This document shows positions 1 through 64,000 of a stretch of DNA of 64,000 nucleotides, in pieces. The stretch is taken from the NCBI GenBank assembly GCA_025594325.1, contig JANHCV010000006.1:1364001-1428000 (forward strand). The letters are read 5' to 3'. How positions within the stretch are numbered: the stretch's first letter is position 1; each line of letters begins with the position of its first letter. A model generated the notes under the pieces. That model saw only the letters and a program-made list of their open reading frames with translations. It was not told the origin of the DNA and searched no databases. Origin of the DNA: Blastocladiella emersonii ATCC 22665 (taxonomy: Eukaryota; Fungi; Blastocladiomycota). The translations under genes and the position numbers were made by a program.

Positions 1-188
1 CACAGCACGTCCAGCGTCTGCATCTCGGCCGACTCGAGACCGTACATGGGCACCGCGCCGCCCGCGACCGAGCTCGGCGTGCCGCTCGCGGTACCCGCGC
101 CCGCCGCGTCGGCCAGGTTCGCCGCCGACAGCGTCTTGACGCTCGGCTTGCGCGACAGCGGCAGCTGGAACCGCTTGAAGAAGGACAT
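1..188 (-). CDS. 5' end of an unknown protein-coding gene running off the left edge (MSFFKRFQLPLSRKPSVKTLSAANLADAAG...)
   Basis: ATG at 188 opens a high-GC3 reading frame to the window edge; TATA-like TATAAAT on the minus strand near 403-410. No recognisable domain. Confidence 0.5.
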   Translation of the reverse strand, partial: MSFFKRFQLPLSRKPSVKTLSAANLADAAGAGTASGTPSSVAGGAVPMYGLESAEMQTLDVL

Positions 189-582
189 GGATGGACGGCG
201 ATCTGGCAGCGCAGAGGCGTGCGTGAGTTGACGGATGCCGCAACGGCGGCGAGGGAGCAACCGTACTCGAAGAGGACGTCGCGATGGGAACAACAACAAG
301 GTTACAGGTCGATTGGTTGGTGCAGGCCGCAACGGCACGGCAGTATAGATACAGAGCAGAGAGAGGGGGCGCGCGGTGTGCAGCAGGTGCGGGGCGTTGG
401 ATATTTATACGGCCGGCGGGCGGTCAAGGTCGGACGCGACGCGGTGGCGAGCGGAGCGGCAAGAACGCGTGGCCGTGCCAAGCACGTCGGCCCGATGCGC
501 CACTGCGGCCGCCTCACCGCTGCCCCATCACGACGACCGCGAGTGCCAACCTAAGGTCTTCGGTTCAATTTGTACACACAGA

Positions 583-2213
583 TCACCGTCCAGGCGACGC
601 CAGCGGGTCCGACCCGGCCGGCACCGCGAGGTCGTCGAGCGGCCGCAGCTCGCCGCGGCTGCCGCCTCCGCCGTTCGCGGCCGCACCGGATCCCCCAAGA
701 GTGCTGCTCGACAGGGCGCCCGTGGATCCCAGCAGGGCCTTGAGCGCGCCGCGCGCTGCGTTGCGGACGACGCGGGGTGGCCCGCCGCCGAGCGAAGCGC
801 CGCCACCGGTGCTGGTCCCGAGCGGGTCGGCTGCCGCTGTTGCTGCTGCTGCCGCGGGATCGGTAGCAGTGAGGGCAGCGAGCACGCTGCTCCGCGAGCT
901 GGGCAGGAAGCCCGGGAACGCCGAGTCGGCCGACTTGCGGCGCGACCCCACGGCTGCGGCGGCAGCTGCTGGGCCACCCCGAGTCGCGCGGGTGGGTGGC
1001 GACCCCGCGGATGCCGCCGCGGCGGCCGCTTGCGCGGCGGCCTGGGCGCGCTGGTCGAGGTCAAAGACGACGGGGGCGAACCGGTGGCGAAACTGGACCG
1101 CCTGGAGGACCACGTCGGTGCCGGTGAGCGGGGACGCGTAGTGCATGGCGGCGCGCATGACGGCCGCGTAGTCGTCCTGCATGAGGTGGTGGCGGCTCGC
1201 CTCCATGACCGACGCGGCGAAATACCCGAGATGGTCGGCCCATGCGTTCGGGTGCGACCGCTGCATGCACAGGAGGCCGTCCCACAGGTCGACGAGCGTG
1301 TGGAGCGAGAACTCGCGCGCGAACAGGAGGCGCAGCCAGCGGATCCCGAACAGGTGCGGCTCGAGGCCGAGCGCGGCGAGGTGCCGGTACAGCTCGTCGT
1401 CGATAGCGCGCAGGAACACGTGGAAGAAGCGGGTCGAGTGCTTGACGGCGTGGTCGCGCTCGAACAGGAACCCCTGCAGCCGCATCAGCGCGTCGTACAG
1501 GTAGTAGGTGAGCGCCTCGCGGTCCGCGGCCGTCTGCGCCCCCGTCCGCTCCTCGTGCACCAGCCAGTACAGCACCGCGCACAGCTCGTGCATCCCCTGC
1601 CGGTACGGCACCCGCTGGTGCAGCGTGTACAGGCACAGGATGTTGGACAGCGCCGCCTGCGTCTCGGGGGTTTGGAAGAAGTCGTCCTCGGGGTACGCCC
1701 GCATCACGTCCTTGTCCACGGTCGCGCGAACCTCCTCGAGCGCAAAGAACCGCGACCACGTGCTGTCCTCGGACTGCGACAGCGGGTGGTCGACGCCGCT
1801 TGACGCGGGCGGTGTCGTCGAGGCGGCGCGGCGAGGGCCCGCACCGCCCCCGTGCGGGTCGACGAGCGTGCGGTCGCGCAGCTCCGTGTACGTTTGCGTG
1901 TTCCACGCGGGCAGGTCGGGTGAGACGACCGAGAGGTAGATCTACACCTCATTCGTTGTGAGATGGTGCTCCTATCGCCGCAAAGCAAGGTCGCGCGTAC
2001 AATCCAGCGGTAAATCTTCTCGGGCACACTCCGCGGCCACAGCAGCGGCGCGAGCAGGTACTCTTGCTCCGAGATGGGCGCGTGGTCGAGCGGCGACGTG
2101 AGGTCGACGGGCGCCTGGTTCGTCACCGGCTTGCCGCCGGGGCGCAGCGGGCCGTCCGTCGTCATGGTGGCGGTTGCAGGTGGTGGTGCAGCGTCGTCGG
2201 CAGACTGCATCAT
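583..2213 (-). CDS. TBC1D5: Rab-GAP TBC-domain protein, TBC1D5-like (2 exons: 2213-2001, 1941-583)
   Basis: Spliced translation gives DHPLSQSEDSTWSRFF...DKDVMRAYPEDDFF, YRQGMHELCA and FGIRWLRLLFAREF, matching TBC IxxDxxR/YxQ motifs and the TBC1D5-type PLS...W..FF segment; GT-AG intron 2000-1942. Confidence 0.8.
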
Positions 2214-2767
2214 GTCTCTTTCATGGGAGGGAGAGGGAGGGTGGGATCGGCGGAGTTGCGGTTTGCATGAGACGACCGCGTTGCTCTTCCAAGCATGACC
2301 GATGCCCGTGGCGCTCCCATCGCGTGACGCCTGCAGCTGGCCCCAGAAACGCCACTCCCTTTCTCCTCGCGATCGAGCTCCTCTCCAGCTCCGACTCGGC
2401 GCAACGTCCAGCGCGAGCTGGCGGCGAGGGGAGACCGTCAGTTCGGCAGCGTGTGGCCGACCGAACTTCTGGGCCGTGTCTGGAACGGGGCCGGGTTCTG
2501 CTGTGGCGCGCCGCCTCAGCCGGCTTGGCAGGCTGCCGCTGCAGCTGCCTCCGTGTCAGCGACCTGGCTTGGAGCGACCTTGCTCGACCATTTATAGCGC
2601 GTTGAGCGAAGGCGCCAAGGATTCCTTCGACTCGTTCTTGGCAAGCAGTCGCGCACGCGAGCGGCGAGCGTGGGCCCTCATTTGAGCGCCACCAGGTCCT
2701 CTCAACCTTCGCTCTCTCCCATTCAACTAACACTCAACGTAACTCTTGCAACCTCGCACAGCAACCC

Positions 2768-4129
2768 ATGGCATCGAACAGCTACGGCTACCCGTCGGGC
2801 ACCGACCCGACCGCGCAGGGCACGCCGATCCCCATGTCGCAGACGGGCCTCGCGCCGGCACCCGTCCCGCTCATGATGCCGCAGCCGACGGGCGTGCTCG
2901 CCGCCGCGGCGGCAGGGAGCCCCGACATGAACGCGCCGCTGCTCGCGATGCCCGTGCCCATGCCGGTCGCCGGGCTCGGTCCCTCGGCGTTCGAGCCGCT
3001 GCCCTTCATCGGCGGTCCCGGCCAGCAGCCGCCGCAGCAGCAGCCGCCGGGTCTCTTTGTCCCGGGCTCGATGCAGATGCCGATGCCCATGATGCCCGCG
3101 CCGGGCCCGATGCCACCGAGCCCCAACACGACGTCGGGCGCGCCGTCGCCGCACTCGCTCGGGGCGCCCGAGCCCAACTACGGCGACATTGGCGGGCGCC
3201 CGTCGAGCATGGTGTTTGCCGAGCTCCCGCCGCCCGCCACCACGGCGACCCCGATTGTGATGCCGGCGGCGCCCACGGGCGGCCCGGCTCTCCCGCCGCG
3301 CCCGTCGGCCGAGGGCCTGCCGTCGGTCAACGTGATCGCCGCGAGCCCGCCCGCGCCGTCGGCGCTGCAGCTCGCGCTGCCCGGTGACGCGGGGGCGCCC
3401 GCGCCGTCGACGTCGATCACGGTGGTCCCGACCGTCTCGTCCGCGTTCACGACGCCGCCCGCGGCGCCCGTCGCTGCTACGCCGGCGGCTGTCGAGTCGG
3501 CCAAGCCGCCTTCCCCGACCCCTGCCTCCTCCTCCCCCGCGGCCCCCGTCGAGCTCGGCCCGACGCGCCCGCTGTGGCAGCAACGGCGCGGTCAGCTCGG
3601 CGCGGCGACACTCGTGTTCACGATCCTGGCGGCGGTGCTCGCGATCTGGGGCCACGTGCGGTTCCTGGCGGTCGGCAAGCAGGCGGGCGCCCCAGCGTAC
3701 CTGTCTACGGTGGGTGTCGGGTCCGTGGTCCCGCTCGAACTGTTCGCGATCATCGCCGTGGTCCTGTTCTTCCTGGTCGCGGGGCGGCTGCTGATGCGCA
3801 AGCCCGACGAGATCGTGACCCTGCGGTTCCACCGCGCGCACACGCTGATCAGCGCGGCGCTCACGGCGCTGATGCTGGTCAGCGCGTCGCTGCTGTGCAT
3901 CACCTTCTCCAAGCAGAAGGCGGCCGACGGGTCCGTCGGCGGCGGCCTGTTCACGGTCGCGTGCAACGCCGACGACGTGGTCGGCGCCTCGGCCGCGGTC
4001 CAGACGGCGCTCGGCGCAACGTGCTCCACGCTCCGCGCAGCCACCGCGTTCGGGTACCTCGCGGCTGTCGCGTGGGGCGCCACCGCCGTCACCGCGTACA
4101 CGGCGTGGATCGAGGCGCGCAAGCGGTAG
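2768..4129 (+). CDS. Membrane protein: Pro-rich disordered N-terminus plus four TM helices (MARVEL-like tetraspan)
   Basis: 453-aa ORF with host-like codon use; four hydrophobic segments, the last C...AATAFGYLAAVAWGATA resembling MARVEL TM4. Family call is by pattern only. Confidence 0.6.
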   Translation: MASNSYGYPSGTDPTAQGTPIPMSQTGLAPAPVPLMMPQPTGVLAAAAAGSPDMNAPLLAMPVPMPVAGLGPSAFEPLPFIGGPGQQPPQQQPPGLFVPGSMQMPMPMMPAPGPMPPSPNTTSGAPSPHSLGAPEPNYGDIGGRPSSMVFAELPPPATTATPIVMPAAPTGGPALPPRPSAEGLPSVNVIAASPPAPSALQLALPGDAGAPAPSTSITVVPTVSSAFTTPPAAPVAATPAAVESAKPPSPTPASSSPAAPVELGPTRPLWQQRRGQLGAATLVFTILAAVLAIWGHVRFLAVGKQAGAPAYLSTVGVGSVVPLELFAIIAVVLFFLVAGRLLMRKPDEIVTLRFHRAHTLISAALTALMLVSASLLCITFSKQKAADGSVGGGLFTVACNADDVVGASAAVQTALGATCSTLRAATAFGYLAAVAWGATAVTAYTAWIEARKR

Positions 4130-4572
4130 CGGGACCGCGCCGCCGTGCGGGTCCGATGACCCACCCTGACCAGTTTTGTGAATCCCCCTCCTACCTCTCC
4201 TTTTTGTTACCGCCGCGATTGCGCGCACCGTGATAGACAGCAAACGTGCCGATGGCACCATCCCACCCCCTGTTCCTCGCTCAAGCGTAGCGCTCGCTCC
4301 CTCCCTCTTTTTTCACGCGGGCGGGCAGCAATCCGCGATACCGTCGTCCGTGGTGGCGCGGTCGTTCGCGGCATGAAAATGCGCGCCGCCGACAAGCACG
4401 TTCCTTCGGGTAGGAACAGCGCCGGGTCGCTCACACACGGCCAGGTGAACGCAGGCGCGAGGTGGTGAAGGGAGGGGGAGTGGCGAGCACGCGTTGCGCC
4501 ACGCTGCTGCCGCCGACCGCGTGCCCTTTCCTCGCCCGCGTCGTTCTGCGCAGTCTCCAGCTCATCACCGGG

Positions 4573-4579
4573 TATAAAA
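4573..4579 (+). promoter_or_regulatory. TATA box upstream of ORF 4686
   Basis: TATAAAA ~107 bp upstream of the ATG in an otherwise GC-rich context. Confidence 0.5.
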
Positions 4580-4685
4580 CGCCCTCGCGCCCGCTCCCCC
4601 GCCCTCGTCTCGCATCGACGCTCCCCACGCCGGCCCGCATCACGCACGCATCACCCACCTCCACCCACCCCCTCACTTCATCACC

Positions 4686-5219
4686 ATGGCCGCCCCGTCC
4701 ACGCTCGCGCCCGCCGGCACCCCGACCACCGCCGCCGCGGCCCCGTCGTTCGCGTCGATCCTGCAGCGCACGCTCCAGGGCGACCCGTCGTGGTCCGTCG
4801 ACCCGGTCCCGGCCCCCGCCACCACCAAGGCGTCGTCGGGCGGTCTCGGCCAAGGCCTGTCGCTGCTGTGGGCCACGCCGGCGCCGTCGTACGAGTCGGC
4901 CACCACCACTGCCGCCGCCGCCGGCGGGCCCGCCGCGGGCCGCCCGCAGGCGACGCTCGACGTGGCGCAGTACTGGGGCGACCGGTCGACCGTGACCTAC
5001 GACGTCGGCGCCGGCCTGATCCACCTCGTGTTCCAGTGCCTGCGGTTCGGCGTCAAGGCGACGACGGCGGTCACCAAGTTCATCGTGTCCAACCCGATCA
5101 CTCGCCCGATTGCGTGGATCTGGCTCGAGGCCATCAAGCAGATCGCCTCGTTCATGCTCGGCGCGTCGCGCGGGCTCGTCGAGGTGGTCGTCGACCTGAT
5201 CCAGCCGCAGATCGCCTGA
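4686..5219 (+). CDS. Hypothetical 177-aa protein with a hydrophobic/amphipathic C-terminal region
   Basis: CACCATGG start context, strong GC3 bias, upstream TATA; no domain recognised. Confidence 0.7.
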   Translation: MAAPSTLAPAGTPTTAAAAPSFASILQRTLQGDPSWSVDPVPAPATTKASSGGLGQGLSLLWATPAPSYESATTTAAAAGGPAAGRPQATLDVAQYWGDRSTVTYDVGAGLIHLVFQCLRFGVKATTAVTKFIVSNPITRPIAWIWLEAIKQIASFMLGASRGLVEVVVDLIQPQIA

Positions 5220-5318
5220 GCAAGTCGCGCGCGTGTCCGAGGCCGCGGGCGAGGCCAAGAGTCGTTCAATGTCATGTGTCGTGCTATTGCCTTTGTTAAT
5301 ACATTCATCTTCACCCCA

Positions 5319-7485
5319 TCACTCCGCCTTCGTCTTCTCCCCGACCGCCTCGACCTCGGCCCGCACCGCATCGCGCGCCTCGCGCGCCTCGCGCACCTGG
5401 TCGTGGAACTCGGCCACCTTGCCGCTCGTCAGCGCCATGCCCGCGAACAGCGCCCCGATCCCCGCCGCGAACGCGGCCGCGGCCGCCGCCGGGTGGTTGA
5501 CGTAGAAGGCTGCGCCGAACGCCGCGACCCCGCCCACGAGCGACAGCCGCGCCAGCTGCCGCTCCCGCGCCGTCACGACCTCGACCGAGCGCGACGTCCA
5601 CTCGGTCTCGGTCAGCCCGCGCGCGGCCGCGGCGGCGGGGAGAGATGGTGTCGGCGCGGCGCCGTTGGCGGTCTCGGTCTCGGTCTTCTTGACGCGGCGG
5701 CGCGAAGAGACCTGCGGCACGCCCGCCTTGACGACGGCCGCGACCTGCTCGGCGTCGCCGCCGTCGAGCCCCGGCGCGCGGAACGGCGGCGGGTGCACGG
5801 CGATCGCCTTGGCGATCATGGCGAACTTGGTGGTGGCGACGATCTCGACGTCGACCATGGCGCCCATGGCCTGCGTGCCGACCGCGGCCATGGGGACGAG
5901 CACCTGCTCGTACTTTTTCCCGTGGCCCACGTAGTGCCGTCCGTCGGCCGCGACGTCCGTCACGAGCACGCGCATCGTCTCGCCGACGCGCCCGTCGTAC
6001 GGCGTGTAGCTGTCGAACAGCGCCGTCATGGCGCGGCTGCGCGACTTGACGAGTGCGGTCGGGAGTCGCAGGAGGCGTGCCGCGGGGGTCCCCGGGCGCG
6101 GGTAGAACTGCGAGATGTGGACCGCGGGGAACCGGTACTTGGCGATCAGCGTCATGGTGTCGTTCCAGTCCTCGTCGCCCTCGGTCGGGAACCCGCAGAT
6201 CACGTCAGTCGCGACCGTGCACCCGCCGGGGACGCGCGTCGTCAGGACCTCGACCACGTGCTCGAACTCGGCGCACGTGTACTGGCGGCGCATGTCGACG
6301 AGCACGCGGTCCGACCCCGACTGCACGGGCACGTGCAGGAACGCGTACACGCGCGGGTGCGCGAGCAGTTCGGCGACGGCGTCGAGGTGCTCGAGAATGT
6401 ACGGCGGGTTGGTCATGCCGACGCGCAGCATCGCGTGGTCGGGGAGCTCGGCAATCACGGCGCGCATGAGGTCGGGCAGGGACGTCCCGATGTCCCGGCC
6501 GTACGCGCCCGAGTCCTCGGACGTGAGCCAGATCTCGACCACGCCCTCGGCGAGCACCGCGCGCACGCGCGCCACGATCTCGTCGACCGGGTAGCTGCCG
6601 AGCTCGCCGCGCGCGTGCTTGGTCTTGCAGTACGTGCACTGGTTCAGGCACCCGGTGTTGATCGGGATGATCTCGACGAGCGGGTTCTTGCGGATCTTGG
6701 GCAGCGCCAGCCGCGCCCCGCCGTCCTTGCGCTTCCCACCACCCGCGCCGTCCTCGCTGCCCTTGACCTTCTTGGTGTCGAGCAGCCGCACCGTGTGCCC
6801 CTGCAGCGTCTCCTCGACCACGTACACGATATGCTCGATCTGCTGCACGCCGATCACGCTGAGCCCGTCCCACCGCGTGCCCTTGCCCGGCTGCCCCTGC
6901 GGCACGCACCCGGCGACCACCAGCCGCTTGCCCAGCGCGCGCCCGCGGTCCACGGCGTTCACGAACGTCTGCTCGCTCGGGTTCTTGACCGTGCAGCTGT
7001 TCAGCACCCACACGTCCGCCGCCTCGGCGTCGCGCGTCAGCGTGTACCCGTGCGCCGCTAGGATCCCCGCCATGTACTCTACGCAAAGCGGGCGAGGTGG
7101 GTGAGATGAACGGGTCGCACGAGTGAGTTGTGGAGCAGAAAGTACCTGAGTCCGAGTTGTTGTGGCTGCACCCCCACGTCCGCAGGTACACGGCCGCGCG
7201 GCCCGGCTGGAAGCCCTCGCCGCCCGCTGCGGCCGCGCCGGCCGCCCCGAGCGTCGTGCCCTCGTCGTCGTCGTCGTCTGCAGGCTCTTCCTCATCATCA
7301 TCCTCGGTAGCAGGCGTAGGCGCCTTTTGCCGCCGCAGCGACCCCGAGGCGGCGCCGAACCGCTTCACGGCGACGGTGCGCTGCGACGCCCGGCCGTGCG
7401 TCTTGGCCACGTCGTCGAGCGCCGTCGCGAGCTCCTCGATGTCGTCGATGTCGTCGATGTCGTCGATCTCGTGGTCGCTCATCAT
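5319..7485 (-). CDS. CDKAL1: tRNA(Lys) t6A methylthiotransferase, CDKAL1/MtaB-type radical SAM (2 exons: 7485-7146, 7078-5319)
   Basis: Acidic DDIDDIEE N-terminus; YLRTWGCSHNNSDS|EYMAG; LNSCTVKNPSE; GCVPQ; radical SAM GCLNQCTYCKTKHARG; TRAM-like region and C-terminal TM. Confidence 0.95.
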
Positions 7486-8351
7486 GGACGTTGTTGTTGC
7501 ATGGAGTGGCGGACTGGGTCCGCGGGTGGGGGCGGAGGAGGGAGGGGCGGAGGAGGGCGGGCGGTTCCAGCGGCCGCCAGCGGCGGAGGTGCAAAACAGC
7601 GGGCGAGCGCCGCGAGAGGTCTCTTCTCTCGCAAGTCGGAGCGGCGATGGTGAACGAAGGCAAGATATGAAGCTGATGAATGAATGATGAATGGGAACCA
7701 TGGATTGCTCATGTACACTCATGTTGCTCGGGCAGAAGCTGCGTGCGATCCGTCGACGTCCTCTAAGCTCGGCTCTTGCAGCCAACGACGGCGCCCGAAG
7801 GTCTCAAAGTGAGAAACCCGTTCAGTTCTTGAGTTGGATCTTACGCTTTGTGGTGACGGCCGCCGATGCGGTGAATGTGAAGCTCGGGTTCAGCCGTGCG
7901 GATACGCTCTGACCGCAGCACCCAACGGTTGCACCAAAGCGAGCGATGTGCGAGGAGATACTGGCTACTGCAGCCAAACGGCAGTCTAGGATGCACGAGA
8001 TTGAGAAAGTTGCTCAGATCAGCGATGAGGATGGATGGTACGGCGCAACTCGCACAAAGACGGCTTGATGTTGATCGCCCATTGGACGTCAAGTTGACCG
8101 AATCGTGTCGGCTTCTCGAATCGAACGTCTCGGTTGCAGCGCTACTGATCCAGCGAGCGGGCGAACCGTATCGGCGTTCGAGCGGGGTGTTGGCGAACCA
8201 GGTCGACGCGCAGCACCTCAGCGTGGGTGTGCGCATCGAACTTGGCTCAAAAAGACTTCCGGTCCAAGCGTGTCCCTGATTTGATCTTTATTGCACAATT
8301 ATCTCAAGTCCGAGCCTTGTCGTACCCTTCAAGACGCGAGGTGAAGCCATT

Positions 8352-8384
8352 TGTCTCGCACATCACATGATTGATCGTCGCGTC
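8352..8384 (-). repeat. Tripartite motif copy 1 (degenerate)
   Basis: Minus strand reads GACGCGAC-GATCAA-TCATGTG-ATGT-GCGAGACA. Confidence 0.65.
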
Positions 8385-8695
8385 CCCTTCCACCCGCCCG
8401 GTCTGCTTCAGTTTGAACGTGAGCTCCGTGCTGGAAAGCGTCGAGCCCATCGAACGTTTGACCAAGCAGCTCATTGGACGAGAGTGCGTGCAGGTTGCAT
8501 TCGGGAGCAAGCCAGTCACGGGTGAGAGACAAATTCGTTCGTGCGCCGACGCATATATTGAGAAAGCGTGTGTGCGTATGCGTCTTCGGCATCCCCGTGG
8601 CATGTATTGAACCGCATTGGATAAAGCCCGGCCGCACCCCCATCGGTTGATCGAGTCTACCTCGCTTACGATATCATTTGCGCCATTTCCATTTG

Positions 8696-9319
8696 ATGGA
8701 AGAGACCCACAAGAGCACGCTGGACGAGATGATTGCTCACGACCAGGTTGAGGCAGTCCCTGAACCTGGCTGGACTGTTGTTGCTGAAGTGGACGAGGAG
8801 CCTGAGCTCACCCGCGCCAATACGAGCTCCTCGACCAAGAAGCGGAAATGGCATCGCCGCATCGTCAAGTCCGGTGCGAGAGCGAAAGATCTGACTCGCA
8901 AACGCTTCAAGTCCCCGTGGTCCAGGGTTGTCCACCAAAACATGACCAGGTGGGCCGACATCGTCAAACATAACCAGGACGTGCTTCATGACGCTCTGAT
9001 TGTGCTCCACGAACAGTTCATAAAACATGTTAAGGACCATCGGGCGCTGGCTGCGGACCACCAAACGCTGGCTGCGGACCACCAAACGCTGGCCGCGGAC
9101 CACCAAACGCTGGCTGCGGGCCACCAAACGCTGGCCGCGGACCATCAAGAGCTGGCTGCAAGTTGCCAGGAAAACCACGGACCTCAGGTCTTTACTGTCT
9201 CGCAGGAGAGTCTTGAGCGGCTTTTGAAGATGGTCGTACTTTATGTCCTCTTGCCAACCTTGTTTATTTCCTTCTCCATTGTGACGGCAATTGTCGCCAA
9301 AAATAAACGAAATGCGTGA
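8696..9319 (+). CDS. Orphan coiled-coil protein with C-terminal TM helix (tail-anchored); paralog of the hAT-split gene
   Basis: 207 aa from ATG 8696; six heptads (T/A)LAADHQ; TM LLKMVVLYVLLPTLFISFSIVTAIVA then KNKRNA; shares RKRFKSPWSRVV with the split gene. Confidence 0.7.
   Translation: MEETHKSTLDEMIAHDQVEAVPEPGWTVVAEVDEEPELTRANTSSSTKKRKWHRRIVKSGARAKDLTRKRFKSPWSRVVHQNMTRWADIVKHNQDVLHDALIVLHEQFIKHVKDHRALAADHQTLAADHQTLAADHQTLAAGHQTLAADHQELAASCQENHGPQVFTVSQESLERLLKMVVLYVLLPTLFISFSIVTAIVAKNKRNA
9044..9170 (+). repeat. 21-bp coding tandem repeat x6 (heptad repeat)
   Basis: Unit CGCTGGCTGCGGACCACCAAA repeated near-perfectly five times plus one degenerate copy. Confidence 0.95.
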
Positions 9320-9524
9320 ATGAGTACTTGACCTTGATACGGGTGGGTGGCCTGCTCCCTGGGCATCGTCTGTGGGGAGCTACTCCAAGAGGTGTCGTTT
9401 TTTTGCCCTTAAAAAGGGGCTACAGAGCTTGGAAGCTTCGTTGATTTGTTAGAACAATTTAGATGAACAGGAATAGACGCGCTTTGAGCATCGAGGACCA
9501 TACGAGCTTGTAAGGCGTTGTGGA

Positions 9525-9563
9525 GACGCGTCAATAAATCACGTGAGAGGCGCAAGACACTTT
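9525..9563 (+). repeat. Tripartite motif copy 2
   Basis: GACGCGTC-AATAAA-TCACGTG-AGAGGC-GCAAGACACTTT. Confidence 0.85.
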
Positions 9564-9644
9564 GTCGCTTGTCTACGCCTCCGTCGCCACGGTGCGCGCT
9601 CAAGTACCGTCGTGCCCACCCACCTCCCATTTACTGTGCTCCTA

Positions 9645-9887
9645 TCACGATGCCACCGCTCGTTCCACTGTTCGCCTTGGTGAGAACGAAAGACCCTGCG
9701 GCCACGGCAAATCATTGCCCACGCCAAGCCAGTCTTGGACACGTAGGCGTGCTTGAATGGACTCAATCTCCGTCATGTCGGCCCGAGTCTTCCTGGCGGG
9801 CGCGTCCGTCGGCGGAATCTCGCCATGAAACAGACCGGCGACGACGCTGATGAGGAAAGCAACCTGGAGCCACTGGAAGTAGTTCAT
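9645..9887 (-). CDS. Small (80-aa) orphan protein with N-terminal signal peptide/TM
   Basis: MNYFQWLQVAFLISVVAGLFHGE... followed by a coherent charged segment (DMTEIESIQARLRVQDWLG); short, so it may be spurious. Confidence 0.4.
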   Translation of the reverse strand: MNYFQWLQVAFLISVVAGLFHGEIPPTDAPARKTRADMTEIESIQARLRVQDWLGVGNDLPWPQGLSFSPRRTVERAVAS

Positions 9888-10141
9888 GGTGTCGATGCAG
9901 GGAGTTACGTGTGCCGGTTTCGGATCGCAGGGGCGGGGGCGAAGTGAGCACGGAAGCGGCAGACGCTTGCGCGCACAACGCGACGCGTCGCGTCCTTGGG
10001 ACTCACCACTCCCGCTTACCACCCGACCGGCGGTCATCACCCTCGTTGCTTTGATCGTGATTCCGCTGTCGCATGTATTCTTGGGCGACGCTACGGAAGG
10101 TGGAGGGCTGGAAACCCTCTCTTTAGCGGGGGAAACCAGAC

Positions 10142-10268
10142 CAGGGGGACTCCGAATAGACGGGTGAAGCCGAAGTGAACCGCCTTGAACCGCCGTGAAC
10201 CCGCCGTGAACCCGCTGTGAAGCCCAAGTCAAGTCGCGTCAAGCCGCGCGAAACCGCCGTGAAACCAC
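10142..10268 (+). repeat. Cluster of GTGAACC(C)GCC-like short repeats after CAGGGGG; possible orphan DNA-transposon end
   Basis: About 8 variants of GTGAA(C/G/A)CCGCC in ~105 bp; no matching inverted end found in the window. Confidence 0.45.
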
Positions 10269-11649
10269 GGATCCAGAGTCACGTGACGTTCAACTCGGGC
10301 CGCGCCGCCCGCTTGAGCACGCGCCGATCCACCCCTGCTGCGCCTGCACATGAATGTCTCGAGCAGCCACTACCTGCAATGCACTCGGGAGGCTCTGATG
10401 TACACGTTGGTGGGTCGGATGAATCGAATAGTGTCCCTCGGGGCAAACGGGTCGGCGGCAGCATGCTGCACGGCGCTGCGCCCCCCGTTGATGTATCCAA
10501 ACTTCGCTGGTTGTCTTTGCCATGACTGAGCGCACAAGATGATTCAGGTAGAATTGGGTTTTGAGCTGGCCCAGAACCCACGTCGCAACGCATCGCGGCC
10601 CAACCATGCGCGGCATGGCGTTGGCTCACTTTTGATCCCATTCAGCGACTCCCGTGAGCCGTGAGCCCCGATCTATGTTGCTGTCTATTCGCGAGACAGA
10701 TTTCTGGCGGCTCAGCGCGACACGGTGCATGGTTACGCGCCCTCTAGTGCCACCACTTCCGCCAATTCTTCGCTGTATGTTTTCCAAAGAATCCGGAGGC
10801 CTGTTTTGTATCGACAGTCTTTACCGTTACGATGCCCAGCGGCCAACGTAGATGTTCGGAGCGGCGCACCTCGCTGTCCAACGCCTTGCCAACATGCAAA
10901 TCAGTCCTTGAGCTTTAAAGGCGCTACTCGTCTCTCCTCTGTAATCTTCAGCTTGATTCCATGTCGTGGTGGCACCAGGGCGCGGCTTGCTCACTTCTTG
11001 CACGAGGCGCCGTCCCGCATACACAACTTGACGTGCCCTAATTCTCCGCCGGGTACTGTAACTGATCGTTTTCGACTTGCTTTCCGCACTCGTGTTCTCC
11101 AACTCGGCTTTTTTTAGCTGCAGCGCGAGTACAAGCGCAGCGGCAACGCTCACGCGCTCTTCCTCTTGCTGGCCAACCTCGTCGTCGTCAAGGACGTGCA
11201 GCAGATTTCCGTGCCCTCAGTCAGCGACAAAGCACAAGCGGCTTGCGTCGCGCACTACGACGCCACGGTCGTAAAAACACGCACGTTCGTCACCGCCGCC
11301 AATGCCATGTGAATTCGCAGGAAGCTCGTGTCTGCCCCGCGCCAGCTGCTGGCGCTGACGGCGATGCAGCCGCTACTCGTTCTCCGAGAGCCGATGCCAG
11401 CCGTGGTCCGCGACTACTACCACGTGAACTACGAGCACAGCATTTTCAACGGCCTTGGTCTTGTCCCGCCAGACGCGTCGCGCCACTCCGCGTGACTGGC
11501 GCGTACTTTGACACGGACGCGCTTCGTGTGCCCCACGTAGCGCAGATCAGCACTCTGGCTGATGGTGCAGCGCACGCCGAGCGCCGCAGTGGTGGTAGCA
11601 TGTCGGCGACAAGAACGAGGACCGCCATGACAATTGCGGGCCGCTGCTC

Positions 11650-13300
11650 AAGCCCAAGTTTGCCATCGCCGTACTGGTTCTTCTTTGGCCTGATCCCGGC
11701 CGTGTTCGTCTGCCTCACATCTGTGGAGGAGGCGCCCGTCGCGCTGTACCAGGCCATCGCCATGCTTGAGGTCGTAATGGGCAGCGGCAGTCTCTCGCTC
11801 TGCTCTCACTTCATCATCTAGGACGGCCATCTGCATCTCGCGGACCTCGTGCTCCCCGACATGACCGCCGCGTAGCAGTTTCGCGTCGTCTTCATCCCGC
11901 CCTTCACCCCGAACCAGCAGGTGCTCTCGCGCGCAAGTTTCCTAAAGCATGCGCTGACGTCGCCATTGACACGGAGCACGTCCCCGCTCGGGCCGCCAAT
12001 CTCGCAAGTGTTGAGGAGACGGACGACGTCGTTGCGACCCGCATCCTGCAGCCCGCCACCGCGGGGCTCAACGAGCTCAATCTCGTCGGCGAGGCGGTCA
12101 ACCGCTTTCGCCACGGCGTTTTGGTCACGGTCACGGCCATGGTCGCAGCCACCGCCAATCCTGTTCCCTCCTCCACGTCGTCCACGGACGCCGCCGCCGC
12201 CGCTGGACCAGCTCATGCCCATACGACGATAGCGAGGCGATCCACCGCGTCGCGCACCCGCTCGAAATCGACTATTTCGGAACGCACCACGATACGGTCG
12301 GCTCGTTTGACAAATTGGACGTTTCGCGTTCGTGGCGAGAGAGAGAGAGAGCGGGCCGGCTCAAGCGGCAGGTCGAGGGGCGCCGACGCGTGTGAAGAGC
12401 AGCGCCCAGATCTTGCACCCTCACCCACACACGCATCCACCCGCTCGTGCAGCCGACAGCGAGGACGACAACGACGACCCTGCTGATTTTGCTCTCGGTC
12501 ATGAAAGTGGGGAGCGCCGCGACGCCCGGCATCGCGACCGTGAGGAGGAAGGTGAGGATGAGCAGCAACAGCAGCGCCATGGCCACGCCGTCGCAGCCGC
12601 TGAGGATCGCCAAAACGCGCGCGTGGTCGTCGACCCCGTGCCGCTCGAGGTGCACGGCACTGCACCGAGCCCAGCGGAAAGACATGGAAAAGGAGATGGT
12701 GGAGCTGGCGATGAAGGTAATGGTGGGAAGAGCGGCGACGTTCCGCTGGTCAACGAGGCGTACGCGGTTCGCCAATTCGGTCAGTACCTGCACCTTTACA
12801 AGGAACTCTCGCTCGCTGGTTCCTTCCCGCGCGACTCTTTCCGTGGGGATTCTGCGGTTGCAACTCGGAACTCGACCAGCGCTACCAGGCCTCCTCGGCC
12901 GAGGCGCACTGCGAGCACCTGCTCCACCTCAGCGATTCGCAGCGCGTCGGGTTCATCCTGTTCGCCTTCGACCACGTGCGCACGCAGCGCCTGACGCAGA
13001 GCGTCCGCCTGTGCGTGCGGAGCCTCCTGAACACGCGGTCGCGGCCGCAACCATCTCCCAGGAGGAGCTCCTCGCGGCGTACGATGTGTGCGCCAAGCAG
13101 CAGCTCGCCGCGTAGCGTCCAGAAGCTCGACGTGGCCAACGTGCAGGCGTCGTCGCCGCTGCGGCCTGATCAGTTGCAGCACGACACGGCGTCGACTCCC
13201 GCGGCCAGCACCGACCGTGGTCGCGTTGCGAATGAGGGTCCGCCGCCGTGCCCTGGTCCGCCACCAAGTTTGCGAGGACCGCGTGTTGTTGACACGATTT
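11650..13300 (+). pseudogene. Degenerate protein-coding relic of unknown origin
   Basis: High-GC3 coding-like segments (YWFFFGLIPAVF...HFII*DGHLHL...TAA*QFRVVFIPPF; VRQFGQYLHLYKEL; HCEHLLHL...FDHVRTQRL; ISQEELLAAYDVCAK) broken by in-frame TAG codons and frameshifts. Confidence 0.4.
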
Positions 13301-14067
13301 CAGCGACCCTCACTCACGCGCAGACGAGCAACAAGGAGCGAAGGCTGTGCGGCCAGTGCGTCACGGTGCTCGTGAAGACGCTTGACGCTTGGCCACCCAT
13401 ACCTGCAACGCTCGCTTGCGCTGCTCATCTCGGCCAATGGTAAGCACGCTGCCGTGGAACTTGCAGCAGTCGCTGGAGACAGACGTTTGGGTTGGTCGTG
13501 TAGCGCGATGCCAAGCTCCTTCTCAAAGTGACCCAGAGCAGGCACTTGATAAAACCGTATATTTGACGGCCATCTCAGTCTCAGCTGTCCGTCAAGCTAA
13601 CCATGGCCGGTGGGCTTCCAGCCCTCCTCATGGCGTGGGACGCAAGCGGACGCGAGCTGGCCCGTCATGGGAATACTATGTCTTTCACGGGCTTCACCTG
13701 AAATTGGGCACGGCCGTCATGCCTGCGGTCGGCGACTCGCGCGACTTGGCGGAACTGCCCTTCAACGACACTACGGCCAAGTCAACGTCCAGGTCGATGC
13801 CTGACGCGGGCGTACTCGATTTTCCCGCTCTCGATGTCGGGGCAGCCTCGCCGGCAGCGGGCTCGATGAGCGTCGTAACGACCGTCCGCGTTCCAACAGC
13901 CGTAGTGGACTTGAAGAACCTAATGCGGACCGTGGCGTGACTGAACAAGCAAAACGGAGCAAGGTCGGGAGCCCACAGGCCTCGAGACTGACTCTGTCAG
14001 AGATGTACTCCCAGAGTCGTGCGTTCACCGTGTCAGGGAAGACGTAGCAGGCGTGCAAGCACTTGGA

Positions 14068-14106
14068 GACGCGTCGATCAATCACGTGAGCCTTGCGAGA
14101 CACTTT
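14068..14106 (+). repeat. Tripartite motif copy 3
   Basis: GACGCGTC-GATCAA-TCACGTG-AGCCTT-GCGAGACACTTT. Confidence 0.9.
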
Positions 14107-14935
14107 CGACTCTCAAGCTGCAGCGGGTCCCTACTCGCTGAAATGCACTCTCTTGCTGCCAATCGAGCACGGAACTAGTTTCAACTTAATTAACACGTTT
14201 ATGTACATTGTAGTAAACTAGCACGCCAAATACCAGAACAAGTAGAGCACCTGCGAACAAGGTGCGATTAGTGTACCGTTCGATAGTCTGAGCAGCAGCC
14301 TCAGGGGCCGTGCTTTTGCTGCAGCTGCAGCTGCAGCTACGGTCTGACTTGGCCATTGCAGCCAGCGCCAGCATATACCCGCGCTGTTCATCAAGCTGGG
14401 ATTGGAGCGCAAGTGCAGCGCGTCGCAGCTGGTTCACGTTTCGGCTGATAACATTGGAACACGGGGACTTGAAGGGTTTTCGGTTCGGCTTTCTTGCTGT
14501 CACGTACGACTTGAGGCGAACTTTCCGTGGCTGTCGCACGTTTGTCGAGATGTCGCCAATGCGATTATCCTCGTGCCCGTAATCCTCGTGCCCCTTTCCC
14601 GCGTTATAGATGTAGTATTGAGGCTCCGGATTGGTTATCGTTCGAGTTGCGGCGCTGGAGAGAACGTTAGACTCGGTCAGGGTGTTGTTTGCCTTGATTT
14701 CTGTCCCGCGAAAATGGTCCTCGGCTAGCTTGTGGTAGAGGTCTCCATGGATCGTGTGGCTTGGCTTGGTTTGGATCTGGATCCTGTGGATCAGTGGGAG
14801 TTCACCGCCCCCCTCCCGTAAAATCTAACCCCCATCTATGAATACATGACTTGATGCATTAAGGATGATATTCGCGGGAGAATCGACGGGCGGGGTCAAA
14901 ATATGTAGATGTGCCCGTCCTTGCGCTCGCCCTGC

Positions 14936-17900
14936 TCACGCATCGCCGCGGAGCTCCATCTCCTCGATCTCGCCCTCGCCCTCGTCGTCCTCCTCGGCCT
15001 CGGTCATGCTGGTGTGTCGCATGTTCTCGTAGAGAGGCCCCATCTCGATCCCGAGGAACTCGGCGTGCTCCAGGAACGGCTTGAGGAGGACAATCGACTC
15101 GATCAGGTCGTCCTTGAGCTTGCCGCGGCGGGAGGAGACGATGCGACCCGAACGGCTGAAGAGCTACACGCGCGAGCGCAGCACGGTCAGTTTCGCACGC
15201 GAGGACGGTGTGCGTGCAGCGCGTGCGGGCGGCGCGCGCGGGCGGCGCGTGTGGGCGGCGCGTGTGGGCGGCGCGTGTGGGCGGCGCGTGTGGGCGGCGT
15301 GGGAGTGGATCGTACCCGCTCGCTTGAGACCGACGACGCTAGTATACAGAGATACCGACGCGCCAGACGCGCGATGGTCGGGAACTTCTCCTCGTTGGCG
15401 CGCCAGAAGGCGAACGTCGCGTTCTCGACCTGGTCGATCTGGCCGTCCGAGATCTGCTGCGCGAGGCTCTCGACCGTGCTCTCGTAGTACTGCAGCTCGC
15501 GCGCGCAGGCGCTCACGGGGTGCCCGCCAGACGCGTCATGCGCAGGTGCCTGCACCGACGGCGGGAACGCGCCGCGAATGTTCGCGGCGTTGCTGAACGA
15601 CGGTTTACTTGAAACCACAGGCGCCGAAGTCGTAGCATCAGCAGGTTTCCCCTCCATCTCCTCCAGTACGCTACACGGCGCAGCTCCGACGTCAGTGATC
15701 CTTGACGCGGAGAACGGTCGCGATGAGTACCGCGCGCGCAGAACCTGGACAGCGTGGTTCACCTCGACTTCGGGAGTGCCACAGTGCTCGCGGGGCATGT
15801 ACGCAAGGGTCTTGAGGCCGCCCTCGTACGGGTCGAGGAAGAAACAAACGGCGGCATTGTGCTGGATGGTGCCCCAGTACGCCATCAGTTTCGCGTACAT
15901 CAAACGTGCCGCTTCCGTGAGATCGGGCGAGTACGACTCGTCGCCTATCGAGGCGCGAAGCTCGCCGGCGAGCTGGAGATAAATAGTAGCCGCGTGCGAC
16001 ATGGTGACGTAGCGCTCGCCGGACACGACCGTCGTGGCTACGCGCGAGTACTCGTCAGTCCTCCAAAAACAAGGCCGCGCGAAAGAGACGCACCGTCCTG
16101 GAACGGTCGAAGCAAGCCTATGACCTGTGCAACCGTGTCCCAATCGGGGGAAGAAATGGGATCGAACCGCTCAAGCGAGATGAGCTCGTCGACGCGTCCG
16201 CGCTGCCTGAAGAAGACTTCGAGCAGCCGCAAGGTGCTGCCCCATCGGATTTCGATGGCCTTGGGCGGAAGCGTCGCGGAAACCTCGTTCACGATGGCTT
16301 TAAAGTCAGCTAGAACCTTGGGCGAGTTCCGGATCTTAGTGCCCAGCTTGTGGAAGAGCTCAAGGAGTCCGTGAAGCGGGCTATGCTTGCCGAATCCGGC
16401 CTGGACGACCAAGTGTAAGCAGTGCGCGACGCAGCTGTTCCCAAGCTGGACGGGCGAGTTCCCGTTCTCGGCCAACATTCCCTCGAGTTTCTCGATCGCA
16501 GCGGTGTTGTTGCTCGCATTGTCGAGGGTGATGCCAATGACGTGGTCGATAAGTCCGTACTGGCGCATGGTGTCGAACAGGCTCCTGGCAATCAAGTCGG
16601 CCGTGTGAGGCGACGGCGCGGGCAAGAAGGCCAGCGGAAGCGCGATGAGATTCCAGTTGCTGAGAATCGTGTGTAGCGTGATGGCCATGTAGGACCGATG
16701 CCCGTGGGTCGAGGTCCAAATGTCCGTCGTTAGGGCAACAGTCTCGCCGACCCGGCCACGGGCGTTCGCGGTCACAAACTTGTTCACAAGCGTGAAAAGA
16801 GCACAGACCCAGCGGCGTAGGGTTGGTGGTGAAGGGATCGGGAAGCCAGGACACGCGTTGCGCATGAAAAAGTGGAAGGCTTCCGTCTCGACGAACGTGA
16901 GCGGATACGCGTCGTTAACGAGAAGTCCAACGAGCCCACCTCGAATGTTAGGAAAGTTCGGAACCGGCGCAGCCGCTGGTTCAGTGCTAGCAGCCGTGGC
17001 CCCAGCGGCAGCAGCGTTTTGCGCTTTCAAGGTGAGATTTTCGGTATGCACGCGCCTCAAGTGCTTGGTGAGATTGAATGAGCCGGACGGGTTGACCTTG
17101 CCAGTGGCGTCAATGTTTCCAATCTTGTAGTCGATGTCACAGCTGTCATAGTTGCATCGCGCGCGGACCTCGCGGACCTCGTCGCGCTCGGAGATGTAGA
17201 GCGAGAACCGTTCGTACAAGGCTCGGTTGTTCGCACCTCGGAGGAAAAGCTCGACCGGATCTTCCACAGCCGTGCCAGCAGTCACGGCCGAAATCACGCC
17301 TTCGACAGTCGCCACCTCGCTCGCAACGTCGCTCGAGGCATCCAAGTCGGGAGAGATTTCGCCCGTCGAGATGGCGGAAGCAGCAGCGGTAGTCGACGCC
17401 AAAGCCGCGGCGATAGAGGGCGAGGCCGCCGAGGCACCAGCGGAGGTCCCGGAAGCGCGAGGCGAGGACGCGGCGGGAATTGCGCCCATGGGCGGCAAGA
17501 AACCGGCCAAAGCGTTCCCGTGTCCGACCTTTTGTGCGTGGCGGCGAGGCGCAGTCCGAGGTTCCGGAGGAGCGGGCGTGACGAGGCGTCGTTTCTGCGC
17601 GGGCGGACCATTCTCATCTGCAGGTGGCTCGACGCGTCGTTTGTCCGGCTTACGAGGGGCTGCGGCAGCAGAGGAAGAAGAAGCGAGCGCTGCACCGTGC
17701 ACCGTGCCTTGAGGCGAAGCGAGGGGAGGCGAAGTGGCAGAAGACGCGCTCGAGGGAGCGGTTCCCGCGGTCGCCGACGCGGCGGGGCCGCTCGAGTTAC
17801 GGCCGGTCGTGCGGGCCTTCGCGCCAGCAGGCTTCCCGGCATGCGAAGGTGCACGAGGAGCACTCCCAGCGGCACTCGAAGCATCGGGAGCGGCAGCGGG

Positions 17901-17975
17901 AGGGTCGCGCGATTGAGCGCCAGAGGCCCGAATGCGCGCGGACCGGCGCGCGGGTTCGGGCTGCATAGGATTCAT
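14936..17975 (-). CDS. hAT transposase with BED zinc finger (3 exons: 17975-16094, 16037-15316, 15163-14936)
   Basis: BED finger (ARCNYDSC...NLTKHLRRVH), LTTDIWTS, ITLDNASNN, CVAHCLHL, RWGSTL, FLDP, FWR..E.KFPTIARLARRYLCILASSVSSER|LFS; both GT-AG introns keep the frame open. Confidence 0.95.
15227..15300 (+). repeat. 13-bp minisatellite (GGGCGGCGCGTGT) inside transposase intron 2
   Basis: Four perfect copies at 15240-15291 plus degenerate flanking copies. Confidence 0.9.
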
Positions 17976-18439
17976 GTTGAGGGCTTAGAATGATGATTGC
18001 ATTCAGTGTTGCTTCATGGAGACCAACTTCTCGACGAGTGGAGGAGGGGGGAAGAAATCCGGCGCGTCACAGCGATCCACAGCGATCCACAGCGATCCAA
18101 GCCACACGACGCGTCTGGATTTCCGGCAAGCCGCGAAAAATCCATGGAGACCTCTAGCTTGTGGTACTGCGTGGGCATTTTGGTCAAGCTTGGGACTGCA
18201 CATTCGAGAGTGAATGAAGGAAGTGGTGTACTTTCAAGTGACAAGGGGAGGGGGAAGGAGACCGGACGGTTTTAACAGGGAGTCGGTTCCGTGCTTGAAA
18301 CAGATGCCAAATGCACATGCGCACTCAAGTTTTGACCGGCGGTCATTAGTTCATTTTGAACGAGGGAGAGCATGTCAGTGAGTGCACACATAGGATGTAT
18401 GCAGCCGCCATCCGTTGCGGCCCTGCGGCGCTCGCTGCG

Positions 18440-18480
18440 GACGCGTCGATCTATCACGTGACAGCTGCGAGACACTTTTT
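18440..18480 (+). repeat. Tripartite motif copy 4
   Basis: GACGCGTC-GATCTA-TCACGTG-ACAGCT-GCGAGACACTTTTT. Confidence 0.9.
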
Positions 18481-18554
18481 GATCTCGCCCGCCGACGCGT
18501 CTGCCTGGCGCTCAACACGAAAAACGTGATTCAAGCAAATTAAATTCTTCATCA

Positions 18555-19958
18555 TTACATAAACGCGGCGTTGAAGCGACCCTGCTCGTTGAGCGGGTGA
18601 GCCGACTGCTCGAGCGGGAGGAACGACACGTTCACGGGGACCAAATAATCCGGCTGCGACGGGCCCGTCGACGATGGGGGCGGAGGCGCGTGTTCAGGTC
18701 GATGCGGCAGCGCGAAAGAGGGTTTCGCAGTGGAGAGCGTCTTGTTGCCCCTGCGAGTGCGCTTGTTCGCAGGAGGTGCAGTTGACGACGCTGACGCTTC
18801 GTTGCGAGCGCGGCGGAGATGAAAGCACTCGTCGGTCGCATGGTTGAGAGCGTTCCGGTTCTTTGGTTCGGGAAGCCGGATGCAGTGAGAGCAAGGAGGA
18901 CGCGCGCTCGCATCGGTACCTGGGTATTCCACGGATTTGGCTGCCGCGACAAAAGTTGGAGCAGCTGCAGCCAAAGCTGGTGCTTCCTTACGAGCACGGC
19001 GGAGGCGCATGCAATCGTTGGTCGCATGATTACAAGAGTTTTGCTTTTTTGGTTCGGGTAGCAGAATGCAGTGCGAGCAAGGGGGACGCGGGCCCGGACC
19101 GGTGCTCGATTGGTCAACGGTCTCGGAATGGAGCCGCTTCTTGCTACTGCGCGAGTGGGGGAAGCAGAGTCCCGGGTGCCGAGCGATCATCAAGTCCGCT
19201 GAGTCGTCATTGAAGTGATCTTGGCCGAATTTCTCGGCCAGATCGGGCGCGTGGGTCGCAACGGCATGTAAGAAGTGGCCCTTCACAATCATTTCGAGCT
19301 GGTGCGCGAGTGCAATATCGACGTCCGTAACAGGACCACTGACCGGTGCTGCGTCAGCTCGGTCCACAAACCGGCGCAGGAGCTGCTTGCTGCGAGCGAG
19401 GTAGCTCTCGAACGATTCACCCCGTGCGGGAGCGCTGCCAAAGAACTCGTAGCGCCACTTGATAAATTCAGGAGGCGCCATGGTGAAGTGGAGGAACAAC
19501 TCCTTGGCCTTGTCCATCGAGAAGGTATTGGGCGAAAGAATCAGGCCCGAGATGAACTGCCACAAGTCGGCGAGGACGTAGGGCTGCATGCGCGCAAAGC
19601 AGGCGGCGCCGTGAATACCGACCTTGTTGCATTCCTGCACAAAAGCGTCGAGAAAGACGAGCGGGTCATCGACGCGGTTGGGGCCGCCCGCGTGCAGCGA
19701 GGGCGTGCTGATCGAAAGCGCGACGGGGGCGGCGGAAGCGGTCGGCGAAGGCGGGTCAAGCGCGGCAAGCAGCTTCTTGGCCGAGAGAAACGAGTCGACG
19801 AGCTTATCCTGCGTGTCGCGAAGCTCCGCCGTTCGAACGTCGTCGCCAAACGCCGCCTCCTGCTCCCGCAAGTTGGCCTGGATCTGCTGCTTCCAGTGTT
19901 CGACGATGCGCTGGGCCGAGTCGTACACCGAAGCGTCTGAATGACCAGGGGGCAACAT
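18555..19958 (-). CDS. Stand-alone retrotransposon Gag-like protein with two C-x2-C-x13-H-x4-C knuckles
   Basis: 467-aa intact ORF; capsid-like DPLVFLDAFVQEC...F...GESFESYLAR...L; duplicated PPCSHCI.LPEPK..N..NHAT..C..LRRAR; no pol or LTR nearby. Confidence 0.65.
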   Translation of the reverse strand: MLPPGHSDASVYDSAQRIVEHWKQQIQANLREQEAAFGDDVRTAELRDTQDKLVDSFLSAKKLLAALDPPSPTASAAPVALSISTPSLHAGGPNRVDDPLVFLDAFVQECNKVGIHGAACFARMQPYVLADLWQFISGLILSPNTFSMDKAKELFLHFTMAPPEFIKWRYEFFGSAPARGESFESYLARSKQLLRRFVDRADAAPVSGPVTDVDIALAHQLEMIVKGHFLHAVATHAPDLAEKFGQDHFNDDSADLMIARHPGLCFPHSRSSKKRLHSETVDQSSTGPGPRPPCSHCILLPEPKKQNSCNHATNDCMRLRRARKEAPALAAAAPTFVAAAKSVEYPGTDASARPPCSHCIRLPEPKNRNALNHATDECFHLRRARNEASASSTAPPANKRTRRGNKTLSTAKPSFALPHRPEHAPPPPSSTGPSQPDYLVPVNVSFLPLEQSAHPLNEQGRFNAAFM

Positions 19959-20466
19959 GGTGTTGTATGGTCGAAGAATGCGCGAGTGTGGGCGAGTTGC
20001 CGGCAGCGGTGTGAGACGGTGCTGATGGTGTGATGATACGAAAGCGGGCGTTGCGCCAAGTTACATGCAAGTTTCATGCGGCCTCAAAGCCTGGTTGCTG
20101 GAGAGACAGGGCGGGACCGAGGTCGGCGAACTCGACTGCTTACCAATTGATCAGACCATTCGTTCGTCGCGTGACGCTCAGCCGATGACCATCACAATAG
20201 GCCGCTGCTCGTCTTTATACTCTTCAAGACGCGATATATTGCCGTAATAGCTGTACGATCAACGACCTTCTATATCGTTCCATTTGCCGGTAGCCCTGGC
20301 ACGAGGCGATAAGCTGCGGTTCAACCGGATGCTTGAAACGCGACGCGTCTCGCGCCTCCCGACCATGACAACTCCCTCCGTCCGCTTCAGGCCAAGAAGT
20401 AGGAATCTATCTCTTCACGATGATAGAAAAAACTCACGGACAACAAGCGAGCTCGGCGCCGAACCG

Positions 20467-23400
20467 TCACATCCCGCCGTCTTCCGCCGCCTCGGCACCA
20501 CGACGCGGCCCCCCAGTCAGCTGTCTCCACTGCACGGGCGAGAGCGGGACGAGGACTTCCACGCTGACTGTGATCGAGCCGCGGCGACGGCGCGGCGTCG
20601 TGGGGCGCGATGCGGAAAAGGAAGCCGCGGCCATCTCAATCACTGCGAGTCCATCATCTTCACGGTCGTGCGAATCGTCGAATGTATCAATAAAATCGGC
20701 CTCCACGCGCAGGTGAGCTCTATTGGCTCGCTGCGCGGAGAGGCTGCGCTCGCGCGCGCACTTGGCGCGCCATGACGACGGCCGCCGCAGCGCCAGCGGC
20801 GCTCGCGGCCGGGTCCGTACACGGCGGAGCTGCAGCTGCTGCGCCACTACCGTCTTGGACCACCGCCGTCGCCGCCGACGGCTCGATCGCGGGGAAGCCG
20901 GGCTGCTGCTGTTGCTGCGGCTGCGGCTGCGTCTGCAGGTGGTGGAAGTTCGGGTGCAGGAGCGGCTGGTACTGCGGCAGCAGCGGGAGCGACTGCACCA
21001 GGGGCTGCTGCGGGACGAGCGACGGATGCTGCAGAGGCTGCTGCTGGACGAGCGACGGATGCTGCAGAGGCTGCTGCTGGACGAGCGGCGGTGGCTGCTG
21101 GAGCTGGAGCGGCAGTCGCGGAAGCTGGACGAGAAGCCGCGGTTGCTGCTGCTGCTGGACTTGCTGGACGAGGAGCGGCGCTGGCGGGACCTCGACCCCG
21201 ACACCCACACCACCACCACTCGCGCTGCTGCTGCTCTCGTTGACGACGACGGGATCGGCCGACGACGAGGACGCCGACGACCCCTCGTACTTGCGCCGCA
21301 CACCGTGGGTGCGCTCATACAGCCCGCACGCGTTACAGAGCCGCTCAGCGGGGACAATGACACCGCGTCGCCACGCGCGCGAGTTGGTGGTGCCGCAGTT
21401 ACCGCACTTGGGCGGCGGCAGCTGGCGCTTGCGGCGCAGCGTGCCGTTGGGCTGGATGTCCTGGACCGCGCGCTGCACGCCGTGCGTGCGCTCGTACAGG
21501 CCGCACGGGTTGCACAGGTACTGGTTGGGCACGATCTGGCTGAGCCGCCACGTCGACGACGTGGTGCTGTGGCAGTTGGAGCACACGAGGTCGCGCTGGT
21601 CGGGCCGCTGCGCCGCCGTCGACGCGGGCCGGGACCGCGGGCGCCGTCCGCCGCTGCTGGCACCGCTCCCGCCACCGGCGCCGCTGCGCTTCGGCGCGGC
21701 CACGTCCGAGTACGCGTCGCTGTCGCTGTCGGACGACGGCGCCGCGAGGTCGTCCATGTACGCGTCGCCGTCCGAGTCGACGCCGCCGTCGCCGCCCTGC
21801 CCCGCGGTGCCGTCGGTGGGTGATGGCGGAGAGGTGCGCCGGCTGCGCGCCGCGGCGGTGGACTTGGCCGTGCGCGAGCGTTTCGCGGGAGCCGGGCGGC
21901 CGGTGCTGCTGCGGTCCGCGAGCGAGACGGTGGTGGTGGCCCCGTCGCCGAGATCGGCGAGGTCCGGGTCCGCGGCCTGGCGCGCGCTGCGGGTCCGCTT
22001 GCGGGTGGGGCGGCCCGTGGGCGCGGGCGGGACCGGGTCGGCAGCGGGCGCGGTGGTCGCGACGAGCGAGCCGCCGAGGATGTCGATCCCGGCGAGATCC
22101 ATGGCCGAGTCCTGGTGCTGCAGGAGCCCGTGGCGGTGGGTCTTCCACGCGTGGCTGACGGGGAGGAGGAGCTCGGGCTCGTCGTCCTCGTCGTCGTCGG
22201 CCGTGTGGTGGGTCGGCGGGAGCAGCGGGCTGCGCGACGACGCGTCGTCGTGGTCGTGGTCATGCTCGCCGTCGTGGTGGTGGTGATGGTGGTGGTGGCT
22301 GCCGTCTTCGGGGATCGGCATCGGCCAGTAGTCGACGCGCCCGACCTCGGCAGCGGCCGCGGCAAACTCGTCGACGGTCGGCGACGACGCCGCAAGCTCG
22401 ACGAGTTTCGCGGCCGCGGCGATCAGGTCGACGGCGTTGTCGTGCGGCTCGGCCTGGTCCTCCTCCTCTTCCTCCTCATCGTCGTCGTACTCGCCCTGCT
22501 CGTAATCGTACGTGACGAACGAGTCGGGCGTGCGCGACGAGCCGCGGGCGGGCGGGTCCGAGCGAACGAGGCCGAACCGCGACGGCAGCCGCATCTCCTC
22601 CTCGTCGTCGTCGTCGACATCGAGCGGCTGGTGCGCACGCGCCGCCGGCGGGTCCGAGCGCGGCGTGTCGGGGCGAGCGGCGTGCAGCGCGGCGCTGCTC
22701 GAGGTGCTGCTGCTCGGGCGGCTCAGGTACTGCACGCGGGTGCCCGGCTTGCGGCGGAACCGCGACGCGGCAATGATTGCGGCGCGCGTCGGCGCGGCCT
22801 CGGGCACCGGTGGCGTGGCGGCGCGCGAGGTGACGTCGGGGTCGGCGGCGAGAACGCCGCGGGGTGGCGGGCGATCCGGCGACGCGGCGGGTTCCTCTGC
22901 ATCGGCGATGAGCGAGGCGGGACACGCCGGTGAGGCTGCTGCGGCGGACTCGGCGAGCGTGGCGGCGACAGCAGGCGAGGCAGCTCGAGCCGGCAAGCCT
23001 GCTGGAACGGCGTCCCGAGCCGGTGGTGCTGCTGCGGTGGGCGACGCTGCGCGAGCCGGGTCAACGGCCGCTGCCGGCGTAGCTGCCCGAGCGGGCGACT
23101 CGCGTGCAGCGACCGCGACCACCGTCGTCGACTGAGCGGCCACGACGGCAACGGGGGACACGAGCACGGCCGTCGACTGCACCGGAACCGCGGCAACGGG
23201 CGCTGCTGGCGGAACCGGCGAAGCGCGAGCGGGTGCAGGCGGATCGGGTCGCACAGCGGGCGAGGCCGTGCCCGAGCGCGCGCCCTCCTTCTCGTTGACC
23301 TCCTTCTTAGACCGCTTCGTGAAATCGAGCTTGATGACGAGCTTGGGCAGCACCGGCTCCGCGGCGCGTGGCAGGATCGGCGCCGGCGGGGCGGGCACGG

Positions 23401-25223
23401 TCTCGGCGACCGCTGCGGCGTTGGTCGGCGGGACCGGTGGCGCCGCCGGTGCCGCCTCAACCACGTCCATGGGCTCCGGCTCGGCCTGCGCCGTCGCGAG
23501 CACCGGCTGCTGCTCAACGACGACGGGCTGCTGCTCGGCCTGCGTCGCGGCGAGGATCGGCCGGTCGACGGCGGCGTCCTTCTCGGCCACCGGGGTCGGC
23601 AGCGGCGGCGGCGCAGCGGTCCCGTCGGCAATGACCATGGCCGACGACGAAGTGCCGAGATCGGAGCGCGGGGGAATCGACGTCGCGGGCGCCTGCGCGA
23701 TGGAGGCGGGCGAGACCGCGGCGGGCGGCGAGAGCGCCGCGAGCACAGCTTGTGCGGAAGTGGTCGAGGGCGACGTGACGGTCACCGACGACGTGGCCGC
23801 CGTAGCCGCAGCGGTACCCCGGGTCCGCGACCGCGACCGCGTGCGCGAGGGGAGCACGGGCACCGTCGGCTCGGTGGCCGCGGGCGCTGTGGGCGCCGCC
23901 GCCGTCGCGACAGCGGGAGCCGACTCGGCAGTGGCGGTAGTGGTGGGAGTGCGCGAGCCCTCGAGGTTGCGCAGGAGGAAGTTGGCCATGAGGCCGGTGC
24001 CGGACCACCGCGCGGTCTCCTCGACCTTGGCGGGGAGGCGCTTGGCGCGGCTCGAGCGGCGCACTGCAGCAGCGGCAGCAGCGGTCGAAGAGGAAGAGGA
24101 GGAAGAGTCGGGGTGTGCAGGCGCGGCGGGATCGAGCGACGAGAGGGTGGTCGCGGGGGCGGGTAGGGTATCATGGTCGACGAGCATAGCGTCTTCGGCC
24201 TGGTCGACGGCGACACCATGCTCGCCGACAGGAACAGGCACGGGCAGCTCCGTCACATCAGCGGGGCGAGGCGAAGCGGCCAGCACCGCCGAGTCACGAC
24301 GAGCCGCCGCGACGCTGGGCGACCCCGCCGGTTCACTCTGCGCGACCAGAGCACGACGGGCCGAAGTAGCCGAACGCGTCGCGGGACGCGAGTGTGGGCG
24401 CGGCGTGTTCGGGGCGGAGGCGGTCGCACGCGGCGCGATGCGGGCGGGCGACGTGGGAACCGGGTTCGCCGAACTGGTCGGGACCGTCGGCAGCGCGCCG
24501 TCCGTCGCCGTGCCGATCGACGCGTTGCTTGCAGAAGCAGAGGCAGCAGCAGCGCGAGCGCGCGTCGACGAGCGGAGGAGGCGGGCGGGCGCGGCACGCG
24601 AGGCGACCGGCTCGGTCTGCGTCATCGTCACCGTCGCTGGGGGCGCGGGCGGCGGCGGCGGCGGCGGGACCTTGAGCTTGAGCCGCGCGGGTCGGACGGG
24701 TTTCGTAATACGCGGGTCAGCGACGTGGGCCAGCGAGTCGACCTGGTCGGCGGGGTCCGAGGACCGATCGACGAGCTCGCGCTTGACGGCGACGCCGACG
24801 TTCGCGAGCGACGCCGCGGCCGTCGCGCCCGGTGCCGCACCGGTAGCGCTGCCACGGGTCGACGCGAGTCGCGCGGAGCGGCGCGGCGGGCTCAGCGGCC
24901 CGTTCTTGGTCGCGGCCGGGGCGTGGGGGGCGGCGGCGGTGGGCCGTGGGAGCGTGGGAGCGGGGCCGGCTGGGCGAGCGCGGCGGGCGAACCAAGGCGT
25001 CAGCGCGTTTTCCGGGGACAGGATCGGGTCGAGGGCGGGTCCCGACCCTCGAAAGGCGCGAAAAGAGCGTACCCGTCGGCGTAGGGGGAGCGGATGGAAC
25101 GCGGGTCGATCGCGGCGGCGACTTGGGCCCCGCGTCGGCGGCGTTGGACGTGGACGCGGCGGCGCGCGACCGCGTGCGCGGACCGCTGGGTGCCTTGGCG
25201 GTCGGGCGAGCCGGTTTTCCCAT
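20467..25223 (-). CDS. Large disordered GATA-type transcription factor with two zinc fingers (3 exons: 25223-25073, 24969-20762, 20700-20467)
   Basis: CSNC-x19-CNPCGLYERTH and CGNC-x19-CNACGLYERTH followed by a Gln/Pro-rich tract; two predicted GT-AG introns join in frame. The start is inferred. Confidence 0.8.
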
Positions 25224-26003
25224 GGTGCAGGGCAGAGGGGCGACGGGGAGGGAGGAGTGTGTGATGGCGCGTGTGATGTGGGGACGCGCGGGCGGGCGGC
25301 GGGCGAGGGCAGGCGGATCGCGGGCGCCGGGGGAGGTTGCATCAAGTGCGAGGGGAGCAAGGGCACGCAAGGGGGAGAATCGGCGGAGCGCGGGAGCGGG
25401 CGGCGCGGTGAGAAAGCGGGCGCGCAGGCGGCGCGTGAGGGAGCGCGCTCACCGCGGCACGCGTGGGTGGGGGCCGTGCTGGCTTCAGTCTTCGGTGTGA
25501 GCTCGCTCGCTCGCCCGCCCGCTTCTCACCGCCTCTCTCCCACGGGAACCACGCTGCAGCGCGTCGCGCCACGCCTCTCTGCGCGTCACTCACTGCCCTC
25601 CGAAATCGCTCCGATCGACTGCGATGGCCGCTCAGCTATGCTCAAGGTCACCGGTGGGGGACACGGCCGCTGATCGGGAGGCAGAACCTTGGACTGCGAC
25701 ACGCGTCGCGTTGCGCAGCAGCACAGAGAGGGTTCCCGTTTGAATCATGTTTTTGCGTTCAAAATTGAGTAACGAGGGAGCGCGACGGGGCAGCAGCGCC
25801 AGCAACGGGGCGCAGCGGCACGCACGGGCGGCGATGAGACAACAATGGAGGAAGAGTAAGCTATTTAGAACCGAGGAGCGGCGCCGAGCGAGCGAGCTCT
25901 GGACAGGCAGGATGACGGAGCAGCGGTCCGTCGCCCACACGCGCGCGTGCGGCAACATCACGCCGGGCGACTCGTCGGTGGTGGCGTAGCGCACGCAGAC
26001 GCC

Positions 26004-26300
26004 CTAGAACAGGACGCCGGCGCCGCCGAGCTGGATGGCCTCGATCTCGGCGTCCGAGAACGGCACCGACCCGCGCTTGACGCCGAACGGCGCCGCCGAC
26101 ACGACGCTGGTGGCTCCTGGCGACGTGGTGGGCTTGAACGCCGCGGGCGCGGGCGCGGGCGCGGCGGCGGCCGACGCGGAGAAGGACGCGGGCGACGCAG
26201 CAGCGGGCGCGGCCTGCTGGGCCTGGCGCAGCAGGTGGCGCGGGCCGAGGAAGCGGATCAGTGGGACGTGCGGGCGCACAAACTGCGTGAGGATGGCCAT
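26004..26300 (-). CDS. KGD4: Mitochondrial alpha-ketoglutarate dehydrogenase subunit 4 (KGD4/MRPS36/YMR31 family)
   Basis: N-terminal RPHVPLIRF, Ala/Pro linker and C-terminal FSDAEIEAIQLGGA, the family's two conserved ends; 98 aa. Confidence 0.85.
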   Translation of the reverse strand: MAILTQFVRPHVPLIRFLGPRHLLRQAQQAAPAAASPASFSASAAAAPAPAPAAFKPTTSPGATSVVSAAPFGVKRGSVPFSDAEIEAIQLGGAGVLF

Positions 26301-28108
26301 GGTGGTGGCGGCGATGGGGGCTACACGCAGGGCGGGATGGTGAGCGACCCTGATCCCGAAGTCGGCGGGGCCCATTCCGAATGCATCGAGTCGGCAAGCA
26401 TTACATTTGAGGGTGAGGGCGCGGGATGATGGCGGTTGCGGAGCGTGAAGAGCGAGCGGCCCACGCGTTTCCGAGGCCGAGGGGAGGACCGAAAACCGCC
26501 TCGTGCAGAAATATTGTTGAGCCGGAATCACCGCACGTGACGCGGAACGAACCGGTTTTGTCTCGCGCGTCGCCGCCTGCGTCGCCGCGTCGCATCGCGT
26601 CTTCCTCTCCGCTCCTCTCGTTGCAGGCGCTCGCTCCTCATGCAACGGTCATGATCTGCTTCTGCAATGGACCCGGCGGGCTGCTCGGTGGACGCGGGTG
26701 CCGTGCTCGCCTCGCCGCGTCGGCTGGACGCTGGCCATGGTCACAACCCGCGCAACCCCCGCGCCCTCCCGCGATGCCATGATGAGAGCGGCTTCTCGGC
26801 GATGAACTGGGGCTTGGTAACCGATCGTTCAGTCCCCATGCTCGGCCCACATGGGATGGATGCTTCACTTCTGCCGAGCTGGCATGGTCGGGCCACGACG
26901 GGAACCAGGTCCTTGATGGCCATCGACCATCGACCACGGCCGCGAAGGAGGCGGCGCCAGGATCGACGGATCCGCCACGTTGGCGACGTGAGACGCGGTC
27001 GCGGGCTTGAAACGCGCCAGGCCGAGTCCAACCAGCGCAGTCGCCCCGTCCCTGCGTGTCGTCATCGACGCCACCAGTCTGTCCCTGAGCGAGCGACGTC
27101 GCAACGGCGGCGAGGGCGCCGTGGCCGTCGTCGTCGTCGTCGTCGAGGAGGGCGATCGTGGTCGCCGTGACGGTGATGCTGACGCCGCGAGGCGGGTGAG
27201 ATGGGCGTGCCTCAGCCTGTGCGCGGCGGCGTGGCCGAGCAAATTTGTCTCACTTGACCTGAGCTGAGCCCTCGCGTCGGTCTCCGCCAACGGTTCCCCG
27301 CTCTCTTCCTTCCTCGCTCCCCTTGCTCCGGCCCAACTAGACCTCGGCTCCAGTCCGCTCGCACCCGTCGCAACGGCCTCCTCCCCTCGGTCGCTTCGTC
27401 GCGCGCGCGTGCGCTGCCCTCCACCGATCCACGATAGAAGATACCTCTGGCCTCGGCCTCCTGCTGCTGCGCCTCATCGCCCTTCCCCAAACGCTCGCTC
27501 TCCCTCTCCCTCGCTGGACGTGATCCCTCGCAGCTACGGCGATTGCGCACGACACTCTTCGCCGTCCGACGCCTCCCTCGCCACGGTACGCGGCTCGTCT
27601 CGTGCCCTCTCGCCGAAGATTCATGCAAGAATCGAGCTGACCTCCGCCGACCCCACCGTGGCGCCCCTCTGCCCCTCGCACGCGACCCGCCTCGCCTCGC
27701 CCCGTCCCTGCTTTTACCCTCAGCGTGGCCTAACGTGGCATCGCATCGTCTCGTCGTCGCCGCCGCCGTCGATCTCACGCCCGCGCAGAAACCGTCCTCT
27801 TGTCGCGAGATCCGAACAACCCTCGCTTGCTCGCCGCACACGTCGCCGCTGTCGTGTCGTGTGCTCGCTCGGTCCTCGTCACCGCCGACACTGCCCGTCG
27901 TCATCGCTCGTGCAACCCGCGTCAGCGTGAGCGAGACGGGCTGCCGAACTCCCGAAGGTCGCGCCGCCGTCGCAGTCGCCGCCGACTTGCCTCTTTTGGT
28001 CGCGCCTGTTCGTCTGCCTGTTCGTTTCCATCGCGCCGGCTGCGACATCATCGCCCGCCCGCCCCGCTCCCCCTCTCTCCCTCCCGTAAACCACTCTCCT
28101 CCCTTGCA

Positions 28109-30920
28109 ATGGAATCTTCGCCTGGCGGCATCCCGACCTGCTGCACTAGCGGCAGCTGCACCCGCAACGCCTCCTCCTCGCCGCCATCACCACCACCGAC
28201 GAGGAGAGACGCCGCCCCGCTCGCGCCGTCGCCTCGATCGACCCTAGCCCGTTCCTCGCTCCTCCATCATGGCGCGCCGGCGAGCGGCACCCCGCCAAGG
28301 AGTGCACCCAGCGCCTCGCACGGCGTTTCGCCTGCGCCCGCGCCCGCGCCCTCGCCCGCCGCCGCCGCCGCCACTCCTTCTGGACTCTCGTCGTCGGCGC
28401 CGTCAACCGCTACCTCTCTCCCTGCCCAAACCCGTTCCCCGCTGTCGTCCTCCTGCGGCGCTTCGTGCACTTCATCGTCGTCCGCGCCGCCCCCGTCGCC
28501 GGTGCCACCACGCCCGCGCCCGTCCTTCTTCCCCGCTGCTGCCGCCGCCGCGGCCGCTGCTGCTGCTTCCGCCACCACGGCGCCGCGCCCGCACACTCCA
28601 ACACCGTCTGCGTCTGCTGCCGCGGCTGCAACCGCCTCGGATCCCGCGTTCCTGGCGACTTCCGCCGACACGGCATCCATCCCGCCCGCGCACCAGTGGC
28701 CGCCCGAGCTCCGCGCCCGCGCCGTCGCCGCTGCCTGGCGCGCCTACTGGCGCCAGTTCCTCCTGCGCCTCTACTGGGCCTCGCGCGGCGACACGTTTGA
28801 CGCTGCCTCGCCCGCGACCGGCACGAGCACGCCCGGCGCGTTTGCGGTGACTGCTGCTGCTGCGCCGCCGCCGTCGTCCTCGTTTGCGACGACAGCGTCG
28901 CCGGCAGTCCGTCCGCGCGTCCGCGTTCCGTCGCACCTCGCGACCACGACCACTGCTTCGCCGACCACGAACGACACGCTGTCCGAGTCCGGCTCGTCCG
29001 CCAGCAGCTCGCGCGCGTCGTGGACCTCCTCAACCGCGTCCCTGGCCTCGCTAGCGGAGGAAGAAGCAGACGCCTCGACCGCGTGGGTCGACGACGCCCT
29101 CGCCGAGCTCAGTGCACCTCACCCACCGCCTCCCCCAACCAACGGCGCGCGGTCCGCGTCCGTCTTCACGCCGCCGTGGCACGCCGCGCCCGGCGCCCCG
29201 TCCGTGCACACGCACGCGCACGCATCCGAGTTCCCGTGGTGGCCCGGCCCGCTGCTCGCCGCGCTCCTGTTCCCGGCCTCGCGCGCGCTCGTGCGTGCGG
29301 TTGCCGCGGTCAGGTCGACCCTCGGCACCTCGCTCGCCGTCGCCCTGCTCGTGTCCAACGACCAGTGGCAGCCGTCCGCCCGCGCCGGGTTGATCCAGGC
29401 GTTGCGGTACGCTTTCACCTGGACTTGCAGGCCTTCGACCTGGTTCTGATATCCCCACGTGTAGCCGCGAAGCCCGCGAACACCGCGACGCGACCCGGCG
29501 CAGCGCACGCAAAGGCCGCCTCGCGCGCCGCCTCGCCGCCCTGCGCGCGCACGTCCAGTGGAAGCTCATGCCGCAGACCCTCGCCAACAGCCAGTACGCG
29601 GGTCTCGCCGAGGCCCTGACCGACGTCGTGGACGTGGAACCCGCGCCCGACCTCCGCGTCCCCGAGCCGCCGCTCGACGCGCCCGACCTCGACCGCATCC
29701 GCGTCGCCAGCCCGCTTCTCCACCGGAACGCGCCGTCGCCGCATCGACCTTCCAGCGTCGTGTCGGTCGCCGACTCGCTCGCGCTCTCGGCGCTCGTCTC
29801 TGCGCCCGCTAGCGTGTGCGACTCCTCCGACAGCCGGCCCGCGTCGCCCGCACCGTCGTTTGCGGGTACCGCGGTCGGGATGGGTGGGATCGCGCCGTCG
29901 CGACCCGTGTCGCCGTACCTGTATAACGAGATGGCCGAGTCGGTTTTGGGGGAGTCGGACCGGTTCCCTGCTCCCGAGATCACGGACCCCGTCTCGCTCC
30001 CACCGCGCGCGCCCGCCTCGGTGTACGCGGCGGCTGGGTCGCCGCGCCGCCTCTCGACGCTGTCCACGGCGTCCTCGTGGACTGCGTCGCGGGGTAGCGG
30101 CAGCGTGCTGAACCACCACTCGCACCATCATCACCACCATCGGCGCCGCCCCTCGCTCGCCGCCTCGGACGTGTCGGCGCTCCTCGACAACGCCACCGAG
30201 TGCGGCGCGTCAACCTGCGGCCCACCCACCACCACCGCCGCCACTCCCGCCGCGGCGCCGTCCGTGATCGCCGACTCGGCCATCGGGTCCTCGATCGCCG
30301 GCAAACGGCTCAGCTACAGCTACCCGCACCACCGTCGGCGCGGCAGCTCCGCGTCCGCGTACACGGCATGGAGCACCTCCGGCGCCGTCGGCCGCACCCC
30401 GCCGCCGTCGCCCATCGACGAGCACGAGCCCGCGCCCGACCCGACCGAGTCCCTGTGGCGCTGGCTCGCCGGGCTCTCGCCCGCGCCCGAGCTCAGTGCT
30501 GCCGCCGCCGCTGTCGCGGCCGGGTACCCGATGATCCCCACCGCGGCCGCGGACCATGTGCATGACCCACCGCCCGCGTGGTGGACGTCTACGACGCGCG
30601 ACCCCGTCCTCGCCGCCGAGGCGTTGGTGGCGGAGAGTACCGCGGCCAAGATCGCGCGCAACCAGATCGCCGCGTTCAACGCCGCCGGGTTCCCGCAGTC
30701 GATGTGCGAGGAGGATGCGCCCGCGCGGCCCGCGAGCGCACCGGCTGTGTCGCCCGCGGCTCAGCATCGCCGCCGCCGCCGCCGACGCCGCGTCTCGGGC
30801 ATGTGGTGGGCGGGCGACGAGCACGACGATCTCGACCTCGATCTCGGCGGCGGTGGCGTGTCGGACGAGGACGCCGGGTACGTCAGCGCCGACTATAGCG
30901 CCGTCGGTAAGGACGAGGTC

Positions 30921-30953
<33 letters not shown>

Positions 30954-32084
30954 TCCGCGTCGTTCCGGTGGTCAACGGACGCGTACCGTCCGCCGCCCAC
31001 CCCGACGACGCCCGCGTCAGCCGAGGCCAAGGTCTCGCCGATGCACCGCCACCGCACAGACAGCGGGTTCTCGACGCCGTCGGGCGTCACGTCACCGAGC
31101 CCGCGGCCCGCGTCGTCGGCGCACCACGCACACGCGCACGCGCACGCGCACGTTCATTTCGATCGCGACCCCGTCATCCGCGCCGACCCGCACGCCGCTG
31201 CCGCCGCCGCCGCGCTCGGCGACGAGGAGGAGGTGGATCTGCGGTCGGTGCGGTCCGACGACGACGAGGAAGTCGACCTCGACTTCGGCGACGCCGACCA
31301 CGCCATGGACGCTGCAGGCAGCGAGTGCGGCGACGGCGACGAGGACTACCTCTCTTCAAGCGACGACGACGAGGGCGAGGTCAAGGTGTACGGTCCTGCG
31401 ACGCCGCTCCCACTGCCCGTCGCGCAGCAGTCCGTCCCGGGGTACCGCCGCCGCACCACGTCGTGGTCGACCAGCTCGTTCCGCGGCGGCCTCGACACGG
31501 TCCTCGAGGACGCGCTCGCGGTGCCGCCCAGCTCGCTCCACGCGGTCCACGGCGGCAGCAGTGGGATGATGGAGCTCGGCCCGCACGGGATCCCGGGACC
31601 GATCACGCTCGACCACCACGCGCCGTCGGCGTCGCAGCAGTACCAGTCGCCCGCCATGGGCGCCGCGGCTTCGGCTTCGGCGAATACCACCAAGGCCACG
31701 GCGACCGCGGCCGCCGCCGCCGCCGTCGCGGCCTTCTTCTCGAACCCGCAGGAGTGGGCCGCCGCTGCGGCCGCCATGGGTTTCACGCCTCCCGCTGCCG
31801 CTCCCGCATCTGAGCCCGCTGCCGCTGCCGCGACCGTCGAGGTGGCGCCGCCCGTCGAGGCCGAGACGCTCGCAGACGTGATGAAGGAGGCGCGCACGGC
31901 GCTCGCGGGCGCGCGCAAGGCGTGCGAGGCCGAGCTCGCCGGCACGTTTGCGCTCGGGCTGCGGCTCGGCAAGTGCGAGCGGCTCGCGGCCGAGCTCGCG
32001 CGCGACGCCGAGACGGCCGAGGCTGAGCTCGGTAAGGTCGACGCGTGGCTCGCCGAGTTTCGCACGTTGATCGAGGAGCTGTGA
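28109..32084 (+). CDS. Large (~1300-aa) low-complexity Ser/Pro/Ala-rich protein with C-terminal coiled coil (exons 28109-29406, 29465-32084)
   Basis: A 58-nt GT-AG intron (29407-29464) joins the 27800 and 29568 ORFs in frame (QALR|REAREH...WKLMPQTL). The start is uncertain and no domain was recognised. Confidence 0.6.
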
Positions 32085-32232
32085 TGTGAAGAGTAGAAGT
32101 GGATGGATGATGAGAGTATATAGCCTACATAGACCTGATTCAAGCGGTTGATGGTTCGTACGGGAGGTAGCCGTGAGACCAGGGGTAGTGGGACGAGCGG
32201 TGAAAAAGTGTCTCGCGGTGAGACGCGTGGTG

Positions 32233-32271
32233 AAAAGTGTCTCGCGTTCGGCACGTGACCCGCGACGCGTC
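32233..32271 (-). repeat. Tripartite motif copy 5, with an extra GCGAGACACTTTTT half-copy at 32203-32216
   Basis: Minus strand GACGCGTC-GCGGG-TCACGTG-CCGAAC-GCGAGACACTTTT. Confidence 0.85.
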
Positions 32272-32402
32272 TCGCACCTGTGAGGCTGACCGCACTCTCC
32301 ACATGCGGGCGCGGCACATGCGGCTGCAGCAGCCGTCGCACACGCATGCACTCGTATGAACCCTGCCGCTACTGACTCTCTCACAATCCCAGTTCCCTCA
32401 TC

Positions 32403-33047
32403 ATGTCCAAGCAGCCCCCTTCCCAGTTTCGGGCCCACACGGCCCCTGGTATCCAACCGCTGTTGCCGAACCCACGCATATCGGCTGCTGCACACTCAGA
32501 TACAACCAAGAAGCATGGAGCAGTGCGTCCGCCTCGACCTATCCGTTCTGGTGCAGCTCAGCAACGAGTAGCCATACAGCCAGATTGTCTTGTCACCGTC
32601 AAAGCTGCAGACCTTGCGCTAGTTCAAAAGCTTGTTGACAAGCTGGCGAAACGCATTCCGAACAGCCAGTCGTCTGTTCCTGCCAGTATTTCACTCGAGG
32701 GATTTACCCAGCTTGTGAAGTCGCTTGATCGCCTAGTGTCTGCCATTGTGACCATGCCTGAAAACACCCCCCAGACACCGACGGCAAGACCCACGTCTGA
32801 TACTTGTGCGTCTAGCGGAGTTAGGCCGGACGTTCCGCGTCAAGTTTCCAACCCCGAACGACCCAGCAGCGCTGCAGAATGCGCGCCTCAAGTCTCAACA
32901 ACTCAACACACATGGACGATCATGGACATTGATCAAATCACCACACGCAAATGGGGCTACTTTAATTCGGCCAAACGCATTCGTGAAGCGCAGGAGATGA
33001 ATGCAAAAATTAAGTACCTTGAGTCGTTTGAAGGCTTTAACAAGTAA
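32403..33047 (+). CDS. Low-GC orphan protein (214 aa)
   Basis: Intact ORF with ATCATG start and AATAAA shortly after the stop; codon use differs from the host genes; no domain recognised. Confidence 0.6.
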   Translation: MSKQPPSQFRAHTAPGIQPLLPNPRISAAAHSDTTKKHGAVRPPRPIRSGAAQQRVAIQPDCLVTVKAADLALVQKLVDKLAKRIPNSQSSVPASISLEGFTQLVKSLDRLVSAIVTMPENTPQTPTARPTSDTCASSGVRPDVPRQVSNPERPSSAAECAPQVSTTQHTWTIMDIDQITTRKWGYFNSAKRIREAQEMNAKIKYLESFEGFNK

Positions 33048-34628
33048 TGCTCAAAGAATAAATATCGCGCGTGTAGTTTCAAAGTTAAGACGTGTACAGG
33101 TAACGGCCTTCATGGGCGAAAAAAAAAAGATCCCTGCGACAACCAAGCGTCAACGCGAGCTCAAGCCGTGTTGATTTGTTAATTGGCATGGCTGTCGTTT
33201 GACCCCTGCTGAACCACCGCCCGCCCGGATAGCAGGTTCTTGACGCCATTAGGCATCACGTCGCCAAGTTCGCGGCCCGCATCGTCGTTGCACCACGGGC
33301 AGTGGCACTTCATTTGAGTCGCCACGCGTCTCGCACTTAGCGAGTGCGGGCGGTTGGACGGCAATAGGGCTCGCTCGCTCGCCGCACTCTCCCTCTCGCT
33401 GGTTCCTGGCCGCCCGATAAGATCAGCTGTGGTGTGATGCGGGGTATGAAGAGGATCTCGTGCCGACCTTGCGCGTGCCCAGGTCCTGACTCGCGCGCAG
33501 AGCGTGTGGTCGTTCAGGCACTCCGTGCGCTGTTGTATCAAATGTGAGGCGATTGCTTAGACTGTAACTGCATTTGCTAATTGTACTAGCAACTTCTTCG
33601 CTCGAGGGCAGCGGGAGTTGAGCGCCATCGACTCGTCTCTGGAGCCACCATCATGGCCATCAGGCTGGCCATCACCAGCTCGGCCGCGGCGCTACTCCTA
33701 CCGCGACCGCTCCGTACCGTTCTCCGGGTCTGGATCCATCCAGTAAGCCTTAGTCATCTCGACCAGCTGACCGCGATCGAGAGGTTCACGGCCAAGGTCG
33801 CAAGCTGTTCGTTCGTTCCTCACGACCACTCTTGTCGCAAAGTTGCAGCTGCTCGTCGAGGACAACAAGAAGCTGGCTAGGCGCCGTGAACGCGACCCCT
33901 TCCGCCGTTATTCCTGTAACCGAGTACGTTTGATGGACGTGTTTGACGCGTCCGATGGTGCGAGGAGCGCACTTCGCGCGGAGGCCGATCGATGAAGCTT
34001 GACCACAGCGTGGTCAACTAGACCTCGGCTAGGTCGATGACCAAGATGACTCTTCGGCGGTCTGACTACGTCTGCTGCCAACTACCGATCCCCTGCTGCC
34101 AGCCTCGCAGCGATTCCCGCCTATCCAGGCCTACGTCAACGTTGACGGCTGTCTGGATCCCCCGCGACGATGAGCAAGTCGGGAAGCTCGTTGCCAGAAT
34201 GGATGGGAGTCGGAGAGGGTGAGGAGGAACGCGAGGGAGACCTCGGCGTCGGGGTCGATCGCTCGTGGTCAACGACGCGTCGGCGGACGCGAGAGAGGCG
34301 GCGCCAAGGGCAGAGTGCTGCATGAGGTGGACGCGGACAACGGATGAACTGGGGACGAGGAAGCGAGTGAACCCGTTGGGGCCCCGCTTGAGCTTCCGCT
34401 CTCTCCTGCAGCCGGTCGTCGTCGTCATCATCTTACAACGTAGCATCACCATGTATGTCGCCCGCTCCTTCTTGTTCACCGCGGCCAGCTCGGCTCGGGA
34501 GAGAACAAGGGCCGGCCCGGCGGCGCGCCCGGCCGTGTGGCGCCTCGCCCTGCAAGCACACGCGCCCGGCGTCCCGTCTTGCTTGTTGCTCACCGCGCTC
34601 CCTCTCTCCTCCCTCTCGACCAACTTGA

Positions 34629-35837
34629 ATGAATGACAACGTAGACATGGCAACAACAGCAGCATACTCGGATCTCGAACTTGACGTGGACGTCGCCAGC
34701 AACGTGGCGACCGTGGCGGCGTACCGGGCGACCCCCGCCGGCGACGACGCGGGCGCGGGCGCGTCGTACCTCGGGACCAGCCCGGACGAGGGCTCCTCGC
34801 CGGCATCGGCGGCGCTGACGAGCGAGGCGTACCGCAAGCGGTCGGCCAAGAAGTCGACCAAGCTGCTGCGGTTCTTCGGGACGACGCCGCCGGTCGACGT
34901 GAGCCTGGCCGAGGTGGTGCACGAGGGGTGCAAGGCGATCCTGCACTCGAAACTGCCGCTGTGCTACTTCCTGCACGCGCTGCTCGACGACTACGCGGCC
35001 GAGAACCTGTTCTTTGTGCTCGAGGTCGAGCGGTACGAGGCGACGCCGTTCCCGGACGGGCTCGCGCACCTGCGCGCCGCGCACGCCGTGTTCGAGACGT
35101 ACCTGGGCCGCGGGTCGCTGCTCGAGGTCAACATCGACGACCGCGTGCGCCGCGGCATCGTCGCCGTGCTCGCGCGCCTCGGTCGCGCCTGGGCCGCCCT
35201 CGACGCCGCCAACCCGGACCGCGCCGCGGCGGCTGCCGACGCGCTCCCGCCCTCTGCCATGACGGGCGGCCTGCGCTCGCTGTTCGACCCTGCCAAGGCT
35301 GCGGTCCTGCGCCTGCTCGAGACGGCGTACCTGACCAAGTTCGTCCGGTCCAACATGTACCAGCGCATGGTCGCCGAGCTCGACGACGCCAACGCGACGG
35401 TCGCGTGCACCACGGCGTCGGGCGCCGTCGCCCACATGTACACGGCCGACGCCAAGCAGGCCGCCGTCATGGTCCTCGTCGAGTACATGCTCCGCGAGGG
35501 CCTGTTCGACCCGGCGCTCGACGGCCGCGGCACCGCGTCGCGCGAGACCTCGCCCGCGTCGCCACCCCCGCCACCGCCGCGTGGCGCCTCGCGCCGCACA
35601 GCGGGCGGCGGCGGTATGGTGGCCGGATCCACACCAACGTCGCCGTCGGCGGGCGGCCCGTTCGACCTGCCGCTCGACTTTACGCCCGCGGGCGAGGCCG
35701 AGGGCCACCTGCTCGGCATGGCCGACCCCGAGGCACGGCGGTCGCTCATGCGCCGCATGCTCCAGGGCTTCTGCATCACCATGCTCGGCATCGACGTGGT
35801 CCAGTTCGCGCACGAGACGGTCGGCACGCCGCGCTGA
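34629..35837 (+). CDS. RGS (regulator of G-protein signalling) domain protein
   Basis: PLCYFLHALLDDYAAENLFFVLEVERY...VFETYL..GS.LEVNIDDRVRR...FDPAKAAVLRLLETAYLTKFVRS is an RGS-domain pattern. Upstream exons are possible. Confidence 0.85.
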   Translation: MNDNVDMATTAAYSDLELDVDVASNVATVAAYRATPAGDDAGAGASYLGTSPDEGSSPASAALTSEAYRKRSAKKSTKLLRFFGTTPPVDVSLAEVVHEGCKAILHSKLPLCYFLHALLDDYAAENLFFVLEVERYEATPFPDGLAHLRAAHAVFETYLGRGSLLEVNIDDRVRRGIVAVLARLGRAWAALDAANPDRAAAAADALPPSAMTGGLRSLFDPAKAAVLRLLETAYLTKFVRSNMYQRMVAELDDANATVACTTASGAVAHMYTADAKQAAVMVLVEYMLREGLFDPALDGRGTASRETSPASPPPPPPRGASRRTAGGGGMVAGSTPTSPSAGGPFDLPLDFTPAGEAEGHLLGMADPEARRSLMRRMLQGFCITMLGIDVVQFAHETVGTPR

Positions 35838-36151
35838 GCCCCGCTCGTCGGCCGCCCCCGCCCGTCATCTGACTGTGTACATTCTCCTTCTGCCCACCTT
35901 CATCATCCACGACTTGCACAACCACTCCCCCTCGGTATTCTTTGTTCACAACTGCGTCATACTATACACATTCGGATTGCACACGTGAGACGTGGGAGAT
36001 GACCGACGCAAGCGAGAACAAGCAAGCGGTCGCCGGTCGCCGTCCAGGTTGCCGTCCCTCCCACGCGCGCGCGTCGCCGACCGCCTTCTCTCTCTCGTCC
36101 CTCACACCGTCGAGCCAAACAACCACCAGCGACTTGGTGCAAGCCCCTGCA

Positions 36152-39100
36152 ATGAAGCGCAAAGACACTCGCGAGCACTTTGATCCCAACAAGCCCGGCG
36201 CCGGCTCGGACGACGATGTACGCATGCCTGCGATCTGCCCGCTGACTGCTTCCTCGCCGCGATCTGACGTTCGTCTCCCTCTCCTACCAACAGTCCGATG
36301 GCGGCGACAACAACAGCGGGATGAAGCAGAACCCGGACCCGTCGGCTGCACCGCGCAAGAAGCTCCGCCCCAAGGCCACGGTACGCTTCGCGCGCGACGC
36401 GACTTGCCGCCGTATAGCACGCGGCTGACCCGCCTCAAACTGTGTAGACTGCGTCGACGTCCGCTCGTCCGAGCACCTTTGGGACCGGCTTCTCCCTCAC
36501 CGCCTCGGCTGCCGCTGCCCCTGCGCCGGCGTTCTCGTTCAACCAGCAGAGCTCGACCTCGACCTCGGCGTCCGCTCCGTCTATCCCCACCTTCTCGTTC
36601 GGCGCTCCATCTTCGACCTCGGCACCCGCGACCTCGGCGCCCGTCTTCGCTGGGTTCGACTTCAGCTCGGTGCCCTCGAGCTCGGGCTCCGGCTCGGGTT
36701 CAGCGCCCGCAAGCTCGGCGCCCGCCCTGTCGATCAACCTCCCGTCCACAGCCGACATCATCACCTCGGCCGCCACGGGCGCCGCCGCCGACGCGACGCC
36801 GCTCTCGCCCGTGTCGCCGACCTCGCCGACCTCGGCCACGTCGGACTCTTCGGATGATTCGGACTCGGAGGAGATCACGCCCGACGCGCCCGCACCCGCC
36901 GCCGCCGATGCCGCTGCGCCGGTGAACTGGGCCGAGCGTCACGCCGTCAACGCGTCGTTCGCCAGCGCCGTGTCCGCGGCGTTCGCCGCCGACCCGTGGG
37001 CCGACCTCTCGGACATGTGCCGCCAGTACGCCGTGTACACGGGCACGGCGCTGCCCGCCGGTCAGTCGGAAGCTGACGCCAAGGCGGCGCGGGCCGCGGC
37101 CAAGAAGGTCCGGGAGAAGGCGGCCAAGAAGCTCAAGAGGGACCGGGCCAAGGCCAACCGGCGGGCCGCCGCCGAGGCCGCCGCGGCCAACCGGCGGTAC
37201 GGCGCGCTCGTGCGGCAGTCGTTGACCATGGGCGCCGGCGTCGGGCCCATGTTCCAGTCCCAGCTGCCGCCCTTCTCGTTCGGGTCGCTCAGCGCCGCCG
37301 GTCCCACCTCGCCCAACGCTAACACCAACCCCGCCCCTACCGGCGGCTTCTCCTTTGCCGCGCCCGCGTTCCCGGCCAGCCCCGCCGCCGCGCAGACGCC
37401 GGCGACTACCACTGCCGGCCCCACCGCCGCTGCTGCTGCGCCTTCGGCCTCCCCGGCCGCCAGCGCCGCGGGCTTTGCGTTCAACTTCGGCCCGCCCTCG
37501 TCCTCGGGGCCGCTCAGCTTTGGCAGCCCTCCGCCGCCCGGCGCGCTGCCGTCCTTCTCGTTTGGCACGGGCCCGTCCACGAGCGCCCCGCGCAACCCGC
37601 CGATCGCGACGACCTTTGATGGGTTCGGGCTGTCGACCAACCCGACCGGCCTGTTCGGGTACCGCGGCCGCTCCGCCGAACCTGCGCCTGCCCCCGCTCC
37701 CGCGCCAGCCACCAACTCGTCGCTCCCGGCCGACTCGCCCTTCACCCCCGCCCCGCCGCCGCCGCCGCCGGTCCCCGCCCCGGTCTTCCTGTTCGGCCTC
37801 CGCCGCAAGCAGAAGACGATCGCGGCCGCCGACGCCGCCGAGGCCGCCGCGCGCCCGCCCCCGGGGCCCACGCCACCCGCTGTGCCCAAGGGCGGGTTCC
37901 ATTTCGGCACCGCGGCGCCCGAGGAGATCGCCGCCGGCGCCGAGGCTGTCGGCCCGTTCCGCATCTCGACGCGCGACGACAAGAAGACCAAGCGGGCTAA
38001 GAAGGCCGCGGCCGCCGCCGCGGCGGCGGGGGCGACGTCCCCCGTCAAGTCCGAGCCGGGCACCGAGGCCGAAACGGAGCCTGAGGCCAAGGAGGAGTCG
38101 GGCGCTGAGACCGAGACCAAGCCCGAGTCGGCCGCGGCCGGCACCGCGCCGCCGCCGCCTCCGCCCGCGCTCTCGTTCGGCGCCATCCCGTCCTCGGGTG
38201 CGTCAACTTCGTCTGGCTTCTCGTTTGGCGCGTCCCCGTCGGCATTCTCGTTTGGCCAGTCGACGGCTTCAACGGCGCCCGCGCTCTCGTTTGGCGGAGC
38301 TCCTGCAGCCGCGCCGTCCCCGTCGGGCGGTGCTACGCCGGCCGGTACGTCGAGCGCTGCACCCGCCACGACGATGCCCGCGTTCTCGTTCACGTCCGCG
38401 GCTCTCGCGGCCGGTACTTCGAGCGCGGCTCCCTCCTCCACAACGGCCGCCTCGTTATCGTTCTCGGATCCCACGGCAGGACCCATGTTCTCGTTCACGT
38501 CCGCCGCTCCCGCGGCGACCGCGGCGGCGAACGAGACTTCGGGTACGGCTCCGTCGTCGACCTCGCCCGCCGCCGCCTCGACGAGTGCGATCCCGCCCAT
38601 GCCCAAGTTCTTCTCGGGCGACAAGCCGCAGCTGGCCTTCAAGTTCGACAAGGGCCCGGCCAAGGCGCCGCCCACCGCGGCCCCCGTCAAGTCGGAGCCT
38701 GCCGCCGCCGCCGCCACCACCACCAACGACGACGACGCGGACGAGCCGGCGCCCACCGAGGAGCCGTCCAAGACCTTCTCGATCCCGTCGGACGAGGCGT
38801 ACGTGTACGAGTGCCGCGGCAAGGTGCGCGACCGGCCCGCGGCGCAGCGCACGCCCGCGGCCGCCAACACGTGGCCGTCCCTCGGCGTCGGCAACTTTGC
38901 CGTGGTCCGGTGCACGTCGGGCGACCGGCCGGCGCGCGTCCTCGCGCGCGTCGGGTTCCTCGTCGACTCGGTGTTCATCAACGCCAGCGTCGCGGCCGTC
39001 CTCGTCGCCCGCGTCAGCGCCAAGTCCGCGTTCGTCACGGTCGTCGGCAGCGTCGCGCGCAGCTCGAAGCGCGCCGAGTTCGACGCGGTGCCCGAGGCGC

Positions 39101-39201
39101 AGCGCGGGTCGCCCGACCGCGAAATGTTCCTCGTCCAGTTCGCGGGCGCCGCGGAGCGCGATGCGTTTGTCACGGCGGTCGAGCAGGCCAAGCTGGGGTA
39201 G
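36152..39201 (+). CDS. NUP2: Nucleoporin Nup2/Nup50-like (N-terminal importin-alpha-binding motif, FSFG repeats, C-terminal Ran-binding domain); 3 exons
   Basis: MKRKDTRE...APRKKLRPK N-terminus; VNASF...DPWADLSDMCRQY central motif; many FSFG/FSF repeats; RanBD-like YECRGKV...WPSLGVGNF...ARVLAR; two short introns near 36218-36292 and 36381-36448. Confidence 0.8.
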
Positions 39202-39557
39202 GTGGGAGAGAGGAAGGGTAACGGTGAGTAGCTGTAGTGATAGCAATCAATACACTTTGCCAATTGCATATTTACTAGTTGCGACTATCGCGACTCAATC
39301 GTATTCAAGGCGGGACCAAAATTATCGCAGCGGAGACGAGCGACATGCCGAACTCCTCGAGCGACTCGTCCGTGAGAGCAGCGTGTCCGAGTCGGAGCTC
39401 CCACCCGTGCACGGTGTCGAGACTCGGAAGCCCTGCTTCGAGACGATGACCGACATCTCAGCGGCGATCTTAAGCGCCGGTCGCTCGAGCGCAGCTTGTT
39501 TGGCGGCAGGGCGTGATCGGGGAGCGAAAGCGGAAGCGTGGCCGCGAGCCGCGAGAC

Positions 39558-39591
39558 GTCTCGCACGCGTCACGTGTTTGATCGACGCGTC
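39558..39591 (-). repeat. Tripartite motif copy 6
   Basis: Minus strand GACGCGTC-GATCAA-ACACGTG-ACGCGT-GCGAGAC. Confidence 0.8.
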
Positions 39592-39693
39592 TTGCAACGC
39601 GTTGTTGTGAGCGAGGATGATCGACATCTACTTTTATGACTCGAAAATGTACACAAAAAAAATTGCATCGTACGAGCAAGCGGACGGGCGGGC

Positions 39694-42600
39694 CTAATCC
39701 ACGCTCATGACGCCGTAGCACCCGTCGTTGTTCGTACCAAAAGTCCCCTCTTCAGGGTTGAGGAGCCACGTTGGCGCCTCGAGGATCCCAAAGTCCGTGA
39801 GGGGGTTGACGACGAGGACGGCGATCGCGACGCCGACGTCGGCCGCACTCGCCAGCACGTAGTTGTACCGCGTCCACTAATTACACACACGAGGCGGGAT
39901 CGTCAGTATCACATCACAAGGCGGACGTGAGCAATCATGGCAGAAACGCACCCAGCTCTGGCGATACCGGTAGATCACGAACTGGAAGAGAAACGCGACG
40001 AACAAGTTCGGGAGCTGGCCGGCCTGCGTCTCGCCTGGCGCGGGCATCATGAACAGCAGCGGCGCCTGGATGAGCGTCCACGGGATCGGGCCGCCAATGT
40101 ACCGGCCGCACAGCCAGAGGACGATGGGCAGGACCGCGCCAAGTGCGAAACCGCCCAGGATCACGACCGTGTACACGGACTCGAAGAAGAACTTGCGCGG
40201 GCCAACCGCGCCCCAGATGAGCGCCGCGGACTGGAACACGAGGAACCCGTTGCCGGACCAGTCGTCGCCGCCGGGCGGAGCGGGGATCGTCTTGTCGCTC
40301 GCGTGGAGAATCCATGCGCGATGCGCCGGGTCGCGCATCCACATGTCCATCGCGACCCAGCACACGCCGCTGGCGACCACCTGCGAGGCGATCTGCGCGA
40401 TGAAGACGTGGCGAGGAGGGCTACAGTGGGAAATGGTGATGCTGGTGAGTGCAGAGCAGCGAGACGCGGAGGCGGAGGCGGCCGCCGTCGTACATCTTCA
40501 TGTAGTGCCCGAGCTTGAGATCGCTCAGGAGCACGACACACTGCTGCACGACCGCGACGCAGAGCGACTTGAACGACATCTGCAAGCGAGCGTGGGCCGA
40601 GTCGATGGGCGGGTTAGTGGCCGGGTCGCGGCGGTATCTTGGAGACATAAAGCACAGTACCATGAGAATCGGGTTGCCGGGGACCAGGAAGCCGATGACG
40701 AACTCGCTGATCACGCTGTTGAGGAGCAAGGCAACGAACGGGAAGGTTAGTTGTTGGTGAGAGACATGTTGAGCTAGCGCGCGGGCGTACTTCATGAAGA
40801 GCATTGTGCCCGTCGTGGCGAGGACGATGGCGATGGGCAGCGTCGCGACGGCCGCGAGTCCGATCGAGAGGATCGTGGCCCAGAAGGGCATGGACAGGTC
40901 CGAGATCTGGCCGATGACGAGCATGAGGGCCGTGGTCGCGGCGAACAAGGCGAGGTAGATCCAGTGCGGGACCTCGGGGTACTGGTCGATGAGCTGGCAG
41001 TGCACGTCGCCCTCGTCGTCGTGGTACTGCGACCGGCGCAGCCGCCGCACAATGTCGCGGCCGTAGAAGACGACGCAGTGGACGATGACACTGCTGAACT
41101 GCGCCATGGAGCACAGATACGAGAAGGCGAACATGGGGCTCATGTACAGCGGCGCGCGCTCCTCGTAGTTCTTGTCCGAGAGCAGGTTGGTCGAGGCGTC
41201 CACCAGGTCCGCGACCTTAACCCGCTTGCCGTCGCGGGACATGAGCGCGGGCGAGTTGAGGGCGATCTCCGGCGTGGGCTGGGCAAACCAGTTGTCCTTG
41301 TAGGCGAGCGGCGTGAGGACCCACATCCAGATGACCACGCCGAAGAACGACGACGCCGTGGCCCAGAACGGCGAGGTCATGGCCGCTGAGCCGTAGATGA
41401 CGGACCAGTCGAAGGAGAGCGACAGCACGCCAACACCCGCCTTGGGCGACCCGATGGTCTGCAGGAAGATGTCGGACCGCGGTGCAAAGTAGCAGAGCGG
41501 CGCAATGTTCTGAAGCACGGGCGACAGGAAGCCGGGACCGACGAGGTAGAAGATCCCGGCGGCAGCCATGGCGAGGAAGAAGGCCTTCATCCGCGACATG
41601 TGCCACTGGCCGTCGGCGGCCGTGGCCTTGACCTTGTACCGATGAAAGGTCGTGAAAATGGCCACGGACGGGAGCACGGTCGGCCTAAACACGCGCGAGT
41701 TGATTCGATCCTGATCAGCCATCATTGCTTGGCGGACGCGATCCGCGTGGCATCATGGGAAGCCGGCCCGACGCGGAATCAGACCCGCAGCAGCCGATCT
41801 CGACAAGTATGCCGTGAGACTCCACAAAGAAGCGTACCAAAGCATTTGCGAGGGCCGGATGACGAGGCGGCGAAGGAAACCCGACAAACCGAAGCCGAGG
41901 AGCGAGGTACAAAGAAGGAACGCGTTCTACAAGTTTTTGTGGGCCGTGAGCCCCATGGACTCGTCGCGGATCAGGCTAGACGCACGCTGTAGAAGATGCC
42001 GAGGTCGGCCTTGTAGAAGAGGTCCATGACGACGATGTTGGAGGAGCCGTAGACGCCCGACGCGCCCGTGGTGCCGAAGATGCCGCTACACGAGCCGAGC
42101 GAACGGTCAGAGCTCGCATCGAGCAAGCGGTTTGGCGGCAGATCGTACATGAGCACATGCTCCTTGATCGTGAACGGGCCCGGGTTCGTGTCGAAGGTGG
42201 TGCCGAAGATGCGGAGGCGGTAGCTCGGCACGTAGCGCTCCATGAGCTTGCCCATCGGGTAGGCGATGAGAACGGCGACGTAGGGGGTGATGGCGAAGGT
42301 GCTAGACAAGTGGGACAACGATCCGCAAGTCAGCTGCTGTTCGGGGTTGGTGAAGTGAAGCGCGGGCAGCATCCTGCAGGAAGGGATCGGGGCACCAGCC
42401 CGACTCGAGCAGGGAGAACATCAAATTTCGTACTTTGTCCGGAAGAGGAAGATCGTATTCGCGACGCCGAGTGTGATGCAGAAGAAGAGCCCGATGACCC
42501 AGACACGGAACGTGAGCGACGGCGTCTCGGGATGCTACACGCGATAGGACGCGTAGTGTTGATCAGTCGATGTGATGAACTACGCGACACGACGCGACGC

Positions 42601-43573
42601 GACGCGACGCGTCCGGATCGGCAACGACGCGACGCGACGCGCCTCGATCAGGGACCACGATCACGCAACGTACATCCGTGGTCGGCACGATATCCTGGAC
42701 GACGCGCTCGAAATCCTCGTCGACGACGAACGCCGACTTCTCCTTGGCCAGGATATTGGCCTGGTTGCCGCCGAGCGCGCCGCCGGCAATGGGCTCGGTG
42801 CGCTGGATTGGCTTGAGGTCGAGGTCCTCGCGGCGCGCGTAGCTCGCGTAGATGTCGTGGTACGCGTCGTAGTCGGCGGGTCCCGCAGCCGGTGCGATGC
42901 CGGGCGGCGGCATCATCGGGTACTCGTGCGGCGGCGAGGGCGGCGGGCCGTGGAACGTCGGCGCGCCGTAGTAGGACGGAGCGGCGGCGGCGGCGGGCGC
43001 GGCAGTGTCCGGGTATTGGTCGCGCGAGAAGGTGCCCGGGTCGTGGAACTGCGGCTGCGTCGGCGACGCGAGCGGGTTGGCGTGGTTGACAGGCTGCTGG
43101 CCCGCGTAGAAGTAGCCGACGCCGACCGAGTTAGACCGCGCGAGCTGCGATGCCCCGTTGCCGTTCGGCGGATTGCCGCCGCTGTACGGCGAGTTGGTCC
43201 ACTGCGGCTGCTGCAGGGGCGGCTGCGAGCGCTGCATCATCGGGTGCGCATGAAACGCCGCGCGCGACGACGGCGTCGTCGGCGTCGTTGGGGTGGTGGG
43301 CGAGGGCAGCGGCTGCGTGGGCGGTGGGCCGGGGACCGTGCGGAGCGCCGGAGGCGGGGGTTTCTGGCGCGCACCAGTGCCGCCCGACGTCGAGTTGGAG
43401 ACGCTCGAGCCGACGTCGCTGGCGCTCTCCTGGCGGTTGCGCGACAGCGAGCGGGCGCCGCGGCTCGAGATGGACGTGGTGCGGCGCGGGGTCGGGCCAT
43501 CACGCGTCGCGGCACCGGCAGCGGTACGGCGCGGCGGGGGCGGATCGCCGCTGTCGCCGGGGTACGGAGTCAT
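39694..43573 (-). CDS. OPT-family oligopeptide transporter (multi-exon) with a long Pro-rich N-terminus
   Basis: VQDIVPTTD|DPETPSLTFRVWVIG; NPGPFTIKEHVL; YPEVPHWIY; DLKLGHYMK|...PPRHVF; SAALIWGAVGP; W.RYNYVLASAADVG, all OPT-family motifs. Stop TAG at 39694. Confidence 0.93.
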
Positions 43574-43988
43574 TGCGGCGAGTAAAGGCGCGGCGATCTA
43601 AGTCGGTCTATGAGGGTTTGTTGCGGAGAAGAGGGAGAGGAGAGGGCCCGAAGCTGGCGGCGCCCCCCGCCTGCAACGGGTGGTGGCGGCTGGAAGGGGG
43701 AGCGCGGCGTTTCAGGCTCCGAAGAACCCGAGCAAGCGGATCATGAGCGCATCATCCGCCTTGGCGCCCGCTGGCGGATGATCATCGCGTCACGCCCGAG
43801 CGTGCGGGGGTTCGGGGCGAGCCGCGAGGGGTGGCGACGGCCATGGTGGGTGGCGAGGGCGGCCCGCGTGTGCAGACACGCCGAGCACGCGATTCACGGC
43901 CGAGGATGGGCCCATGCGGAGCCGCCAGCCGTCCGCGTACGGTGTGTGTTGAAAAGGGGGATGTATTCATCATGACGTCCCAGCAAGC

Positions 43989-45708
43989 TTACGAGAGCGG
44001 GCCCGAGATAAGCGTGGGCTGGATGCGCTTCTTGACGGGCGGCGCGTGGATCACCTGCGGCTGCTGCTGCGCGGGTGGTGGGGCCGCCGCTGCCGCCGCT
44101 GTCGCGGTGCGGCCGGGCGACATGACGTTGCTGCTCGCAGCGACAGCAGGCAGAACACGGGCGCGCGCGGCGACAACCTCGGCCGGCGGCTCGGCCGTCT
44201 CGCCGAGCTCGCCGTGGTCGAATACGGCGAGAGTGCAGTACCCGTCGTGCGACGCGCCGACGAGGTACCGCGCGTTGCGCGACCACGCGAGGTCTTGGTA
44301 CCGGTACACGTGCAGGTTGCGCAACACGGCGCGCGGGTACCGCGACCCCGTGTCGTACACGGCCAGCGTCTCGTCGGTCCCGACCGCCATGAGCATGCGG
44401 TACGGCAGCTGCGCAATCCCCGAGTTGGGCAGAGCGCCGTTCACGTCCATGGCGTTGTCGTCGCTTGGCGGCTTGTTTTTGATAAAAACGGGCGCGAAGC
44501 GGATCGTCCACGGCGAGCTCGGGAAGCCCGGCAGCGCGACGAGCGGGAGGCCGGCGGCCCAGTTGGCGCGGCCGTACACGAGCACGGCGTGGTGCACGGG
44601 CGCGTCGGCGCCGGTCGCTGCTGGAGCGGCGGTGGAGGGCGTTGGCGCGTGGCCGGCGGGGCACACGAGGAGGCTGCCGTCGGGCGAGAAGGCGAGGCGG
44701 CGGAAAAACGACATGGTGCTGGTGGTCGGGTCGGAGAAGAGGCGGAAGAACTTGCGCTTGGTGTGGTGCGTGGACGATGTTGCCGCGTCGGGAGCGGCGG
44801 TGGGATCGGATGGTGGTGCTGGCGCTGCTGGTGGGGTCACGTCGAGCTTGGCCGACTGGACGAGGTGCTTGAGCAGCGCGATCTGGCGCTTGTTCTCGAC
44901 GTGCTGGAAGGCGATCGAGTAGATGTTGACGGTGCGGTCGACGCCCTGGGTCGCCACGTACTGGCCGAGCGGGTCCCACGCGACGCCCTGCACGAGCTCC
45001 GTGTGGTGGTGCGCGTTGCCGATGCTGTCGCCTGGTGCGGGATGCGGGTTAGTCTCGCGACCATTTGGTGAGAAGGTGTAGCGTGCGTACCAGTGGTCGT
45101 GTCCCAAATCCGCAACTTTTGGTCGGTGCCGACGGACGCGAGGTAGCGGCCGCACGGGGACCACGCGAGGTCGCTCACCTCGTCCGTGTGTCCACTACGG
45201 GTGCATCGAGTCAGGTTTTCCAGTCAAGTCCGTTCGAAGACCTAAAGACGCACGTTAGGAGCCGCGAGACGCGCCACACCTCCTTGTACGAGTCGACGTC
45301 CTCGTCAGCGGCGAGCCCAAGCCCGCGCACGATGCCGTCGGGTCCCGTCGACTGGACCCAGATAGAGATGGCGCCCGAGTTGTCGGCTGAGGCGATGCGG
45401 TCACCCTGCGGTGCCCAGCGCACAATGTTGACGCCGCCGTGGTGGGCGGCGAGCGTCGACAGGAACACGACCTCGGGCTTGCCGTCGTCGCCGCGCTCGA
45501 CAATCTCCCACAGGCGCACGCAGTCGTCGCCGCCGGCCGTGGCGAACTTGGCGTCGGCCGTCGGCGCAAAGTCGACGCTGGTGATGGTCTGGGCCCGGTG
45601 CCACGCGATCTGGACCGTCTGCGGCGGCGGCGGGAGTCGGAGAGGGCTATGAGTGCATGTTGGGTGGCGGAGCCGTTGCATCGAGTCGCATCACACCTTG
45701 GCTTTCAT
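43989..45708 (-). CDS. CAC2: Chromatin assembly factor 1 subunit B (p60/Cac2), WD40 protein (multi-exon)
   Basis: MKAK|TVQIAWH...SVDF...ATAGGDDCVRLW; NIVRWAPQG..IASAD; DLAWSP; HTELVQGVAWDPLGQYVATQGVDR; SFFRRLAFSPDGSLL; C-terminal KKRIQPTLIS B-domain. Confidence 0.92.
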
Positions 45709-45970
45709 GGCAGCTGCGTGGGGGGTTAGGGGGAGAGAGAAGGGAGCGCGATGCAAAACGTGACGACTCGAGACTGAGTCGATCCTCTACGCAGGCTGAT
45801 CGACGCGTTCGCCGCTCGCCCCGGTGCGCTCTCATCCCGCCGCCCGCTCTCCCTCCCCTGCCCGACCTTCAGTAGCTCATGGGAGTGCATGGATCGCTGA
45901 GCAACTGGCCGCACAACATTGTATCATACCCCACGCATCCCACGTCAACCCCACACGCGCCGCCACCACC

Positions 45971-48900
45971 ATGTCGTCCTCGCAGATCGTCGCGTCTCTC
46001 TTTGAGAAGGTACTTTGTCGGACACGCCGCAGCATGTCGTACACGCGCCTGACACACGCTCCCAAACGAACAGATGAAGAACCCGGACGCCGACTTCCGG
46101 TACATGGCGCTCAACGACCTCATGTCGGCGGTCGCGGACCCCAACTTCACGCTCGAGGCCAACTCGGAGGCGCGCCTGGTCGACGCCATCTTCACGCTGC
46201 TGCGCGACAACAACGGCGGCGTCAAGAACATGGCGCTCAAGTGCCTGACGCCGCTGGTCCGCACCCTGCGCGAGCGCTCGCTCGTCGACGTGGCCGCGCG
46301 CCTGACCGAGCTGCTCACCAACAAGACCGAGGACCAGCTGCGCGACATGGCGTGCCTCGGCCTCAAGTCCGTGTTCGCCGAGCTCAACGCCGCCGACGAC
46401 GCCCCCGCCAAGCTCGCCATCAAGACCGCCAACCGCCTGCTCGAGCTGTTCCCCGGCGAGCCCGCCGAGAACATCCAGGTCGACATCCTCGACACGGTCA
46501 CCGACCTCGTCGCGCGTTTCGGCCGCGCCATCGCCCGCCAGGCCGAGGGCACCGCGTTCCTCGCGAGCCTACTTGCCAAGTTCACCGCCATGCTCGGCAC
46601 CGCGCGCCCCGCCCTGCGCAAACGCGCGGGTGTCGCCGTTAGCGTCCTGGTCCCGCTGCTCTCGCCCGCCGACGCGAGCAAGGTCGTCGCGTCCCTCCTC
46701 GGCGACCTCGCCAAGGGCCGCCTCGACGCCGACACCCAGCGCACCCACATCGCGTGCCTTTCGCTGATTATCAAGGCCCCCGCCGCGTCCGCCGCGGGCG
46801 GCCCGTCGTCGGGCCTCGCCGCGCACCTGCCCGCGCTCGTCGAGTCGCTCGCCGCCATCGTGCGCGCCAACGAGGACCACGACGAGCTGCGCGAGGCCGC
46901 CATGCAGGCGCTCGACGCCCTGCTCCTGCGCTACGCGTCCGCCATGGCCCCGCTCGTCGACGGTCTGATCCCGCTCGCCCTCGACATGGTCCAGTACGAC
47001 CCCAACTACAACTACGACGAGTCCGAGGAGACCGACCGGATCGGCGCCACCACGCCCGCCAACGATCTCGACGACGACGGCGCGTCGGCCGAGCCCATGG
47101 AGACGGACGACGACGAGGCTGGCGACGACGGCGACGACGAGGACTACGGCGATTTCGGCGGCGACGACGACGACGAGTACGGCGAGGGGTACTCGGACGA
47201 CGAGGACATGTCGTGGAAGGTGCGCCGCGCCGCCGCGCGCCTGCTCAACACGGTCCTGGCCACGCGTCCGGACCTCGCCGCGCGCCTCGTCGCCGAGGTC
47301 GGCCCGACGCTCACGCGCCGGTTCGAGGAGCGCGAGGAGGGCGTGCGCAACGAGGTGCTCGGCACCTACGCCACGCTGCTGCGCCAGGTCGCCGCCCAGG
47401 GCACCAACTCGCCCGCCGCCACCGCCCTGCGCCCGCACCGCGCCATGTTCCACCGCCGCTGGGTCAAGTACGTGGTCGCCAGCAAGGACGTGTCGACGCG
47501 CCAGGCCGGGTTCGTCGTCCTCCGCGAGGCCCTCGCCGCGTTTGACTGGTCCCGCTCGCGCGCCTCCGATACCGCGCGCTGGGTCAAGGCCGTCGGCGAG
47601 GCCATGGCGCTCGGCGGCGCCGGTGCCCACCACGCCGTCGCCGGTGCGGCCGCCGCCTCGGCGACTACGCTCAAGCTCGAGGCGCTCGCGTTCGTCGGCG
47701 CGTGGCTCCGCGTCACGCCCGCCGCCGAGGTGCCCGTCCTCGTCATGGACGACCTGACCAAGGCGCTCCTGCAGGGCATGCAGGACAAGTACTACAAGGT
47801 GGCGGCCGAGGCTACCGTGATCGCGCGCGACCTCGTCCCCGCGCTCGTCGCCCACAACGCCGTCGCGTCGGTGCTCGCCCTCGAGGAGCACGCCGAGTGC
47901 ACGCTGCTCAACACCAGCGCCGACGAGGAGGTCAAGGACCGCACGCTCGCGCTGTTCGGCCTGGTCGTCGCCACGGCCGGCTCGGCCCTCACGGCGCGCC
48001 AGGCCGCGTGGTCCGAGGTGCTCATGAAGCGCCTGACCAACGAGGTCGCGCGTCTCGCCGCCACGCGCGTCGTCAACCAGATTGTGAACGCGACGGGCGT
48101 CGTTGACGTGACCTTCCTGATCCCGGCGCTCGTTGCCGAGATGACGGGCAACCTGCGCAAGAACCCGCGCGCGCTCCGCGAGGCCACGGTCGTCGCCCTG
48201 ACGTCGATTGTCGCCAAGTACGCGCCCGCCGTGACGCCGGCGCAAGCGCAGCAGATCCTCGACGAGGCGACCGCGCTCGTCGCCGAGGACGACCTCCTCC
48301 TCGCGTCGCAGTCGCTCAAGGCCAGCGCCACCATCCTCAACCACTTCCCCGCGCTCCTCCCCGTCGCCTCGCGCGGCGTGCTCCCCGCGGCGTTCGCCCT
48401 GGTCCGGTCCCCGCTCGTCGCGGGTACCCACACGCTGGCGTCGCTCCTCGCCCTGCTCAGCGCCGCGTCCAAGGCGGCGCCCGCCGACCCGGCTCTGTAC
48501 CAGCAGGTGCAGCAGCTGCCGCACGACCAGCCCGCGGTCCAGGCCAAGGCGCTCGCGGCCGTCGCGCGCGCGAGTAGTCTCGACGCGGCCGCGATCGTCA
48601 ACGACCTGACGTCGGCCGTCACGCAGAAGACGGGTGATGTCGCCGCGCGCCACGCGGCGCTCCTGACGCTCGGCGAGCTCGGGCGCACCAGCGACCTGAG
48701 CCAGGCGGGTCCCGGCCTGCTGAACCTGGTTGTCGAGCAGTTCCGCTCCGACAACGACGCGATCCGGTCGGCCGCCGCCTACACGCTCGGGTCGCTCGCC
48801 GTCGGCGGGCCCGCGGCGTTCATCCCCGTGATCGTGCACGCGATCCAGGACCCGTCGGGCGGCGCCACGGGCCACCGGTACCTCATGCTGCACGCGCTCA

Positions 48901-49859
48901 AGCAGGTGCTGACGTCGGCCAACGACGTGCCCGCGCTCGCCCAGTACGTGGCGCCCCTGTGGCAGACGCTGTTCGCGCTCACCGGTGGGGCCGGCGCCGT
49001 CCAGGAGGAGGGCGCGCGCCTGCTCCTCGGCGAGTGCATCGGCAAGCTCGCCCTGCTCAACCCGGCCGAGTACATCCGCGACCTGCACGCCAAGCTCGCG
49101 GCCGGCGCGGCCGAGGTCCGCGCCACCACGCTCGGCGCTCTCAAGTACGTGTTCGCGCACGCGACAGCCGAGTCGGACACCGCGCTCGCGCCGCTCCTCG
49201 GCGACTTTTTCCAGCGGATCGGCGACGCCGAGGTGCCCGTGCGCCGCGCCGCCCTCGCCGCGCTCCAGGCCGCCGCGCACACGCGTCCGGCGCTCGTGCG
49301 CCCGGTCCTCGGCGCCACGCTGCCGCTCGTCCTCCGCGAGACGGTGGTGCGGCCCGAGCTGATCCGCGAGGTGGCCATGGGCCCGTTCAAGCACAAGATC
49401 GACGACGGGCTCGAGACCCGCAAGCTCGCGTTCGAGGCCCTCGCCACGCTCACCCAGACGTGCGCCGCGCACGTGCAGCCCGGCAGCGTCCTCGACGCGG
49501 TCCTCGCGGGGCTCCGCGACGTGCACGAGGTGCAGCTGCTCGCCGGGCTCGCCCTCGCCAAGCTCGCGCACGCGGCCCCGCTCGTGATCGCCGCCCGTCT
49601 CGACGACCTCGTCGACCCCTTCTACGCCGCCCTGTTCCCCAAGGCCAAGGCCAACGCCGTCAAGCAGGACGTCGAGAAGGCCCAGGAACTCGTCCGGTCC
49701 GCGCTCCGCGGCGTCGTCGCCGTCGCGCCCGTCCTCGACGCGGCCTCCGCGCCCAAGTTCGCCGCGTTCCTCGCCGAGCTGCGTAATGGCCCGCTCGCGA
49801 AGGATCTCGCCGAGGTCGAGGCCGCGGTCGCGGCGCAGGGCCCGCTCGCGGATATGTAA
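45971..49859 (+). CDS. CAND1: Cullin-associated NEDD8-dissociated protein 1 (exons 45971-46009, 46074-49859)
   Basis: LFEK|MKNPDADFRYMALNDL; YDPNYNYD; YSDDEDMSWKVRRAAAR; RFEEREEGVR; IREVAMGPFKHKIDDGLETRKLAFE. Confidence 0.97.
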
Positions 49860-50439
49860 GCTAGTCGTGAAGGACGTGTTGGCGAAGAGAGTTGATTTTT
49901 CATCGTGAGTTGTTTGAATTTCGAGATGCGTCGCGGTGATCTGAAACTGTGGCGCAACGCGTCAACTTGGTACAAAGCCGCATGCGACGATGCCGCAAGT
50001 GCTCGCTCACTCGCAGCTCGTGAGGTACATTCATTCAATCTCCTGCCTGTATGCAAGGCGCAAGCCCGACAGCTCCATGTAAACATCTTGCTTGATGCGT
50101 TTCCTTGTGCTTGATCCGTTTCCTTGGCCGCGGCAAATGCTATAAAACTCTCTCGCCGCTCGCCCGCTCCCCTCGCTTCCTCGTACCCGTTGGAGGTCCT
50201 TTTTCGCATTGGGCCAGATCCCTCACATCAACCGCAGCTGGCTGCAATCGTCACTCGATGTCCAAGCGGCCAACTGCCTCCACTGCCCCTGGCATCCAGA
50301 CATCAGGCTCAACCTTCCGCGCTTCAGCGTCGGCAGGGTCCAAGGCACATGGGACGGCGCGGCCACTTCGACATGTGATGTGATGTGTGATGATATGTAT
50401 GATATTGCCGGGTGCTACTCTGCGTATTTACAATCAAAC

Positions 50440-50689
50440 AACAAAAAAGTCGGAGAAATAGGGGCACCAGCCAACACTAGGCCGTGCGAGGGTGATCCGG
50501 CCCCAAGGGGCAGGGACATCTCGCGGGTATGCGCTGCTGCGGGCCGCAGCGATCAGCAATGCAACCTCACCGATAGCACACAAGTATCGGATGTTGGGAG
50601 CAATGACTGCACGCACGTACGCCTGCACAATGCCACGTACGGTTGCTGTAGGGGAGAGTGAGAGAGGGAGGAAGAAAGGACAGCTTGGA
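50440..50689 (-). ncRNA. Candidate Fanzor omegaRNA / right-end region
   Basis: Directly 3' of the Fanzor stop: stems CCGATA/TATCGG (50570-50590), GCTGCG/CGCAGC (50536-50550), GCCCC/GGGGC (50500-50511), GGCCG/CGGCC (50480-50502), then a U-run (50443-50449). RNA identity is inferred from position only. Confidence 0.35.
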
Positions 50690-51016
50690 CTACTCGACCG
50701 TGGGCGTGGTGCGGCGCTTGCGGTGGTAGCGGTGCTTGGGGCGGGCGGCGGGTAGCGGGTTGCCGTCCGCGTCCTTGGCCTGGTCCTCGAAGACGAGCTG
50801 CTTGATGGCGAACGAGAGGATGTTGACGGCCGCGTTGCGGTCGCGCTGCACGCGGACGCCGCAGCGACGGCACGCGCGCGTCTGGTACACCTTCTTGTCC
50901 TTCTTGCCGAGCAGATTGGTCTTGTCGGCCTTGGCGGCGGCGGGGTCGGCCATGGCGCACGCGGCGCACCACTTGCTCGAGTAGTTCTCGTCGACGGCGT
51001 ACACGGTGACTTGGAC
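50690..51016 (-). pseudogene. 5'-truncated Fanzor (eukaryotic TnpB-like RNA-guided nuclease): RuvC-II Glu, zinc finger, RuvC-III
   Basis: VTVYAVDENYSSKWCAAC-x28-CRRCGVRVQRDRNAAVNIL; host-like GC3 that stops abruptly near 51020; no RuvC-I or REC region upstream. Confidence 0.85.
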
Positions 51017-51112
51017 CGGGTGCAGAATCCACTGGTGCGCATTTGAGCAGCTGTCAAATCCATCGGGACGCGTTGCGCAACACTCCCCAGCTGGCGAGTT
51101 TGCAGTTCCACC

Positions 51113-51340
51113 GCTGAAACTGGCGAAGAATCACTGGTGGTGAAGTCGTCCAAGGCGCTTCGGAACGCCTACATCTTTCTCGGCAAACCCAAGCACGGCG
51201 GTGTGTTGCTCGCCAAGTGGCGCGGCAAATCGAAGTCACCCGTACTTCTCCTTCAGACATTGGCCAACTCCAGGTCGCCGAGGGCGTTGACGTGCTCGCT
51301 TTTCTCACGCTCACATGGGCACAGCTTTCAAGACAGTCGC
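51113..51340 (+). pseudogene. Frameshifted LURP-one-related paralog fragment
   Basis: AETGEESLVVKSSKALRNAYIFLGKPKHGGVLLAK, then after a frameshift LQVAEGVDVLAF, aligns with AETAKHGTLVVKGG...FAGYPKRGGVLIAK...LWVAPGVDIAA of the 51722 gene. Confidence 0.7.
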
Positions 51341-51721
51341 CAGGATCGCCACGTTCAAGCAAGAGACGGATTTGTTTGCTGTGTAGGCGATGAGCACGAG
51401 TGATCTGTGAGCTGATGCCGCGAACCGTGGGAGCTGGAGCCATAAGTATCGCAGTTCAATCGTATCCCGTTTTCTCGCTTAGGCCTGCAGTGACCCTCGT
51501 TGGGGCGGGGAGCAGTTTTTCTCGAGCTGAGTTGGTGCAAGAGAACGACCCCTGCGATGAAGCGCCAGCGCAGCAAAAAGGGGTCGGCGCAGGGTGCTTG
51601 CTCAACGCCAGCACGCAGCCCATTACAACCGCCCACGTTCCCTCAAGTCACTCTCGCTCTTGAACCATAAACACAAACTGCAACGCAACAAAACCAGAAG
51701 CAGATCAAGTTATAGAACATC

Positions 51722-52369
51722 ATGGGAGCCGGACTGTCCAAGTACGAGGACTACCGACTCACGTCGCGCGTCAATGACCCGGTGGCGATCATCGACGCTC
51801 GCTTCTGCCTGCCCGACAGGGTGAAGCTCGCCCTCCAGCCCACGAGCCCGTTCGGACACGACTTCAAGGTGACTGACGAGGCCGGGACCAAACTGTTCGC
51901 GCTCTATGTCAACTCGCTCGCGCTCTTCACGCACAAGTCGGTTCTCATCGACGCGTATGGCGACGCGGTGTGTAACTTCAAAAAGGACGCCAACACGATG
52001 TGCGCCGCCAAGTTCGCGGTGCTCCGCGGCGGCAGCGACGGGTCGGGCGAGGGCGAGGGCCAGGCCATGAAGGTCAAGGCGGACGTTGGGTCCTTCTCGA
52101 TCACGCTGTATGCGGAGACGGCCAAGCACGGCACGCTCGTCGTCAAGGGCGGTGTACGCGACAGCTGCATCTTCGTGTTCGCGGGCTATCCCAAAAGGGG
52201 CGGCGTGCTGATCGCCAAGGCGATCCGATCCTCGGCCATGTTCGTCAGCGCGGACAGCACACTGTGGGTCGCGCCGGGCGTCGATATCGCAGCCATGGTC
52301 GCCCTCGTCGCTATGATGCACGCCGTCGAGCGCCGCGTCATCAAGGATCGTAAGAAGCGGTCGTCGTGA
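51722..52369 (+). CDS. LURP-one-related (Tubby C-terminal-like/LOR) protein, possibly N-myristoylated
   Basis: MGAGLS start; PVAIIDARFCLP...DFKVTDEAG..LF; VLIDAYGDAV; C-terminal LWVAPGVDIAAMVAL typical of the LOR family; intronless. Confidence 0.85.
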   Translation: MGAGLSKYEDYRLTSRVNDPVAIIDARFCLPDRVKLALQPTSPFGHDFKVTDEAGTKLFALYVNSLALFTHKSVLIDAYGDAVCNFKKDANTMCAAKFAVLRGGSDGSGEGEGQAMKVKADVGSFSITLYAETAKHGTLVVKGGVRDSCIFVFAGYPKRGGVLIAKAIRSSAMFVSADSTLWVAPGVDIAAMVALVAMMHAVERRVIKDRKKRSS

Positions 52370-52983
52370 GAAGGCGTCGAGTAAAATGTGGAATAAGCGG
52401 AGCTGTGAGGAGGGTCGCGCGTTCTCGCGGCTGAGCCCCTACTCCGCTGGTGCTGTGCAACGGGAAACTGAATAGAAGGCTGAAGATGAATCTCTTGAGA
52501 CGATCGTCAAGTCACGGACACGACTCGCTCGTGCCGCGATGAAGCGAGGGCGGGCGGGCGGGCGGAGACGGGTCGGCGTTCGCGCTCAACCCAAAATCAG
52601 GCGATCGGTCGCTTGCTGGTAGCACAGAGCGCTGTGCGGCGAGCAATAGGGGGCACCACGGTCAGACGGCCAGCGATGCCTACAGGATTCCGCATGTCGG
52701 GACAGATTCGCGTGGCGAGTCCAATTTGGGCGCTGACCATGTCATGGGGATGCCGAAGGCGCTCCATTAGTGTTGCATGCACTTCTGTCACTAGACCATC
52801 CATCAATGCGCGGACATGAGATGAGGGGAGGGAGAGCGAGCCACAACGTCGACGCGACGGTCAGCGCGACGGTCGGCTCGCCGACGCGGTCCCGCCGACC
52901 GCCCCTCGGACCTTCTCTCCCCCCGACCTGCTCCATCGGCCGCCTCAGCTCATGAATGACAGTTCGAACTCGATGCAAACCTC

Positions 52984-54597
52984 ATGAACATGAACCAGAC
53001 GCCGCTTGAGCTTCGCGGCGCAGCGCTCTTTGACTGCGGCGCCGACCGCCTCGTCGCGCGGAACCCCGTCGTCGTCAAGCACGTCTCCACAGCTCACGTC
53101 GCCATGGCCTTGATCTCCGCCACGGACAGCCGGCTTGCCTTGTATGCTGCGTGTAAACTGACACGGTTCCTGGGCGACTGACCCGCCATCGGCGCTCCAG
53201 GAGGATCAGCCGGTCCGACAGGGTGGCCGAGGCGACCATGACCATCCTTCGCGACATGATTGAGGCACCTGGAGTACGGCGGGCTGCTAGAGAGATGGAG
53301 CATCGTCCCAAGCGCTGACCGACGCTGCCCACGACAACGCGCACATAGATGGACCAGAACGGTTGCTCGAACAAGTCGATTGTCGTCCGCACCGCGAGCG
53401 GTACACCATTTCGCCAACTTTTGCCCGCACGACTCCTGCTTGACTTCGATCCTCGTAGATCCTGCCGCGCGCTACCTCATCTTCGGCACGATTCCACCGT
53501 GCGATGAGCACGGCGGTTCACCCGCTAGAATGCAGCTCCGTGTCGCGCTGCTCCAGTCGTACACGGACCTTACGGTCCCTTCGCCCTGGTTGTTGTTCCC
53601 ACTGCCGCTCGATGCCGCCACGCCAACTCCGAGCAACGCGCGCGATTACCTCGCTGCACTGGGATCATCGCATGCTGCAGCTCCCTTGAGTGGCCTCGCT
53701 CGCCAGCTTCTCAAGACGCCGAAGCGTACGCGTTTACCCTCACACTCGGCTCATCGAAGGCTCACTCCTCTCGTGTAGGCTTGCGAAAGCGCAAGATCGC
53801 GCCCGAAAACGCCGCGTTCGCTGCGCCCGCTGAGGAGACGGCGAGCCCGACCAAGGTCCCGCGCTTCGACGGGCCCTTCAAGCTCCCGCTGGCCTCACCA
53901 CGACGGCCGGTACCGCTCGCCCCCGCCACCGCGTCTGCGGGGTCGCCGCTCTCGCAGAGCCAGCTGCGTTCGCTTGCGCGCCGGCCTGTGTCGCTCCCGC
54001 TCGGGCTCGCGACCGAGTTCCGCACCGCGTCGATGTCGTCGGCCTCGACCACCTTCTCGCTCTCGTCGCCGACATCCGCGATCACGCCCGGCGCGCCCAT
54101 GAGCCTCGGCGAAGGGCCGCTCTCGTCCACGAGTCTCGAGGAGAGCACGGGATACCTCAGTCTCGCACTCAACGTGCCGCCTGTCGTCGAGTCGCGTCCT
54201 GCAGCGACTGAGCCACCGCCCAAGTTGCGGTCGAGATCGGCAGCAGCGCCCACGCGCACGTCGAGCAGCGGCTCAAGTTCGGGCGGAGTTGACATTGAGC
54301 GACGCAACCGCGACGTACGCCGCTCCCCAACTTCCGCTGCCAACAGCGCACCCTGCTCACTCGCACGCACGAATGTAGTGGGTCAAGGTGGCCATCAAGC
54401 GTGAGCTCGAGCGCATTGGCATGCACAGCAAGCATCCTGAGTACGTTGCGTGCCACAAGCTCGTGTACGACGCGTGCAAGTTCCAGATGGGCGCGGTGCG
54501 GCTCGCAGCGGCTGACCTCACGCGCACCGAGGTCGTGAACGTGGTCCAGGCCAACTTTGAGCGGACGCGCGAGCTGATCCTGATGCGGCTCGGCTGA
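52984..54597 (+). CDS. Multi-exon protein with an MTBP/Sld7-like C-terminal domain (putative replication-initiation factor)
   Basis: Five short GT-AG introns join in frame; last exon RRNRD|WVKVAIKRELERIGMHSKHPEYVACHKLVYDACKF resembles the MTBP C-terminus as recalled (L..HSI...H.CF.AC..RLF..SKF). Confidence 0.55.
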
Positions 54598-54732
54598 GAC
54601 ACATGCGGTTTGCTTCCGAGATCATGGTTGAGAACGTGAGGGGCGGCACGATTCGCGAGTTCAGGATGCGACGAGCGAGCGAGGGAGTGATTAAACTAAC
54701 GATTATATCTAGTACGACGGTGCCGCTGCTGC

Positions 54733-57700
54733 TCACAGCTCGAGCTTCTTCTCGGTCGCGAGGCGGCGAAGGAGCGCCGCGTTGACGGGGCCGGTCTCGT
54801 CGACAAGCGCCGTGAACAGCGACTCGGGGCGCGAGAGCAGCTCGGCGGGCGACGCGAGCTCGGCGACGCGGCCGTTGTCCATGACTAGCACTAGGTCGTA
54901 ATCGATGACAGTGTTCAGGCTACGCGGCGGGATGCAGGGCGAGTGAGTGCGTGGTTCAAGGCGAGAAAGGCAGACCAGCGAGCGTACCGATGGGCAATGG
55001 TCACGACGGTAGCGTTGGCAAAGTCCCGGCGAATCGCGCGCTGGATTTGCGCGTCCGTCGCCTGGTCGACACTCGCGGTGGCCTCGTCCTGTTGGTGGGG
55101 AGAAAATGGGCGTCAGTGAGGCTCGGCGGCGGGGCGGGCGGGGGGAGCAGCGAAACGAGCGTACCATGACGAGGATCTTGGCGGAGCGGAGCATGGCGCG
55201 GGCGAGGCACATGAGCTGGCGCATACCCGTCGACAGGTTCTCGCCGCCCTCGCTGATGGGCGCCTCGAGCTTCTCGGGCAGGTTCTGGACGTAGTCGAAC
55301 ATGCCGGCGGCCTTGAGGCTACACACGAGTGCGACAGGCGGGCGGGTCAGTGGCGGAGCGGTGCGCGCGGTCCACTTGATGCAACGGAAGCCGTACCAGG
55401 CCCACAGCTGGTCGTCGCTCGCGACGCCCTCGCGGTCGAGATTCGAGCGAATGGTGCCGGAGAACAGGACGGGCTCCTGCGGGATGATCGAGAGGCGCTT
55501 GCGCAGGTCGTGCAGGCCGAGCTTGCCAATGTCGACGCCGTCGATGGTGATGGAGCCCGAGATCAGCTCGGCCATGCGGAACAGGGCGATCAGGCTGGTC
55601 GACTTGCCCGCGCCGGTGCTAAATGGGGAGCGAGTCACGAAAATGGGGTGAGTCGGATCGCGATCACCGAGGCCGACGCAGCGCCAATACGCCGAAAAAC
55701 GTACCGGCCGACGATCGCGAGCTTGGAACCCGCGGGGATGGTGAAGGACACGTCCTTGAGCACGGGGTCGAGGCCCTTGCGGTACGCCATGACCGCGTTG
55801 GTGAACTCGATCTCGCCGCGCTCCGGCCACGCCGCCGACGGCGGCCGCACATCCGTGATGAGCGGCGCCTCGATCTCGATGTCCTCGATATAGCTGAGGA
55901 TGCGCTCCACACTATTCGCGCTCACCTCCGTTTCCGCCGCCTGACGAACGCACCAGTTAAGGACACCTGACGTATTGATGGCGTACGAGATGGAGAGTCC
56001 GACGATGGCCACGGACGTCGAGGACGAGAGAACGGACGCCACACCGAACATGGCGCACGCGAGCGTGAGCAGGTTGCCGATATTCTCGATGCGGATCGAG
56101 AGCCAGCGCTGGCTGCAGATCTGGAGGTAGTAGCACCGGTTGTTGTCGTCAATGTACCGGCTGTTGCGCTCGATGAAGTGGTTCTCCTCGCGGTACGCGC
56201 GGATCGTGACGATGCCCGTGAGGGTCTCGCCGAACAGGGCGAAGAGCGGCGAACGCGAGACGCTGTCGAGGCGCTTGAGCTCGCGACTCGTCGAGCGGTA
56301 GAAGAGCTGCGCGTAGTAGTAGACGACCATGAGCGGGGCGAGCGGGGCCGCGAACAGCGGCGTGGCGGCGATCATGAGGGCGAAGGTCGACACGGTCATG
56401 GACAGGGTGCCGAGGAACATGCGGAACGAGTCGGGGAGGTCTGGAGGTGAACGACGCGTCGATGTGGGTCAGTGACAAGTCGAACGAACGCGACGATGAC
56501 AGACGGGCGGCGAGGGGAGTCCGGAGGGCGGAGCGAGCAGCTAGTCGAGTGGGAGCAACACGTACTGGCGTCCATGGTGTCGGTATCCTTGGAGAACCGC
56601 GAGATGATACGGCCGATGGGCGTGGTGTCGTACCACGACATGGGCGCGCGCATGACGCGGTAGACGGCGCCGCGGTGCAAGACCTTGGACGCGCGCAGGC
56701 CGGCGAGGGCGAACTGCACCCCCGAGAGCACGTACGCGATCGCCTGCGCAATGCCGAGGCCAAAGTAGACCCAGAGGTAGACGGTGGTGTCGAGGCCGAA
56801 CGAGTCCGAGGTCCACCACGAGAGCCACAGGTCGGAGCCGACGCGGAACAGCTGCGAGAGCACGAGCACGAGGATGACGAGGAACACGCTCGACGCGCCG
56901 CCGATGGCCTTGGCGTAGGCGAGGTACACGTGGGAGTCGACGGCGCCCGTGGCGCGCTCCTCGACCTGCATGAGGCCGGCGCCGGGCTTCTTGGCGGCGG
57001 CTGTGGGAGAGGCGACGTCGGCGGCCGACTTCTTGTGGTTGTTGTTGGACGAGGCACGAGCACCGGCGGCCGAGGGCTCGTCGATGATCTCGACGTCGTC
57101 GGCGGCGTCGAGGGTCGGCGAGTCAGACGAGGGCGACTCGGTCTCGATCCCGCCAAACTCCTTCATCTGCGTGGCGAACTCGCCGCCGGCGGCCATGAGC
57201 GCGGCGGGCGTGCCGGCCTCGACGATGCGGCCGTCCTTGAGGTAGTAGACGTAGTCGCACTTGGGGACGTGGTGGAGCGCGTGCGTGACCAGGACGCGCG
57301 TCGTGCCCTTGAGCGCACCCGCAATCGCGTCGTCGAACACCTTGCGGCCCACATGCGGGTCGAGGGCGGAAAGGATATCGTCGAGCAAAATTGTGGTCGA
57401 AAACGTCGAGGGAGTGGTGGAGGGGGAGGTCGGGGAGGTCGGGGAGCTGGCGGACGCGTCGGCGGCCGACTTGGCCTTGGCGGCGGCCTCCTGGCACGAG
57501 ACGGCGTAAATGGCGCGGGCGAGGTTGATGCGCTGCTTCTGGCCGCCCGAGGCGACGACGCCCTTCTCGCCGACCTCGGTGAACTCGCCGTTGGGGAACT
57601 GCTCGAGGTCGCGCTCGAGGCACGCGAGCCGGATCGCGCGGCGGTACCGCTGCTCGTCGAAGGGGGCGCCAAACAGGATGTTCTCGCGGATCGTCGCGTT

Positions 57701-59493
57701 CTGGATCCACGCCTGCTGCGGGCAGTAGGCCACGGTGCCCGAGATCTCGACGGTACCCTTGGTGCGACGGGCCTCGCCGAGGATGCCCGACAGGAGCGTC
57801 GACTTGCCGCTGGCCACAGCGCCGCACACGGCGACGAGCGCGCCCTTGGGGATCTCGAGGTCAATGTCGTGCGCCTGAGTCTGGCCGTCGGCCCACTCAA
57901 AGTCGGCGCCCTTGACCGAGATGGCGAACGGTGCGTCGTCAGCGACGACCGTGGGCGGCGAGGTCAGCTCCTCGGCGAGGAACAGCGCCTCGATGCGCTG
58001 CGCCGCGACCTTGGCGTCGACGGCCGACGCGATGATCATGGGGAGCAACATGAGCGGGAGCTACACAATGGGGATCATGTGGTCAGAGCAGCGTCCGCCA
58101 AGTCTCGGACGTGACGGCGACGTCCCCGCAATTGCGAAAAGAATGCAAGACTAGAGAACACGACCGACGGCGTCAGCACGCCGCCCGTCAGCGAGTACGT
58201 GATGTACACGACGATGGCGGCGAGCGACGGGATCGCCTGGGCCACGCCGTTGATGCCCGCGCGCCACATGGCGAGCCGCTTGACAAACGACAGCTCCTGC
58301 ATGCGCAGCTCCATGATGGCGTCGGTCACGGCCTCCTCCCACCCCATGAGCTTGACGATGCGGCTGCCCTGCAGCAGCTCGTTCATGAGCTTGACGCGTT
58401 TGTCGGTGAGCAGCTGCTGCGACTTGCGGTAGCTGGTCAGCGAGCGCATCACGCGGCCCTGGATTGGCGTGAAGGCGAGCATGATGGCGAACCCGGCGAG
58501 CGCCGAGGCGCCGAGCGAGCGGATCAGCAGGCCCATGATGACGAAGACTAGACGCGGAGGAGGGGTGGAGGTGGGTCAGTGAGGGGTCAGCGACGGTTCG
58601 AGGTGGATCGGCCATCGCGACCACGACGTACCCTGGACCGGCGACGCCCACACAGAATGCAAGTAAGGCGCGACCATGTCGAGACGAGTCGCGTCCGAAC
58701 TGATAATGTTGGTAATCTTGCCGGCGTTAAAGTCCTCGGAGCGCGCGCGGGCCGAGAGGCGGAGGGCCTTCTTGTACACGGCCGAGACGAGGGCAGCGCG
58801 CAGCCGCATGCCGACCTTCATCGTGATGATGAAATACTGCGAGTTGAACAGCGTCGAGGCGACCTGGAGCAGGAACATGACCGCGGCCAGGACGTAGCCG
58901 TAGCCCTCAAACTCGGTCGCGGCGGGGCGCTCGGCCGGGTTGCGCAGGTGCGCGTCCTGGACCTCGAGGTACTTGAGCAGCGTCTGCAGCACGATCGGGC
59001 TGCTGACCTGGCACGCGATCGCGAACGCCGACAGCACGCCGCCAAACGCCCACGTCGCGCCGTACGCGCGCCAGAGCGTGCGGATCAGCGACGGCTTGGC
59101 CTTGGGGTTGTTGTCGGCCGTTGTGGCGGAAGCGACAGCGGCAGCGCGGGCCACCTCGTCGGCCCAGGTGCGCTCGAGCAGCGCGCAGTTGTCCTTGGCC
59201 GAGAGCTGGTCGTACAGCTGGTACATGTCGTCCTGCTGCAGCGGGCGCTTGTAGCCGAGGCGCATCAGCGGCGTCTGCCACGAGAAGAAGATGCGCGAGA
59301 TGATGTTGACGCGGCCCTCGGGGACCGTCTTGGCCGAGTTGGGGATCTCGCGCGGGCCGGCGGCCTCGACGTCGGCGGCGTCGGGCCCGATGGGCGACTT
59401 GCGGTCGGCGGTCATGTTGGCGGCGGTCCCAGAGGAGACGAGGCGGACTCGCTCGGGCGCGGTGGTCGACGAAGCGTTCGGTAGCGAAGGCAT
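54733..59493 (-). CDS. ABC transporter subfamily C (MRP/YOR1-like, no TMD0), multi-exon
   Basis: [28 protein letters not shown]; NBD1 [27 protein letters not shown]; linker [12 protein letters not shown]; [22 protein letters not shown]; NBD2 GR|[22 protein letters not shown]. Confidence 0.95.
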
Positions 59494-61013
59494 CGCGACG
59501 GAGAGGGAGGGGAGGGGCAGGGCTTTTGTACGGCCGGTGCGGTTACAGATGCGGCCGTGAGCTCAACCGAGCGTCAATGAGGGGAGACCTGGGTAAGCGG
59601 GTTTGCAAGGGGCAGAGGTCAGTCAGCAAGCGAACATGCGAGAAGGAGGGGGGAAGGATGCGACGATCGAGGCGGGCGGCAACACGGGAGCAAGCTTGCA
59701 ACAGCAGGGACGGCGAGGGGAGGAGGAAACCGCAGCGTTGCTTACGTGGCGAGGCGAGGGGCACGACACTCAAGCTCAGCGGGCGGTCGACATGGCCTGC
59801 TCGTGGTCGGCGAGAGGACCTGCACACGGTGATGGAGGGCGAGCGAGACGCCGGGGTCAAGCGTCGGTGCCAGCGATGCGACGCGATGGCGAGGGCGAGC
59901 GTGGCAGCGCAGCACAGGGCCGAGCCCGATCGCGGGCGAGGCGGATGCGGGGGAGGGGAGACAGAATCCGGAGAGCAGGACAGCACGGTAAATCCAGCGG
60001 GAGACGGGCGGAAGTCCGGGTCCTGGCCATCGGCGACCCCGCGCGCGGTTCACGGCGTCCCACGCTCGGTCGCGACGCCGAGGACGAGGGCGACACCGAG
60101 CAAAGGGAAGGGTGGGCGAAGAGGGTGAGGGTACGGGGTGGTGGCCACTCCGTCGATCAGCGTCCGGTCGCACTGTTGGAGCAGACGAGGGGGTGCGGCC
60201 GCGAGGGTCCGCGGCGAGGGGGCGGCCAAGGGGCGACAGTTCATGGGAGATGCATTGCATACGTGTGGAGTGGACGACGCTGCTGAGAAGCAACTGCACG
60301 CGGGTGCACGGAGGAGAGAGAGCGAGAACCGAGTGCAGCCACGAGGAGCGCAGGAGTGGGAGAGGGCGAGCGCAAGGGTTCGACATCCGGCGGGCCCGAT
60401 CTTTATGGAGGGTCAGCGTGGAGGGCAAGCCAGCACCACGGTTGCAGCCCTGCGCCCTCGCTTACGTCCGCGCTGCGTTCGCGCTGCCTAAGCAACCGTC
60501 AGGGGACGCGCAGGGACGCCTGCCACGACCGTCGAGCAACGAGTGCGCTCGCCCCAGGCGTCCTTCTCGAGAGTTCTCTGGCCGTGCTGGCGAGCCGCTC
60601 CGGCGGATCACTCGCCGTGGCTCTCGTGGCGGCAGAGGGAGATCCGCGCGAGACATGCGCGTCTCTGAGGCCGCCGTCCCTCGTGGGCAGCAAGCTGCAG
60701 GTGGTGGTGGTGGCGCAGCCGGGGCCACAGCGCGAGCCTGCGTGGCCGCGGCCACCGCACAGGGGAACCATGGGCGCGAGACAAAAGAGCAAAACCGCGG
60801 TTTTCGGGTCCGCGTGGGTTCACGTGGGGCGGATCCTTGCACGCGCCAAGCATGTTCAAGCGGGCGGCGATGCGCCTCTCGCCGCGCCGCCACCGCTCGC
60901 CGGGTCGCCCCCAAGTCGCCGCGTCGGGCCGCGCCCCCTCTCCTCCCGGCCAGCCAAGGATCCGTGTTGCTTCCCTACCCGCCTCCCTAACCCCCCTCCC
61001 CTCACTCTCCACC

Positions 61014-62015
61014 ATGGTATGATGCATGGCGCGAGCGAGCTGGCCCGTCCGTCCGTCCCCGAGCGTCGCTGCGTGTCGCCACCGACCGCGCGCGTGCATG
61101 CTGATGCTGTCGCCACCACCACCGAGGTCAACTTTCGAGGCGCGGATCGCGTCGCGCGCGTCCCGCTGCGCCTGCCGCGATGCAGTCGGGCGGTCGCGTT
61201 GTTCGAAGGAAGAGAACACGATGTATCGAGTGGACGTGCAACAACCTTGTCGCGGCGGCTGGCGGGCACGGTCGCGTACGCGTCACCGAGAAGCCACCGT
61301 GCTCGACATCTGCGTCTCGACGCGGTCCGCTGCTCCGGGCAGCCGTCCGGCGCGTCGCGGGCTCACAGCAACCTCTCTGGTGTGGCGACGGGCAGCAGCA
61401 GCCGCACCGAGGCTGCGACACGCACGCGTCGCTCTTCGGGCGTCGGACGCACGGCAACCGCGCACTCGCACTCGCACGCGCCCGGGCCCGAAAAACTCAC
61501 CCTCTACCCTCGTCGTCCCGCTCGCCTAGTCCACCGGTATTGCCGTCGCCGACAACTGCATCGATGTCTTCACCGACCTCAAGCTCGGCAAGAAGCTCGC
61601 CTACATTGTGTACAAGCTCAACGACTCGATGACCGAGATCGTGGTCGAGAAGACGGCGCCCGCCGGCACCGCCTACGACGCGTTCCTCGCCGACCTGCCC
61701 GCCGCCGACTGCCGCTACGCCGTCTTCGACTTTGAGTTCGAGCACCCCGAGGGCGGTATCCGCAACAAGATCATCTTCGTGTCCTGGGCCCCCGACGAGG
61801 CCCGCGTCCGCTCCAAGATGGTCTACGCCGGCTCCCGCGACGCCCTCCGCCGCAAGCTCGTCGGCATCCACGCCGAGATCCAGGGCACCGACCTGTCTGA
61901 GGTGCGTTTTTGCTGCTCTTTTCGTGTCCATGCCCGATCACTCACCTCCTGTCTCTCGTCGCCGCCTATCCAGGTCGACCAGGCCTCGGTCCTCGAGAAG
62001 GTCAACCGCGTCTAA
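61014..62015 (+). CDS. COF1: Cofilin/ADF (exons 61014-61016, 61530-61901, 61974-62015)
   Basis: M|STGIAVADNC...LKLGKKLAYIVYKL...CRYAVFDFEF...RNKIIFVSWAPDEARVRSKMVYAGSRDALRRKLVGI...QGTD.SE|V. Confidence 0.97.
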
Positions 62016-62309
62016 GCGCGGCCACGCCTCCCCGCCCCACTCTTGCCCACCACGCGGCTCTCCTCCGTTTTGTTCGATGGCGTCGTGTGTGTGTCCCGTC
62101 TGTAGCAAATTTCCCCCCTTGATTCCAATGTCATGCCACGTCCATTCAGCTTGCCCTGTCGACCGCCCTGAGGAACTGATCACGTTGCCACGCGCGACGC
62201 GTCGACGCGTCGACGCGTCGACTCGTCGCGTGTCTCGCACCTCGCCACCCACACGCGCTTCTTCGCTGACGTGCCTCGCTTCTTCTCCTGCCCCCGACAC
62301 CTGTAAACC

Positions 62310-64000
62310 ATGAAGCAACCACCACGAGCGCCGCGCTCTCAATGCACCTCGCCCGCATGGGCGTTCGCCCTCGCTGTCCTCCTCGCGCTCGCCGCGCTCC
62401 CTTTGCTGATCCGCGCCGCGGACCCGCTGCCGCCATGGCGCCTGTACAACGTCTTCTTCCGGGACATGCCGCAGCTGCACCCGGACTTTGAGGCGCCCTA
62501 CGCGGCCGACTACCAGCAGACGGGGATGCTGGACACGCGCGTCAACGGCGACAGCCGGCCCGTGTTCGTGCTCCCCGCAAAGCGGACCTCGCGGCAGCTG
62601 GCGAGCCAGTGGATCGATTATGGGAATACCTCGCGGCCCGTGTACAATTACTCGACCAACGTCGCGATCGCGAACCAGGGGCACTTTTTTTTTGACGAGT
62701 ACTACACGTACGTCTCTCGACGCGTCGCGGGTTGTGCGATGGCCGCTTCTGACCTGTTTTCGTAGAGACGTGCCGGGCGTCAACATCGCCTTCAACGCGA
62801 CGCTCAACTTCACGCTCGACGACCCGGTCCGCGCGACTTACCTGTGGAACAAGACGTCGTTCTTCCCGCTCGACGGCCTCGGGTACGGCGTGCGCGAGGG
62901 GTACACGGTCACGGACCCCGGGCTGCCCGCGCAGTACCGCGACGGTATCGCGCGCAACTTTTGGTACACGTACGGCCGACTCGTTCATCATTGGGTACTG
63001 GACGCGTGGGCTGACGCGACGCGCGACTCGGGTAGAACCGAGATGCAGATGACTTTCTACTACCGCGGCGGCGAGATCTTCACCTTCTTTGGCGATGACG
63101 ATCTCTGGTACGCTTTTCGTGTGAGTGACGCATTGGTGGCCGCTAACTGCTGCCGCGGCCAGGGTCTTCATCGACGGCAACCTGACGACGTGCGACGTGG
63201 GCGGGATCCACGCGTCGCGCGCGTGCACCGTCGACCTCGACCGGCTCTCGCTGCCGCTCAACACGACGCACAGCATGGCCGTCTTCCGTACGCCGCGGCC
63301 ACGCGCTTCCCACACGACACACACTAACTTTCCCCCTTCGGTAGACGCGGAGCGCCACACCGACGCCTCCTCGTTCGCCGTGACCACGTCCGTGAAACCC
63401 ATCAACCGTGCGCCGTCCGTGAACCCCCTGTCGGTCACGGCGCGCGCGGGGCAGAACCTGACCATCACGCTGCAGGGGTACGACCAGGACAACGACGCGC
63501 TGAGCTACTCGGTCGTGACGCCGCCGTCGCGCGGCTCGGTGCTGCCGCTGCGCGTCGAGCCGGGGAAACCGCCGACCGTCACGTACCTGGCGTCGGGCGA
63601 CGATAGCGGGACCGACTCGTTCACGTACCTCGCCAACGACGGGCAGGTCAACTCGACGGCGGTCGCGGTCAATGTGACGGTGCTGGCCAAGCGTCGTACG
63701 TTTACCTCTCGATCATCGTGACCGCGCTCAACACTGAAGCGTGGCGCGTGGTGTAGGCCCGCCGGCGCCGCGCAACATCGCAATCAACCTGACGGTCGGC
63801 GACACGATGTGGCTGCCGCTGACGGCGGACGTGTCGGACATAGCGGCGACGGACCTCAAGTGGTTCATCACGGCGAACCCCAAGTTCGGGTACGCGAGCC
63901 TGATCGCCGAGAACGCGACCATCAAGTACCAGGCCATCAACGCGGGCAACGAGAGCTTCCCGTTCGTGGCCACGGACCCGGACAATCTGTCGGGGTCGGC
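62310..64000 (+). CDS. Secreted fibro-slime/PA14-domain protein followed by Ig/cadherin-like (Big_9-type) repeats; runs off the right edge
   Basis: Signal peptide; FRDMPQLHPDFE, FFPLDGLGYG, NFWYT, GGEIFTFFGDDDLW|VFIDG...DVGGIH; then NRAPSV...LQGYDQDNDALSYSVVTPPSRG and DSFTYLANDG. Confidence 0.85.

Follow-up and report, generated by a model that had tools for sequence, protein, structure and literature searches.

The 64-kb stretch of the Blastocladiella emersonii ATCC 22665 genome analysed here (JANHCV010000006.1:1,364,001-1,428,000; hereafter the window) carries six intergenic copies of a 39-base motif with rigid spacing. The question raised by this locus is whether the motif acts as a promoter module, marks the boundaries of genes, delimits mobile cassette-like units or is what is left of a dispersed repeat.

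Architecture and conservation of the motif

The motif combines an MCB-like palindrome, (GA)GACGCGTC, which is followed after 7 bp by the E-box TCACGTGA and after a further 5 bp by GCGAGAC(AC). Searches with the full 39-base pattern, allowing at most one mismatch, returned three matches in the window and none in 100 shuffles, while a relaxed pattern returned four matches in the window and none in shuffles. The motif is non-random, chance expectation being no copy. All six copies proposed in a previous, sequence-only reading were recovered in their places, three of them canonical and three variants (Table 1). The near-identical spacing attributed to them held for the canonical copies at 9525, 14068 and 18440, and those at 32233 and 8351 deviated by 1-2 nt as given in the table. 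CACGTG was present in five copies and replaced by CATGTG in the sixth, and the full TCACGTGA was retained in three of the six. Scans of metagenome and viral sequences did not yield a further copy. A partial duplicate of the motif (AAAAAGTGTCTCGC + GAGACGCGT) lies at 32203-32232, beside copy 32233.

Comparison of the copies revealed 142 identical positions out of 150 (95%) in the three blocks and 13 out of 28 in the second spacer (Fisher p=4e-9), a 5-nt segment that is different in each copy. Majority identity in the flanks was 50-52%, which is the chance level, and self-BLAST detected no further shared DNA, in agreement with the earlier description of the flanks as unrelated. Conservation confined to the blocks, with spacer and flanks at chance, fits selection on protein-binding sites and not a decaying repeat, and it showed, as judged from the letters of the copies, that the blocks are under selection. 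Both GACGCGTC and TCACGTGA are self-palindromic, a property typical of the sites of dimeric transcription factors. Single-strand DNA folds of the copies gave z values of -1.4 to +1.3 relative to shuffles and shared no common structure.

Table 1. Motif copies and neighbouring features (window coordinates).
Feature	Position	Strand	Description
Degenerate motif copy	8351..8390	-	GACGCGAC, CATGTG; third block 2 nt closer; without ACTTT
TA1	8696..9319	+	207-aa ORF; coiled coil, C-terminal membrane anchor
Canonical motif copy	9525..9563	+	one mismatch, GCAAGAC; between convergent TA1 (stop 9319) and orf80 (stop 9645)
orf80	9645..9887	-	80-aa ORF, hydrophobic N-terminus
Canonical motif copy	14068..14106	+	perfect match
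TA2	14186..18178	-	divergent TA1 paralogue, split by hAT element
hAT element	14736-18156		inside TA2; 16-bp inverted ends, 8-bp target duplication CCACAAGC
Canonical motif copy	18440..18478	+	perfect match
gag-like ORF	18555..19958	-	467 aa as one continuous ORF
Variant motif copy	32233..32271	-	first spacer 1 nt shorter
orf214	32403..33047	+	low-GC ORF, 132 bp behind copy 32233
Variant motif copy	39558..39591	-	without ACTTT tail; third block forms palindrome GCGAGACGTCTCGC
Loosely related promoter cluster	62180..62238	+	TCACGTTG, then three tandem GACGCGTC, then GTGTCTCGC

Occurrence of the single words in the window

The first block was itself over-represented, with 23 occurrences of GACGCGTC in the window against 6.9 expected, and its density was 4-fold higher in non-coding (0.69/kb) than in coding DNA (0.17/kb), the pattern of an MCB-type site with an ACGCGT core enriched in non-coding DNA. 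The second block has the CACGTG core and flanking T of an E-box, and CACGTG alone was not enriched (22 occurrences against 30 expected). Single GACGCGTC sites were located 91-133 bp before the ATGs of orf80 (site at 9982, distance 95 bp), of the hAT transposase and of a signal-peptide, cadherin-like gene starting at 62310. The last of these is preceded, at 72-130 bp, by the cluster at 62180..62238, which agrees with the composite in order (E-box-like word distal, MCB proximal) and not in spacing.

A probable composite promoter module

Three co-oriented ORFs had been claimed to follow the motif, and their starts were confirmed at +132 (orf214), +262 (TA2, behind copy 18440) and +306 bp (TA1, behind copy 8351) beyond the GACGCGTC end; no downstream ORFs were found in the opposite motif orientation. 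TA1 and TA2 share 26% identity over 68 aa, including a common FKSP[W/C]S patch, and when their upstream DNA was aligned the motif was the sole aligning part, in the same orientation in both. TA1, TA2 and orf214, which are putative genes, have weak coding scores and no relatives. All three are absent from the public annotation, as are orf80 and the hAT transposase, and no publicly annotated gene start lies within 350 bp of any of the six copies. A truncated paralogue of orf214 at 50259-50384 has no motif upstream.

In all likelihood, regulatory proteins dock at the motif, and it is not a site of recombination. Between the two explanations offered by the sequence-only reading, a composite promoter was better supported than a cassette boundary, on account of the block conservation, the palindromes, the footprint common to TA1 and TA2 and the enrichment of GACGCGTC, although it left the copies at gene ends unexplained. 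With moderate confidence, we therefore regard the motif as a composite transcription-factor site that serves as promoter module for the unannotated, relative-less ORFs. Such a composite would be bound by sequence-specific DNA-binding proteins, with KilA-N/APSES-type factors as candidate readers of ACGCGT and bHLH factors as candidate readers of CACGTG, and the fixed spacing of the blocks suggests that the bound factors touch or form one complex. MBF binds ACGCGT, and SBF/APSES factors are present in zoosporic fungi (PMC4862756). The motif would then act as an upstream activating module on the gene faced by its GACGCGTC end, and a single transcriptional programme would govern TA1, TA2 and orf214 as young ORFs of low GC that have no relatives.

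Several observations speak against this promoter reading. The copies at 9525 and 39558 are located at convergent gene ends, and that at 14068 has no nearby ATG (347 nt past its GACGCGTC side are free of one); of the three copies without an ORF behind them, two rank with the best-conserved ones. The canonical copies are closer to a stop codon than any copy is to a start codon, no annotated gene start is nearby, and the candidate target ORFs are unannotated, weakly coding and without relatives. Copies lacking a downstream ORF could drive antisense or non-coding transcription, could have served genes that have since been lost, or could have an additional function where genes meet.

Position relative to gene ends

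The distances from preceding stop codons given earlier (72, 81, 79, 76, 148 and 356 bp) were arithmetically right, with caveats on gene models and orientation. The ORF at 7896-8279, 72 bp before copy 8351, starts with GTG and scores strongly negative for coding, and it sits in a divergent 5'-5' spacer adjoining an annotated radical-SAM gene that starts at 7482. Copy 39558 lies between convergent annotated genes. Its nearest stop, 103 bp away, is that of the opposite-strand OPT gene (stop 39694), and the stop of the 968-aa gene (39201) is approximately 356 bp off. Similarly, copy 9525 is approximately 81-82 bp from the orf80 stop and 206 bp from the end of TA1 on the other strand. For these two convergent copies, the statement that GTCTCGC always comes first after the preceding ORF was ambiguous. 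Copy 14068 was found approximately 79-80 bp past the stop of the split TA2 ORF, and copy 18440 approximately 76-77 bp past that of the gag-like gene, which is on the same strand as TA2 and is publicly annotated as a 260-aa spliced model with identical start and stop. Copy 32233 lies approximately 148-149 bp past the stop of a gene previously labelled as encoding 838 aa, for which the public annotation has 1292 aa (28109-32084). The closeness to gene 3' ends is real, and the promoter reading alone is insufficient to explain it.

A possible, though rather unlikely, explanation is that the motif is a gene-boundary element, at which bound proteins would stop or insulate transcription from the upstream gene in the manner of yeast Reb1-type roadblocks; the motif may also hold open a stretch free of nucleosomes, from which the following promoter would profit. 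Five of the six copies are 77-149 bp from the nearest stop codon, shortly past stops as expected of a terminator, and the canonical copies are 77, 80 and 82 bp past the stops of unrelated ORFs in one orientation, tighter than any start-codon distance. However, this cluster hinges on orf80 being a real gene, and the sequences between stop codon and motif have nothing in common. Two, perhaps three, copies occupy convergent 3'-3' spacers with no ORF behind them and no obvious promoter target, and CACGTG is bound in yeast by the general regulatory factor Cbf1; on the other hand, copy 8351 is in a divergent spacer, and the downstream motif copy is oppositely oriented in TA1 and TA2. With approximately 30 genes in the window and six copies, most gene ends are without the motif, which is therefore no general terminator.

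Improbable readings: repeat remnant, portable unit, recombination site

That the motif has no function and is merely left over from a transposon end or dispersed repeat is improbable. The presence of GACGCGTC inside the hAT element would agree with it, as would the placement of the copies, whose spacer types (divergent:tandem:convergent, 1:2:3 or 1:3:2) do not differ from random intergenic placement. Nevertheless, conservation restricted to three blocks around a randomised 5-nt spacer is the opposite of uniform decay or recent copying, and the similarity of the copies does not extend into the flanks, nor are they accompanied by inverted ends or target duplications.

It is very improbable that the composite is a portable unit framing relative-less ORFs on both sides, either through recombinational excision, inversion or spread, or as a roving promoter or boundary module that seeds genes. 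If this were true, the roving module would switch on neighbouring non-coding DNA and thereby seed new genes, and the 'empty' copies would represent its unused or newly arrived state.

Least credible is a site-specific recombination or insertion site delimiting mobile cassette-like gene units. The four island copies flank exactly TA1 (inverted) and TA2 (direct), 'empty' copies with no gene behind exist, and recombination sites too can have conserved blocks and variable spacers of fixed length, but each block is palindromic in itself and differs from the others, which is not the layout of inverted half-sites flanking a crossover spacer, the second spacer is never the same, no attC-like fold exceeded shuffles, no target-site duplications were seen at the copies, and the limits of the low-GC island do not coincide with copies. 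The proposed link to a recombinase found no support either: the domains detected by a Pfam scan of 40 ORF pieces across the window were limited to one for hAT dimerisation and a zinc ribbon of the TnpB type (50.7 kb), and the ORFs tested across the window contained no tyrosine or serine recombinase, Crypton, DIRS or Starship-type domain, a scope that leaves room for one encoded elsewhere in the genome.

Significance

To our knowledge, almost nothing is known about the promoter grammar of Blastocladiomycota, which keep both animal-like and fungal transcription machinery. If the promoter reading is true, the rigid module of MCB, E-box and GCGAGAC beside unannotated, lineage-specific ORFs would give access to an entire group of young genes regulated together, a route to genes missed by the public annotation, such as TA1, TA2, orf80, orf214 and the hAT transposase, and a component for building expression constructs in what is becoming a model for optogenetics. 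Its copies where convergent genes end suggest that the element may have a boundary function as well, a role that, if true, would have broader relevance to compact genomes.

Comparison with known systems

Like integron attC sites and cassette boundaries, the motif is a short conserved element between small, unrelated and mostly co-oriented ORFs, some positions being 'empty'. It differs from them in its self-palindromic blocks, the lack of an imperfect hairpin, the eukaryotic host, the failure to find an integrase and the presence of copies between ordinary core genes as well. The resemblance to the Reb1/Rap1-type roadblock terminators of yeast consists in a position shortly past stops, which in tandem pairs is just before the following gene, and in convergent spacers too, whereas the motif appears at a minority of gene ends only.

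Promoters of the MCB/MBF (KilA-N/APSES) type share with the locus the ACGCGT core and its non-coding enrichment. Single and clustered sites of the window stand approximately 90-300 bp in front of start codons; of the six composite copies, three precede unannotated ORFs by 132-306 bp, and two or three have no ORF downstream. The present site differs in its extension to GACGCGTC and in its fixed distance from an E-box and a third word, and the composite seems to accompany relative-less accessory ORFs and not known G1/S genes. The palindromic CACGTG with its T flank (TCACGTGA) is likewise that of Cbf1/USF-type E-boxes. The yeast composites Cbf1-Met4-Met28 and PAC+RRPE differ from the present one in partner words and spacing; as here, they hold a neighbouring element in fixed geometry, which suggests cooperative binding.

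Copies of the motif and conservation of its blocks

A full-pattern search of the window for GACGCGTC-N6-TCACGTG-N6-GCGAGACACTTT, allowing at most one mismatch, returned the three canonical copies 9525, 14068 and 18440, all on the + strand, and none of 100 dinucleotide-preserving shuffles contained a full-pattern match. A relaxed pattern added copies 32233 (matched over 32239-32271) and 39558 on the - strand, and a sixth, copy 8351, was recovered by alignment and mismatch scan; it is degenerate, carrying GACGCGAC and CATGTG, with the third block 2 nt nearer. Six copies with almost fixed spacing and unrelated flanks, as described in the sequence-only reading, were confirmed.

Alignment, repeat search and self-BLAST revealed that the sequence common to the copies is confined to about 45 bp, with nothing in common beyond. 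Across the six copies, 142/150 positions of the three blocks were identical to the column majority, as were 28/35 of the first spacer (consensus GATCAA) and 13/28 of the second spacer, in which no two copies were alike; for the 20-nt flanks the value was 50-52%. Second spacer and flanks are at chance level for six sequences, and the blocks differ sharply from the second spacer (Fisher p = 4e-9), which means that the blocks, in a fixed arrangement, are under selection or are specifically recognised. The motif is real and selectively maintained, and the same pattern fits neither recent copying nor neutral decay.

Repeat search and self-BLAST disclosed no repeat or transposon concealed around the copies, no Rfam family or tRNA matched, and a folded RNA or single-stranded DNA element was rejected since folds of the copies did not beat shuffles. 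Exact matches numbered zero in metagenome contigs and zero in viral contigs. Around CAND1, neither the 17 kb sampled from Catenaria anguillulae nor the 24 kb from Allomyces macrogynus contained the composite, a sample too small to show absence, and the literature yielded no paper pairing these words in a fungus and none on a B. emersonii promoter motif.

Genomic neighbourhood and adjoining open reading frames

The B. emersonii ATCC 22665 assembly GCA_025594325.1 comprises 21 contigs and 34.27 Mb (PMC9730499). A protein of this strain matched the CAND1 ORF of the window at 100% identity, and the loci retrieved from the assembly locate the window at JANHCV010000006.1:1,364,001-1,428,000. In the window, GC3 of core genes is about 0.9, while 7.7-20.4 kb and a few other stretches are lower in GC, the ORFs inside having a GC3 of 0.5-0.7. 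The ratio of divergent, tandem and convergent spacers holding the motif was 1:2:3 or 1:3:2, which with six copies is indistinguishable from random intergenic placement. An ORF previously read at 7896-8279, beside copy 8351, was not coding-like.

Positions in the window of the motif copies, their neighbours (with distances) and other features
Feature	Position (strand)	Left neighbour	Right neighbour	Arrangement or remark
Copy 8351	8351-8390 (-)	radical-SAM gene (-), annotated start 7482	TA1 (+), ATG 8696, 306 bp	divergent
Copy 9525	9525 (+)	TA1, stop 9319, 206 bp	orf80 (-), stop 9645, 82 bp	convergent
Copy 14068	14068 (+)	no credible ORF; annotated 73-aa gene ends 13115	TA2 (-), stop 14186, 80 bp	convergent, or left without gene
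Copy 18440	18440 (+)	TA2 (-), ATG 18178, 262 bp	gag-like gene (-), stop 18555, 77 bp	tandem
Copy 32233	32233-32271 (-)	1292-aa gene (+), stop 32084, 149 bp	orf214 (+), ATG 32403, 132 bp	tandem
Copy 39558	39558-39591 (-)	968-aa gene (+), stop 39201, 357 bp	OPT gene (-), stop 39694, 103 bp	convergent
TA1	8696-9319 (+)			unannotated
TA1 tandem repeat	9034-9159			21-bp unit
orf80	9645-9887 (-)			unannotated
TA2	14186-18178 (-)			unannotated
hAT element	14736-18156			interrupts TA2
hAT dimerisation domain	15187-16143			
hAT transposase ORF	16038-17975			unannotated
gag-like ORF	18555-19958 (-)			
gag-like internal duplication	18772-18934, 18958-19120			163 nt, 72% identical
Fused word GCGAGACGCGT(C)	20339-20353, 32264-32275, 33324-33334			GCGAGAC overlapping MCB
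1292-aa gene	28109-32084 (+)			public annotation
orf214	32403-33047 (+)			unannotated
OPT last exon	39876-39697 (-)			
WD40 gene and CAND1 pair	43989-49859			counterpart at 8033-14076 of the compared locus (L005)
Truncated orf214 paralogue	50259-50384 (+)			41 aa
TnpB/Fanzor-like remnant or gene (predicted)	50690-51130 (-)			public annotation: 109-aa gene

The GenBank annotation lacks TA1 and TA2 (two divergent paralogous ORFs), the ORFs orf80 and orf214, and the hAT transposase; all ORFs read as motif-regulated are unannotated, and low-GC3 accessory ORFs may be systematically missed by annotation. The architecture of TA1 and TA2 is the same: FKSP[W/C]S within a basic region, plus a coiled coil and a membrane anchor at the C-terminus; identity is only 26% over 68 aa. 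A codon-position test of the shared patch showed no third-position excess, so their coding status rests on shared frame and architecture. No TA1 relatives were found by word search, and a TA1+TA2 profile run against 1.84 billion protein representatives matched only, and spuriously, in the region of the LAADHQT repeats, which are encoded by the 5-6 units of the TA1 tandem repeat and draw spurious coiled-coil matches in profile searches. No Pfam family exceeded threshold for TA1, TA2, orf80, orf214 or the gag-like ORF, and exact look-up found none of ten proteins from the window, the gag-like ORF and orf214 among them. The truncated paralogue is 47% identical to the orf214 N-terminus; the composite is absent upstream of it (only ACGCGTC, at 49957), which is uninformative.

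The hAT element ends in 16-bp inverted repeats (TAGAGGTCTCCATGGA) and is flanked by an 8-bp target duplication (CCACAAGC), and its identity was confirmed by the hAT dimerisation domain, which lies in a different frame from the transposase ORF. Its insertion into TA2 is apparently recent; a word search returned no relatives of the transposase. The gag-like locus can be read as a continuous 467-aa ORF or as the annotated 260-aa spliced product, start and stop being identical. In the low-GC stretch at 50690-51130, the translation matched Pfam PF07282 (Cas12f1-like TNB zinc ribbon, E=6e-10), and on this match the locus is predicted to be a TnpB/Fanzor-like remnant or gene. The match to the Pfam OPT profile is continued by the last OPT exon (profile positions 597-619). 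B. emersonii and C. anguillulae share, in synteny, the divergent pair formed by a CAF1B/HIR1-like WD40 gene and CAND1; A. macrogynus instead has the WD40 gene downstream of CAND1.

Possible roles of the motif

In the reading direction GTCTCGC to GACGCGTC, a co-oriented ORF starts beyond three of the copies, at +132, +262 and +306 bp, in agreement with the 130-310 bp noted earlier; the reverse reading, with the gene behind the ACTTT end, gave no credible ORFs. The upstream DNA of TA1 and TA2 can be aligned at the motif alone. That paralogues as old as these both retain a rare element, with position and orientation unchanged, speaks for its being part of the gene unit. The composite promoter proposed earlier would suit these three ORFs, and is favoured by the enrichment of GACGCGTC, but convergent spacers hold two or perhaps three of the copies, and these have no ORF behind them, two being among the best conserved; on the GACGCGTC side of copy 14068 the first 347 nt contain no ATG.

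Such positions, and the nearness to stop codons, would be accounted for if the motif acted as a boundary or roadblock, by itself or alongside promoter activity, a reading to which we give a low probability. A stop codon lies 77-149 bp away in five of the six copies, and the canonical copies, all oriented alike, stand 77, 80 and 82 bp past the stops of ORFs that are unrelated to one another. The stop-to-motif stretches are unrelated in sequence. The chance of the 77-82 bp cluster was estimated at ~0.01-0.05, allowing for choice, and the cluster requires orf80 to be a real gene. A general terminator is ruled out because most gene ends in the window lack the motif.

A site-specific recombination or cassette-boundary site, the other alternative raised from sequence, is very unlikely. 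The linked recombinase proposed as a check was missing from the 40 ORF pieces scanned across the window, the copies have neither a common single-strand fold nor target duplications, the blocks are self-palindromes rather than inverted half-sites, and the second spacer differs in every copy. The four copies of the low-GC island do bracket precisely the paralogues TA1 and TA2, the pair around TA1 being inverted and that around TA2 direct, which is suggestive and leaves this reading a small probability.

The motif is thus most likely, with moderate confidence, a candidate composite transcription-factor site serving as a promoter module. In the window, CACGTG alone and GCGAGAC alone were not enriched, and GACGCGTC alone was over-represented (23 observed vs 6.9 expected), at a density 4-fold higher in non-coding than in coding DNA. 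It occurs 95 bp upstream of the orf80 ATG, 133 bp upstream of that of the hAT transposase and, as a triple tandem, 91-114 bp upstream of the ATG at 62310, where a cadherin-like gene with a signal peptide begins; at this last site CACGTT is distal and GTGTCTCGC proximal. The fused word GCGAGACGCGT, found three times in the window, may be a motif on its own account in the form GCGAGACGCGT(C); one occurrence precedes the gag-like ATG by 384 bp. The CAF1B/HIR1-like WD40 gene has an ACGCGT ~95 bp upstream of its annotated start; this word is the binding site of MBF, and the SBF/APSES family occurs in zoosporic fungi (PMC4862756).
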